Source of the DNA: Corallochytrium limacisporum Hawaii | Taxonomy: Eukaryota > Protista > Pluriformea | Assembly: GCA_002811645.1 (NCBI GenBank) | Contig: PDIP01000023.1 | Span: 85,439 to 149,438, forward strand | Direction: 5' to 3' | DNA: 64,000 bases | Shown: positions 1 to 64,000 of the stretch, one piece after another | How the letters are laid out: each line of letters opens with the position of its first letter | Numbering within the stretch: the first letter of the stretch is position 1 | Position numbers and translations under genes: made by a program | The notes under the pieces: model-generated | What the model was told of the DNA's origin: nothing | Database searches by the model: none | The model's input: the letters and a program-made list of their open reading frames with translations, nothing else

Positions 1-314
1 TTGATTAATAAAGTATTGATCTATTGTTTTGGAAACCCGCTCCTCGGGGGCCCGTTTTCCTTTGCTACACGGGCGAGTGAAAGGCAGGCAGACGTCTGCA
101 CCTCCTTTTAAAGGGGGCACCCTCCCCCTCGGAACAGTTCACGTGGTGCCCCTTCTTTGCTATGTCTGAGACCCGCCCGGCAGTTTTCCACGTCTCAAGG
201 CAGGGACTAATGGGAGGGAGCTTCAGAGACCCGCCGTGCCAGCGTCAGCAACGGTTTCGCGGAAAAGCATGCGTAGCGCAAGCACGCACAAAATGTTTGC
301 ATACACTGTTTGGA

Positions 315-323
315 CAGGTACTC
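315..323 (+). promoter_or_regulatory. Recurrent upstream element CAGGTACTC (SUA5)
   Basis: GT at 318, 113 nt before ATG 431. A second copy CAGGTATGA at 404-412 lies 132 nt before ATG 539. Confidence 0.45.
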
Positions 324-430
324 GGAAGAATTAGATGCTTGACTTCCAAAACATTGTTGTATGTGATCTGAACAGAATGCCCCAATTCAATTGTTCCAGA
401 TGGCAGGTATGAATGGAGATGTCTTGATTT

Positions 431-1732
431 ATGTATAAGCTCAGAACTGCGGTGCGTAGTTGGAATCGTCATAGCCTGTATCTGCTTTGGTCCGGACGTC
501 ATCGATTGCAGCACCATGGTCTAAGGTCTTTCTATACCATGGCTACACAAATCATTCACGCAGCGTCCCTCAGTGGCGCAGAGCTTGAGGAGGCATTGAA
601 GCCCGCCGTGGAGGACATTCGGTCCGGCAATGTGGTTGCAATCCCGACGGAAACAGTGTACGGACTAGCTGCCAACGCCACTAATAGTGCAGCGGTAAAG
701 AAAATCTATGCTACCAAGGGCCGACCTTCTGACAATCCGCTAATTGTACACGTCAGTAGTCTTGAGATGCTCAGACGATCGAACATAGTCACTGAAATTC
801 CCGACATTTTTGAGGCTATTGCAAAGGACCTCTGGCCTGGGCCTCTCACATTGATCATGTCTAAGAATGCTTCCATAGTGCCTCCGGAGATTTCAGGACA
901 GTTAGAAACTATTGCAGTCCGGATTCCGAGCCATCCAGTCGCTCGAAAATTCATCGAGCTCTGCGACGTGCCGCTGGCGGCACCGAGCGCCAATCTTAGT
1001 GGGAAGCCGAGCCCAACCACGGCGCACCACTGCCTCCAGGACTTGCAAGGCCGCATCTCTTGGATCATCGATGGGGGTGTCTGCGCAGGTGGTCTGGAAT
1101 CAACAGTGCTGAACCCCTTGGCTGATCCTCCTGTGGTGCTCCGGCCGGGTGGTGTGGATCGGCAGACACTCCAAAAGTATTTCTTGAAGTCCATTGAGAT
1201 GTTTTTGCCCCATCGCGACAATGCCAAGGATAGCACCAAAGCGAGCCCCGATAGTCCAATGAAGTCACATCTATCATCAACCAATGGCGATGCTTCACCA
1301 ATGGCACCAGGAATGAAATACCGTCATTACTCTCCAGATGCTGTCGTAACTCTGATTGACCATGCGGGACATGGTGGTTTGACGGGAACAGAATTCTCCG
1401 GGGACAGTCTGAGAATGTTTCTGGAGTCTGAGATTCACAGAAAGAACACCGATGGCGATGGAAAGAAACTGATTGGCTTGATCAACCTCAGCAAGCAGGC
1501 GCACGCGAAAATGATTTGGAGCAATCTTGCCTTCGACGAAGTAATGGATCTCGTGGAAGACAACGCGAGTGATTCATTCAATATCGGCCGTCACATCTTC
1601 GCTAGTCTCCGAGAAATGGATAACCGCCACGTCGATGCCATTGTTGTTATTGGGCTGGACTCTTGGAGTGGTGTTGGTGAAGCAGTGTTCAATCGGATCT
1701 ACAAAGCTGCCGCCTATGTGAAGAGTCCCTAG
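431..1732 (+). CDS. SUA5: Threonylcarbamoyl-AMP synthase Sua5 (YrdC + SUA5 domains), N-terminal presequence-like extension
   Basis: PTETVYGL, KGRPSDNPLIVH, AAPSANLSGKPSPT, GLESTV, LRPGG and APGMKYRHYSP motifs. Second in-frame ATG at 539. Confidence 0.95.
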   Translation: MYKLRTAVRSWNRHSLYLLWSGRHRLQHHGLRSFYTMATQIIHAASLSGAELEEALKPAVEDIRSGNVVAIPTETVYGLAANATNSAAVKKIYATKGRPSDNPLIVHVSSLEMLRRSNIVTEIPDIFEAIAKDLWPGPLTLIMSKNASIVPPEISGQLETIAVRIPSHPVARKFIELCDVPLAAPSANLSGKPSPTTAHHCLQDLQGRISWIIDGGVCAGGLESTVLNPLADPPVVLRPGGVDRQTLQKYFLKSIEMFLPHRDNAKDSTKASPDSPMKSHLSSTNGDASPMAPGMKYRHYSPDAVVTLIDHAGHGGLTGTEFSGDSLRMFLESEIHRKNTDGDGKKLIGLINLSKQAHAKMIWSNLAFDEVMDLVEDNASDSFNIGRHIFASLREMDNRHVDAIVVIGLDSWSGVGEAVFNRIYKAAAYVKSP

Positions 1733-1802
1733 TACAGTTCCAATACTTAGTCAAATAAAGAACGTAAGCATCTTGTAATTGATTGTTATGCAAATTTCGT
1801 AT

Positions 1803-3107
1803 CTATAACTCATCATGCCCATGGAATGGATGATCGGGATCGTCTACAAGCTGTTGGACATCAGGAATATCAGCCTCAGTAAGTTTGCACCAAGCCGGCG
1901 TAGCAAAGGTTACGTACACTCGACAGTCACTATCGTACGCATCAATGATCGTGTTCTCCGATCCACAGGAGAAGTCTATTTTGGCACTCCACTTCTTACC
2001 TCTCCGACAGGTCTGGGCACCTGGTCGATGGATCAATGACCCAGCGTCAAGATCCAGCTTCTTGTTCCATAATCCCACCAATGTCTTCTCTGAAGGCCTG
2101 TTCTTGTCCTTAATTAGGTAAGCTGCTTGCATGATACACACTTCGTACCTACGATCAGTTCCGTCAAAATCAAAACATTCTTCGAAGAGGTCAAAGAGTG
2201 CCTTGTCTTCACCGTAATCAATGCGCAGCAGTTTCTCAAGATCCATGCCCATGTCTCTAATTTCATTGGCCTCGATCCGAATATCTCGGCGTTTCGTGAA
2301 GGCCTCGTTGTATCGATTGGTGACGTCTTGTTCCGCTTTGGTCATTTCCGGGCGCGGAGTGCCGAAGCTGGAGCCTAAGCCTTCCACCCCCGCCTCCTTC
2401 TGTTTCTTCCAGTCCTTGTATCGCTGACTCCATTCCTCTTGCCTCTGGTCATCAGCTTGCTTTGCGGAGTTATAGGCCGCCTCCAGCTCCATTACCACTT
2501 GGTCCAACTCCTTGACTTGCTTGCGCTTTTCCTCGACAGTGTTAGAGTATTCCTTGATCTTTCCCTCGAGAGTCAAAAGTTTCTTCGCACCCCTTGCTTC
2601 CATCTCTGCACGTCTTTCGATGGTGACTCGGGCTCTTCCAATCCGCTCTGCTGCTTCAGCTCGCCACTTCTCAAGGGCCTCTGCGCAGAAGTTTCTACAT
2701 TGTACTGCCAGTGTCATATCCTTGTTGTGCGAGGGTAATAGTGAAGCATCCGATACTTGATTGGCAACCCATTCGTCTTGACCGTCACAGCAGTCACAGA
2801 GTCCGTCGTTGACGAACGAAGCAGGGACTCGGTGGGCTCTGAACCCGATCTGCTGGCAGGTGAAGCTACCATTCGCACATGCCGCAGTGCCTGGCTCATC
2901 ACTACCGTCAGGACAGTCGCATCGGTCGTTGTTCACCCGCTTGCCACTGATCTTCTTGGATCCGTCGAGGCATTCAAACTCTCCACCGTCGATCGCTTTC
3001 CGGTACTGTTCCTGTAGATCGCTTTCTACGCCCATAATCCATCCTTCACCAGTCGCAAAGGCGGTGATCGCCAGGGTCAAGAGCGTCAAGCACTGAGCGA
3101 ACTTCAT
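1803..3107 (-). CDS. PRKCSH: Glucosidase II beta subunit (PRKCSH/Gtb1-like)
   Basis: Signal peptide, NNDRCDCPDGSDEPGTAAC and VNDGLCDCCDGQDE LDLa-like modules, coiled coil, MRH-like C-terminal domain, terminal HDEL. Confidence 0.92.
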   Translation of the reverse strand: MKFAQCLTLLTLAITAFATGEGWIMGVESDLQEQYRKAIDGGEFECLDGSKKISGKRVNNDRCDCPDGSDEPGTAACANGSFTCQQIGFRAHRVPASFVNDGLCDCCDGQDEWVANQVSDASLLPSHNKDMTLAVQCRNFCAEALEKWRAEAAERIGRARVTIERRAEMEARGAKKLLTLEGKIKEYSNTVEEKRKQVKELDQVVMELEAAYNSAKQADDQRQEEWSQRYKDWKKQKEAGVEGLGSSFGTPRPEMTKAEQDVTNRYNEAFTKRRDIRIEANEIRDMGMDLEKLLRIDYGEDKALFDLFEECFDFDGTDRRYEVCIMQAAYLIKDKNRPSEKTLVGLWNKKLDLDAGSLIHRPGAQTCRRGKKWSAKIDFSCGSENTIIDAYDSDCRVYVTFATPAWCKLTEADIPDVQQLVDDPDHPFHGHDEL

Positions 3108-3517
3108 AGTGTTCTATCTTCTTGACAGATCTTGAGAAGACCATTGGTCTCTATGCCAGCGGCACAGGTTAGTTCAACCACTTCCATTCCAATTCCGTTA
3201 GTTAACAATACATCTCAGGACCTGCACCATGAAAATCCTTTTAAACACCTTCAAACACTGTGAATTAAGTCGGGTGTCGAGGCTCTCTTTCCTTGGGTCC
3301 AAGTCGTCCTCGAAGTGCGGCGCATTTGGACGCCAACGTAGAACATCGGTCAAGGCCCCCAACTCGACTCCGATGCACGCACCACAGCCCCCCGGGATGG
3401 GGGGGGTTTGGCAAGTGAGGGAATTGTGTGCTGGAGAACCTTCGCCGCCGCTGTTTTGGCTTTTTTCGGGAACAGGGACGGTGGCGGAACGCAGGACGTG
3501 GGTCGAGAAAGCTTCTT

Positions 3518-3526
3518 CAGGTATTT
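3518..3526 (+). promoter_or_regulatory. Recurrent upstream element CAGGTATTT (TFIIE-beta)
   Basis: GT at 3521, 144 nt before ATG. Confidence 0.55.
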
Positions 3527-3664
3527 CTCATCGTACCAAGTCTATTTGCAACAGAAAACATAGAAGTGTAAATAGTGCAGAGAGTGGCTCAAACGTGAAC
3601 TGCATGACAATGGTTTAATCTCAATGTTAAATATATTGTGACAGTATATCAACATCTAAAAATC

Positions 3665-4585
3665 ATGTCGGGAATGTTCGGTGGCGGCAGCAGCCAGAAA
3701 CCGCCTGCAAGTCAGGGACTACGGTTTGATACCGTTTTGAAGGGCTTGAAACACACAACGACACTCTTTGCTGAGCGTAAGGGACGCAATACAGCCTTGT
3801 TGCATATGCAATGGCAAGCAGATCTTGTTAACCGTTTGAAACGTCACCGCCTCAAGAACCCAAAGACCCTGGGACGAATGTCTGAAGAAGAAGTGAAGGA
3901 GGCCGTCCGTGAATTTGACCGTGCCACACAACCCGAGGCAGACGCAGACGACAAGGAAGAAATTGCCAGGAGGGATGCAGAAATGGAGGACTTCCTGCAG
4001 GGATTGCGCCAGAATCCTCGCATTGCCTACGACGAGAGCGTCAAAAGCTATCGCTTCCGGCCTGCTTACGAAGTTGTGGACAAAAATGGGCTCATGGACG
4101 CCTTGATGGAGAACCGGAACAAGAAGTGGCCACTCTTCTTCAACAATCATCGGAGACACGTCAACCGGCAGGAGCACTGTTTAGGTGTGCCGCTCGAGAC
4201 TAGGGAGAATATTAGTGGTCTCGAAGACTCCTATGAGCTGGTCAAGCGGGATGTCGAGAAGTTGGAAGAAGATGGTAAAGTTTACGTGTTTAAACAGAAG
4301 CACGGTAGTCGCAAGCATATCATCCATATCCACGGTGATCCAAGTACACGACGCAAAGTGAATGAGGAGATCAAGACTCTGTGGAGTCGAGTACACGTGC
4401 CCGCAAAGGAGGAATACTACGCACAGCTTGAGAGTGGGCGTTTGCCCATGATCCGCCTCAAATTCGCTCCCATGGCCGGGGGTGATGAGAAGAAGAAAAA
4501 GTACAAGGCTAGCATCAAGCAGACCAATACTCACGTCGACTTGGATCAGTTCAGCGGGACCGTGAAGATGCAGAAGTTGGGATAA
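3665..4585 (+). CDS. GTF2E2: Transcription initiation factor IIE beta subunit
   Basis: LRQNPRIAYD..YRFRPAYEV, LEEDGKVYV, VNEEIKTLWSRV and basic C-terminal KKKK..QTNTH follow the Tfa2/TFIIE-beta pattern. First ATG at 3665. Confidence 0.85.
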   Translation: MSGMFGGGSSQKPPASQGLRFDTVLKGLKHTTTLFAERKGRNTALLHMQWQADLVNRLKRHRLKNPKTLGRMSEEEVKEAVREFDRATQPEADADDKEEIARRDAEMEDFLQGLRQNPRIAYDESVKSYRFRPAYEVVDKNGLMDALMENRNKKWPLFFNNHRRHVNRQEHCLGVPLETRENISGLEDSYELVKRDVEKLEEDGKVYVFKQKHGSRKHIIHIHGDPSTRRKVNEEIKTLWSRVHVPAKEEYYAQLESGRLPMIRLKFAPMAGGDEKKKKYKASIKQTNTHVDLDQFSGTVKMQKLG

Positions 4586-4646
4586 AGACAACCGTGTGTG
4601 TATTTAGTAAACAATTCTGTGCTCATCCTTACAAACATGACACATG

Positions 4647-5840
4647 TTAATCACTTTTCATGGAGTTAACATTGGCGAGGCTCGAGGTAAGCTGAACACC
4701 CTTCATACCACTATTCTTTCGCGGTCCTCCGGTTCGCTGGTGATGGTTTGATGTCGTAAAGCTATAGGAACCTTGGGGTAGGCCCATGCCAGAGCTACCT
4801 CCCCTTCCGTTCGTCGCTCCCATTTTGCTAATGGGGGAGTTGCTTGGAGTCTGTCGGCTGTCCTCGATCCTAACGCGCGGTGTGTTCAAACCGCCAGTCG
4901 TAGAAAAGTTCTGTGCAAAAGAGAGGCCACTTGAGGGCGATCGGTAGCCTATTTCATTGTGTTGGGCACTATATGCGTGGTCTCCACTATGGTGGAGATC
5001 ATTGTAGCCGGCCGCAGCAGACTGGCTGGATTGGGCACTAACACGACCACTTGGGTGAGTTTCCCTTCGTTTCTTGAATTCAAGGACCTTGTCAAAGAAG
5101 TTTCTGATTGAGGCCATGGCATCGTGCTGGAGCTTCATGCCCTGGGGATCCACTCCATTCACCATGGCGATGTCGCATCCGAACTTACTTGCAAGACTAT
5201 GAGGAATCATCTTGGGGTCCACTGGTCCATATCGTCCCGAACCGGAGCCCTTTGATGCCCTCGGAGCTTGATCCTTCTTGCAGCCCACAATGAGTACTGG
5301 CCTTGCAGCAGGAGCGTCCTCTTCGTCAGGTTCATCCAATCGTGAGGATTCCTCGGACAAGGAGAATCGCCCACCACTTAGAGTCGCCATTGATGCTGAA
5401 GCGGACTTTGATGAGAACCATGAGCTAGCAATGTTCTGAATGTTCTGAAAATCCATTGTCTTATTGCCTCCGAAGACCCGGCGGCTCCATGCACGCAGAT
5501 TCTGCATGCTGCGCAGATTTGTCATATCGTAAACGAGCATCAATCCGTCCTTGGCGTACGTGTAAAACACAGACCGAGCTGCTTCATTGTCTAGTGATCC
5601 CGACACGTCGTAAAATTCTACAAAAACAGGCCCACTTTTGGACTCATAAAGATAGACCTCCACATTGCAACCGATGGTTGAAGGAACACCTGTTTGTGAT
5701 GCTTTCCCTTCACACAGAGCTCGCAGAAAAGATGAGCGACCCGTGCCCGTGTCACCCACCACCAAAATTCTAATCTTTGGCACCGACGTGACGTCGTCTG
5801 GCTCAGGAGCGCGTGCTGGTCCTCGCCCGTAGCCCCACAT
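4647..5840 (-). CDS. RABL3: Rab-like 3 atypical small GTPase with long low-complexity tail
   Basis: ILVVGDTGTGRSS, TIGCNVEV, VEFYDVSGS, RSVFY and DMTNLRSMQNLRAW match the RABL3/LIP1 family. No CaaX. Confidence 0.8.
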   Translation of the reverse strand: MWGYGRGPARAPEPDDVTSVPKIRILVVGDTGTGRSSFLRALCEGKASQTGVPSTIGCNVEVYLYESKSGPVFVEFYDVSGSLDNEAARSVFYTYAKDGLMLVYDMTNLRSMQNLRAWSRRVFGGNKTMDFQNIQNIASSWFSSKSASASMATLSGGRFSLSEESSRLDEPDEEDAPAARPVLIVGCKKDQAPRASKGSGSGRYGPVDPKMIPHSLASKFGCDIAMVNGVDPQGMKLQHDAMASIRNFFDKVLEFKKRRETHPSGRVSAQSSQSAAAGYNDLHHSGDHAYSAQHNEIGYRSPSSGLSFAQNFSTTGGLNTPRVRIEDSRQTPSNSPISKMGATNGRGGSSGMGLPQGSYSFTTSNHHQRTGGPRKNSGMKGVQLTSSLANVNSMKSD

Positions 5841-6018
5841 AGTGGCTTTCGAAACTGTTGTTAAATAAACGTACCATTCATTGATACATCATGCTCGCCC
5901 TATGCTCACATATTTTCGACAACTATTCAGAATACGGTCCGAAAAAGAAAAGCCACATCCCTATGCGTAAACGACATCGATTAGTAAAGTCTCCCATTAA
6001 CAATCCGCCGTCCATCGA

Positions 6019-6027
6019 AAGTACCTG
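6019..6027 (-). promoter_or_regulatory. Recurrent upstream element CAGGTACTT (RABL3)
   Basis: GT at 6024, 184 nt before ATG. Confidence 0.45.
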
Positions 6028-6334
6028 TTTCGCTTGCTAGTATTGGTTACTGCCCGTTTCGACGTGAAACCGACCGGCACCTCCAAAAGGACGAGGCCCG
6101 GGAGTGCCGGCACGGGAAATAGGAATATTCGGAGTCGGACCTGCCTACCCCTCCGCCTCTGTTCCTTTTGAAGGGAGGGAGGGGAGGAGGGGATGAGTTG
6201 GAAGGGTCCAAAGTACACCACATCAAGTGTCTCTTACGGTGATTATACGAATAATGGATTTAATATATGTATATGTTAGTCTTGCCTCCATGGTATCCTG
6301 CATTCTCTAATCATTGTACACCACACCAAGACGA

Positions 6335-7322
6335 TTACGAAATCAGAACAGCATCGACCCTGCGCCCATCGAACAGACGGCCGTTGAGCTTTGCGATCGC
6401 GGCATCTGCAGCTGAACGCTCGGCGAAGACAACAGTCACCAGCACCTGAGAGTCATCAGTAACCGTAACGGAGACGTCCTTGACAGTGCCAAAGGTGCTA
6501 CATTCCTCTTCAACGTCTTCCCGCAACTCATCATCAGCATCTTCCGGACCCCACCATATTGCGCAGTTGAATGACAGCTTCGTCCGCCGCTGACTGAGGT
6601 TCTGAAGTCTGGGTTGCCGTAGTGCTTGACATCACTCCCCGCGGAGCGATGGCAGGAATCACTGTTATCTTGTTGCCACCAAGATCAAACCCATGCATTG
6701 CCTTCACTGCGTCATCTGCTGCTGTTGCTTCCACAAAACTAATGTACATGTATCCACAGTGTCCACCATTCTTCTTTGGCATTTCAAAAGCACTAATCTC
6801 GCCGAATGCATCAAAAACTGACTGCAAGTCTTCCTCTGTAAGCGCTTCATGAACCCCTGAAATAAAAATTCTACATTCGTCCTTTGCCCGCTGCTCCAGT
6901 GCCTTGATAAGTTCATGGTGCCGGGGGTGCAGTGTTGAAGGAAAGTCGATCCTGATATTTCGGCCCTGGACCGACATTCCGTGGCCAAGGCTGCGTGCTT
7001 GGCTTGCTGCCTCTGGTGTCTCAAATGTTAAGAAAGCAAAGTTTTGCTGCTGGCTCCTTGGCCGTTTAACATTAATAACTGGCCCGAATCGTTCCGTCAA
7101 AGTGTGCAGGAACTTCGCCTCGTCCAGGTCTGCTGGGACATTGCCACAGTAGATCTGACAGTGGTCCTGTAGAACCTTCGCTTCCAATACTGCTGGATCA
7201 TCTCCATCTTGGACATTCTTCAGTTTTTCTGTCAACTGCCCTGCAAATGCTCGAGCTGAGGCCAGGCGCTCTTGCTGATCTTTGGAAAGCTGTGGCAAAC
7301 CAGCAGCATGAGCCTGAACCAT
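6335..7322 (-). CDS. PUF60: PUF60-like splicing factor (RRM-RRM-UHM), interrupted by a +1 frameshift at 6549-6552
   Basis: Two RRMs in ORF 6534-7322. Removing one G from ATGGTGGGGTCCG gives QLRNMVGPEDADDELREDVEEECSTFGTV...LNGRLFDGRRV, a typical UHM. Confidence 0.8.
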
Positions 7323-7448
7323 CTTGGTTTCCAGGCTTCAAAAATTCTATTTATGGTTCCATGCCGTGCTTCTTAGTGGAGACCTCCGAGACATGTTTTC
7401 GATGCGTACGGCTCATTCTCTAAGTTTGTTGATATGATTCCTGGTGTG

Positions 7449-7457
7449 AAATACCTG
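7449..7457 (-). promoter_or_regulatory. Recurrent upstream element CAGGTATTT (PUF60)
   Basis: GT at 7454, 132 nt before ATG. Confidence 0.55.
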
Positions 7458-7720
7458 CACAATCGGAAGTTCGATTGTTTCACATGGCCCAACACCCACC
7501 CTGCAACGGTGGGGAGGGCTTCTACGGAGCCTCCGTACTACTAATCAATATTTTCGTTTGAAGCAACCCCTGTCAGACAGAGCCATAATTTTACTACATC
7601 ATGGACACGGCAACGTGCAAAGGATTCACTCAAGGGTCACTAATTGTCACTACTTCATGGTTGAATATTCATACTTTGAACTACAGGTTTCATTTAGGAG
7701 GATACACGGTGATTCTGTGT

Positions 7721-8401
7721 CTACCGACCGCGGCCTCGCCCACGGCCGCGACCGCGTTTCCTGCCCGACTGTGGCGTCGACTTAGCTGCTGCCCTTCCAG
7801 GCCTACCGCGAGCACTCGGTTGCCGTTCATCAGCATCTGGTTCTTTCTTTTCATTCGGCGACTGTCCTCGCGGCGACTTGCGGGAAGATCTACCGACCTT
7901 CTCTTCTTCCTCGTCATCTTCAGGCGGCTTTAGATGATCCACTTCATCTGTCTCTTCGTCTGCTTCTCCCTTTGCTTGTTCTTTATTCGCTGCAATGGTC
8001 TTTTCATATTCCAAAGCCTTCTCTTGCAATGCATCCATATTGAACAAAGAGTTCAACCACGCCTGGACCTGCTTCAGGTTCATGGACTTCTCGACAGTCT
8101 TCACAGCCTTCAGAATTTCGTCCATTGCTTCCTTCTGTTGAGATCCGAGTGGGCGCAGTGCAACGATAGCTTTCAAAGCCACAAGCTCTACTTGGGGTGT
8201 CCAAGCGGCAGAAATTGGTTCCCAGGGATCCCCAGTGGCAGGTTCATTTTTTTGGCGCTTTGCCGGAGGCCCCGCAGACGCTTTGGAGTCAGACTCCGCT
8301 TCCGCTGTTCGTGAAGCACTACGCTTTGGCCGAGGCCGTGTCTGTGCCTGCACTTTCTCATTCGCAGCAGCAGAAGCTGCACGTCCTGATCGACGAGCCA
8401 T
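7721..8401 (-). CDS. MRGBP: Eaf7/MRGBP-like NuA4 subunit
   Basis: WTPQVELVALKAIVALRPLG...WLNSLFNMDALQE resembles the CT20/Eaf7 domain. Acidic/basic tail. First ATG at 8401. Confidence 0.7.
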   Translation of the reverse strand: MARRSGRAASAAANEKVQAQTRPRPKRSASRTAEAESDSKASAGPPAKRQKNEPATGDPWEPISAAWTPQVELVALKAIVALRPLGSQQKEAMDEILKAVKTVEKSMNLKQVQAWLNSLFNMDALQEKALEYEKTIAANKEQAKGEADEETDEVDHLKPPEDDEEEEKVGRSSRKSPRGQSPNEKKEPDADERQPSARGRPGRAAAKSTPQSGRKRGRGRGRGRGR

Positions 8402-8737
8402 TGTTTGTATTTCTTGCTTTACCCTGGATTCGTGCGATTCCTTCACATGATGGTCCCGTATTCTTGAAATCGTTAGACCGTCACAAGATCCATTAATCTA
8501 TGCCCAAATATTGTCTCTACATGTGCTTTCACTAGTGTGCAAAACAAATACCAAACTGAATTTCAGGGAACATTTGTACACCTGCCAATGTTTATCGAGG
8601 GCACAAAATTAGGAAATGACAAGCTAGTCAACAATAAAGTGGTCCACAAAAACTCGCCTTGTTTGCAATAACATCGGCGTTGCGTGGACCGCCTGTTGCA
8701 CACTGAAGGGCCCAGTGTCCCAGCTCATTTCGCCAAC

Positions 8738-8750
8738 TTTCGGCGGGAAA
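8738..8750. promoter_or_regulatory. E2F-consensus-like site TTTCGGCGGGAAA
   Basis: Reverse complement contains TTTCCCGC. Lies in the divergent EAF7/BRCT promoter. Confidence 0.4.
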
Positions 8751-9070
8751 GAAACAAAAAAGAAAACTGAGGAGCCCATCAAAAGAGTGCCCCCCGGGGG
8801 CCCCCCGGGGGGGGGGGGGGGGACGTCAGGGGATACCCTGGGTTGAAGAAGGGGGAAGGGGGGGAAAGGGTGCCCCCCGGGGGCCCCCCGGGGGGGGTGG
8901 TGAGGGACATCAGGGGATACGCTGGGTTGAAGAAGGGGGAAGGGAGGGAAAGGGAGGCTCTGTGCTAAGTCCGACTGCCCCCAGAACGTATTCGGGAGCC
9001 AATGGGTAGCTGCAGCCTATGTTGCAAGTGATGGTGTCATTAACCCGATATTTGTGCATAATCCTTTGAC

Positions 9071-9721
9071 ATGATGTCGAGTAATGCCTACAATGCAGGG
9101 CAGAAATCACAAGCGTATCAAAGAAAGGTGAAGTCCTTTGCACACTCGTTCAGTCGAGCGGAAGATCACTGGTACTCCCGCTATAGCAAGGTTGCTGACA
9201 GCAAGGCTGAGAACACCACGCAGAAGATCGAAAATCAGCACGGACCATACTCAACAGCAGAGGGTCGAACATCCCGAGGAGATACATACTGGAAACGACG
9301 GGCTTCCAAGCAAAACAGGCAGCAGATCGAACGATATGCCAAGCTTTCTAAGGTCTTTGACGGCGTAGTAGTAAACTTCAACGGATATACCGATGGACAC
9401 AACTACACAGATTTATCACGGTTGATAGTGGAAAATGGCGGCACGGCAACGCCCATACCTGGCAGATCGGTGGCCACACACACTATATGCATGCAGCTTT
9501 CCGGAAAGAAGTTACATGAGCACAGAACAAAGAAGCGTCGGAAGGTACACCACTATGTCACACCAAACTGGATCCTTGACAGTATTGACCAAGGAAAACG
9601 ATTGTCGGAGCGAGAGTACTCTTTATTTAAAGCCCCGGAGGATATAAGAAATATAAGAGAACTTCTTACTTCGGGGGCCAAATCAACGGGGTCATACACA
9701 TCCAACTTTTTTAAACGATGA
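9071..9721 (+). CDS. Stand-alone REV1-type BRCT domain protein
   Basis: SKVFDGVVVNFNGYTD..LSRLIVENGG..THTIC..VTPNWILDSIDQGKRLS is REV1 N-terminal BRCT-like. No polymerase domain follows. Confidence 0.8.
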   Translation: MMSSNAYNAGQKSQAYQRKVKSFAHSFSRAEDHWYSRYSKVADSKAENTTQKIENQHGPYSTAEGRTSRGDTYWKRRASKQNRQQIERYAKLSKVFDGVVVNFNGYTDGHNYTDLSRLIVENGGTATPIPGRSVATHTICMQLSGKKLHEHRTKKRRKVHHYVTPNWILDSIDQGKRLSEREYSLFKAPEDIRNIRELLTSGAKSTGSYTSNFFKR

Positions 9722-9745
9722 CACTTTAAGTTTCTTTTATTGTGA

Positions 9746-11485
9746 TCAACCATCAGCAGCGGACGCGAATCCCTTTGCTTGGACATCTGGCACTCCGGCC
9801 TCTACAGCAGAGTTTGTTGATACCACTAGAGGTGCAACATCCTCTGCCTTTTCTTTGCCCTTTGATCGATGGCATTGGAAGTACCCACATGCCTTCGACC
9901 ACGGCTGTCTGCAGACCCAGCAGAATCGATGACCACAGTACGCGCAATGCATTCGGTTGCAGCCATCATCACGTTGGATGAAGATACAACACTGCGGGCA
10001 CCTCTTTGAGTTCTTCAGCTTCCAGATCAGATTTGCTGCTTCACTCGTTCCTCGGGTAGGGAGTTCGTCATCATTCGGTACATCCTCTGCACATGACTCG
10101 AGATACTTGAGCATCTCTTCTGCATAGTCCTCGCAAGTCTTCCCCTTATGATGAGTTGCAGCACCGCAATGCAGGCATACTGGTTCCTTGCATCCTGTGC
10201 AAGTTGCGTGAGGGTAGCGCCTTACATATTCGAACTGAAGGGGCACGTTGATCTCTTGAAGATCCTTGCAATGTAGCAGATCGCCGAGGAAGTGGGACAT
10301 CCATTCAGCTTCTTCTTTGAGACCCAAGAGGCACATCATCGACGGTAGCAATTCATCGGCTGGAATCTTCTGTCTTTGCACCTGAGATATTATGTCAGCA
10401 ACCAGACCTTTCATGTTCGGCCCAAGGCTCTTTTGGTGAGAATCCAATACATCAAGTGTAGATCTTGTGCACTTCTCGGGATCGACTACCGCAACAGACC
10501 CTGCACATTTCTGACAGTGACGAGTGAACGGTTGCGGGCACTCGCTCTTCTTGATGACTTCATTTCTCAGGTCTTCATCGAGATATTTCAGCACTGTTGG
10601 CAATTCGAGCTTGTCCGTGCACACTGGGCAATCAAATCTCGTTGGTGCGATGCCCCAGCTTGACTTTACACATTCATGGAAGTACTTCCGAATGCAGTCG
10701 CCACAGAACTGATCACCACAACGGGGAAGAATGATGTTGTATGTCTTGCTGAAGCAAATGTTGCAAGAAAGCATAACTTGCTTTGAAACATTCGCGGTCC
10801 AGTGGGGTCCTTGATTGCTCTGTGGTTGTGTGTGAGAAATCGTGGGAGTCACAAGTGGGTCTCGAGGGGAAGTCTTACTTAAGCACCGCTTCTTACTTGG
10901 TGGCCCACTATGGTCATGTGCTACCGCACGCTGTTTTTGATATGTGTCTTGACCACTCATGTGCCACGTGAACCCGTAGGGTCTCCCTCCAGAATGTCCC
11001 GTGCCGTGTTCTGTTGCAGGGGATTGAGTTGCTGCCGTGTACCCTCTCCAGTGGGGTTGTGGGACGGACGAACACGGTGCGGCCGATGATTGGTGTGTGT
11101 TGTACCCGGGTGCAAGTGACTGGACTCCATTATATGGTGGAGGTGGCGGATATTTGTATGGCGCAGTTGCTGTATGCCACTGCCCATAGTGCGATTGTTG
11201 TGCACTTGTTGGTTGGTACATGACTGCGGGGTATGTCTGTTCCGGCCAGACTCCCGTTGTCATGTAAAGTCCCTGTGTCATCCCCGAGGGTGTATGTCCT
11301 GTCTGTGGAGCCATGGGCATCGATGCCTGTGTCACTTGGGAGTTCATGGATCCGTAGTGATGTGCAGCACTTGACGACGGTCCGGGTGCAGTTCCTTCCA
11401 TAGGTTTGCTTACATAGTATGGAAGTGAATACTCGGGTTCCCTTCCCCGGATCCCGGGCGGATACTGTGCGTGGCTGTCGTACAT
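9746..11485 (-). CDS. RBR (RING-IBR-RING) E3 ubiquitin ligase with P/Y/Q/H-rich N-terminal disordered region
   Basis: RING1 CNIC..CGDQFCGDC..CPVC, split IBR, RING2 KRCPQCCIFIQRDDGCNRMHCAYCGHRFCWVC. The ORF-track start at 11515 is TTG; first ATG is 11485. Confidence 0.9.
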   Translation of the reverse strand: MYDSHAQYPPGIRGREPEYSLPYYVSKPMEGTAPGPSSSAAHHYGSMNSQVTQASMPMAPQTGHTPSGMTQGLYMTTGVWPEQTYPAVMYQPTSAQQSHYGQWHTATAPYKYPPPPPYNGVQSLAPGYNTHQSSAAPCSSVPQPHWRGYTAATQSPATEHGTGHSGGRPYGFTWHMSGQDTYQKQRAVAHDHSGPPSKKRCLSKTSPRDPLVTPTISHTQPQSNQGPHWTANVSKQVMLSCNICFSKTYNIILPRCGDQFCGDCIRKYFHECVKSSWGIAPTRFDCPVCTDKLELPTVLKYLDEDLRNEVIKKSECPQPFTRHCQKCAGSVAVVDPEKCTRSTLDVLDSHQKSLGPNMKGLVADIISQVQRQKIPADELLPSMMCLLGLKEEAEWMSHFLGDLLHCKDLQEINVPLQFEYVRRYPHATCTGCKEPVCLHCGAATHHKGKTCEDYAEEMLKYLESCAEDVPNDDELPTRGTSEAANLIWKLKNSKRCPQCCIFIQRDDGCNRMHCAYCGHRFCWVCRQPWSKACGYFQCHRSKGKEKAEDVAPLVVSTNSAVEAGVPDVQAKGFASAADG

Positions 11486-11620
11486 CGTGTCGTTGGCGTA
11501 GTACGGTAACGCCAATATCGATCCGATATGCTTATCACATGCCTAGTGTAGCCCACTGCTCCCTATATCTCTCCATGCAGCAGACTATCGCGGTGAATGT
11601 ACCGAGAGATCTGTCGTATC

Positions 11621-11629
11621 ACATACCTG
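11621..11629 (-). promoter_or_regulatory. Recurrent upstream element CAGGTATGT (RBR ligase)
   Basis: GT at 11626, 141 nt before ATG 11485. Confidence 0.5.
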
Positions 11630-14600
11630 GCGGTGCAGTATGCTCTTGTCCCAGTCACCTTCCAACGGACCAATGGACTAAAACCTATCCCCTAGACTAC
11701 GACTTCAATACGCGGACGTAGCGCTTCCGAGTCTAGACGGAATCACAAATGCCGTCTTCGCCGACCCGTCGAACCAGGTCAACACTTCAATCCGAATGTG
11801 AATATCACTCGGGTGTCTTGGTGCATAAAACTCATTAGCCACACTCAGAGGGGCCTTTAAAGGTAGTTCCTGATCCGTTCCTGGATCCATCTCCCACTGT
11901 TCCCTCGCTCCCACCTTCCCCCCCTCCTCCCCCCGGGGCGGGGAGGGGGCCGTTCGCCGCCTGCCGCTTTCCCCCGCTGCCCGTCCGAACCCATCCAATC
12001 CTCCGAGCTGACCCACAGTGACCAACCCTATTCTACACCGGCACACTAACGACACACACGTCCGTTCCGGTATCATGAGTTTGGGCCCATAATCAATCAA
12101 TGGTCGTCCGAACGTGCGTTTCTTACATGTCTTCCTCTTCTCGGAAATCACGGACGTACGCACCTTGGATGTGTGACAATCCGCAATGTCTGGTCTACTC
12201 GGGTTGAATTGGTTATTGATGGAAAAAGAGGGTAAAAGTTAGAATCACTGAACAGTGTGAAAAGAGATTAGGGCGGAGCAAAGAAAAAAACTCAGAATCA
12301 TTAAAACCATAGCGGACTAGAGCAATGGTGTTATTAGCTCATTTAACGAAATGAATGATGAATTGAGGTTTTGCTTACACCTTGTCAAGTCCGTCCTCCC
12401 CGATCCTCGGTTTGCTGCAGCATAGAGGACTGCAGCTCGAACCCGCCGTGTGGCACGACGGTGCAGCTGCACACTACTGGAAGGATGGTTCGGGTGCAGT
12501 GCAATTTAGGATAGGAAAAGAGACTGCACGATGCATCCATCCAAGTCACTGATATCAATGAGACGCGTGCCATTTATCAGCTTCCTGTGTTGATCCAGTG
12601 ATCTTTCAGGCACACTGCAGTCTTCCCGTTCATCCTTTTTTGTTCCAACCCTGGTATGTCTCTTACTGCCACCCACAAGAAGTTCTTCAGTGTTCTCTCC
12701 CTGTGTTATCTCCTCCAGAAGAAATTCGATGGCAAGCAGGCCTGTATCCCGGTCCCTATGGCATGCAGCTTGTTTGCCGAAAATTTTGGTTGGTGTCACT
12801 CCCTCGTATCACAGTGGGCCTGCATGATTGCAGTGGGTTTAACCCGCACTTCCTCAATGCAGCGGCTAAGGACTTCTTAAAGTTGACTTCATGCCAGGAC
12901 TGGGAGAACTTGCGTTCTCTCGGAGCGGACTGTGTGTTGGTATCTGTCGCTGCGCTGCTTGCGCAGAAACCGGAAAACGACAGAAACCGCTCACCCGCGG
13001 AGATCATTTTCTTTGAACTTGCGAAGTTCTCTCTTCTCACCCACGCACCCGAATGTCTCTCCCAAACTCTCTCATCATTCCCTGTTTCGCTGTCCTTCCG
13101 GTATATCTGTTACACGCCGGACGGGTTTTCGTTCCCTATTCCCTTTCTCGTCTGACGGCTGATGGCAGACCCCTGCCTTGGTTGCCGGTGCGCTAACTCC
13201 GTATGTCCTTATAGTTTCCCTCCCCTTTGAACACCTTCGACCGTCGTCGACAGAAAAAAGTCGTCAGCTGCTTATTCCAACGTCTGCGATCAGCGCGTGT
13301 CGTGGAGGCATGTCCCCTGCTGGTGGGTACATGGTGCTATCTCGGTTACAGTTCCTTTTCCTTTGAGCCTTTCTTTCTGAAACTGTCTCGATCTGCCCGG
13401 TGTTCCCCACATCCCGGTGGCGCTCGCGCTGCATCGGCAGGGGCACATATCCAAAACGAACGCATGAAGGGGGACAGCCGCGGTTGCAACACAACTGAGA
13501 GGCCGAGCAACAAGGCTTGACCGAGGAGGAAACGACAGAAGAACGAAAATACAGGAACTGGGGAGGAGAATTTAAGGTTTAGTATTGGCACAGTAAAGTG
13601 TCAAGTTTCTCGGGAGAACCGGGCGCCAAGATCATTCGTCTCCAACGTTGCGGTACGATGGGATGTGAAACCTGCCCCTGCCCCGCCTGGCAGCCGTCGA
13701 GCTCTCAGATCTAAGTTGGCTATCTGTCTGTTTGCCAAAAAGGAATTCCCAACTCTCAAGGCATAGGGAGCAAGACCAAGCTCTTGGTTCCCTATATGCC
13801 CTGTACAAGCTCGCGCGCACGTTTGCTGCCGCCGATGGTGCGTGGGGGGGGGGGGCGGACGCGAGTCGATGTCTTTTGGCTATCTCTGGGCTACGGGCTT
13901 CTTGAACAACGGAATTCACGATGGTCCCAACAACTCGCAGCACTTCTGACAATCTGCCTGGCCTGCAGTGGAACACTAGCACAGCCGGGTCCCTTAAATG
14001 GTGTTGAGGACGCAACCCGCAGGAGAGCTGAAGAAGTAATTGTGTACTAAGGAATTTTGGTGTTGAAAAAATTGCAAGGATCCCCCCTTGTCATCATCAT
14101 CACCACAGCACGCTGACGAACATCAGAAGAACCAGCAGAATGTCATCAAGAGGGATATCAAAATTACCCTGCGCTGCACTCATCAAGTACGTAGAGAGAC
14201 AAAGACGGCAGGTGTCTGATTTAAGAAGCCATTAGACCCAACCACAGCCGCGGCGGCGGCAGGCTACGGACATCAAGAGAGACAACCCCCCCTTCTCAGA
14301 ACCGACTGTAGAGCAAGCGCCTTGGATAGGATGTTGAAAAAAAACGGACCCCGGCGGCTGCCTCGCCCTTTTGGAGATTCATGCTCTCATCTTTTGCCCC
14401 CCCCCCTCCCCCGCCCCCGTTGCCTACCACTTATACGAACACACACAACGGACACTGAAGGGGGCTCAGGTCACTTCCCTTTTGCGGCGTGCCATGGTCA
14501 TCTTTCCGATAAATGCACGGTCCTGGGGCGTCAATTTTTTTTTCTGCGGGGCTACTGGTGGTAGTAAACCAGAAAGCTCCGAACTCGTACGCACAGAGAT

Positions 14601-16030
14601 CAGAGAGAGCACGGAACGTTGTACCCGTTGCTGCGATGCCATCTTCCTGCCGATCCTGTAGTCAGTTGGTTCCCAGCGTCAATTTGCACCTTACTTTTCA
14701 TCGCAGCATTCTTGTTCCACACCCCTCCATTAGCAGGCCCAAGCGGGAAACTCTACCGTCTTCCTTGTGCGTAAGCGCAACGCATATCGGTGGCCTTCAA
14801 CATCTTTCTGATGGTCCACGGTCACAGCTGATCGAGCTCGTCCACAGGTCCAGCACTTTTTCGTGAACCAATGACGTATTGTGTCGCCGTCATCTTATGT
14901 ATGTCGGTGGCCCAATTGTAATTTGACAGCTTGTAGGGCAAAGGGAGAGGTCCTCCGTAGATAATCGACCAGTTGATGGTCACCTCCTGAAACGCAGAGG
15001 ATCTGTCCAGCATTATCCTATTGGCCCGTCTGGACAAGATTCGTGTTTGCATCATGCTGTGCTCCGTGTGAAATCTTTCGAGGATTTGCCGGAGGTGATG
15101 TCCCTCGTCACGGAAGTCCCTGTGAGGCAGTGCTCACACGGGGCCTACACAATATCTCCCAACTATATGCATGATCTAGTTGATGCGTTCATTGGAATGG
15201 ATCAGGAAGGGATGGAAGGGTGTAGATGGATGGATGTTCCAACCACGATATGAATGGAGAATACATGATCGTCCCATGCGTTGTACACCACCAATCCAAA
15301 CGACAAAAGACTCAAATCTGTTCTTTTTCGAATGTTTTACTGATCCACCTTCGAGTAAAAGGTCTAAGAATGAGGGAAACCGCTAACGGTGGTCTGGTAG
15401 GAGCACCGACTGGTCCACATTGTTGCCTACATACGGGAACACTCCACGGCGACCAACTGTTGACGCAACCCTTTCCTTGCGAGTGGTGTCAATTAGGAGC
15501 GTCTTGATTTCAACTATGCGCCGGGTACCATATGATGTAGTATTGCAGTAGGAACATAGCGGTCTTGCGGGAGGAACTACCTATCACCTTGCTATCTCCA
15601 GTAGCGTCAGATCTGTCCAACCCAACCATTCAAGCCGGAGTACCATCATCATCTACCGATGGTCCCATGGTCACACTTGTCCGGTAAATGAATGGACCAG
15701 TGCCCACAGACATGTTCGAAGAAGTGCAAGTGGTGCTCTTTGTGCGGTTATAGGCCATAGTTATCCCGTATCAACATACACCGCCAGTTGAGTATTGCGA
15801 TACAGATCGCATTTTCTCCCTTCGAGATATGATATGTATTGATTATTTTATATTGATATTTGTATTCGTCCGGTTAAAGCGGAGAAAACAGCCTCTGGCG
15901 ACCTCTCTCCCCTTTTAACTGCGGACCCACGCGCCATGAAATGTGGGGGGTACCAGCAGCAGCTGCAGAATTACTGGACGTGCAACTCTGAGCTCGTACG
16001 GAACCATACTTCGTCAGTTTTCAAGAAGCT

Positions 16031-16039
16031 CAGGTATTT
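16031..16039 (+). promoter_or_regulatory. Recurrent upstream element CAGGTATTT (MRPS14)
   Basis: GT at 16034, 93 nt before ATG. Confidence 0.5.
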
Positions 16040-16126
16040 GCAGTTTTGGATATCATGGTGTCTAATGACTGGAACTGATTATGTGGAAATCTGGGTTTAT
16101 CTGTGAAGAAGAAGACTAGTGTCAAG

Positions 16127-16417
16127 ATGGTGGCACCGTTGTTGCATCTGAGCCATAAGATGCTTAGGGATTTGTCCCGGCGCAAGCTGGCTGCCCAGAA
16201 TGAAATCCCTCGCAAAATAATGAAGACGGTGCTTAAGCAGGATCCAACTAGGATGGATGTGCGGTCAAATTTGGAACTGCTGCCGGGACGGCCGACATTA
16301 GTAAAAAACCGTTGCATTATCACAGGTCGGGGACGGATCGTGAGCAGTAAATGGGGCATGTCTCGTCACGCTCTGAAGGACATGTTTGAAGAGCGGGATC
16401 CTAAGTATCTCGTATAA
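16127..16417 (+). CDS. MRPS14: Mitochondrial ribosomal protein uS14m
   Basis: RDLSRRKL..E..R and VKNRCIITGRGR..KWGMSR are the S14 signature. First ATG at 16127. C-terminus is divergent. Confidence 0.8.
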   Translation: MVAPLLHLSHKMLRDLSRRKLAAQNEIPRKIMKTVLKQDPTRMDVRSNLELLPGRPTLVKNRCIITGRGRIVSSKWGMSRHALKDMFEERDPKYLV

Positions 16418-16977
16418 AGTAAGTATCACACTGTCATTCTTATGACCCCATGAAGCAAGATCCTGGTAAAGGGACATGGTACAACATGCGCAGGACCTAG
16501 CGGCTCGCCCTTCGATTTCGAGTACGGGGAATATAGATGCCTCCTGAATCCTGCAAGATGTCGGAATCCTTATGTTTGAATAGTCACGGACCCCCTGAAG
16601 TGGCTATATAGAATGGATGCAATAATTTTACTTGTTTCCCGAACCTTGATCTTGTTTACTCTCTCTAGCCCATGTTCAAGCATGCTGACAAAATTTTCAT
16701 TCTCTTCCTGTCACTATCCCACAGAACACAATCAGGCAAAGGCATCTGGAATGCTTTTATATCAAAAACAAAATTGCACGACTGGAAAAGGGCGACTCAA
16801 TACTTGTGTTCTATACAAGGGATATGGGTGTTGCCTACTGTACCAGCAATCTAATATATTGTACTTTGAGTAGTACAAAGTTAATTATGAAGTCTGTGAG
16901 ATGAGGTTATTGTGAGAAAGTCTCTGTCACTATTAAGTTTAAGGCATCTGTGCAGATTTTCAGTGCTCCCCGACAGC

Positions 16978-19632
16978 TCATGCCTCATCACCAATAAAGT
17001 CACCATACTCCCATATGCCACGGTGGGCCTTCAGGGCCTGCTCCTCAGCGGCGACGTAGGTCTTCAACAGGTCCTGCAAGCGGCGTTCCCGACGCTGCTC
17101 AACACGGGCACCTCCCTGTCCGACTACGAACATGCCCGCGTCCCGACCCTGGCCACCTGCCTCCTTTAAAGTGACGTAGCTGTGGCCGTTGGCGGAGTAT
17201 TCAGTGTTCATCTGGCAACGGGCATTGGTGAACGCACCGCGGAGGACCTGCAGACCCTCGGCGTAGTAGTCGTCGTCCTCCGGGGGCACCAGAAAGGCGA
17301 GATACTGCTCAGAGGCACATGGCGCAAGAGTACCGCACCCATCAGGCAAGGGTGCGAGGCGGTCGGATCCAACGGTCTCGGTGTTACCGTAGTCGACGTA
17401 GAGGACAGTGCATTTGTCACCGTCCTTTTTCAAGATCTTGGCACGGTACCAAGCGTCGTCAACAAACTTGGCGGCTACCAGAGCTCCAGAAGCAGCAGAG
17501 ACCGGAGCGGCAGCCTTGACGGCACCATTAAGCTTACCCATAAGGCTTTCGAGGTCTTTAACGTTGCGAGTTTCCTGAACCCACAGCCTGTGGGGACCGG
17601 CGACCTCGCTGACTATCACTTCCTTGTAGTTCACGGTACGCTCAGCGGGCTCTTCCTTGACTTCCTCGACGGGCTGCTCGGAGTAGTTGAGCCAAATGTT
17701 GAGTTTCTGCTCGCGGGCGGTGTCCTCGGCGCGGAAGAGATCATGGCTGAAGCCCAGATCCTCCGCGGCACGGGGTACAACAGAGGCGTAGCCAGCCTTG
17801 ACAAGTTCAATAGACAGGTTCTGGCCACCAACAGAAAGCACGCCCATGAAAGCACCACCACGATCCACCCCGACAATTTCGACCTCGACGTCCATCTGGG
17901 AGCACAAGCTCTTGGCATAGGTCAAGGCTTCCTTGGAGTAAGGCTCACCTTCCTCGTTCGCACTGCGGGCACCGCGGGGCGTCTGGATGCCTGCGAGAAC
18001 CAGAGTAATCAGGTTGTTGTCCTTTGTGAGCAGGATCCGGAAGCGACTCGCGCTAATACACATTTCCACGACGCCACTGTGCTTACCACCGCGTTGCAGG
18101 AAGGGCAGCATCTGCTTGGCCTTGTTCAGATCGCGACCGAGGTCATTGATGCGCAGGACACCAGGGTCCTTATTGGAATAGATACCCTTCTTCTGTTCCT
18201 GGGCGCGGTGTTCGGCAGCGAGCAGATCATCATAGCAAGAGGACCGCTCAATGTCGTCCTTGCGGTGGCGGACGGGGGAGGCCACACCACGTGCGATCAA
18301 TGCCTCAGCAACGTTCAGGGTGCCCTGCTTGACCGTAGCACACACCTTTTCAGGGTATCCCTCGTTGGCTGGCTTAATATAGTCAATCTCCACAGTGACT
18401 GGCTTGCCGATCAGCTTCTTGCGGATGTACTCCCGAGCATCGTGGATCCAGGGGTTGGTCAGATGGATCGACAGACCACCTTTCTGCTGCGGTTCGTCAG
18501 ATTTCTCCTCACCCGGCTTGGATTTCACTTGACGAAGACTGCTCAGGTGCACCCGACGGATGTCTCCAGACCCGTGCAGCACACCGATGGCTTCTGGGGA
18601 GTAAATCTCAACGACGCGGCCCTGGTACTTCTTCTCACTCAGGCCGGCCGTGCTGGATTGGGCCGTGGCCGCATCGTAGTTCTTCCAAATGCGTTTTTTG
18701 CCGCCCTTGGCAGCGCTCTCCGCGCCACGGTAGGAATCCCTTCCCTCAGTCAGCATGGCAATGGACCAGTCCGCGACCTTGGCGAAACCTTCTTGCAGCA
18801 ATAGGGTGCTGATGTTACCAGCCGGGTGGATCAGGGTACCCATGAACATATCCTGACCGCTCAGACCCTCCAGGCGCACCCGCAGGTCCCGTTGCAACAC
18901 ACGGCTTTCTACGAAGAACTTAGCCTCCTCGGCAAAAGGTTCAGCGACATCCTTGTCACCCTCCCGACGGATACTCTGGGCCTTGATTCCGGTGAGCTGT
19001 AGCGTAATGTACTGGAAGCTGGGCATCAGGAACACACGGTACATATTGGCATCACGGACCTGCTCCACGATGCAGGGGACACCTTCTTTGCCCTTCTTCT
19101 TGTCTAGGAATCCTTTGGGGTTACCAATTGACCACTGAATATCGCGTACGGCCTTCTCGGCCTCCGGAGAGTGGACTCCTTTGTTGTCGGATGCGGCCTC
19201 TGCCTGTGCAGCTTGGAGTTCATCAACCAGGTCACCGCTCAGCTTACCCTCCCGAACAGTGCACGTACCTTCCTTGACTGCCATTAGGCTAACATTGGTA
19301 CCCTTGAACCAGACGTTTCCCACAGTGCGCTTGGAGTTGGGAATAGTGCGCACAAGCTCGAATTCCAAGGGCTGGCCGACCAGAGTTTTACGCAGAAACT
19401 CCCGAGATTCCCAGGCGTAGGGCTCATCCTTGGCATCCGGTCCGTTCTCCTGTCCCTGACGAGGACGACGCTCCATGCGAGGAGCCTTAACGTAGTCCAG
19501 AGAGATCTGATACTCCGGAGGAGGACCACCCTTGGGAGTGCCACGCACAACAAGGGAGTCACCGCTGGTGACTTCCTTGACCACGCCACGGAGCTTGCCC
19601 TTTGGCAATGAGCTGCTGGTAAGATCAGGCAT
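16978..19632 (-). CDS. SND1: Tudor staphylococcal nuclease
   Basis: Four SNase repeats (DEPYAWESREFLRK, EPFAEEAKFFVESRVLQRD), Tudor (DDAWYRAKI..VDYGNTE), terminal GIWEYGDF. ATG at 19632. Confidence 0.96.
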   Translation of the reverse strand: MPDLTSSSLPKGKLRGVVKEVTSGDSLVVRGTPKGGPPPEYQISLDYVKAPRMERRPRQGQENGPDAKDEPYAWESREFLRKTLVGQPLEFELVRTIPNSKRTVGNVWFKGTNVSLMAVKEGTCTVREGKLSGDLVDELQAAQAEAASDNKGVHSPEAEKAVRDIQWSIGNPKGFLDKKKGKEGVPCIVEQVRDANMYRVFLMPSFQYITLQLTGIKAQSIRREGDKDVAEPFAEEAKFFVESRVLQRDLRVRLEGLSGQDMFMGTLIHPAGNISTLLLQEGFAKVADWSIAMLTEGRDSYRGAESAAKGGKKRIWKNYDAATAQSSTAGLSEKKYQGRVVEIYSPEAIGVLHGSGDIRRVHLSSLRQVKSKPGEEKSDEPQQKGGLSIHLTNPWIHDAREYIRKKLIGKPVTVEIDYIKPANEGYPEKVCATVKQGTLNVAEALIARGVASPVRHRKDDIERSSCYDDLLAAEHRAQEQKKGIYSNKDPGVLRINDLGRDLNKAKQMLPFLQRGGKHSGVVEMCISASRFRILLTKDNNLITLVLAGIQTPRGARSANEEGEPYSKEALTYAKSLCSQMDVEVEIVGVDRGGAFMGVLSVGGQNLSIELVKAGYASVVPRAAEDLGFSHDLFRAEDTAREQKLNIWLNYSEQPVEEVKEEPAERTVNYKEVIVSEVAGPHRLWVQETRNVKDLESLMGKLNGAVKAAAPVSAASGALVAAKFVDDAWYRAKILKKDGDKCTVLYVDYGNTETVGSDRLAPLPDGCGTLAPCASEQYLAFLVPPEDDDYYAEGLQVLRGAFTNARCQMNTEYSANGHSYVTLKEAGGQGRDAGMFVVGQGGARVEQRRERRLQDLLKTYVAAEEQALKAHRGIWEYGDFIGDEA

Positions 19633-20816
19633 TGTATTGGGTTGGTGGTATGATAGCCGACCGAAACGATGTATGAAACGCCACGATCTTGTCTGGAGGC
19701 CGGAGTGAGACCTGCACTGTTTTCGAATAGCTGTTTGCACTCTAGCTCTCCCTCCCCTCCCCCCCCGCTGGCAGTGAGACCGCCCCAACAAGCCCACTCA
19801 CAATACATTCGACACGTGAATTCCTTTGCACAGTGCGACTAAAAACCGCCCACCGTCACACCCCGACAATTCTTCCCTGTCAGTTTTTTCTTGCCTTTTG
19901 CTACGTAAACAAGAGGCCAAAAGAGGGAACAGGTTCCCCCCNNNNNNNNNNNNNNNNNNNNNNNNNNNNNNNNNNNNNNNNNNNNNNNNNNNNNNNNNNN
20001 NNNNNNNNNNNNNNNNNNNNNNNNNNNNNNNNNNNNNNNNNNNNNNNNNNNNNNNNNNNNNNNNNNNNNNNNNNNNNNNNNNNNNNNNNNNNNNNNNNNN
20101 NNNNNNNNNNNNNNNNNNNNNNNNNNNNNNNNNNNNNNNNNNNNNNNNNNNNNNNNNCCCCTCCCTCCCTTCCCCCTCCCCACAGCACCAACTTTTCCCC
20201 ATCCCACTTCCCCAGTGATTGTTATGCCTTTTGGCTTCCCATTCGGACCCACCGCCACGGGGATAATCCCACTAACCCCCCTCCCCCCGGGGGGGGGGGA
20301 CTTCTCCAGTTGTCGGCGGGTGTTTATGCCAGTCCGTGGACACCCTCTCCAGCTAATGGGGTCCTCATGGTGACCGCGAAAGTATAAAAAATGTACGGGA
20401 ACGTTCTCGGCAAAGTGGATCACCGACAACGAAGCAAAGGAAAGAGGGGAAGTGATTGGACTGCGGGACGGAAGTTGAGCGGGCCACAAACACTTCGGCT
20501 GGCCCCGGGCCCTGAAGGGAGTGGGCAGCCACGGACAATAAATTGATCTGTGTTGGTGGCGGACCCAGAGGGTCCCCTTGCTTTTTTCTCTTTCTATTGG
20601 ACCGAGTGATCGTTGAAACCAAGGAGGGGTTAATCACGGAGTTTAAGTATATCCGGAATGTTATAAAATATTGAAATTGTCGCTTAATATCATTGAATGC
20701 AATATGACGCTACTTTTACATTTGGAGCGGCCTCCTGGGATCCCGAGAGGAACCCACCTAGGTGGGACCCGTTGGTGGGGGCACCAGGAAACCCGTCGGG
20801 ACGGTCGGGTTTGGTG

Positions 20817-22128
20817 CTGCGGAAACAAGCAGAGATACTTGGCCAGACTCTCGCACGGGGAATTGACCGTCGGGATATGAAGACGAAGACATACCTTGAG
20901 CAACTTCAAAGCGACTCGGAGCAGCATCTGGTCATGGCTCAGGCCCATGCAGCTCGGTGTGATGAATTGCGGGCTCTGCATGCCACCCGCCTCAACACAT
21001 TGCACAAGGCCTTCACAGAAAATCTTCGCAGTCGCCAAAACGAATTTGACACGGAGCGCAAAGCTTTGCAAACGCGGCACGAGGGAAAACATGCAGGAGT
21101 TGAAAGGTGTCATGCAGACCATGATACAGGTCTACGAAGAGGTCGAGGCAATGCAGGAATTCCATACCGCAAGGGAACAGCTCCGGAATCAGGATGCCAA
21201 CGAGAATCATGCTCTGCGGAATGACCTCGAGCAACAGGTCAATGATTTGTGGGGTCAGTTCCAGACCGCCCTCAATAACTACACAGCAAACACAGCAGAC
21301 CAAAGCGAAGCTTTCCAACGGTCAAAACAGAAAGATGAGCAGATCGCTCAGGTGGATGCGTAAGCTGCAGAAGCTCCGCGACAAAATCGGCGCCATGCGT
21401 GCAAAAATTGTTGGTCTCAACCAGAAGAATGATGAACGGAACCACATCCTTCGCTCGGAGAAGGAGAACCTACAAAAGCAACTCCAGCAGCTAAAGATGC
21501 GGATGAACAAGTATCGTGAGGGAGAGAACCAGCGCCTGTTGGAGCTTACAATGGCCTCTGACCAAACCATGAAAGAACTACGTCGCAAGCGTGAAAAGGC
21601 ACGCAAAGTTTTGAAGCTTGCCGAAATCAGACCGAACAGGAGAAAGTGCTGCCCTTCTACGAAGACACCGCTTTGGACGGCGACGAGAAAAATGGTGTTC
21701 AAGCAGATGAAGTGATGCCTGACATTGTGCGCAGCCACGAAGCCGAGGACATCGCTGGAGAGAGCGAGTTCCAGACCCGTGCCCGCACCGTAGACGGTAA
21801 ATGTGTAAGTGAATATTCGTGCATGAATAACTTCTGGAAGCGCTACAATAAGATCCTGCTGGACCGTTTGGCCATGACCCGCAATCGTGACTCATTAGCT
21901 AACGAAAATGCCAAGCTAAAGGCTCTGCTGAAGCAGTACCTTGACGGCATATCGGTCTACTCTCAAACGGTTGTACAGCCCAACAACACTCTGCTCATGG
22001 TGAACAATCATAGTCGCCTGCCGATGTCTGTTAGTGTCAACGACCCGCGTGTGAAACGTGTGCAGCCTACTGTTGTCGATGCCAACACTGTTTACCGACA
22101 GCAGCAGTTGGGTCCTATTCATCGGTAA
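20817..22128 (+). pseudogene. CCDC65: CCDC65/DRC2 nexin-dynein regulatory complex subunit, frameshifted and 5'-truncated
   Basis: Four consecutive reading frames give EILGQT..EFDTERK, DLWGQFQ..NYT, MRKLQKL..KVLKLAEI and TEQEKVLPFY..NFWKRYNK..LKQYLDGISV. Shifts at ~21084, ~21355 and ~21629. Confidence 0.85.
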
Positions 22129-22240
22129 GCATGCTCCAAATATTCCATTGTGAAAGTTGTTTGAACATATTTACCCGGTGTGCGGGTTCGCAATTTCTAC
22201 CATTTCTTTGCTTCTTTTCCTAGTATTCTATTTGTGATAC

Positions 22241-22564
22241 TCAATTTTGATCTCCTAATGAATCAAGAGTGCTTTGCATTAGTTCTGCACGTTTCCGATA
22301 TGCTTCCTTAAGCTCTTCTGTGCGGCGATTTAGTTCTTTGCCAGAGATATTCGATGCCTCATTGTTTTCTAGCGCTCTGTGTGCGTTCTTGAATTGGTCT
22401 GCAACCCGTTCCGCTGCTTTGTTGCATTCGCTGACGTCCTTGTTCTTCTGAAGAGCGTCAATCAAGTCTAGTACTGATGGCAGAATGCGTAATTCCTCGG
22501 CCAACGTTTTTGACTCCTGGCCCATTGGATCGTCATCCACTTTCATTGATACCATGTCTGCCAT
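22241..22564 (-). CDS. MED9: Mediator subunit 9-like
   Basis: 107-aa helical protein. ILPSVLDLI...FKNAHRAL...ISGKEL...EELKE..KRAELM follows the Med9 pattern. Confidence 0.65.
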   Translation of the reverse strand: MADMVSMKVDDDPMGQESKTLAEELRILPSVLDLIDALQKNKDVSECNKAAERVADQFKNAHRALENNEASNISGKELNRRTEELKEAYRKRAELMQSTLDSLGDQN

Positions 22565-23395
22565 ACTCGTGCAGATCCAACATAGAGAAAATCAGATATT
22601 GATGTTGCTGCTAGAAGATGGATTAAGTCTATTTTTGATACGTTTCAAATAGTCAGAGGAAAACTCAATTGCATGCATTTGTTGCATGTTATTTGTCACA
22701 ACAACCCCCTCGGGTTCCCCGGCAAAGCCCTCCCGCGAGACCTCTCTGGATGAGAAGGCGGCGAGCGGAAAATCCTGGGATTTGGGATGGTGGCTCCTCC
22801 CCCCCCTCCCGGCAGTGGGGCCGAGCCATCGCCATGTCAGACACTTTTGACTCGAAATACCTGGACTACGTGATGTGTTGATGGAGGAGTGCGTCCCTAG
22901 ATAGACAAAAATTGATACTTGAACCAGCTCTGGCATCTATTGAACAACATTTTTCGATGTGTCCCATGGTGGATCGATGGTCTGTGTCGGACACTGGGAA
23001 CGAAGTAGACATCCGAAACACCTCAACTCCTGCTATGTGACCAAAGACTAAGAGTTACGGGTTCTTGGATCATGTATGATTTATCCATCTGTCTGTAGCG
23101 TTGACAGAGATGATTTCTTTGAAGTTCAGTGAACGCTGACCCAGAGGCAGCGTAGTTGTCATCGAGACAAGTTTGGAAGAGTTGGATCTCTCTGCACCCA
23201 TTCAAGTTGCAGTCAGGCCCCGGCTGAAGTAGCATGGTTTTGAATGACATGAGTAAACATGGTATTCGAAAGGCAATTTATCTCAATGATAGAAGATACA
23301 CCACAGGTTGGCTTATTTTGTTATTCGTTTTCTGCGTTGACAGGCCCCTATGCAAATCGGAACTGTGCCTGCATGTTTCTTGCTGGAAGGTTTCT

Positions 23396-23992
23396 TTACA
23401 AGAGAGCGCAGGCCATTTTCTTCTTCTTACGGCTCATCAGAGCAGCACGAGTTGCTGCCTCGAACACCTCCTTTACGTTGTCCTTGGTCTTAGCCGAACA
23501 CTCCATGTACTTGTGGGCTCCGATGCGCTCTGCCATGGCCTTACCCTGCTCAAACTTGAGAGGCTCTTGCTTCATCTTTGCCAGCTCCTTCTTCGTGTTC
23601 TCATCGTTACGCAAATCCTTCTTCAGACCCACAAGGATGACAGGAACGTTAGGGCAGAAGTGGTTGACCTCAGGGGCCCACTTCTCAGGGATGTTCTCCA
23701 GACTGTCGGGGTTGTCGACAGCAAAGCACATGAGGATAACATCTGTATCGGGGTAAGACAGAGGACGCAGACGATCGTAGTCTTCCTGTCCGGCGGTATC
23801 CCATAATGCCAATTCTACGACCTTGTTATCGACCTCGATGTCTGCAACATAGTTTTCGAACACAGTCGGAACGTAAACCTCCGGGAACTGATCTTTTGAG
23901 AAGACAATCAACAGACAGGTCTTACCGCAGGCACCATCACCGACAATGACCAACTTCTTGCGGATCGTCGCTGCTCCCTTAGCCTTAGCCAT
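23396..23992 (-). CDS. RHOA: Rho-family GTPase RhoA/Rho1
   Basis: [55 protein letters not shown], polybasic tail plus CALL geranylgeranylation motif. Confidence 0.98.
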
Positions 23993-24114
23993 TTTTGCGA
24001 ATTGTGCAGTTGCCTTCCTGGTATCTCACTACACAAAGCCACGTTCTATGATCACACACAATTACAAGAGTACAGCATTACTGGAACATTTACCCAACAG
24101 AGCTTGCAAGTTTC

Positions 24115-24123
24115 GAATACCTG
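24115..24123 (-). promoter_or_regulatory. Recurrent upstream element CAGGTATTC (Rho)
   Basis: GT at 24120, 128 nt before ATG. Confidence 0.55.
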
Positions 24124-26343
24124 CGATCTAGGTAACAACCATTCTGTCAATGAGTGAGTTCCACTTGGCGCCTTGGTTGCCAAAAAAATCTTCAACGCCT
24201 GCACGCGAGGTCTCCAACCTTAAACTTGGCAGAAGGAGCAACAGACACAAAGAAAATGTTCGAAGAAACCCCCGTGCACAAGCAGAGGCACAAAAGAGAC
24301 AGCAACCGTTGGGAGAGAGATAGCTAGAGATAGCATCAATCCCTTTTCCGTGTGTGTGTGTGTCGCGGCTATACCCGTCCACCACCAACACCAACACAGA
24401 GACTGCCGCAACTTCCACGGCCAGGGAGTTGCCAGCTGGGCAGCCAGTGTACCACGCCCTACTCCCACCACTTTGGCATAAAGGAATTTCTCTATATATT
24501 TTGTACTGGAAAGAAATGCGCTTTGGTGGGCAATGTCGAGTGCGAACAGCTACGGTGGAGTTGTTTTATTCTGTGTGCCTCCTCCCTCCCTCCTCGCCGT
24601 GTCCCCTCTCTTCCGCATTTTTCTCCTTTTTGGCGCCGCTCCAAGCGTTTTGATTGGTAGAAAACCCCTGGAAAGGGTGCCACCAGCAGGCAAGCAGGAG
24701 AAGGGAAGGCCGAGGAGAGTGTGACCGACAAAAAAAACAAAAAAAAAACATTGACAGGGACGACCTCCGAAAACAACAGCGGACAAAGGCGTTTGGGACG
24801 TTCACAATTTAATCTATATTGCGCGGACATGGTTTGAAAATATAGTATATTTTCAATAGTCAATCAGAACTTGGAGAGACGGACAGGCTGCCAGCAGGTA
24901 TGCGGCAGATGTGTTGCCATTGAGATCGGTCCACACCCATTTCGTGCTTCATGCAAATAGAGTCGTTGCTGGCGCGCGTCATTTTCCGCAGTTTGAGCGT
25001 GTAGACCCCCTGGCTGTGGTCAAAGAATGGGTAAAATACTGCGAAATTTGAGGCAAGAAGCAGAGGGCAGGGCCCAGGGACTGGGGAGGTGGTGAGGGGG
25101 GGGGTTGCCCGAAGGCAAGCGCCCTTCGGGCCCTTCCAAATGAAATATTAGCAATTTTTCCCATTAGATATATGGGACAACTTTGAGCCCCATTCTCGCT
25201 GGCTCAGCAACAAGGTCCCAGTCCCACTGCATGGTGGCGCTGACCTTTAATTTCACGCGCCCATTGCCGGGCTGGTCAAAACAAACGACAATAGGTTACC
25301 CAGGGATAGTCGTCAGGTTTTTATTACTGAATGTACTACTTCAAAAATTAACGCTAGGATATCGTGCCCACATATTTGTTCGCATTCAACGGAACACTTC
25401 CATTTCCTCCACAACCCCGCACCAGCGAAAAGTGGTTTGGTCTTTGATAAAATTCTAGCCAATGAGCGAACGGAATACCGTTCGATTGTCAAATGAGAAG
25501 CCAGGGAGCCCGCGTCAATTTTTTCGATTCGCAGCAGCAGCCAGCGGCGCAGAAGAGGTGGGGGTTTTAGGAGACGCGCATCAACGCAAAGAATCAAGGG
25601 TGCCGGTACCTCCTGTACATGTAGAGTGCGATAAATCTATACAATTAGAGTGAAAGCAAACAAGATGTTTCTCAGGAGTCTTTACGATGCCTATCCGGAC
25701 GCCAAACCGGAGCCCTAGGCGACAACACTAGGCTGGCGATGGTCTTGCGCTCTAGGCCATTGTTCCGTACTAGAATTGTGTGTGAGTTCATCCCCGTACG
25801 GACCCGCAACCAACCAACCAACCAACCGACCGACACCCTAAAATATCGGACCGTTAGAAAAATTGTTATAGAAACAACGGCAGAGCGAGCTACAGCACAG
25901 TGTAGCACAGCTGGAGTCCTTGCGACACAACTAAACCCCCAAACTCTCAGCATTTCTGGCAGTTCTGGACTCTGTGTGCACCTAAAGAACGGAACTTGGG
26001 AACATATCGCGCGCGGCCTGTGCATGCCCCTGTTCGTTTGAACATGCATCACCCATACTGTAACAATCGCCGCTGATTGGTTCGCCAGTTCGGTGGAAAC
26101 AGGGGCCTATTTTATCAACAGAATCGGTCTCGTCGAGAGCGGGGGGAGTTGAATTTGATATACGTGCACTTGAAATTTCGTGACCGACTGGCTGCCTGGC
26201 AGAGCGGGGCGGAAAATGTGGAGCACCTGGGAGTCCCAATCTCTGCGTGTGCCTTGCGTGGTTGAGTGGGGGTAGGGGCTGTGTACGGGAACGGGGTGCC
26301 GCTTGTTTGGAGTTTACTGACAGTGAAGGACCTGTTGTGCTTG

Positions 26344-26352
26344 AAGGTATTC
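26344..26352 (+). promoter_or_regulatory. Recurrent upstream element AAGGTATTC (MRPL10)
   Basis: GT at 26347, 142 nt before ATG. Confidence 0.5.
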
Positions 26353-26488
26353 TTTCTCTACGACGTATTAAGAACCATAGTAAATCGGCAATTATAATTG
26401 TAAGTGATTTCTTAAATGATTGAATCTAGTATGGCACCATTGGAAAGAAGATAGGGATTTGAAAAGTAGTCAGAGTAGCACAGAGAAC

Positions 26489-27271
26489 ATGAATCTGCCG
26501 CGGGCATTCGGAGGGTTAAGATACGTGACCTTACGGTCATCTAGAGCGATCCTGGCAATTAGAGCCAGGGGAATGGCAAATGTGACAAATATTCTGCCTG
26601 AGGAGTACAGAGATGAGAATCAGGCTCTGAAACTTCGTAATCGTGTGGGTCAGCTCCGGAAGTGGCCTGTCTTCACCCCCTTTCGAGGTTCCAACTTGCT
26701 CAAGGAGTATGAAGTCAGTGTATGGAAGCCCATTCTACATTCCGAGGCATGGCTTCTTTACTTTGACAACTATCTAAACCACGAAGAGTACATGACAATC
26801 AAGAATGCAAAAGAGAAAGAGGGACACACTATTCGTCGGGCAACCAGTCGGATTATTCGACCTTACCTTGCCACCACAAACATGAAGAACATGCGAAATT
26901 TCTTCCGGGGCCGTATACATGTTGTCTATAGTGCAGACCCTGAACAGACCTTGGACTTTGCCAAAGCTATGAAGCATGTACAAACTGTGGCAGGTGACAA
27001 ATTAGAATTGATTGGTGGCAAGTTCGGAGACTTCCTGCTGGATGCCGAGCAGGTCCGTGAGGTCAGCAAGCTACCTGCAGTGGCCGATTCCCAAGGACAG
27101 ATTGTAGGTATGCTGCACCATTCTCTGCAGCAACTGACTCAGATCAACCAGCCTGCACAACTGTTGCGTCAGCGTTTACAGCAGGCACCTCAGCAGTTCT
27201 CTATCAACTTATCGCAGATTGAGGAGAAGTTCAAGGGCGACACAGGCGAGGACAAAGGATCAGCAAAATAA
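26489..27271 (+). CDS. MRPL10: Mitochondrial ribosomal protein uL10m
   Basis: R-rich presequence-like N-terminus. LELIGGKFGDFLLDAEQVREVSKLP..SQGQIVGML is the L10 C-terminal signature. ATG at 26489. Confidence 0.75.
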   Translation: MNLPRAFGGLRYVTLRSSRAILAIRARGMANVTNILPEEYRDENQALKLRNRVGQLRKWPVFTPFRGSNLLKEYEVSVWKPILHSEAWLLYFDNYLNHEEYMTIKNAKEKEGHTIRRATSRIIRPYLATTNMKNMRNFFRGRIHVVYSADPEQTLDFAKAMKHVQTVAGDKLELIGGKFGDFLLDAEQVREVSKLPAVADSQGQIVGMLHHSLQQLTQINQPAQLLRQRLQQAPQQFSINLSQIEEKFKGDTGEDKGSAK

Positions 27272-27523
27272 CATCTCCATTTATCATTCTCATTGACATC
27301 ATCACATGTTTCATCATTAATTAAAAACATTTTAAGATCTGGATTCTATGGCATGGTTTACTACAGACGATTATGATATGTATTGATATTGATGGACTAT
27401 ATACTTGCAGTATGTTCATGTTGGTGCTATGGATCTGATACGATGGTGCGATCTGAACATAAACTTTACCTCGCATGTAGGCGAGTAATAAACTAGTACG
27501 ATGATGAACGATTTGGAATTACC

Positions 27524-28345
27524 TTAGGCCACCTTTTGACGCTTCGTCGTTCGTTCTTCTTCACCATCAACTTCACGCTTAACATTGCCGTCTTGCTCCT
27601 CATAATCCTCCTGCTTGGTCTCATCTTGTTGCGCTGAAATCATCTTGATATACTGTCTTAGATTGTCAGGAACATTAGCCTCAGCGCCACTGATCTGTTC
27701 CGGTGTGCTCTTTCCGGGCGCTGATAGTCCAAAGTCAAGGCCCATGCGCTTCATGATCTCTATCTCGTCGTGGAACACGAACGGCTGATCCAGTTGAATA
27801 AGGTAAGAGTCACGCTCGGGGGACACAAAGATGTCCACCTCTGTGTCGGAACGCGTCTTCAAAAGCAGGAACGGAAGACGGAGCCGGTCAGCTTGCTGAG
27901 ACCCTTCCAGCTGACGCTTCTTATTGCGGGCAACAAGGTTCTTGAAAGTAAGAATCTGTACACACAGCGCATTGATGGCCCGCTTCTTGTCCCGAATCTT
28001 CTCCTCCGCATCTTGAATGCGAAGCTTCAGGTTGTTGACCTCTTCCTCAGAGTTTGTGGGCAGACCCTGCCAATGGATCTTTTTCTCTTCCTGAGTGATA
28101 ATGTTCAGGGCCTTGAAGACGTTGAGGACATCATATACACGACGACGAATGTTCTTCTCGTCATAGCCATGTTCGGGCTTCTCACCGCGTTGGTTTTTCT
28201 CCGTTAGATCCCGAACCAATTCTTCAGCCACTCCATTGTAGGAAGTGGTACCCTTCTCACGGACAGTCTCACACACTCGCCAGCTAAAGCGACGCATACC
28301 CTGCGTCTTCTTCTCCGGTGTAGGATTTCCCTTCTTGGTGGACAT
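27524..28345 (-). CDS. TFDP1: Transcription factor DP (E2F dimerisation partner)
   Basis: GMRRFSWRVCETVREKGTTSYNGVAEELV, YDEKNIRRRVYDVLNV (DEF box), WQGLP, LPFLLL, HDEIEIMKRMG. ATG at 28345. Confidence 0.95.
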   Translation of the reverse strand: MSTKKGNPTPEKKTQGMRRFSWRVCETVREKGTTSYNGVAEELVRDLTEKNQRGEKPEHGYDEKNIRRRVYDVLNVFKALNIITQEEKKIHWQGLPTNSEEEVNNLKLRIQDAEEKIRDKKRAINALCVQILTFKNLVARNKKRQLEGSQQADRLRLPFLLLKTRSDTEVDIFVSPERDSYLIQLDQPFVFHDEIEIMKRMGLDFGLSAPGKSTPEQISGAEANVPDNLRQYIKMISAQQDETKQEDYEEQDGNVKREVDGEEERTTKRQKVA

Positions 28346-29699
28346 GATTAGCAAACTACTTCAATTTGTTATCCTTTGGACTACTAGGGATTGTACGTTG
28401 CAGAACTCCTTACTATTACTTCTTAAACACCTGCTCGCCAAACGATTTGGCTCCATTGCGTTCAGGAAGCCATTAAACGGACAGCCACGACATCGAACTC
28501 AACAGCACAGAAATGCGGTCACGAAAAGCAAACAGAATTTGTCAAGAAATATTTGACGAATGAATGAGAACTCTGCCGTTAGTCGCGTCCGCACGGGAAG
28601 TACTATCTCATCCGTCGCTGTGCTAAAACCAACCATTTCCTACTTCCGAAGGTTTTCCGTTGCGCACAGGACCAACCGCACCAACTCGCCCGCGGTTCCT
28701 TTTGTGCTGCGTCTGCGGCACCAGTGCCTGAGCTAGGGACCCAAGGCGTGCTGCTGTTTGTGTGGGGCCGTCGGCCGTCGGCAGTGAACCCAAAAAGCAA
28801 AAAAAGAAATCCCTCCCCGGTTGCCCGCATCACAGGGCCACCGGGACATCGAGAGCTGTTGGGTACTGAAACAACGGCTGAATTTCAGCAGGCATGGCGG
28901 GAGCCGGTACAACTTCGTCACCGGGAGCCGGGACGCTAAGAAAAATGATCTTCGGTGGCAGTCAATACACGACCCGGGGAACGGCGAGGGAGAACAAAGA
29001 AGAGAAAGAAATCGCAGACAAAAAGCAGAAAAGTGATCTGAGGGAGGCGGTACGTTCCAGTACGGAAACGTAGCGTATCGAACAGAGCCCCAAAAAAAAA
29101 ATTAAGGGCAGCGAGGGGTGGTGGTGCATGGGCCACCGGCCGCATTCCAAACGACCCCAAATTTTTCGAGAGAGTACGCTTTGGCTTCTCGGCAGGTTCA
29201 ATTTTTTTCGGTCGAAACCGAAGCGAATCTGCAGCGCTGGGGACAGTAGGGTCTATTTCAAGCGTTCGCCGGTAAGTAAACTTTGGGTAACAGACAGTGC
29301 GGTTCATGGTCTGCTAGGAGGGGGCGGGCGGCCAGTGTGCTTTTTGCTTATTTTTCCGCCCCCGGGCTCTCGGAACAGAGGGCGCTCCCCTTTGTGGCTC
29401 GGTGTGTCTCACTCACTGTTAATTTTTTATTGTTTCTCCCTTTGTATCCCACAGAGGCAAAACGCTGGGTCTCCACCGAACCCCGCAGAGGAGGGGGAAG
29501 GCAGCAGCAAACACGCCCCTGGGAGCGACAGGGAGGTTTCCGTCTTTTTCCCTGTTCTCGGCCGAATGCTGCGAAAAGTCAGTACATTAGGTACCAGCAG
29601 CCCCTTGCGTTCCACCACAGATTCCAATAGTTCCCTTTCGCAGGCGGAGTACGGAGCAGCGAAGGCCCCCTATCTCCGTACCCGACCGTGAATGGGAGC

Positions 29700-29714
29700 T
29701 TTTGCGCGCGAAAA
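29700..29714. promoter_or_regulatory. Near-palindromic E2F-consensus site TTTTGCGCGCGAAAA upstream of DP
   Basis: Contains TTTCGCGC on the minus strand. Related GCGCCCGCGCAAA at 29756-29768. Confidence 0.45.
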
Positions 29715-30027
29715 CTCATGACCGCAGCCTATCAGTAGTCAATGTACGGCCCTTAGCGCCCGCGCAAAGTTTGCTTTGGGGCCTAATTTTTCATGTGCAT
29801 TTCCTCCATGGATCGAAGCTACGTCCCCCCCCCCGGGGGCCATATAATTGATTAAATATTATTGATTTATATATCTGAGACAGCGGTAGCGGCAAATTCA
29901 TACGTGTTTGAGGTTGTTGGGCGTCAACGGACCATTGGGAGTCTTCCGTTGCGGTGGTGCGCTAGTACAGTTAACATGTTACATCAACAAGGATAGTTGG
30001 ACTTTAATCATACATGGAAAAGTGATG

Positions 30028-30417
30028 TTATGTTGACGATGACGCTGATGCCTGTTTGCTGATGTAGTCGTCGATAATTTGCTCTGCGATTACACGGATC
30101 TCTGCTTCCAAAGCCTTTGATTCCATGGTGTCTTCTAGATCAGCAAACAGGCTGCTCGGGAACTTTCCACTTTTCAATTGGTTCCGTACTTGTGTTGTGA
30201 ATGCAAGAGGTCTTTCCCGAGAGATATTTTCCCATCGCTCTGATATCCGCTTGTCAATGCGCTCAGTCGCAAACCTTTCCGCCTTTTCCTCGATCTTTCG
30301 CGACCTCACTTTTGCCATTGCTTGGTCAACAATTTCATGGTGATCTTTGAGATCTTCGATCATTTCTTTTTGCAACTGCTGCAGCTCGCTCTCCAAGATT
30401 CGGTTCATTTCGACCAT
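30028..30417 (-). CDS. Hypothetical small helical/coiled-coil protein (129 aa)
   Basis: ATG in GCCATGG context at 30417. Charged amphipathic composition. No recognised family. Confidence 0.55.
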   Translation of the reverse strand: MVEMNRILESELQQLQKEMIEDLKDHHEIVDQAMAKVRSRKIEEKAERFATERIDKRISERWENISRERPLAFTTQVRNQLKSGKFPSSLFADLEDTMESKALEAEIRVIAEQIIDDYISKQASASSST

Positions 30418-30698
30418 GGCGAATAGAATCGCGCGCACTATTTCTGTTTCTTCACATCGGGATTTGGAAACCACTATACACCTCTTTATCAGATTTTCAA
30501 ATTTTAAAATGACTTTCTTTATCGCTCGAGAGTTTGCCCCGCTATTGCTGCAGTCCTTCAGGGACAGTTTGAAATAACTTTCCAGGGCAGGAGTGTGGCA
30601 TATTACACTGCCAATGCGAGGGGAGCCAGTCAGCCCCACCCCACCAGCGCGCCCTCCCTCTTGCAAACAAACGAGACGGGCAGGCAACCCGTGGCATC

Positions 30699-31613
30699 TT
30701 ACTGTGGCTTCAGATCCTTGAGGTCAATTTCAAAGTCACCAGTCTCCTGCCTGACGCGCACGGTGTTCTTTTTGAAATAGTTCTTTAGAGCATCAATATT
30801 GGCCCAGCGGTGATCGATGACCAGCCATCCCTTGCGATCTGAGCTGAAGTCCTCGCCAATCAGCAAGGGAAGATCTTTCCAAGCGTCATAGCTCAGGTGG
30901 TGGATCACGGCATCCAAACGCTTGAAAGCTGTCCGTTTCTCATTGATACTCAGCTCCTTTGCAAACCACACCAGTTGCGATGATGCCAATTTCTTTCGCT
31001 GTTCTTTAATGAAGAGCTGGGGATCTTTGGTAATCCGCTGCAGTTCGTGGGTGCGGTGTGCATGCTGCTCCCAGGCGTGCCGAGGCAGGTCCAACTCGTC
31101 CCGCATTAAATACCACTGTTCTTTAGTTTTGTGTGTTGATTCCTTGACTCTCTTCGGTTTCAATGTGCCCCGCTTCTCACCCAACTCCGACAAAGCCCCA
31201 CCGTCTCGCGAAGCTGCCTTGCCTGGCTTGTGCTTCGAAATCAGTCCCATTTGCTCCAGCAGTTGAACCGTTACCACACGCCCGGATTCAGCCGAGACCA
31301 TGTATGGAGGTATGTTCAACTTCACCTTGACAGGTTTCTTGCCCTCACCTCCAGATGTATAAAACTTGAGCATGTGATGCTGAGGGAGTTCATGGAGGCG
31401 GTCACTCGCCGCCGCATTCATGATCTCGTTCCATTTGCTAAGTGACTGGCTATTGACAGCCTGTTTGATCGGATCACTGCCGAATTTGTCAGGATGCACT
31501 TTGAAAATAAACTGTCTGATTAACGTGTTCACCCCATCTTTTCCATCTGTGCCTGTGGAATATTGCCTGACCGCGAGTCTTGGCGGGCTCAGCCGGCTCA
31601 AGATTCGCAGCAT
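30699..31613 (-). CDS. DUF4460/TCAIM-like mitochondrial protein (J-like HPD domain)
   Basis: Presequence MLRILSRLSPPRLAVRQY, then LIRQFIFKVHPDKF..VNSQSL. Confidence 0.75.
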   Translation of the reverse strand: MLRILSRLSPPRLAVRQYSTGTDGKDGVNTLIRQFIFKVHPDKFGSDPIKQAVNSQSLSKWNEIMNAAASDRLHELPQHHMLKFYTSGGEGKKPVKVKLNIPPYMVSAESGRVVTVQLLEQMGLISKHKPGKAASRDGGALSELGEKRGTLKPKRVKESTHKTKEQWYLMRDELDLPRHAWEQHAHRTHELQRITKDPQLFIKEQRKKLASSQLVWFAKELSINEKRTAFKRLDAVIHHLSYDAWKDLPLLIGEDFSSDRKGWLVIDHRWANIDALKNYFKKNTVRVRQETGDFEIDLKDLKPQ

Positions 31614-31754
31614 GGTGAACCGTATCTGCTCTTTGTTATCGATCGACTACCTTGAAGATCATCCCCTGCATTTCCGACCTAAAGGCCCTTTATGAACTGG
31701 CTGTATATTTGTAATAGAGTCGTTATTGCGGAAGTTTCTGCTATCATGGGTTAG

Positions 31755-31763
31755 AAGTACCTG
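31755..31763 (-). promoter_or_regulatory. Recurrent upstream element CAGGTACTT (TCAIM-like)
   Basis: GT at 31760, 147 nt before ATG. Confidence 0.55.
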
Positions 31764-32115
31764 TCCGACTTATTCCAGAATCGCACCTGGGGGGTCACTC
31801 GGATCCTCCCACCCACCCGAACCCCTCCGCTGAAAATATTGAGCACGGATAGGTCCAGGGTTGGTGGGGACCGCGGATTCTCCCACTTGCCTCCCTGGTC
31901 CGAACGACACCGACTGTCCGGAGATTTCCAGGTCCACCATACCAATATGAAAGAGCATGTCATGACCACGCTGGCAATAAACACAATAACTACACGAGCT
32001 GAGTGAATCGAGTTGATCGACTGCAAACGTAGGCCTATGGCAAAATCTTAATCTTTAATCAACGGAATGCCAGGAGATGTTAGCACTTTGGGAATTTTGA
32101 AATTACGGGATCTCT

Positions 32116-32487
32116 TCATATCTCTATGGCCTTGTCCGCAGTATTATCTATTGAACCACGTCTTTGTACCTGCATTATGCGACGATTGGCACTAATTTTC
32201 TCACCGAACAATTCCTCCACTTCTTCAGTAAAGTTTCCAGCCCCTTCTTCCACGAATTTGTGCACGACTGCGCGACTTTTAGACTTGAACTGGATACATA
32301 CAATCATAATGTCTGCTGTGTCTGTCTCTACATCCAATATATCCGCTTCCGTGAAGCCTCCTTCGCTCACGCTTGTGTCCACATAACTACGGATGAATTT
32401 AATGGCCTCCGAGTAAATCGACGGGTCCATTGTGACATTTAACTCATACACAACCGTGCCTGCACTCTTTGTATTGACTGACGCCAT
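32116..32487 (-). CDS. DUF4286-family protein (bacterial-like)
   Basis: VVYELNVTMD...GGFTEADIL...CIQF...ELFGEKISANRRIM follows the DUF4286 pattern. Confidence 0.7.
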   Translation of the reverse strand: MASVNTKSAGTVVYELNVTMDPSIYSEAIKFIRSYVDTSVSEGGFTEADILDVETDTADIMIVCIQFKSKSRAVVHKFVEEGAGNFTEEVEELFGEKISANRRIMQVQRRGSIDNTADKAIEI

Positions 32488-32624
32488 GTTGCACCCTTCT
32501 TTCTCAATGAGTTAGCACCCTCTCCTTACTTCTCTGCACACTGTTTCGTTGGAGTGGTCTTCACTGAATGTGTTCGTCTGGACGGCTGCCATGTTCACAA
32601 AGTGTAGGTTCAATTGTCCTTGTC

Positions 32625-32633
32625 AAGAACCTG
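32625..32633 (-). promoter_or_regulatory. Recurrent upstream element CAGGTTCTT (DUF4286)
   Basis: GT at 32630, 143 nt before ATG. Confidence 0.45.
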
Positions 32634-33514
32634 TCAACAGCCTGATCACGCTGCGTACGCCACTTTTTTGTGTGTCACTGTTATAGAGGACGCATTATTG
32701 TTTCCTACCAATCCAAACTCGAATCCAAGTGTGCTTTCCTGCAGCCTCTGCTTCCATCAACCTTGCGAATATTTAAACAGTCCTCCTTCGTGTTCCCAAG
32801 GCCTTCCCCCTCACGCCCCGCCCGGGCCCGATCCTCCCCGAACGGTCGCCCTGCCCTTTCCGTGTTTGGCCATTAATCTTTTATGCGCTCGCGCTTCGCT
32901 CGTGTGAGGGCTTATGGGTTCTGTCGGCCGTGTACTTTTACCGTTAAATTCACAATTTCTTGTGTCCCAGATCTTCCTCTGGGGCCTCTTTCCCCACCGA
33001 CCGCACTCCACCCTACACCGATCTTTGTCAAAGGAAAGATAAGAGAAATACCTTCTCAACCCCGGCAAACCCCCTAGTAAATATAAAAATACACCAGGCG
33101 CCATCTTGAGAAAAACACCCGAAAAACCGCGAGCCAGAGGAATCCCGGTGCGGGCCCCGAGAGCCGGAGCGTCGATGAGGCTGGAGACTTTTTGCGGGCG
33201 CAAGGGATGTTTGATATCCGGGCTTTGAATGTAATATCAATCAATATTTTGGTCGAGTGGGTCCCGGAGGACGGAAAACGTTTGAAACTATCTGGGGCTT
33301 GGATGTTGTGGCCCCGTGCCGTTTTGGTCCCATGGCAAGCTCGTTTTGGTTTACCTTGGCGCTGGGTACTTCAAATCCGTCCGTAATGTGAAACATATTG
33401 AATGCTCTCTAAAGAAAGAAAACCAACCACGTTCCACGGGACTTCATTGGGGTGCCGCTGACACGAACAAGGTTTAGTTGTAAAGAAATCGGAACATAGA
33501 CTAGCTCCGCAGCC

Positions 33515-34603
33515 ATGTATTCAGCAGTGAGTGGACTGATGAAACAGTATGGCATGAGCCAGCAAGAAGAACAAACCCAGTCGGAAGAAGGAGCAGACCA
33601 ACCAGATGAGGATGTGAGGCCAACCACAGAGCAACGGACAGCGGACGGTATGGCGACTGAAGACGCCTCTGGAGCAATGACGGACGGCCCGGAGGGACCG
33701 GACGACACACCAATGCTTAACTTCTGGAACAAAGTCAAAACTGCCGTAACAAGCAAAGAAACTTACGAATCTCTGCAAAAAGGTGCGAATCAATTTGCCA
33801 CCGCTGTGACTTCAGAAGAGACATACAGGAAACTAGGAGAGAACGCAAAAGGCTTTGCGTCAAATGTAAAGGAGAAAGTAGAAAACCTAAACCAGGACTT
33901 TGAACGCATGAATCAAGACTTTGTCAATGAAAAACGCAAGCAAACCCAGGGAGTTCAGCCTCCGTGGGCAGGGTATGACAACAGTGACGAATTGAAGGAG
34001 AAAATCCTGAACATCTCCTCCGATTCCAAATACCTTCTTTCTGCCCCTTCCGCATCGGCGCGGTTTGAGTTTGATTTTGAGACCTACGAGCCGGTCGCTG
34101 CGGCCAGTCTAGAGGCAGACCCCCGCCTGCAGGAACTGCGCAAACAATTGGTTCCCAAGGAGATCAAGGAGCAAGAATTCTGGCGGAACTACTTTTACCG
34201 CGTGCATTTGATCAAGCAGAGCTCCTCGTTGATGACGACGAGAGGTAGCCCGAGGGGCAGCCCATCATCGGAGCTGAATGTTACTGAGGACGGAGTAGCG
34301 GGAACAAAGACGAGCCGGCCCTTGACTCCTGCGTCATTGAATGGCAGCGGAGCCGAGCTTTCCGGGGGCACTGCTGTGATCTCTGCCCTGAAGGATTCCT
34401 CTCCGAAGCCGACGGACCCAATGTCAGCACGGGAGCCAACCAGTGAGACAACGACCACAGCCGCAGGGAAGGCAGCAGAGGACGAGGCCCCTGAATGGGA
34501 GAAGGAATTGGAGGCAGAGCTCGACGACCTTGATCTGGGCGGAGACCTGGGCGATGTCGGTGCTGCTGATATTGACTTTGATGATTTAGAGAACGAGTTG
34601 TAG
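33515..34603 (+). CDS. SYAP1: BSD-domain protein, synapse-associated protein 1 (SAP47) family
   Basis: PPWAG..LKEKILNIS.D, FEFDF, LVPKEIKEQEFWRNYFYRVHLIKQ and WEKELEAEL. Confidence 0.88.
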   Translation: MYSAVSGLMKQYGMSQQEEQTQSEEGADQPDEDVRPTTEQRTADGMATEDASGAMTDGPEGPDDTPMLNFWNKVKTAVTSKETYESLQKGANQFATAVTSEETYRKLGENAKGFASNVKEKVENLNQDFERMNQDFVNEKRKQTQGVQPPWAGYDNSDELKEKILNISSDSKYLLSAPSASARFEFDFETYEPVAAASLEADPRLQELRKQLVPKEIKEQEFWRNYFYRVHLIKQSSSLMTTRGSPRGSPSSELNVTEDGVAGTKTSRPLTPASLNGSGAELSGGTAVISALKDSSPKPTDPMSAREPTSETTTTAAGKAAEDEAPEWEKELEAELDDLDLGGDLGDVGAADIDFDDLENEL

Positions 34604-34695
34604 ACAGTAAAGAACATAAACAATCATAAGACTTAACGGTTTAAAGTCTTTTTTGGGTCCGAGAGTTATTGTTGTCTATGTGTTTGTTTTATTTC

Positions 34696-37600
34696 CTAAT
34701 TTCCATTTGCGATTCCGTTCATTGTTTGCGTAATGTGCATGACATATTTGCGGATCAGCTCCTCGTCCACTTCTGGGCAGGGGATGTTGGCCTTAGACAG
34801 GGCATCCTTCATCTCAGCCGAGTCAAATTCGATGTTGGACGCAAGGTACCGACTGAAGGAGTCGAGTCCGGCTTCGAGCTTCAGTAGCAAGACGTTTGCA
34901 GTGTCGTTAGCCTCGTCCGAGACTCGACGGCGAAAGTCAAAGTATGGCACGGGCTTCAAGGTGGCTAGATTGCCCTTGAACATTGAAAAGAACTGGTCTG
35001 ATGACGTTGGCGTGTGCGGGGACTGGAGATGAAGAATACGACCCAGGGCCCGTCCCGGGGACTGGCACGCGAGGTGGACTAAGGCCTTGGCGGCCCAATC
35101 GACGGGAGTCATGTCAAAGCCCCAGTTCACATCATCGGGGTAGGTTCTCGTTCGCATACATCCGAGCATGATTAGGCGCATGAAATCATCGTCCTGCCAC
35201 GCACCGTTAAAGCTGGCACCGCTCAGGTTTCCAGGGCGCACGATGCACACGGGCAGGCCGCGTTCACGAGCACGCAGACAGATCTGTTCTGCGACCCATT
35301 TGGTCTGTCCGTAACCATCTTCTAGATCTTCCCAGTGCCCCATGGGATCGTCCTCCATGCACTTCCCGTAGCCAGTTGGGAAGACACCGTTTGTAGAGAC
35401 GTAGAAGACCGGCTTTACGCGAGTTGCCCCAACGTCGAACATACCATTGGTTACCGCAAGGCGCAGAATTTCTTGGGTTCCGAGCACATTGGTGGCCTTG
35501 AGGCTGGTGTACGGCTTAACCAAGTTCACAGCCGCTCCGTTGTGGATAATGGCATCCACCTCACCAGCCAGACTCTTCCATTCGACATTGCTCAGCCCGA
35601 GCAAAGGCTGGTCCAGATTGCCACAGACCGGGATCACACGGTCATAGAAGCCAAAGTACTCAGCCTTGCTCAGCAATTGGTAGTGCTGGAGATTCTTCTC
35701 TAGGCGCCGGAAGCCTTCATCAGGATCTTCAGCGCGCACCAGGCAGAAGAGCATGCACTGGGTATCGCAGAGGAGGTAATATATGAGGAATGCACCAAGG
35801 AAACCAGTGCCGCCAGTCAAGAGCACACGTTGGGGCGGTTTTGTCGCATCACGCACGCGCAGACGCGCGTATCCTGTCTTGCGGGTAGCGGCGGGATAGA
35901 TAGCCGGGTCGAGGAACACCTCGCGGAACAGATCCAAGGGTGCCTCACGGGAAACGCCATTGGAGATTCGAGGGCCCGTAGAGGCTAGCCAGGGGCTGGT
36001 GGGACCGCTGGCCAGGCGCTTGGGGGAGCGCATCTCAATGGAGGCGCGAAGTTCCGGACTTTTGGCCACTCGCAGGGCAAGCACAGTGTACAGCACTTCA
36101 CTAACGCTGCTCTGTTTCATGAAGGCGGCAGTCTCGAGGTTCAGGCCCTTGAAAGTCTTGTTCAACTCAATTACTAGCCGCGAGGCAGCCAGGGAGTGCC
36201 CGCCGAGGTCAAAGAAGGAAGCGTTGGTATCAAGCTTGAGCGGATCTTGGCGGAGAACATTGCCGTAGCACTTGCGAATTGTAATCTCGGCGGGCTGCAG
36301 GTTCTCCACCTGATCCACCAAGAAATCCAGGGTTGGACTCTTCACGAACTCCGCTACGGGGATCTTGCATTCCTCGCCAAACAAGTTCGTCAGGCGATTA
36401 AGCATCCGCACGGACAGAAGCGAATGACCACCATTGTCGAAAAAGTTGGCGTCGTGATGCAGCTGGGCCGCGTTGACTTCGAGCAGATCTCCCCAAACCC
36501 CACGGATCAGACGTTCGATCACATTCGGAATATGGGACAAGTCACGTTCTTGCGGCTGACGCAGAGCCACTTTGTTTTCCAGAACCTCTGCAGTGTCCTC
36601 GTGTCTGAGCGGTTTACCCGTAAGCATCGAGTTGGTCGCCGTGGTGGCGGCCACATCTGTGTTCATGCGGCTGCTGCCTAGGTCCAGATTCTCAATCTTT
36701 GGTAGTTGCTTACGATCAAGCTTACCGCTGGCAGGATGGATGGGTAGAGCAGGGATGTCCATGAAGACGGAAGGAATGGCATAGTGGGGAACTTTGTCCT
36801 TCATGAAGCGCTTTACATCCGCAACGTTTGGTTGATCATCCCAGGATTCCGGTACAACATATGCCACGAGCTTTTTGTCCTCACCTTCGTTGCCGTGGGT
36901 CACTACCACAGCAGAAGAAATCTTGGGATGCTCACAGAGTGCCACCTCCACCGCTCCAAGAACGACTGAGTAGCCACGAATCTTCACCATAAAGTCACAT
37001 CGACCGATCAGTTCTAGTTCACCATTGGGCAGTAGGCGACCTCGGTCACCAGTGCGATAAAGGAGCCTGCTCTGAGGGTCCTCAGGATCATAGAATGGGT
37101 TGCGCACGAAACGTTCCGCAGTCTTTTCGGGCATGTTCAGATAGCCTTTGGCCAGGCAGGGGCCACCCACATACAGCTCACCAGCGACACCGAGGGGCAC
37201 ACGCTGCAGATTGTCGTCCAAAATGTAGACACGGACATTCTCCATAACGTGACCACAGCTGGCGTACTTCACACTCACCTTGGAATCCATGTTATTCAGA
37301 TCACAAACCGACACATCGTGACATTCGGAGATACTGTACAGGTTCAGCAGTTTCACACCGGGCATGGCATTTAGAAGAGCATCTCGCAGCCTGATGGTCA
37401 CTACTTCACCGCACAGCCACACAATTTTCAGAGAGCTCATCTTCTTTGACAGCTCTTCCGTCGGAATCACTTCAACAATCAGTTCCGCCATGGATGGGGT
37501 AAAGAGAATGCGGGTGATGTCGTTGCCCTGGATGAAGTCAACGACCTTCTGCGGGTCATAGATGTCCGTGTCCGGGATGACGTAGCTGGTAGAACCCCTC

Positions 37601-39165
37601 AGCAAAGGCCTGATGACCTCCCAGACAAAAAAGATATTGCATGCTTCACGTTCCCCCTCGTCATATGGGTAATGCACGTAGCGCCAGTTGTAACTGTGTA
37701 CCGCTCCGCGATGGGGACACACGATGCCCTTAGGGACGCCAGTGGTGCCACTGCTCAATACTGTATACGCTGTGTCATCCGGGGTCGGTTTCGGCCGATC
37801 CTCCGGCATGGGTGGTGCTGTTTTGCGGATGTTTTCGAGCCAATCGCCCTCCATGATTAGTTGCTTCTGCCAACTCGGGAGCTTCTTGGAATGGTGAGTG
37901 AAAGTCAAAACGCAGGGTGGTTTTGCCTCACGGCACACTCGCTCCACCAATTCCTTCGGATAGACAATCTCCATGGGCATATACCCACCGCCGGCCTTCA
38001 GAATGGCCAAGTATGCAATAGCGTACTCCATGGACCGTTCCATAAAGATACCGCCCACCTCATTTGGCCGAATCCCCGATTCATACAAGTAATTGGCCAG
38101 CACAGTCGTGGCATTGTCCAGTTCAGCGTAGGTCATGCTGCGACCGCCGTCCACTACCGCAGTTTTGTTTGGTGTCTTGGAAACCTGTTCCACAAAGAGC
38201 TCATGCAAACACTTGTCGCGGGGATAGTCCATTATGTGACTGTTCCATTCGTCCATGATGTTGAGCGAGTCGGCTAAGTTCTTATCCAGATCTCCCTGAA
38301 GCTGAGATAGGAGATCCTGGAAAAATGCACCGCGTTCTTCTGGATACCAAGGGTAGTATAGGTTCTTGCTCGAGGACCACTGCATGTCAAAGACTGTGTG
38401 ATCAGTCTTCTTGAAGAGTTTCTCCCATTCAATGCCCGATATTCCCATGTTTTGTACTTCTGTTTCAGTCGAGTACAGTGTCGCAGGGCACCGAAGGTTG
38501 TAGTTCCTCTCATCTAGCATGTAGTACTGGAGCCGATCGACATCCCTACGGTATCGCAAGACACTGCTTTCATTCGCGTTCTTTATGGGAACTCTGAACA
38601 GCGGGTGGCCGAGCTGAGCCAGGTCGCTGAACAAGGTCTCGTCATCCATGCCCATGGCAGCTTTCCTCATATAGTGGGCTCGAGCCGGTGCCGGCGCGTT
38701 CACCATTACCAGGCGCAAGGGACGTGAAAGCGAGTGGCTTGCCAAGCGATTTGCAACCTCAAAGGCGTACAGCCCACCGACCCCCATACCAAAGAGAACA
38801 TATGGAACATTTAGGAATGGAGCGACCTGTTGGGCCAGGGCCTCACTAAATGCGTCCGCGTCACCGTGCATGGAGCTGGCTCGCTTTAGACTAATCCTGG
38901 TCTGGTCCTTTACTGCACGGGAACCTGCATGGCGCATTTCCACTAAATCTGGGTTACGAGTTTTGCGCTTCTCCACCCGAGGTTCTTCTGTGAACCGAAC
39001 ACAGTAGATCTCCACATTGTCTGGGAAGAGTTGATGCCAGCCGTCAAAGGCCATCTCATTGCCACCGGCATATGGGAAGCAGAAGATACGAATGCTCACA
39101 TCCTCCTTGACCTCCTGACACTTGATAAAAGGACTCACCTGAGTCCAGACAGATTCGTTCGCCAT
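34696..39165 (-). CDS. NRPS-like reductase: degenerate TE - adenylation (ATRR-like) - T - T - thioester reductase
   Basis: FCFPYAGG TEII-like start. A motifs SSGTTGVPKG, LYRTGD, VKIRGYSV and SGKLDR. Two GGHSL carrier motifs. R domain LTGGTGFLG, HNGA, NVLGT, GYGQTKWVAE, RPG. Confidence 0.93.
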   Translation of the reverse strand: MANESVWTQVSPFIKCQEVKEDVSIRIFCFPYAGGNEMAFDGWHQLFPDNVEIYCVRFTEEPRVEKRKTRNPDLVEMRHAGSRAVKDQTRISLKRASSMHGDADAFSEALAQQVAPFLNVPYVLFGMGVGGLYAFEVANRLASHSLSRPLRLVMVNAPAPARAHYMRKAAMGMDDETLFSDLAQLGHPLFRVPIKNANESSVLRYRRDVDRLQYYMLDERNYNLRCPATLYSTETEVQNMGISGIEWEKLFKKTDHTVFDMQWSSSKNLYYPWYPEERGAFFQDLLSQLQGDLDKNLADSLNIMDEWNSHIMDYPRDKCLHELFVEQVSKTPNKTAVVDGGRSMTYAELDNATTVLANYLYESGIRPNEVGGIFMERSMEYAIAYLAILKAGGGYMPMEIVYPKELVERVCREAKPPCVLTFTHHSKKLPSWQKQLIMEGDWLENIRKTAPPMPEDRPKPTPDDTAYTVLSSGTTGVPKGIVCPHRGAVHSYNWRYVHYPYDEGEREACNIFFVWEVIRPLLRGSTSYVIPDTDIYDPQKVVDFIQGNDITRILFTPSMAELIVEVIPTEELSKKMSSLKIVWLCGEVVTIRLRDALLNAMPGVKLLNLYSISECHDVSVCDLNNMDSKVSVKYASCGHVMENVRVYILDDNLQRVPLGVAGELYVGGPCLAKGYLNMPEKTAERFVRNPFYDPEDPQSRLLYRTGDRGRLLPNGELELIGRCDFMVKIRGYSVVLGAVEVALCEHPKISSAVVVTHGNEGEDKKLVAYVVPESWDDQPNVADVKRFMKDKVPHYAIPSVFMDIPALPIHPASGKLDRKQLPKIENLDLGSSRMNTDVAATTATNSMLTGKPLRHEDTAEVLENKVALRQPQERDLSHIPNVIERLIRGVWGDLLEVNAAQLHHDANFFDNGGHSLLSVRMLNRLTNLFGEECKIPVAEFVKSPTLDFLVDQVENLQPAEITIRKCYGNVLRQDPLKLDTNASFFDLGGHSLAASRLVIELNKTFKGLNLETAAFMKQSSVSEVLYTVLALRVAKSPELRASIEMRSPKRLASGPTSPWLASTGPRISNGVSREAPLDLFREVFLDPAIYPAATRKTGYARLRVRDATKPPQRVLLTGGTGFLGAFLIYYLLCDTQCMLFCLVRAEDPDEGFRRLEKNLQHYQLLSKAEYFGFYDRVIPVCGNLDQPLLGLSNVEWKSLAGEVDAIIHNGAAVNLVKPYTSLKATNVLGTQEILRLAVTNGMFDVGATRVKPVFYVSTNGVFPTGYGKCMEDDPMGHWEDLEDGYGQTKWVAEQICLRARERGLPVCIVRPGNLSGASFNGAWQDDDFMRLIMLGCMRTRTYPDDVNWGFDMTPVDWAAKALVHLACQSPGRALGRILHLQSPHTPTSSDQFFSMFKGNLATLKPVPYFDFRRRVSDEANDTANVLLLKLEAGLDSFSRYLASNIEFDSAEMKDALSKANIPCPEVDEELIRKYVMHITQTMNGIANGN

Positions 39166-39627
39166 CGGATGTGCACTTTATTGGAACTCTCCTTACATAC
39201 TAGACTATAAATGGATCAAATTCTCTCCCCACAGTCTTCCTCGAGACCTCTGAAACCTAATTCTTTACATAGCAAACACACATCCATGGTTGTCGCATGT
39301 CGCGGATGCAAAATGCTTTGCTTCATATACCACCCATTCTATGCTCCTATATCACTGGATCACCAAACCAACCGCACAGGCGCAGGCACAGCTCTGCGGA
39401 TACACATCATCGTTTCGATTCAGATCTCCTAGTGGACCCGATCCCTAAACATCCGACCCCGTGCGCTATGTGGCTACCCTCACCCTTCTCGTCCGTACCA
39501 AATTTTCCTACTCTTCCTAGTCTGCGCGACGAGACGAAGGGGATTAAATCAGAGCGAGTGAGGTGTCGGGGTGTGTGTGTGTGTGTGTGTGCTTTTTCAA
39601 ACTTTATCATTTTGCGAAGGGGGAGGG

Positions 39628-39678
<51 letters not shown>
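39628..39678. repeat. (TGC)17 trinucleotide microsatellite
   Basis: Perfect repeat in the divergent NRPS/LIM intergenic region. Confidence 0.97.
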
Positions 39679-39679
<1 letters not shown>

Positions 39680-40232
39680 CGTGCCACCCTCTCGGGCGGC
39701 GAAGGAGGCGGGCCGGCCATGTACCAGACCCAAGGGAAAAAGAGTGGATTTTCTTCCCACCGTTACCGGCCTTTTGGGGTGCTTCAAAGCTCTGAAGGGA
39801 GGGGGGAGCGCGAACAGAAGAGAAATTAAAAAGAAAAGTTTAAAGGAGAGAGAGACCTGAGCCCAAGAAAAAAAAAACCACGGGCGAAATAGAGAGATAC
39901 CCAAAACGTGAAATAGTGAAATGGACAGCAGCTCCGACTAGTTTCAATAAAGGTGGCACGAGTCGGGCGCTGCGACTGCATCATCGAATCGGCGGGCGAT
40001 CGAATAAACGATTTAGCCAGTGGGGAAGGGGGGGGGGGGGGGGGGGGGGTTATTTGGTTTGGGCCCGTGGGTTTTTTGGTCAAAAGTTCAAGTTCCGCCC
40101 ATTTGTCAGGCCACCCTTTGTTCGGAGTTCTTTTTATTGGTGTTTCGCAGTTTGTGGGTGGATTATGTGGCTGTCGATACGGGCCTATCACAGCGCATTG
40201 TTGTGGATGGAATTCGGATGGTTCAATCAACG

Positions 40233-40241
40233 CAGGTTCTT
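40233..40241 (+). promoter_or_regulatory. Recurrent upstream element CAGGTTCTT (LIM)
   Basis: GT at 40236, 142 nt before ATG. Confidence 0.45.
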
Positions 40242-40377
40242 GGAGCAGGGCAGATTTGAAACGGTAAGCAATACGGATACCGGCTGCACCTCCCTTGCGT
40301 CTGTTTGTTACTCAAAACGTATACACAGTGTAATTTTATATGATCAGAAGTGAAAACAGAACACACATATTACAAAA

Positions 40378-41055
40378 ATGAGTTTGGACGACCTTGATAA
40401 CATTGCGAGCAACTTCCAGCAGGACTTCGCCAGCGCCAGCGCCGGGGAGACTTTCGTTGGCCGATGCGCTGTCTGTGATCAACAGATCACGGACGACAAG
40501 TACAAGCTTGGTCCCGGGGAGAATACCTCTGTGCGGCCCAAGTACCATACTGCTTGTCTCAAATGCCACAAGTGCCAGAAAGAATGCAGCGATAACTTTT
40601 ACCTCGTTGAGAAGGACAAGAAGGTGCTCTGTGAGGAACACTACTTTGAAGCCAATCTGTCCAAGTGTGATAAGTGCGGTGACTACATCAAGGACCGCCT
40701 GATTGAGGGCGCGGCTGGACGCAAGTACCACGCGTCATGCTTTGTCTGTGCCAAGTGTAACACGTCGCTGGACGGCAAGGAGTACATGATGAAGGACGAA
40801 TCAAGCCCTGCAATGTGCTCATCCTGTTTCAACGATGAGTATGGTGTCAAGTGCACGGGCTGTGAGCAGCAGATCACCGCGAATGGACCGGACGGGGGAA
40901 AATTTTTCCGCATTGGTACAGAAGGGATGCCATTCCACCCGAGCTGCTACAAGTGCAAACAGTGCAAAACGGCACTGGCAGTCGAAGGGGACAAGGCTGT
41001 GGGTGTGCCGTACGAGGGCAACGTGGTCTGTGCTACGTGCTATCCTGGAGCTTGA
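40378..41055 (+). CDS. Triple-LIM protein, zyxin/LPP/Ajuba-like
   Basis: Three complete LIM domains. LIM2 (LSKCDKCGDYIKDRLI..GRKYH) and LIM3 with inserts (FHPSCYKC..C..AL..E..G.PYEGNVVC) resemble the zyxin family. Confidence 0.85.
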   Translation: MSLDDLDNIASNFQQDFASASAGETFVGRCAVCDQQITDDKYKLGPGENTSVRPKYHTACLKCHKCQKECSDNFYLVEKDKKVLCEEHYFEANLSKCDKCGDYIKDRLIEGAAGRKYHASCFVCAKCNTSLDGKEYMMKDESSPAMCSSCFNDEYGVKCTGCEQQITANGPDGGKFFRIGTEGMPFHPSCYKCKQCKTALAVEGDKAVGVPYEGNVVCATCYPGA

Positions 41056-41206
41056 AAATAAGGTACACCGTACTGACCGGCCGCATGATCACCAACCTCC
41101 GATTCGTCTTCAACAAAATAAAATAAATTCTCTCTCTCTCTCTCTCTCACATTCTCGTTCACATATCGCAAAAACATTATGTATTGATATCATTAAGTGC
41201 ACGTAT

Positions 41207-44200
41207 TCAGTGCATCACCAGTCGGCGCCCATAGTCGTCACCCAACCCCTGTCGACCATAACCACCGCCTCCGACCGATCCTGTCGTGGTCGAGTCCATG
41301 AGGGAATCCAAGGAATCGACGCGGACCATACCCCGGGCCCGCGATGGCCCTTCCATGCCTGAATTCGTCGTATTCCGTCTTTGGTGGCCACCGCGGTGCC
41401 CCGCCGGGTGCCGCGCACCACCATAGTTCGACTCCGAACGCTCGTCAAAGACAAAGCCTCCGACCCCTTGCTCACCGGGGCGTGGGGGCCGAGCCGGTGG
41501 TGTCATGCAGCGCGGGTTGCCGTCCTTGGAGCCCTGCGTCTTGCCATAGGTACGGCGCTCCTCCATGCCCGTGAAGGCGACGCTGACTCCAGTGCCAGAT
41601 GCACTCTTTTGCACATTGCCGACAATGACCTGATCAACCGTCTGCTTACCGTCCCGCTCTTGGTGTCGTAAGAGGTAGCTGTCAGCGCGCACGCGTCCGC
41701 TTAAGCGGCCCACAAAGTTACCGACTTTTGGAGCTGATGTTTTTACCAGTCGGGTGCCCGGGTGCTTGGGTGCCGGGTTCATGACCGCATCAATGGACAC
41801 AATATCGTCGGCCTTGTGCTCGACAACCTTTTTGTGGCCCTTGCGGAAGCGTGCGAATATATTCTTTGTTCCCGCAGGTTTCCCTGGAGATCCCCAAGCG
41901 TTGGTCGTACCCGTCTCCGTCTCGGAATCAAAGCGTGTGACACCACCGCCTCTGCCGTCTCGGTCGCCATCAGCTGACGACGGTCGGCCAGCCTGCAGGC
42001 GACGACGACGGCCCTTTTCCTGAGCCAGTTCGCGTTCGAGTGCAGTGAGTTCATGATCGATACCTTCAGCCATGTCAGCAGTCCATGCATCACGCTCGTG
42101 CTGCAGGCGCTCCATCATGACATTGCGAAGATTGTCCAAGTCGGCGTAGCGCTGGTGCTGGAGCATGCGGTACCGTTCGTCCAGGTCTTCCAACTGCTCA
42201 CGCAGGGACAGGTTCTCCCTGTTCTTTTCTCGCAACTCTTGCTTGAGCTGCCTGAATTCTGAAGCACTTACTCCTTGGTTGGATTGGATCTGTTCGAGTT
42301 TCTTCTTTAGCACCGAGTTCTCGTTCTGTGCGTAGCGGGCGTCTGCGTCACTGCGACGGAGTTGCTTGTCCTTCGAGTCCAAGTTGACCCGCAGATCGTT
42401 GCATTGCAGCTCGTATCGCTGTCGCTCCGAACGCAGGTCCTCGATCTCCTGCTCTAGCATGTACTGATTACCACTCAGCTCGTCACGCTCAGAGGTCAGC
42501 TCGCGAACCTTGGAGTAGAGCGAGTCCACCTCGCTCAGTTGGTTCTTTGCGTGGCCCCACTCACGCTCCTTTTGCTGCAGCAGCGACTCGAACCGTGATT
42601 CAGCGATATGCAAAGAATTAAGTCCAGCCTGGAGCTGTGCACTGAGAACAGCTGGGGACGCGCCTGTGCCCGGTGGTGCACAAGTATTGGAGGATGTTAG
42701 GCCAGCAGTGTTCGACGACCCTTGCATGGAGTCGGCATGGTCAGCCGGCGGCTGCTTAAAGGATTGTGGGCTCGACTCCGTGATGTCAGCCATGCTCACC
42801 GCCTGCAGCTGGCGCTTGTCGAGAGGCATGTGATGCTCGCTGGAGAACAATTTAAGCAGAGGAAGTGCGTCCTTGCGGTACTCATCGTTATTGGGCAGGA
42901 CTAGCAAGGAACCGACTGCGCCTTTGCCCGTGGTGAAATTGTGCGCGAACATGGAAGTCAAAACACAATTTTGGACGCCCATGACTGGAACGGGTCCGGC
43001 ACTCTGCCCTTTGGCTGCGGCCATGGCACTCTTGCGCTTGCTCTGGTGCAGAGTGTTGAGGACGGACCCAAGCGTCTGCAGAGTAGCAGCACCCCCGGCC
43101 GCGCCAGAGTATGCACAGCCGAGATCCACAAAGGATAACTGGCCGCAACGGATGAATTTTGAGAACTTCTGGGGCACATCACCACGGTCGTGTGGCACTT
43201 TGGCCACGGTGATGGTGAAGACCAGATGGCTGCTCATTACAGAAGTAGACATCTGGGATGCTGTGCCGGAAGCGGTGCCACTGTTCACGAGAGCTCTGCG
43301 TCCTGCCTTAACCATGCCGAGCTGATAGCATGCCACTGCCTGTGCAGTGTCCCCGACGGGAACGTAGGTGGTGTTGGCGGCATAGGTGATGTCTGAGTTG
43401 TCCTTGGCCAGCCGGGGTGCCGCGGACTTGGACGAACTCTTGCCGCCGGGTACAGGCGCCATCGACGCAGTGGCGGAGCCAAGGTCTTTCAACAGATCGG
43501 TAATTTCCCCGGTCTGCTCGCTAATACTCACCATCGACACAAACACAGATATCATCATATCCGCTTCCAGACCCAGATTTCCGGCGTCGGCCATATCACT
43601 GTCTGGACGGTGCACAAATTCGTCTAGTGCAGCACCACGGATGGCCCTCGCAAGGCTATTTTCGAGGCTCTTGCGGTCCTTCTTGGCCCCACTTTGGCTT
43701 TGTATGCCAAAGATTCGCTTCGCACTCACCACTGCACGACCACCTCCCGTGTTCATTGCACCAATCTTCTCGTTTTGAGGGGGAAGCATGATGAACGGAC
43801 GGAGCATGGCAGTCCTCGAGCCGGCGAACAGAGTGTCAAAGGTGGCAGGAAGAAGACCCAAATGGTCCTCGTCACCCAGCAAAGAATCCATCTTTGCCAC
43901 ACGTCCCACACTGCTCGACGCCGTCACGCCTGACACAAACAGGACGCAGTTTTCACCCTCCAGGGACCGCTTGAGCAGCGGCAGGGCGCTAGTGCGGAAC
44001 AGGTCAACCGGCATCGCCTTCTCTTGGAGTGCCTGGGAGACGCGAAAGACCTGCTCTTCCTCTTGCACCCCAGCCTGCATGCCAGGGGCCGATGATCTGC
44101 GCAGAATGGCTACGTCACAGCAATTGATGTTCATTTGATCTCGTGTTGGCTTGAGACGGCACAAGGGTTGGTACCCTTGGCTTCCTCTCGAGCCACCAAT

Positions 44201-44716
44201 GCCCAGATCCGTGCCCGACTGGCCCGACGGATCGGTGAGACGGACCTGGTAGACCATGCTTGGACCAGCCCCTCGTATCGGCTTCGGGATTTCTCCAATC
44301 ACTGTCGCATTGCTGCCGTGCACTGGACGGTTGGAACCTCCGCCCTGCGCCATCCCCAGACCCGCTGAGGCTGATCCCATACCTACACGCGAACTTGCGC
44401 CAGGTCCGCCACCGATTGTCGAATTCGAATCCATTGATGACCTTTGCATGTGCTGCGACTGCTGACCACCGCCAGCTCCAAAACTCAGTGGTGATGGTCG
44501 GTTGCTACTGGCACCACTGAGCTTGGGCGCAGCAACGGGCGTCGACGGTGACTGTGTAAACGAGAAGCGGCTTTGCTGCTCCCGGGCCCGGACGCCCTGG
44601 CCGACCGGTACATCTACGGAGCCGCTAGTGAGCTGACTGTCGTCTTGCTGTGATTCACCTGAGCTGCTAGGCGGTGGCAGAGGGTGTTGAAATGTCAGGC
44701 TTTTTTTGCGGCCCAT
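41207..44716 (-). CDS. KIF23: Kinesin-6 (MKLP1/KIF23-like) with degenerate motor, coiled coil and Arf6-binding-type tail
   Basis: LEGENCVLFVSGVT, LGLLPATFDTLF, VFVSMV, SHLVFTI, GQLSFVDL, LTSMF kinesin scaffold. Tail VEHK..VMNP..YLLRHQE..GNVQK..GVSVAFT matches the MKLP1 C-terminal domain. Confidence 0.8.
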   Translation of the reverse strand: MGRKKSLTFQHPLPPPSSSGESQQDDSQLTSGSVDVPVGQGVRAREQQSRFSFTQSPSTPVAAPKLSGASSNRPSPLSFGAGGGQQSQHMQRSSMDSNSTIGGGPGASSRVGMGSASAGLGMAQGGGSNRPVHGSNATVIGEIPKPIRGAGPSMVYQVRLTDPSGQSGTDLGIGGSRGSQGYQPLCRLKPTRDQMNINCCDVAILRRSSAPGMQAGVQEEEQVFRVSQALQEKAMPVDLFRTSALPLLKRSLEGENCVLFVSGVTASSSVGRVAKMDSLLGDEDHLGLLPATFDTLFAGSRTAMLRPFIMLPPQNEKIGAMNTGGGRAVVSAKRIFGIQSQSGAKKDRKSLENSLARAIRGAALDEFVHRPDSDMADAGNLGLEADMMISVFVSMVSISEQTGEITDLLKDLGSATASMAPVPGGKSSSKSAAPRLAKDNSDITYAANTTYVPVGDTAQAVACYQLGMVKAGRRALVNSGTASGTASQMSTSVMSSHLVFTITVAKVPHDRGDVPQKFSKFIRCGQLSFVDLGCAYSGAAGGAATLQTLGSVLNTLHQSKRKSAMAAAKGQSAGPVPVMGVQNCVLTSMFAHNFTTGKGAVGSLLVLPNNDEYRKDALPLLKLFSSEHHMPLDKRQLQAVSMADITESSPQSFKQPPADHADSMQGSSNTAGLTSSNTCAPPGTGASPAVLSAQLQAGLNSLHIAESRFESLLQQKEREWGHAKNQLSEVDSLYSKVRELTSERDELSGNQYMLEQEIEDLRSERQRYELQCNDLRVNLDSKDKQLRRSDADARYAQNENSVLKKKLEQIQSNQGVSASEFRQLKQELREKNRENLSLREQLEDLDERYRMLQHQRYADLDNLRNVMMERLQHERDAWTADMAEGIDHELTALERELAQEKGRRRRLQAGRPSSADGDRDGRGGGVTRFDSETETGTTNAWGSPGKPAGTKNIFARFRKGHKKVVEHKADDIVSIDAVMNPAPKHPGTRLVKTSAPKVGNFVGRLSGRVRADSYLLRHQERDGKQTVDQVIVGNVQKSASGTGVSVAFTGMEERRTYGKTQGSKDGNPRCMTPPARPPRPGEQGVGGFVFDERSESNYGGARHPAGHRGGHQRRNTTNSGMEGPSRARGMVRVDSLDSLMDSTTTGSVGGGGYGRQGLGDDYGRRLVMH

Positions 44717-44948
44717 GATTTAAAGTTCTTCTCAGATGGCTGTTTGATGTTGCGAATTCTCCTCAAGTCTGCTCGTATCGGTAACAGATTCGTGCTTTAT
44801 CATATCATTGTTCCCGGAACAATGTGTTGTTTCCTTAGTGTGATTATGTTTTTCTTTACAGTGCTGACTTTTGGATTCGGCACCACTGGAGAGCCGTGCC
44901 AGTGGCGCCCGTTCTTCTACCTTGCTCTCTTCCTTCCAAGATTCTTCT

Positions 44949-44950
<2 letters not shown>

Positions 44951-45032
<82 letters not shown>
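44951..45032. repeat. (AC)41 microsatellite
   Basis: Perfect dinucleotide repeat upstream of the kinesin. Confidence 0.97.
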
Positions 45033-45034
<2 letters not shown>

Positions 45035-45643
45035 ACACGCGCGCGCGCACCCACACCGCTCCGTCAAGGGACAAACGCAGCTTTGTCATTGGAGACCCCA
45101 AGGGAGATCAACACCTGACCGATAAAAGACCCGTAAACTCAGACGGAAGTGACACGAAGCCGTCCCGTCCACCCAGCAGAACCATTGGCTCCAGCATCCG
45201 AACGCGCTCGCAAGGCACCACCGCTCACACACACACACTCACAGACAGGAAGGGTCGGCGAACACTGCGGCGAAATGAGACCCCCGCATCCCCGGCTTCT
45301 GGTTCACTGGGAACCGCGGGGGGATGGGGAGAGGGGGAAGGGGGAAGCGGTTAGTTACTGGTCTTGGGGCCCGGAGGGGGTCTCTCACTGCCCAAAACCA
45401 AAACTCCCTCCCCCTCTATCTTTTTGCCTCAAGGAAATCCTCCAGGCTCCCCCCCCCTCTTCCCTCTCTCTCTGTTTGTGTGCACACGAGCGGCCAGCGG
45501 TGCTAGTGTTTCTTTGTCTACTTCGGGCGGGGTCGCCTGGCAATGGGCGGGAGGGAGATGGGGAGGTTGGGTTGCATTGGGTTTTGGGGGGGGGGGAAGA
45601 GGAGCCAGCAGCAGTAGTAGTCAAAGGGGGATCGGTGCCTTTA

Positions 45644-45646
<3 letters not shown>

Positions 45647-45677
<31 letters not shown>
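45647..45677. repeat. (TC)n microsatellite
   Basis: Directly visible. Confidence 0.9.
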
Positions 45678-45684
<7 letters not shown>

Positions 45685-48340
45685 CGCTCTCCCTTTTGGC
45701 GTGCGGAACGAAAGTTGGCTTAGGTACTGAATTTGTACGTTGAATATTCTTGGATTTTTCGCGGTCGTCTCTTTCGGTTGCCCCCTGAAACCCTTGGCTC
45801 GCCCATAAATGCGCTTGCAGGAAAGTTTTGTTGGGTCTTCAAGAGGGGTTCAGTGAGTACAGGGAAAGCGGGGACCAGGAGAGAGAGAAATTGACTCCCC
45901 CCGGCGGTTCTAAACCCCGGGGCGCCAAAAGGAAAGGGAAAAACAAAGCGACTCGCACACTAAAGACTGACCCCCTCATCGGTAAATTTTACCACGAAAA
46001 CAGACTCCCAAATCCTGGGACCGGCCCTCCGGGGTCTTTCATTGTGGCACTGTTTTCAAATATATACGTATATCTATTAAACCTCTTAAAAATCAATGTT
46101 TTGATTTAATGTATTTCAGCGTGAAATACCACTCTTCAGCCAGCGGTGCAACGGTTCTTCAATCCTTTGCCAAGCACACACTCATCAACCGCATCCCCAC
46201 CAGAAGGGCTGCGAAGAGAAAGGGGGGAGGTTTTCTCCAGAGCTCGAGACCCGTCTCCCAACCGCAACACCCTGGTCTGTTTCGTTGTACGGTTGGACAT
46301 CCACTTGCGTGGCTTCCTCTTTTGTAGCAAAGGGAATAAAGCTTCAGCAAGAAAAAGTCGTTTCGAGCCCCAACGACCGTGATATAATATACCGTTAAGT
46401 ACACTCACTACCGAGACTGAACTGGAAGGGGGTGTATATCAAAGGTCGCGCGTCCACGGAGGTGACGTTACGTTTGGGTATCGCCCGCCGTTGTACAGTA
46501 TTTCAAAAAATTTGGATCGAGTTTTCCAATGTATTTTGATTGATACACTCTCAACTCCACTGGCATTTGACTTGAATTCAATGGAGCGACGCGAGGGGTT
46601 CAACAGCCACTTCATGCAAACTCAATACCGGACCCGTCGGATGGGAGACCCGCCGCCATGACAGCACCCAAATGCACAACCACCGTTCCAAAGGATTCTA
46701 AGGGTTGATGAGCATTGGACATACTAGGAAATTGGGGGGTTGCAAGTAGAGACTTGTCCTGGCAGTCCATTGCAATTGGCATCGTCACCGTCCGATGGTT
46801 GATAGTACCGTGGTCTTAATGGGGACATATCTGAGCAGGTATTCATGGCTGATTCTGTCCTCTGCACTGTCTGCACTGGCGGATGTTGGGAGGGTTAGTG
46901 TTTATCGCATTTGGTTGTTCGAACTGTGCTGGCAATTTTGCCATCGCATTGACCCGATGAGGCGTACAACCATCATATACTGTGACGATGATGATGCCCC
47001 CCGAATACAACGATAGAAGTTCTCTGTTTCGCTTAGGTGTACCCTGGTGAGCCCCCCACCAAGTTCGGAGTTTCACCGGAGAAGCCAGTTGCTGTGTACT
47101 GTGGTGCATCGGCTTGGATGGTGTGGCAGTTCGCTTTCCTGGTCACTCGATTGTGCGAGTTCGTGAGACTATTCGCTTTGCACCTACCGGCAAGGTGATC
47201 TCCCATCACTTCGCATCCCCATCAATTCGCATGATAATGGGGTACCCCCCCTGGAGCTTCTGCAAGATTAGAGCATGCATTTCGCACAACACATTCCTAT
47301 ACGAGTTTCCGTGGGCTAGTAGAGATATGGATTAAGTCTATCAGGCGCAATCATCAAACAGAAACAACAAAACGCAACACCACTTCTAACACAGATGCAA
47401 ACAATAGATGCCAAGCCGGTTTGCAAACTCGGAACCGGGAATGATAAACGATAGTAATGGAGTGTGCACCTTGGGGGCCATGTCAATTGGCTATCTTAGA
47501 ACCACTGCCGGCGTCGACTACCCGGCGTACCCTCTTCATCTTTTGCCGATCTTGCGGACACTGAAACGGCGCAGAGTTTGTCCGCGTTGTTGTGCACGTC
47601 ACATTTGGCAACTTTGACATCCACTGGCCCAATGCGGATCATGGACTGTCCGCTATGCGAGTGACCTTAAAGAGTCTTCCTCGGGGTAATTCCCTCACCG
47701 TCTATATTTTCCTAGTTCTTCCGTTCCATTTATTCGCTATGGTTTCTTGGAACTTTTGAATTCCGGGAATGCAATCCAAGGTGTAAGATCGTATAGCGAG
47801 GACCACATGGACCAAAATAGGTCCACTTCCGTGTCACATTCCGCGGACACGACAGTCGTCCAAAGCATGAGGCTCTAGAAGCGCCATCCCGACAATACAT
47901 GTATTATCCAGCCATCAATCAATCAATCCATTGCACCATCAATACCATCCATGAGTCTATCTGTCCATCCATCCATCATCCTGAAGTGCGTAGCTTCACA
48001 CGTACAGCAGCTCAGATGCACCAAGCATGATGCATGGGCAGGCGAATGTAAGACAAAACCACATGAAGAGCCTGCGAAAACCGAACGCAGCGTGAACGAT
48101 ACGAGATGTTCTGCTCCCCTACCACGGCTGCCATATACGCCATGTTGGTCATGTAGTTGCAAGATGATGGGTTGGGAGATCCGTTGGGAGACACCCTCCC
48201 GTGTAGGCTCATACACGCGGCGCGAAGAGATGGAAGTGAGTTAACAAAGGGAGGGCAGCCCACACCGAACATGCGACAAAAGATGAGAATTTTTCTTCTT
48301 TGTCTGCCCACTTTTGGCTACCCGCTGGCTCAGTCGCTGC

Positions 48341-48343
<3 letters not shown>

Positions 48344-48415
<72 letters not shown>

Positions 48416-48430
48416 GCTCGCTCATCTCTC
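48344..48430. repeat. Compound (TC)n/(CTCACT)n microsatellite
   Basis: Directly visible. Confidence 0.92.
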
Positions 48431-51400
48431 TCTTCCCATCCTTTCATGGCTTCCCACTAAGACTGTTACAAAATCACACACAGTCATCGTTACCCGTGGC
48501 CCATCTGGAAAATTCCCAGGTCTCTCTACAATCGCCATCCCCACGCCGCATCGTGTGGCAACCCGTGTGTCCCGTGTTCCCCGTCACCTCGGATGGCATC
48601 GATGAGATTAGGAAGGAAAAACAACTGGTTTGAAACGAAAATAATGCTGGTTATTCAGTATCGACCACGCCCACCTCTTCCCCCGACTATGGGGATTTTC
48701 CCAAAAGGAGTGCGGCGGCCGCGACCGATCAGGCGCCAGCCGCCCGGCCAGCATCTCCAGGGTCTGCGGCCTTCTCCTCCTTCCCGAAGCATGAGAAAAA
48801 AAATTTCGAGGAAAGTCTTCCCTTTCTTCTCCCACTCTCCCCAGCTCTCTCTCTCGCTCGCTCTCTCTCTGTGTCTCTCTGTGGCCCTGACTTCTGTGTT
48901 CCCTTCCTGGGCTTCTCTCTCTTTCCCAATCCGCGCTCTTTTCAACCGTAACACTGCGGCCCGGCCAATTCCTTAGAGACCCCGCACGCAGCGCCACCAG
49001 AGCTGTCAAAACCAACGAACTACAAGAAAGCATTTCTTATAATCAAACAAACCCATCTCATCTTTAAGCCCCCCTCCACCCCCTGGCTCCCCTGCTAACC
49101 CTAAACGATCGCGAATATTGATCTTTACTTTTGATATTGGGGAATCCCGGGTGGTGGCTATTTTTATACTACACGACTGGGGTCCGACCGTCCCCCTCCT
49201 CCCTGGCTGCGGGGCGGTTGGGCCGGCACAGGAATCCATTGGTGTATCCAAAGATATAGTAAAACACACCCGGAAAAATTGCGAGTTTTGCCCGGTTGCT
49301 CCGTAATTAAACTCCCTTTTTTATTGTTTGCAGCCAGCGAAGAACCACCTGCTTTTCCCGCCAACCCTCACCCCAGCCCAACCAAAAATATACACACTCT
49401 TTGTCTTCCCTACCTCCCCCTTCTTCGGTGAGCTGATATTTTTTGCTATGAAAAAGTCTCGTGATTTTGGAGGTGCGGATTAGCACTTATCACCGGAAGC
49501 GTAGCCGTGGGTCAGCAACCGCGGTCGGCTGGCCCACCGGCGCCCAACCATCGCAAAAAATACAAAGAAAGGATTTCCAAATGGAAACTCCCCCCCCTCC
49601 CACAAAAAAAATTGAAAGGAGGGAGAAAAAGCGGGAGCAAAGAAATTGCGCGGAGAGCACAGGCTTCTAGTTAGTCGGAAAATGACAAGGTCCCCGCGCT
49701 CGCTCTCTCTCTCTCTTTCTTTTATTGTCCCCAGTTTTTTTTTTTGCTTCCACTCTCTCCCGTGAAATGGGGCGGCCGCACTGCAAGCTTTCTTCGTGCC
49801 CTCTTCACCATTTCCCGGCACAAGGGGAAGAGTGTATGGAGACAGAGAGTGAGAGAGTGGGTGTGTGTGGGTTTCTTGATAGGTTAAGTTAGGTATTCTC
49901 TCTGCCCAACCGCCGCCACAGTTGTCTGTTTCTGTAGTGACGAAGAGCAAGTAGTACATGAGATGTAGCGGCGGGACAGTTGATTTTTACTTACTTTTTT
50001 TTTCTCCTTTCACTGTTCAATCGGCCGCCGGATTCAGATGGCGGGCGGTTTTGGTGAGTAGGTAAAACGCATACCGGAGCGCACGGGCCTGCCTGGTCCT
50101 GAGACGGTTTGTCATTTTTTTCTTAATTTCGTCTCTCGATATACACACACACTGAGTTAGAATTCTTGTGTGCCCTCTGTCCCAGTGTTCTTCAAATCAA
50201 CAACATACGCGCGCTTCGTCATGTTCGCTTGAATCGGAGCTCAGGAAGATTTTTCATAGTGAAACAGTACGATAGAATGACGATGGCAGAGCTGATGCTG
50301 TGCTGGCAAAAATTGTGTGACGCTCTCCTTGCATCAAGCGTTCCTCTGTGGCCATGGCGAAGACGGGCCTTCTGCTACCGACGCAAGTTTTCTTTCTGAC
50401 TGTACAGAGCTACACCACATGCACACACGCACTCATAGCCATCGATGCCGCTCGAGATGTCCATCTCTCATTGTTCCTGGGCCCATGTCCCTCAAACGAT
50501 GCCCGAGTAGCCACGAACGCCGCTCGTGTGTTGTGCGGATGTGCCTCTCACTATTGGGATGTGTGCGTGAGTCGGTGTTTGAAGCAAGAGTCCGCATCTG
50601 CTTGCGTAGTGGGTTCCCCGCAGCAAAGAGCTTCAGTTGCATCCTTTTGAAGAATGCGGTGCGATGTCGGGCTGACCTCCTGTCAGGCGCTAGTTTATTT
50701 CTTCCTCCTTTCTACCTTTGGCATGGAAACTGCGTTACGTAATTGGACGTGAGCTACATTAAAAGGGGTTGCGATTGAAGCGCGACCGAGCAGAACTTGC
50801 TCTTGTTCAAGGGTGGCGGGCTCTCGAGGGCGCGGGCCGTTTCCTTTGTGTCCGCACACATACACATATACACACACTGCATCTTCTAGCACTGCAAGCC
50901 ACAGCTCGGGCTTTGTGCGTTTGAGAAATGTTGCTTGCTTGTTTTCTGCTCAGTCATGGAGTTCTCCTTGCACGGTTCTCACACATGACGCACACACACA
51001 CGCTGGCTCCCGCCGGCGTCGGCCACATTAGACTGGCCAGCCAGAATAGCTGGCTGACTCGCTTGGCTCAGCTGAAACCGGCTGGCTTTTTGGTTGGGTT
51101 TCCCCGCAGCGCGGAAGACAGAGCGAGCGCTTAACAGTTGGGTTTCGGTTTGCGGGGTTGCTTCGACTGCCTTGCATACACACAGCATGACGAGCATCAT
51201 GACCTACCCAAGCACCCCCTTGCCTACTTGTCCGGAAGGCCCCGCGAACCCCCCCCCCCGGGGGGTTAAGGGGGAGCCCGGATCGCGCAAAGGGACAGAA
51301 AGGCGTGTCAAACGAAAAATTGCAAGAGTAAATAAATAAAGAGAGACAGAGAGATCTCTCTCGCAAAACAGAGCAAAAAATCTATGTTGCGTCCATGGAA

Positions 51401-54146
51401 TGCGCGGACCTCGACCGACCGGACTGTGTAGACCATAAAGGATGGTGGCAAAGAGGAATATTGGGTGGGGATCTGGGATTCCATGCCGGTAACATTGGCA
51501 AGTCTACCGGGCTTGTGATTTTTTGTGACTGTGTTGGAATGCGGGAGACGGACTCGTTAGGGTTTTGTCGTCCCGTGTACTTTTTTTGCAAACTTGCCGC
51601 TGCGAAGGAGCGGCGAGTGTTCGGTGCCTTGGGGACTTTTCTTTTTGGCTGAATTTTGCGGGTAGGGACCAAGGGGCCGGTGGGGGGAGGGGGGGCGGAG
51701 GGGACACGAACCGAAAAACCAACAGCACCCTTTCCCTCCCCAACCTTCGATGGCATTACCTTGGGTGGACAAGCAATTGATTTGATGCCGTTTCTTCACG
51801 ACTATCGCATAAAAATGAAGAACTTTAATGTGTTTATGCAGTCCCCATCGAATCAGAAAGGACTGTCGGGTTCTGGAGAGTGTGTCCTTCGCTTCTTTTT
51901 TTTTTTTGGATCGAGCTTTCAGTGGTGCGGTGTTGGTTAGATATGGGTTGTGTGGAGTCTCGGGCTAGATATGCTTGCCTCGAGTACATGGTCCAATGAC
52001 TGCTGCTTCCCCGCATGTGGGGCACATGCACAAGTCAAAATATCAAGGGTTTCTGCAGCATCTACTATCGCAGAACATCCATACATGAGTAAAGCACAAG
52101 CATGTACCCAAGTGCCAAACGTGAAACTGTCACACGTCCACTGGGGTACCACGTAAGTGGCACGGAATCACCGTCTGCATCAGATAGACGGCGATGGATA
52201 TAACAGCTCGGAAGCCCATGCCTCCTGCAAGGTGGAACTGCACCCATTTCAGGGCGCCGTTGTGGCTGCCGTTGGGCAGCTGGCCACAATCTCATCTCCC
52301 CGTATTGTGTCATTTTCACTGGAGAGCACGTCGTATGTTGCTGGTGCCTGATTGGATGTACATGAATGGTATCGTTGTACATTCGGTACCTGCTCTACGG
52401 TCCTATCGGCCAGAAGGTCGATCCCACGGACATCTCCCTGTGTGTGTGTTCACCCCAGAACATCATAAAAGCATGCAAAAAATTTTCACGGGAGGACGCA
52501 CTGATTGATGGGGACCGCATGTCCGGCAAGACTGCCCGGGGTTCGCATCCCTAAACTGTCACACACCCAGACGTGGATATGGCGATGCAATTGGGCACGT
52601 CGTTCACCAGCATCAACTTTGGACAACCCGCGAAGCGTCTTACAGACACCTACCTGACCGCTGTTTTTTGCTGACCACGTAGTGATTATGTAGTACTTGC
52701 TGTGTGTTCGTTGTAAGTTGAAATGTTGAAGGAACTTGGACACAGCCGCAAACCACTAAGGACGAGATTAAAGGTGTCTGCAGCAGCCCCCTTGTCAGGA
52801 GAGGCCCACTCAACGATGACGCTCTGACGTTTCGTGGTGCACTCAAGGGGCACCCAAAATGGAGAACAGGGAAAACAAAAAGAGCCAAATCAACCAAAAC
52901 GGCTCAAGGGTCGAAACAGACTAGCGGCAGGAAAGGCAAGTGCAAGCAGCAGTTGGAACGCCAAGTCACTCGGGACCCATGTCCCAGTTAAGCTCTAAGT
53001 CCCCTCAATGGTGATGGACGTAGGTTGGGGGAAAAGTGGGGGGGGGACATGCGAGAGTGATATGTACGTTGGATAGGGTGAGAAGGTATGGACAAGCGAT
53101 TGGGCACTGCGTCAGAAACCATCTGGCTTTTGAACCCCCCCCCCCGGGGGGGGGGGGGACCCCCCCTTCCCTTCCCTTTCGTCGCGGGGCCTCGCACGCG
53201 TGTCAATCGGAANNNNNNNNNNNNNNNNNNNNNNNNNNNNNNNNNNNNNNNNNNNNNNNNNNNNNNNNNNNNNNNNNNNNNNNNNNNNNNNNNNNNNNNN
53301 NNNNNNNNNNCCCCCCCGGGGGGGGGGGGAGACCTCCCCTTCCCTTCCCTTTCGTCGCGGGTCCTCGCACGCGTGTAAATCGGAAAATAATGGGACGAGG
53401 ATGGGTTGGACGAAAAGCCAACACTAAGAAGACCTGACCTTTGTGGGTGCGCGCACACACCAGCACTTTTAAAGTGGGGAAAGAAAAGGGAAGAAAGAGG
53501 GGAGAAGGAAGTTTTGGGGGGAGAGAAGGTTGGGAAGAGAGACACCCCTTTTTATGTTTTCGTGAAAAGTGAGTTTTTCAAGATTTTTTTCGTTGGGTTC
53601 TGGACAAAACACAGACGCACGCCTCGGGGCTATGGGAAGAAAGAGAACGAAAGAAGAGCAAACTAACACGAGACCCGAGGGAAGGGGGGGGGAGGGGAGA
53701 GAGAGTGTGTGTGTGTGTTGGGAGTACAAAGCGAAAAGCAAAATGGTTTTAATGGAGAGAATTGGGGAGGGCCCGGGGGGGGGACAAGGGGAAAAGTTGG
53801 CAGTGGAAAATAAAGCCGACAGAATGGAAAGGAAAAGAGGCAAGTGTTAAAGAAAGGGGTGGGGGAGGAAGCAGCAGTGCGAAGCATCTGTACATGTGCG
53901 AAGTCATACTTATGGCTGACATCAGATAGATTAAGAAGGCAGAACATGGAACCGGGTGAAGAGACATTGATGTTACAAGCAACGCTGAAAGGGAGATGGA
54001 CCAAGTCGGTTACGGAGTGTATATGTATGTATGGAACTATGGCACATGGATGTCTATTGAATTATGCTATTGAATGTGGAATGGATTTGTGTTATGCTCT
54101 GGTGATCTGGTTTTGTTTCTGTTGGGTTTTTTATACTCAAAGCCCT

Positions 54147-55522
54147 CTACTGTTGCTGCTGCTGCAGGAACTGCAGGTGGCTAGTGGTGTACAGGTAGTT
54201 GCCCTGTGCGTCCTTAACGTTGAAGCACACCATACGCACGGGAACCTTGACACCGCTGGTGGATTTGAGAGTGACGTTGCACTCCCAGGCGCCGTGTCCG
54301 CCGAGTAGACTGGCAGCGTGAATGAACATGAAGCGTTCGAGATCCCGCTCGTTCTCAATCATGTCAAAGACAAAGTTCGACTTCGAACCGTCGAGCTTCA
54401 GGTCAAGCAGGCCCTGGATGACCTCGCCGCAATGGACCACACCGCTGAACATATCCCATGCCAAGCTAAAGCTACGCTGGGAAGGTCCCACGGAAGGGGT
54501 GTACTCGTCGACGACAATCGACGAGAAGCTCTTCTTCATGTCTTCAAAGATGTTCTTGAGCATAGTCATCTCGTCGAGAATGTAGTTCTGGACGAGCTTC
54601 TGCCTGTTGGCGTTGCCGCTGCTGCGTTCGTTCACGGTAGAGCGCAGCAGGTTCACAATGTTGCGGACCAGAGAGTAGAGATCTGGGCGCCGGCAGGCGA
54701 TGATGCCTGTTGGAGCTTGATGCTTCCGGCAATTCCAGCAACATTGCGTCCGCTCTGGGAGTTAGTGTCGAGAATGACATCCATGGCGGATTCCTCGAGG
54801 GCAGCATGAGAAATGTGCACCTTCTCGTTCATGGCCGCAGGTCCAGTTTCAGTCTTGAAGAAGCTTTCGAGCTCCTCGAGCAGGGGCAGCTCCATCTCTC
54901 CCATTGGGGAGGTCTGGGCGCTGAGCATAGAGCGCTCGTCGAGCAGGCTGTCTAAAGGGCTGGCCACATGAAAGGAATCCATGGGTGATGAGCTCATAAA
55001 CCCCTCATCTGGGGAAAACATGTTCTGTTTTGGGGGTTGCTGAAAAAGATTTGCGTTGGCGGCCTCGAAGTTCTTGAGGCGAGCGATCAGGGCGTCAGCA
55101 GTCGCCCGAGTCTCCTCGGAAGTGTTAATATCGGAAATGTCAATGCCGTAGTGCTTGCACTGGTCGGCCAGGGTCATAATTTCCTTGACGATCTTCTTCC
55201 TGCGTCCGCGCTTCTTCTTTTCGGGGTCGCGGCAGCGGTCGCAGACATCGAGGCGGATACACCGTCCACAGGGGCGTTGACCATCGCAGGCGCGGTGGGC
55301 AAGCTTGCAGACAACGCAGGCGATAGCCTGTTCTTCGGAGTTCTTGGTTTCGCTCTTCATCTTGGGGGACTTGCGCAGCTGTGAATCGTCCTTATCGGCG
55401 GGTTTCACGGCCGGCTTTTCCTCTTGCTTCACTTCGATCTGCTGCTGCAACGGCATATCGAAGCCTGTGAAGCCCTGTAGGAAGGGCTTCGGCTCGTACT
55501 GTTGTCCATAAATCTGGCACAT
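54147..55522 (-). CDS. Zn(II)2Cys6 transcription factor with PAS-like C-terminus (Rds2/Ert1-like layout), split by one frameshift near 54710
   Basis: ACVVCKLAHRACDGQRPCGRCIRLDVCDRC plus basic linker. The second frame is open from just after a TAA near 54762 and reads TGIIACRRPDLYSLVRNIVNLLRS into ORF 54147-54656. Confidence 0.8.
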
Positions 55523-57133
55523 TGTGAATGTCTAAAATCTGTAAGTCATGGGTTGTTGAAGATAACACTTGGTCGGATGCCTGTGACGGAATCCACGTTA
55601 ATTATTGTTTCGATCTCTTTTATACCAGTATGTTGTATCTCTTACAAACATTGCGCTTCCTATTTCTTCCGTGTGCCGTGTCCAAGTTGCTGGTTGGGCG
55701 CGTAATGGGTTCCAACGGCCACACTAATATTCTTGCAAACTCGTTTCCCCCCTCTTGTTGCAAATCGGGTGCGTCTCTTGTTTTGGCGGGTGTGTGTGTC
55801 TCTTCATATACACATATATACATTTTGAACTTTTTTTTTCTTATCTCCAGAGCTTGTCCCCCCTACCCCTCCCCCCCCCCTTGGTCGCTGATGCCAGGCC
55901 CTCCCCAGACCTTGGTACTTTTTTTTTGTGTCTTTTCCCCTTCCTTTCCCCCCTTCCCCCGGCGCCCCATAGTCGGGTTTTCTATACTTTCTGTATTTGT
56001 TTGGAGATTCCCTATTTTCCTCTTCCATTCCAGTTTCTAGGTATACGTTACAGCACTGGCCAACCAAACCGTTTCCCCGAGAGGGTACCCCCCTTTCCCC
56101 CCCCTCCTTCCTTCCTTTCTGCNNNNNNNNNNNNNNNNNNNNNNNNNNNNNNNNNNNNNNNNNNNNNNNNNNNNNNNNNNNNNNNNNNNNNNNNNNNNNN
56201 NNNNNNNNNNNNNNNNNNNNNNNNNNNNNNNNNNNNNNNNNNNNNNNNNNNNNNNNNNNNNNNNNNNNNNNNNNNNNNNNNNNNNNNNNNNNNNNNNNNN
56301 NNNNNNNNNNNNNNNNNNNNNNNNNNNNNNNNNNNNNNNNNNNNNNNNNNNNNNNNNNNNNNNNNNNNNNNNNNNNNNNNNNNNNNNNNNNNNNNNNCCT
56401 CCGCCCTCCCCTCCTCTCCCCCATTCTTTCCCCGGGGAGGTGCCCCCCTTCCTTTGATGGTTTCTCTCTCCCTTCCTCTTGTCTCTTTGCCCCGGCCCCC
56501 CTGAATTCTCTCACTGTCTGGGCGAAACACGTTCCAGCCGGTCCTCACCGTTTGCAAAGACACCACCAGACAGCCAAAGCAGCAAGTTTCAGCATGCTTC
56601 TGTGATTTGAGACAGCGGCGATTCCCCGTTACGTATACATTTCCGTGTATTTCGACATGGGTCTCTGGATGCTGCGCTGCCACTCTTCAGGAATCAATCC
56701 TAACGGCGACACCAATCAAACATGTGAAGCATTGGCTATGGTCCCAATCGTCGCCAGTGGCAAGGAGTACACAACAACACGGCAGGGCGGTGATGGTGAG
56801 TGACAGTGTCGGTACGTTGTGTTGCAACTGTGCAATTGGTGAATGTGGCAGCAGCGGTAGATTCCTCTTGACATTGGGTTCTTCCATTTTCCTCCCGGTC
56901 TCTCTAATCTTCCTCAACATGTTTGCTATTGATATTTTGGTGTCGCGCATTCCTTCATACTTAACTGTCCAGAAATCACTGGGACCGTGTGGTGATCCGG
57001 ATCAGTATTTCTGATCATGACATTGATGAAGGATCTCAATATTCAGATCCATACTTTTATTATAAGCTAAGCGCTTCCGGCAGCCGACGGGGGGAAAGGG
57101 GGGAGAGGGGGGAAACGAGGTCCCCTGCGGCCG

Positions 57134-57135
<2 letters not shown>

Positions 57136-57203
<68 letters not shown>
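57136..57203. repeat. (TC)n microsatellite with one interruption
   Basis: Directly visible. Confidence 0.92.
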
Positions 57204-57210
<7 letters not shown>

Positions 57211-58841
57211 CCTCCTGCTCTTCCCCCCTCTCCCCAAACGTTTCCTTTCCAATTCCCACCGATACTTTAAGGTTTAAGGTGCACCAGTGCAGCAGGGTGG
57301 CTCATAACTTTTTCGGCTATCCATCGTGGGTCCGTATACCCGGAGTTGACTTCGAGGATTCTGCGTTTCACTGCTCCCACAGCGCCTGCATCGCTGGGGG
57401 GGGGGGCATTGTCTGAGGGTTTACACCGAAACTCTCTGCTGCAGTTTCTGGTGCAGCAAATAGAAAAAAAAAATTGGGGTGTAAATGGAGGGGGGCGTGT
57501 CAGGTAGAAGAAAAACGGAAAATGTGTGTCACCCCTCGGTCACTCCGCGCCGTTACCGGTCTGCAGGGATGCGTCTGAATTTTTTTCACCAAAGTTCCCT
57601 TCTTTGGCTATCGGGATGAAAGCTCTCCCGAAAACTTTTCACGATGGCACGGGATACGCACAGCATGTGGTTGAGATTCATTGGTCATTAGCCCCTCCTC
57701 TGGTCTTCCAACTGCTACATAATGCTGAAGCTGCGTTCCTGCTGCTGTTGTTGAGCATTGGTCCGTCTTACCATCAATTTTTCTTCAACCAGTATGTTCT
57801 TGCCCTCAGTATTCTTATTCACATTGTGTAATGTACAGAGATACGCCCCATGAATTCTGGAGTGGAGAGACCCATTCATTGGTAAGCGGAGCCATGCCGG
57901 GCCGACCATCGTTCTGGAACGATTTTGTTCAGATGTTCGCCTGTTTCGCACCCGGTAGCCTGCAACCCCCCCCCTCCCTCTCTCTCTCTCTCTCCCGCTC
58001 TCTCTCTCTCTCTCCCGATCTCTCTCTGGACCTCTTCTCTTTTCTAACATAAGAGCAGCCTTTACCTCGGTGTTTATTTCCTCGCGAGGATACTGACTGT
58101 GGCTTTTGGTTGTAGCGAACAGCTCTATACCGCAGATCTCGAACCCCCCCTCCCCTTCTTTTCGTCTGTGGCCCACCACCACCCCACTTATCGCCGTTAT
58201 CCTCTTCTGTCGCTCTCTGATCCCTTCCTGTCACTTCGCAGTTGTGTTTTGGTCGGCTACACGTCCTCACTGCATCGAGACTCTTCCGTTGGCAAAGTCA
58301 ACACACGTGCCACTCTCGACCTCACTTGCCTTGAAATTGAAATGTTTCACAGACGCCATCGTTGCAAAGTACAGGACCCCGACAACGCCTTCAGTACCAT
58401 ACAATTAGTACCAGAATTGAGCACTGGCTATGGGGGCGGAGGGGGCTGACACCCTGAACGCAGTGAGTCATGAACCCGATGGATCAGCTGCGGATGGCCG
58501 TTCCCTTTCTGTAAAAGTCTCGATATCAATACAGCCGAGCCCCTTGTTGTGTGTAGAGGCTGGGTGAGATGGTGTGCAGCATCGCGCACGCAATGGCCCT
58601 CCCCAACCACCACCAGCAGTCTCAGCCGTTCGGATTCGATGCAGCCTATTATCTTATACTTAATATATTGGATTTTTATCTGAGTTCATTGTTTCCTGGC
58701 ATAACGGTTGACTTCATTTCCAAGAACCCGTGAGGAGATGGAAAGCGATGATATCGCGAGCTGTGTGCATTACGAGAATTAGCAGTATGTATATCATATG
58801 TGGCAATACTCACACAACGCGTCCCATGGCGCCTCGGTACA

Positions 58842-59090
58842 CCTCAAGATAGGTTGACAACAGTGGGTCCGTCCCTAAAACAGCACGGTAACAGCTGGTA
58901 CATTTAACATTGGCTGCGTTCGCTGCACGAGGCCAGGGCATCGCGACCCGCAGAAGATGTTTGGTTTTGAGGGGGGGGAGGGGAGAGGGAGGGGGACCAA
59001 AATATACCCCCCGAATAAAAAACCCTCAAGATAGGTAAGGCAACAGTGGTCCCGTCCCAAAAACAGCACGGCAACAATTAGTACATTCAC
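58842..59090. repeat. Imperfect direct repeat (~65 bp, two copies ~182 bp apart)
   Basis: CCTCAAGATAGGT..CAACAGTGG..CCGTCCC.AAAACAGCACGG.AACA..GTACATT starts at 58842 and again at 59024. Confidence 0.8.
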
Positions 59091-60077
59091 TATATCACTA
59101 TAATGTTCCACGTGTGGGCGGCTTCCTGCCCTTTTTCTCAAGAGCAACCACGAACACTGTGCTGCACTGTGTGGCCTTAGAAGGCAAATTGGTAGTGTTA
59201 CTACTACCACTGCAGAACTCGATGCGCCGATGCCTGCGTGTTGGAACAACACATTGCCGCTTTGGATGACCCTCCCTCTTCCCCACAACTCGTTCTGTGA
59301 GGCCACCCTTCCTCCACGCCCCGGCGGGGTTGGTTCGGTCGGGAATCCGCAAACAGTGCTTGGAAGAGCTTTCCGTATAAATGAATTCGGTGCACTTGCC
59401 GTTACTGGCTGGAGGAAGAAGAAAAAGCGGGAGATATTTGGCCTCGGTGGTGCGAGGCACCATGTCGGGCTTCGGTGGTCTCACTCACCCCCAGGGACGG
59501 CCTATCCAGACGTCGATATGGGCCAGGCCAAGATAGACTATTACACAGTTACACTATAGACCAGAGACGGTTCACGCGGAGGAGAAGGGGGGATTGGGGG
59601 GACCCCGGGTTCGCACGGAAATCAGAACGGCCACCCAGAGACTTGGACAAGTTGGCCAATACTCGAGAAATTGCACCTTCAAACAATACCCAGGGATCGC
59701 GATCAAAGAGTTGTAGAGACCGGAACAGATAAAGTCTGATTAACCGCTGTACCACTAAAAACTGATTTGGGCTAGGGAAGCGAGAAAGAGTCAGCGGCGG
59801 TAGATAGAGAGGGGAGGAGCAGCAAAGAAAAAGGTTTCAATGTTTAAAAAAATAGAAGGGGGAGGGAGANNNNNNNNNNNNNNNNNNNNNNNNNNNNNNN
59901 NNNNNNNNNNNNNNNNNNNNNNNNNNNNNNNNNNNNNNNNNNNNNNNNNNNNNNNNNNNNNNNNNNNNNNNNNNNNNNNNNNNNNNNNNNNNNNNNNNNN
60001 NNNNNNNNNNNNNNNNNNNNNNNNNNNNNNNNGGGGGGGGTGGTAAGAAGAGAGTGGGCGGGGAAGTATAGGGGGTG

Positions 60078-60111
60078 ATATGCGCGCGCACACACACACA
60101 CACACACACAT
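60078..60111. repeat. (GC)n-(AC)n alternating purine-pyrimidine tract
   Basis: ATATGCGCGCGCACACAC...ACAT. Confidence 0.85.
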
Positions 60112-63100
60112 CCCTTCTCCCCTGGCTGCTTTGTTTTGACTACTCCTGGCTGACATTACCCGGGGAAAGGATCATTCCGTCGATGATAGGGAGAACCGGT
60201 ACCTTAAGAGCAAAAAGGAACAACAAAAGAGCGAAAAATAGACGGAAAAGCGAATGGGCCCTTGTGAGTTCGAGCGAGCGAGAGAGCGAGCGAGAGAGTT
60301 TCTGGAAGCCGAAAGGGTGATACAATGGTGACCACGCGAGAGTGGAGCCCCTTACGTGGGAGAGGAGCCGCGCAAGTGTGAGAGACAGCGTTGGCAAACT
60401 AACATGGTGAGAGAGCGAGAGTCGGGCATGGGGTGCGAGAACAAAAAGAAATAAGGCCACACACACACACACACACACAGGCAAAAGTACCGAGAGGTTG
60501 TGAAACTATAAGTGTGTGTGTATGTTTAAATTACTGTGTGACGAGACGGAAGGGAGCGTGCAAGAGTTTCGCATGAAACTACGAGTTTGGGGCTCGTGTA
60601 CCGAGACACGAAACTTCAGTTCTCTTGTATACTTTGCTTATGACGTAGGGTCCATGAGTACTGAACAGATCCAAAGACTATATTGAGGCATTGCGGAGGG
60701 TAGGGAATTTTAAAACTGTTGTGTTGTGACTCGCAGGTTATCACATCGTGCTCCCGCAGCCAAGATACCAGAGAATCGGAGCAGTGTTCTCTCTCATGAC
60801 ATTTTACGTCATATATTTACTATAAAGATCTGGGTCTTGATCGTGGAGATCGTATAATGATCTTCTCTAGAAAATAAACATTCTGACCTCAGCCAGAATA
60901 TGAAAACGCCAACGGCTCTCTGAAGAGCCTCGCTATTCGGTCGGGTTTAAGGCTTCCACATAGATCCCCTCGGTACCCACATAGAGTCGCTATTTTTGTA
61001 GAGAATGAATGGGCCCATGGGCACTCCAGTTTCTCACAACTGACATTGGCAGAGAGCCTGGTTCTGTGGTGCATATGTTCGACATGGGCCAGAGATCTTT
61101 TGCCCCTCGTTTTGCCATTAATACGCCTCGTTTGAGGACTCGACTGCTGCGTCAATAAACAGAACACGTTCGAAGCATTCGCGCTGGGGGGGGGGGGGGA
61201 AAGGACAACAGAAACAGCAAAACATATAAGAAATAGGGCAATAATCTCCATAGACTTAGTATAAAGAGCATACAAAGTGTAATACATACCAAGCTGTAGT
61301 CTGCGAGAATCCCGATCTCGGCAAATATATACCGAATCTCACAGCGCACGCATGGCACAAGCGGTCGTGCAATATCCTTGGTACGTATAGCAACGAAGTA
61401 CTGCTATTGGGTGTGCTTTCCCCGCACAAGTGATAGTGTTCCATGAAAAGCAGCAGGTGGTGCGTTGATGCGTCACAGAGAACCAACAGAACACTGCACT
61501 TACCGAATGGAATAGCATTCGGACAACAACCTGCTTAGTAAGCCATAGCCGTGCGTTGTTCGTGTGGGTCTTCAATTTGCCGGAACAATGACGTTTAGCA
61601 TGACGACCCCATCCCAAGGCTATGGCGTTAGCAGTTTTCCCCACATCCACTCAACCCCTGAACGCGGCCACGCCCATCGTCCTTTCAGCTGTCTTCAGCA
61701 TGCTTATGTGTTCCACAAGACATCAATCTCACTACTCGATCACCTAACCAGATACTCATCAGTTTCAAGCATTGATCGACAGAGAAGCACATGCACTGGC
61801 AGCGGTCTTCATAGCAATGAGATCCCACATGTACTACCGGGCATGGCAGGTTGGCGGCCGATGCCTCTGTTTACTTGTCGTGGTTGGTGAGGGATCGGAA
61901 GTTGGGCTGACGAGAATGGATCAAACGGATCAAAATCGACCAGACTACCGAAGCGAGGAGGTAGGAGCTACGAACTTGGGACGAAAGCAAGATAAAATTT
62001 GTGATGCAAAGACACCAACCACCGCCAATGCCGCAGACCCACGGTCCCCACCACTTGCTCCACCACCCCACCAGCGCATACATTCGACACCTTGGTTCCC
62101 TTCGCCAGTGTCCCAAAAAAAAAAAAAAAGAAAACAGAAAAACCCCCAAGAATGAAAGTGGTACGGAGGCGTAGACCCCAACACCAGTGCGAGATGTTAC
62201 TGTGTTGTACAGCTTGCAGGTTAGTGGTACAGCAATTGCAAAGGAACGATGATGCGTGGTTTGCACGATTTGTGAACGTGTTCTATAATTGGGTGCCATG
62301 ATGCCTTTCGACACCCCTCAGATAAATTTGTCGTCCCCGAATTGCTCATGAAAATCCTATACAATAGATATCATTGCATAATCTACACCCACGCAGAATA
62401 CTGAATAATCACATCACAAGTATTGGTGAATAAATTCTATACACTCCAATCATCAACCTCGAGCCGGATCAGTTGATTGAATATGTTCCAGTTTGTGGTA
62501 GAATGCTACCGGACAATGTTTGGCCTTATTCTTGGACTACAGCGTGCCGTAGGGGTTATACAGATTTCTAGTGCGGCCCAGAACGAAAATAGGGGAGGGC
62601 CGGTAAGCTCCAGGAAAGAAGGAAGATGAAGTATAAAGGTGGAGTTCCTGAGGTTAGATCTGTGGGTCTTGATCAGACCTACGTTTCTCGGTTTCCTGGT
62701 GATCCTGACTGGGAATCTACCCCGACCCAGGCTTGCCGCGCCGCTGGGTGAGACCAAGAAATCGAACTCTTCAGAGCCTAGAGCATGAACGCACGGGAAA
62801 CACGCCCTCCACCAAAAGTCCCATGTCATTTTGGGGCTTGGTCACGGGGTGGATCGGGTACTGGTCCTCAATTGGTTCTCCTGAAAACCAGAACGTGTGC
62901 CTTGAATCCCTGGCGAGTAATAGGCATGATAAGTTTTATTTTGAGGATCAAAAACGAATAAACTGAAGAAATTGTTCAGGGGTTGGCAGCAGAGGGACGA
63001 CATTTTTGCAAGGGTGCATTCTGATGCGAAAAAAAATAGTGAATTAGTCAGTGCAGTCACTATGTCCTAGGGGTTTGGACCTTTGTGGGCAGCCTGTCGG

Positions 63101-64000
63101 ACAAGGTGGGGTACTACGTGAACGAAAGTGTCGGGGAAGGGTTGGCTCGGTGGTGCAGCTCCGTTCTCGCGCTCTTGTAATAGTTTCAGTACTATCATGT
63201 GTCTACTGATGGTCTTGCCCTTTTGAGGTAATAGCGATCTCTTCCAGAGTTCAGCCATTCCCCTGGGCCAGGGCGCAAAGCGTTCCCTCATTTTCATTCG
63301 AATGTTGAGGGGGTGTTCCATGCGGTTGGTGACCGATGGTTCCCGAAGAAAAAAAAAATAACATCGTCAGTTTGTCGCCCTCGCAGATTATATAGGCATT
63401 TGGTGCCGTATGACGCAGCCGGAGTTGTGAGAGGAATGGGACAGGGGCAAGGGGATCGACCCCTGTCCAACATCATCATGTGGTGGGGCTGCCCAGCTGT
63501 CGTCAAATACTGATAAAATTTTCAGCCGAATGCATCATGCAGGAACCAATGCTGCAGCACGAACCCTCAAAGTCTGCTGAACAAGTCAAACGAGTGACAA
63601 CTCATCGGCGCTACGCTACGTAGCATAGAAAATGAAACTAGATCAAAATAGTTAACCGGTAGCAAACATATCTCTCATATCTCCAACACCAAACTATATT
63701 AAAGGATTTGTGGATTTGTTGTGGGTTGTGTAGTTCGTATTCTCGACCATTGAGCACCTATCGAATCAAGAAAAAAAAACTAGATTTCCCAAGGGATGAT
63801 GTATTGTCCAGGCTTTACGCCGCGCAATTTCCCATTAATTCTTGGGATCTGACGCGACGAGGAGACCCCACAGGTAAGGAACCCCTCCCGTTACACGGAA
63901 TACTTCTCTTTCACGTATTGCTCATACTCTTGCGGCTTGGTCCATAGCTATTGTGTGCTGCTTTCCATTCATTCCATATTTCATACAGCTAATTCTTGAA

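Follow-up and report, generated by a model that had tools for sequence, protein, structure and literature searches.

In the 64,000-nucleotide stretch of genomic DNA analysed here (the window), which comes from Corallochytrium limacisporum, a unicellular organism related to animals, a short sequence element lies upstream of the start codons of the genes listed below. Its refined consensus is G-[G/C]-T-A-Y-T-T-V-A-A, in which an invariant G is followed by S, by TAYTT and by three A-rich positions. RNA contigs are those assembled from two runs, X1 and X2, and their ends are not true transcription starts.

317..326, plus strand: element of the first SUA5 ATG (431); start predicted near 371 from the U1 and U2 spacing
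406..415, plus strand: weaker second element, of the second SUA5 ATG (539); predicted start near 460
3240..3249, minus strand: element of glucosidase II beta (ATG 3107); RNA contigs start at 3190 and 3189
3520..3529, plus strand: element of TFIIE-beta (ATG 3665); unspliced RNA contigs start at 3566 and 3578
6016..6025, minus strand: element of the RABL3-like gene (ATG 5840); RNA contigs start at 5960 and 5962
7446..7455, minus strand: element of the PUF60-like gene (ATG 7322); X1 contig starts at 7368, X2 is an unspliced read-through
8543..8552, minus strand: element of the EAF7-like gene (ATG 8401), exactly TGGTATTT; RNA contigs start at 8474 and 8513
11618..11627, minus strand: element of the RBR ligase (ATG 11485)
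16033..16042, plus strand: element of MRPS14 (ATG 16127)
19722..19731, minus strand: C variant GCTATTCGAA of SND1 (ATG 19632), 98 nt from the ATG
22852..22861, minus strand: exact copy 296 nt upstream of the MED9 ATG
24112..24121, minus strand: element of Rho (ATG 23992)
26346..26355, plus strand: element of MRPL10 (ATG 26489)
28422..28431, minus strand: element of DP (ATG 28345)
30569..30578, minus strand: T variant GTTATTTCAA of the 30417 orphan, 160 nt from the ATG
31752..31761, minus strand: element of the TCAIM-like gene (ATG 31613)
32622..32631, minus strand: element of the DUF4286-like gene (ATG 32487)
33365..33374, plus strand: element of the SYAP1-like gene (ATG 33515)
39322..39331, minus strand: variant GGTATATGAA of the NRPS (ATG 39165), 165 nt from the ATG (posterior 0.78)
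40235..40244, plus strand: element of the LIM gene (ATG 40378)
55617..55626, minus strand: TATA-consensus variant GGTATAAAAG, 103 nt from ATG 55522 (posterior 0.72)

Rechecking on the DNA confirmed the sequence and the distance given in the original prediction for all 17 sites that it listed, including the exact MED9 copy, for which it is uncertain whether it serves MED9. SND1, the NRPS and the 30417 orphan had been described as lacking a clear copy, and variant copies were found at all three. SUA5 may have two starts, the second between its two ATGs. The SND1 copy has an N gap (19942-20157) about 210 nt upstream of it, which no motif-to-ATG distance crosses, and the variant at 55617..55626 falls outside the coordinates covered by the original prediction.

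The enrichment of AGGTAYT within 200 nt of start codons was reproduced on unseen DNA, where 53 predicted genes outside the window gave 7 occurrences on the sense strand, 0 on the antisense strand and 1.3 in shuffled sequence. Using 50 of these held-out genes, GGTAYTT at -210 to -70 was found 12 times on the sense strand, once on the antisense strand and 0.9 times in shuffled sequence. With a cross-validated matrix, 38 of 72 genes had a sense-strand site of at least 8 bits and 4 of 72 an antisense one. The genome-wide check, in which the motif was combined with its start context, gave 728 matches at 70-170 nt compared with 295 at 400-500 nt, and the element precedes at least half of all genes in Corallochytrium limacisporum. 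The C variant at position 2 was enriched about 2.5-fold near starts genome-wide (near versus far) and was found locally in 8 of the 50 held-out genes against 0.6 expected, while enrichment of the A and T variants was far lower than that of G and C. Across the genome, the C variant at first gave a weak result (127 versus about 120 antisense), and it stood out only when the downstream VA was required together with a control for distance; the backward controls were unreliable, one resembling the motif itself and the other being inflated by GT repeats. The association with the edge of a GC-rich promoter island was also confirmed, GC content falling from 0.53-0.56 upstream of the element to 0.39-0.43 downstream. 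Collectively, the motif is real, but it is no splice site.

The position of the element relative to transcription was seen most clearly at snRNA genes. The U1 snRNA gene carries a 10.5-bit element, exactly TGGTATTT, whose first T lies at -52 from the 5′ end, with a chance probability of 0.02 when 200 nt are considered and 0.003 when 30 nt are. At the U2 snRNA gene, a search whose outcome had been predicted beforehand from U1 returned GGTATTTAAAAA, the strongest form of the element (GGTATTTAAA), with its first T at -51. The element spans -54 to -44 at both genes, and its distance to the transcription start is defined as 52 and 51 nt by these two genes only, with which the mRNA ends are compatible. 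U4 has only a partial 0.4-bit match at -49 and no good copy, and no U6 gene was found with a covariance model and a pattern search. Where RNA contigs were compared, the element lies upstream of 8 of the 9 RNA contig 5′ ends, which begin 37-85 nt after its first T, 5 of the 9 at 56-63 nt. In mRNA promoters, a pyrimidine-purine step peaks weakly at +51 (20 of 51 versus a mean of 13.1). Because the element is sited before the U1 and U2 5′ ends and the mRNA contigs begin 37-85 nt after it, it is very probably an untranscribed, directional Pol II core-promoter element that occupies about -54 to -44 and is enriched close to gene starts.

This agrees with one of the proposals made originally, that of a core-promoter element with short uniform leaders, in its promoter part only, the leaders being variable. 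A near-fixed spacing of about 140 nt to the ATG had been put forward, and the range of 128-150 nt holds for 10 of 17 sites in the window and only 8 of 36 held-out sites, with standard deviations of 25 and 44, respectively; the median is about 134 nt and the cross-validated 10-90% range is 93-178 nt. The motif-to-ATG distance would be composed of about 52 nt from element to start and a leader of about 40-125 nt, and the apparent 140-nt spacing would arise because a variable leader is added to those 52 nt. The suggestion that extra ATGs downstream of the motif lie in untranscribed or spliced-out DNA was partly wrong, since the TFIIE-beta ATGs at 3604, 3610 and 3624 are covered by RNA contigs from X1 and X2 alike; between -150 and -30, upstream ATGs show no depletion.

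The element resembles CAG|GTA, the U1 snRNA is canonical, and the original prediction allowed for the donor site of a leader intron present in nearly all genes, of 100-135 nt or, as also considered here, of about 60 nt. The RABL3-like gene has TACTAAT and a TAG 64 nt after the GT, three or four of the contig ends coincide with an AG or adjoin one (RABL3 5960 and 5962, TFIIE-beta 3578, PUF60 7368), and the undepleted upstream ATGs also suit a donor; short contigs may be filtered out, and therefore missing joints prove little. However, no joints were found at the GT among the contigs, in which short rare introns could escape, and the proposed long introns are kept in the RNA, 3578-3644 being unspliced in both runs and the whole of 7347-7454 being retained in X2. 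Compared with the U2-type 5′ splice site (MAG|GTRAGT), the element shares the CAGGTA look, but it tolerates C at the putative intron +1, which was estimated by EM in 24-30% of sites and cannot act as a GT donor, and of 53 sites none has +4A and 7 have +5G. The MAG|GT form of the motif did not hold either, as the base before GG is loosely A, G or T, most commonly A. The motif followed by a branch point and YAG was found 229 times versus 257 in the control, without a shift towards GG (49 versus 46 of 100), and a branch point plus YAG downstream in 14 of 40 sites versus 10.5 shuffled (p 0.15). On the 229 versus 257 counts, the contig ends at AG were rejected as a sign of 60-nt introns. No real coding introns were found in 277 kb, and acceptor-like YTAG-purine near the ATG was not enriched (10 versus 10.9). 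As the element also precedes U1 and U2 and there lies outside the RNA, a donor function is very unlikely and a general leader-intron role is largely refuted, although RABL3 might still contain one real intron. Even less credence is given to a CAG|G trans-splice acceptor, or to a U1-binding site that is transcribed but always left unspliced. Position -2 is A in 57% of sites and position -1 is G in 96%, which would suit either, and contigs end short of the site, so that a leader there would escape view. Yet 0 of 9 contigs have loose ends and none carries foreign 5′ letters, TG and GG often replace AG, and the upstream pyrimidine tract and branch point are both absent. An acceptor would lie within the pre-mRNA, whereas the element precedes the 5′ ends of the capped U1 and U2 snRNAs and is untranscribed there. 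The fall in GC from about 0.54 to 0.41 could mean that the element is a by-product of base composition at a GC-to-AT boundary, or a nucleosome-positioning signal without a direct reader. This is scarcely credible, given the counts in dinucleotide-preserving shuffles and on the antisense strand and the far lower enrichment when position 2 is A or T; against it also stands the spacing at U1 and U2, which differs by one base.

As to the reader of the promoter element, we lean modestly towards a TATA variant of this lineage (TATTTAA), read by a TBP-family protein at a long spacing to the start. The core TAYTTVAA, in its best form TATTTAAA, would be the TATA box; a TBP-family protein would bind it and orient the preinitiation complex, and polymerase would start some 50 nt further downstream, a distance like that in fungi (40-120 nt) and unlike the 30 nt of animals. 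This is favoured by the abundance of TATTTAA, which accounts for about 30 of 100 among the matches listed genome-wide (hand count), together with the lack of enrichment of canonical TATAWA in a sample of this genome. The Entamoeba histolytica TATA box is GTATTTAAAG/C and its TBP binds the variants TACTCAAA and TATTGGAA (PMC5842622), and TATTTAAA functions as a core element in yeast (PMC4457894); the U2 form here is the same word. The variants that Entamoeba TBP tolerates are similar, and both organisms have two close TBPs, a third, divergent TBP-family gene being present here; the three genes are located at C182:175910-176440, C182:178016-178534 and C11:65918-66466. In contrast to Entamoeba and yeast, the tail is more degenerate, the leading G is highly conserved and the start is about 52 nt away. 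The canonical box (TATAWAWR; STATAAA in fly) shares the S-T-A start, an eight-base AT-rich core, direction and upstream location, whereas positions 3-6 here are YTTV. The spacing of 51-52 nt is about 20 nt longer than that of the animal TATA box (about 30 nt upstream; canonically 30-35 nt), and lies inside the 40-120 nt range of budding yeast (PMC11514446). Against a TBP reader, most sites are 2-3 mismatches from TATAWAWR (among 53 sites, 1-2 mismatches in 25, 3-5 in 28 and 0 in none), and the most conserved letter, G, lies outside the eight bases that TBP reads; the weak U4 match, the use of contig ends that are not true starts and the undepleted upstream ATGs also count against it.

Alternatively, at the same position and in the same role, the element may be read by a sequence-specific factor other than TBP, as with Drosophila Ohler motif 6 (DMv5) or the snRNA proximal sequence element (PSE), the bound factor recruiting a TBP or TRF2-like complex, with initiation about 50 nt further on; we regard this as possible and hold it tentatively. 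TBP binds poorly to cores that contain G and C letters. DMv5 has the word TGGTATTT, is directional (PMC1779564) and prefers a window of -60 to -41 (PMC2728527), and motif 6 promoters depend on Trf2, not TBP (PMC10183819). The GGTATTT core is likewise enriched on the sense strand only, the exact word occurs at U1 and EAF7, the U1 and U2 sites at -54 to -44 fall inside that window, both elements are found at housekeeping-type genes, and the divergent third TBP-family gene would suit such a reader. That the tail is A-rich and TATTTAA predominates nevertheless fits a TATA box. Unlike the fly word, the element here varies at position 2 (G or C) and at position 5 (C or T) and continues into that tail; it also stands before snRNA genes, and the commonest base before GG is A, not T. 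Fly motif 6 is variably placed and found in few promoters, whereas the spacing here looks fixed in two snRNA genes and the element is widespread. The partner motif 1 of Drosophila (GGYCACAC) was absent from the top word lists, and the portion of a sponge promoter study available to us does not mention a motif 6-type element. The eight-letter match may be convergence, and the likeness in word and position does not imply homology. It is unlikely that the element is Drosophila motif 6 itself, as an old holozoan element sited near -50 and recognised by a TBP paralogue or another factor, serving Corallochytrium as the main core promoter for mRNA and snRNA genes in place of the -30 TATA box. The animal snRNA PSE lies at about -50 to -65. 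The element, similarly distant from U1 and U2, is likened to this SNAPc site by position alone, being short, common to protein-coding genes and weak or absent at U4.

As of 2020, regulatory sequences were undescribed for Corallochytrium limacisporum (bioRxiv 10.1101/2020.11.12.379420), and none were found in the literature after that year. The species can be stably transfected, with actin and tubulin reporter plasmids already in existence, and therefore the element is open to direct mutation. For this intron-poor genome, the idea of a universal leader intron is dropped. No binder of motif 6, a poorly understood fly promoter motif, is named in the motif 6 literature cited here, and the element may offer a route to its reader. 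In practice, it could serve as a start-site predictor and as a design rule for expression vectors. It could also be used to test how the TATA-to-start distance evolved, from a lineage between the animals, with 30 nt, and budding yeast, with 40-120 nt.

All 17 sites of the original prediction were confirmed in letters and distances to the ATG, and the strand-specific enrichment over a shuffled background was borne out in held-out genes, which were predicted in ~213 kb from elsewhere in the genome and chosen against post hoc bias. Of 53 such genes, 7 had AGGTAYT on the sense strand no more than 200 nt from the ATG, whereas the antisense strand gave none and dinucleotide shuffles gave 1.3; at −210 to −70, GGTAYTT counted 12 versus 1 antisense and 0.9 shuffled in the 50 genes left after removing those with doubtful starts. 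Using a six-fold cross-validated matrix, sites of at least 8 bits were found in 38 of 72 genes on the sense strand versus 4 on the antisense strand; the median distance to the ATG was 133.5 nt (10–90% range, 93–178 nt). The near-fixed spacing of 128–150 nt held in the window (10/17 sites) but not elsewhere (8/36 sites), and this tight band is mostly peculiar to the window. Searching the genome (24,109,830 bases, 286 contigs) for GNTAYTTVA followed by a start-like context yielded 728 matches at 70–170 nt and 295 at 400–500 nt. The GC content dropped from ~0.54 to ~0.41 across the element, in agreement with its predicted place near the edge of a GC-rich region. The gap at 19942–20157 upstream of the SND1 copy affected no measured distance.

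EM on the held-out genes gave the consensus D-G-[G/C]-T-A-Y-T-T-V-A, with three A-rich positions downstream of the V. The conserved G is the base preceding the supposed GT, and the supposed +1 G, which the proposed MAG/GT donor form requires to be invariant, was replaced by C in 24–30% of sites. This GC variant, GCTAYTT, counted 8 in 50 held-out genes versus 0.6 shuffled; because it had been found post hoc, it was tested genome-wide. In an initial test the contrast was slight (127 versus ~120 on the antisense strand); a second gave near/far ratios of 3.0, 2.5, 1.8 and 1.2 for elements with GG, GC, GA and GT at the first two bases, hand-counted among the 100 matches listed and scaled to totals, with a sampling error of ~4–5 points per class. 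The commonest strong form was TATTTAA (~30/100 among the matches listed). Neither canonical donors nor canonical TATAWA was enriched in the held-out genes.

Capped snRNAs begin at the transcription start. The U1 gene carries TTGGTATTTGTAA, with its first T (that following G[G/C]) 52 nt before +1, a site of 10.5 bits, the chance of such a site being 0.02 over 200 nt and 0.003 over 30 nt. Based on this spacing, the same element was predicted at U2 and then searched for, using as the pattern the motif upstream of a short conserved stretch of U2. The only match was GGTATTTAAAAA, with its first T 51 nt before ATCGCTTC, the U2 5′ end. The best site within 200 nt of U4 lay at −49, but this partial match scored 0.4 bits and was not significant. 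In mRNA promoters, a pyrimidine–purine step showed a weak peak at +51 (20/51 vs a mean of 13.1). These positions therefore put the element outside the RNA, at ~−54 to −44. With the first T at −52 (U1) and −51 (U2), the core-promoter option of the original prediction was upheld, and we regard the element as very probably an upstream core-promoter element; the ~140 nt to the ATG divides into some 52 nt and a leader of ~80 nt on average. U6 was not found in the assembly by covariance model or pattern, though U1, U2 and U4 were, which may reflect an assembly gap, an intron or divergence.

Neither splicing reading held up as a general role. The U1 snRNA 5′ end was normal, yet +4A was absent from all sites and +5G present in only 7 of 53, which argues against donor use. 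The motif followed by a branch point and YAG occurred 229 times versus 257 in the control, and among the matches listed the donor-capable GG form was no more frequent with a branch point and YAG (49/100) than at the far baseline (46/100). Two runs of probable RNA (X1 and X2), taken as contigs rather than reads, were compared with window 2850–8780, where no joints or loose ends were seen on the contigs: 3578–3644 stayed joined to the TFIIE-beta coding region in both runs, and X2 kept 7347–7454 whole, contrary to the predicted junctions at the GT. The contigs lacked coverage over promoters, and their 5′ ends lay 37–85 nt past the first T (5/9 at 56–63), although contig ends are not true starts and short contigs may be filtered. 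A general leader-intron donor was rejected on intron retention, the lack of a branch point/YAG excess and C at +1, and a trans-splice acceptor on the position of the element outside the RNA at U1 and U2. Three or four contig ends fell at an AG, and a 64-nt intron is plausible in RABL3; given these and the limits of contig ends, a single local intron is therefore possible. C. limacisporum was reported to have 24.1 Mb and 0.0 introns per coding kb (PMC5560861). Candidate ordinary introns with GTRWGT, RCTAAC and pyrimidine-rich YAG signals were noted, for example, at C47:59764–59843, C88:189256–189331, C55:96585–96641 and C64:5067–5123 (assembly contigs), and their sequences suggest that the few real introns may use canonical donors.

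Broken frames were noted in two further places of the window:

20697–22128, + strand, DRC1-like flagellar gene split between three or four frames; its last piece matches PF14775, and convincing intron signals are absent
54147–55522, − strand, a pair of overlapping coding ORFs whose frame is broken near 54655, with neither a Pfam match nor a convincing intron

The former is either a decaying gene or the product of assembly errors. The PUF60-like gene (6338–7322, − strand) has a frameshift ahead of its third RRM, with 6338–6550 matching RRM_1; the absence of a single base at 6549 joins the frames in X2, while X1 equals the reference, and the frameshift looks strain-specific. X2 contigs also linked TFIIE-beta and RABL3, which are convergent, at their 3′ ends (3578–5962), and extended from the 3′ end of EAF7 across the promoter of PUF60 (6237–8513), reflecting either read-through or an overlap of 3′ ends.

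Two elements accompany the two ATGs of SUA5 (window 317–539, + strand), and one start ahead of each ATG could yield a long and a short isoform. The longer form carries an arginine-rich N-terminal extension, and a mitochondrial and cytosolic pair through alternative starts is possible. Upstream ATGs were not depleted at −150 to −30 in the 72 genes of the window and stretches L008–L027 outside it, and the TFIIE-beta RNA contigs contain three. GATC counts past the element were mildly raised, at 39 against an expected 23.7 (72 genes); high 6mA was reported in C. limacisporum (PMC12695648).

No description of the element was found in literature searches. As to what reads it, we lean towards a TATA variant, with the start ~50 nt downstream, which a TBP-family protein would read. 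TATTTAA, its commonest strong form, matches the TATA box GTATTTAAAG/C of Entamoeba, an organism in which TBP binds TACTCAAA and TATTGGAA as well (PMC5842622), and it functions as a core element in yeast (PMC4457894). The ~50 nt spacing would exceed the 30–35 nt of animals but lie inside the 40–120 nt of yeast (PMC11514446). The genome holds two TBP genes, head-to-head ~1.6 kb apart (C182:175910–178534), and a third, divergent TBP-family gene with a much weaker match (C11:65918–66466; 30 and 25 bits). Less likely, but a serious rival, is that a separate factor reads the element, as at Drosophila motif 6 (Ohler motif 6/DMv5). That motif, TGGTATTT, is directional (PMC1779564), prefers −60 to −41 (PMC2728527) and its promoters need Trf2, not TBP (PMC10183819); word, strand and position all agree with the element, but eight letters can converge, and the likeness is one of sequence and position only. 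In its working, the element is comparable to a TATA box and to motif 6, yet its spacing departs from that of animal TATA boxes, and it is at most a candidate member of either family.
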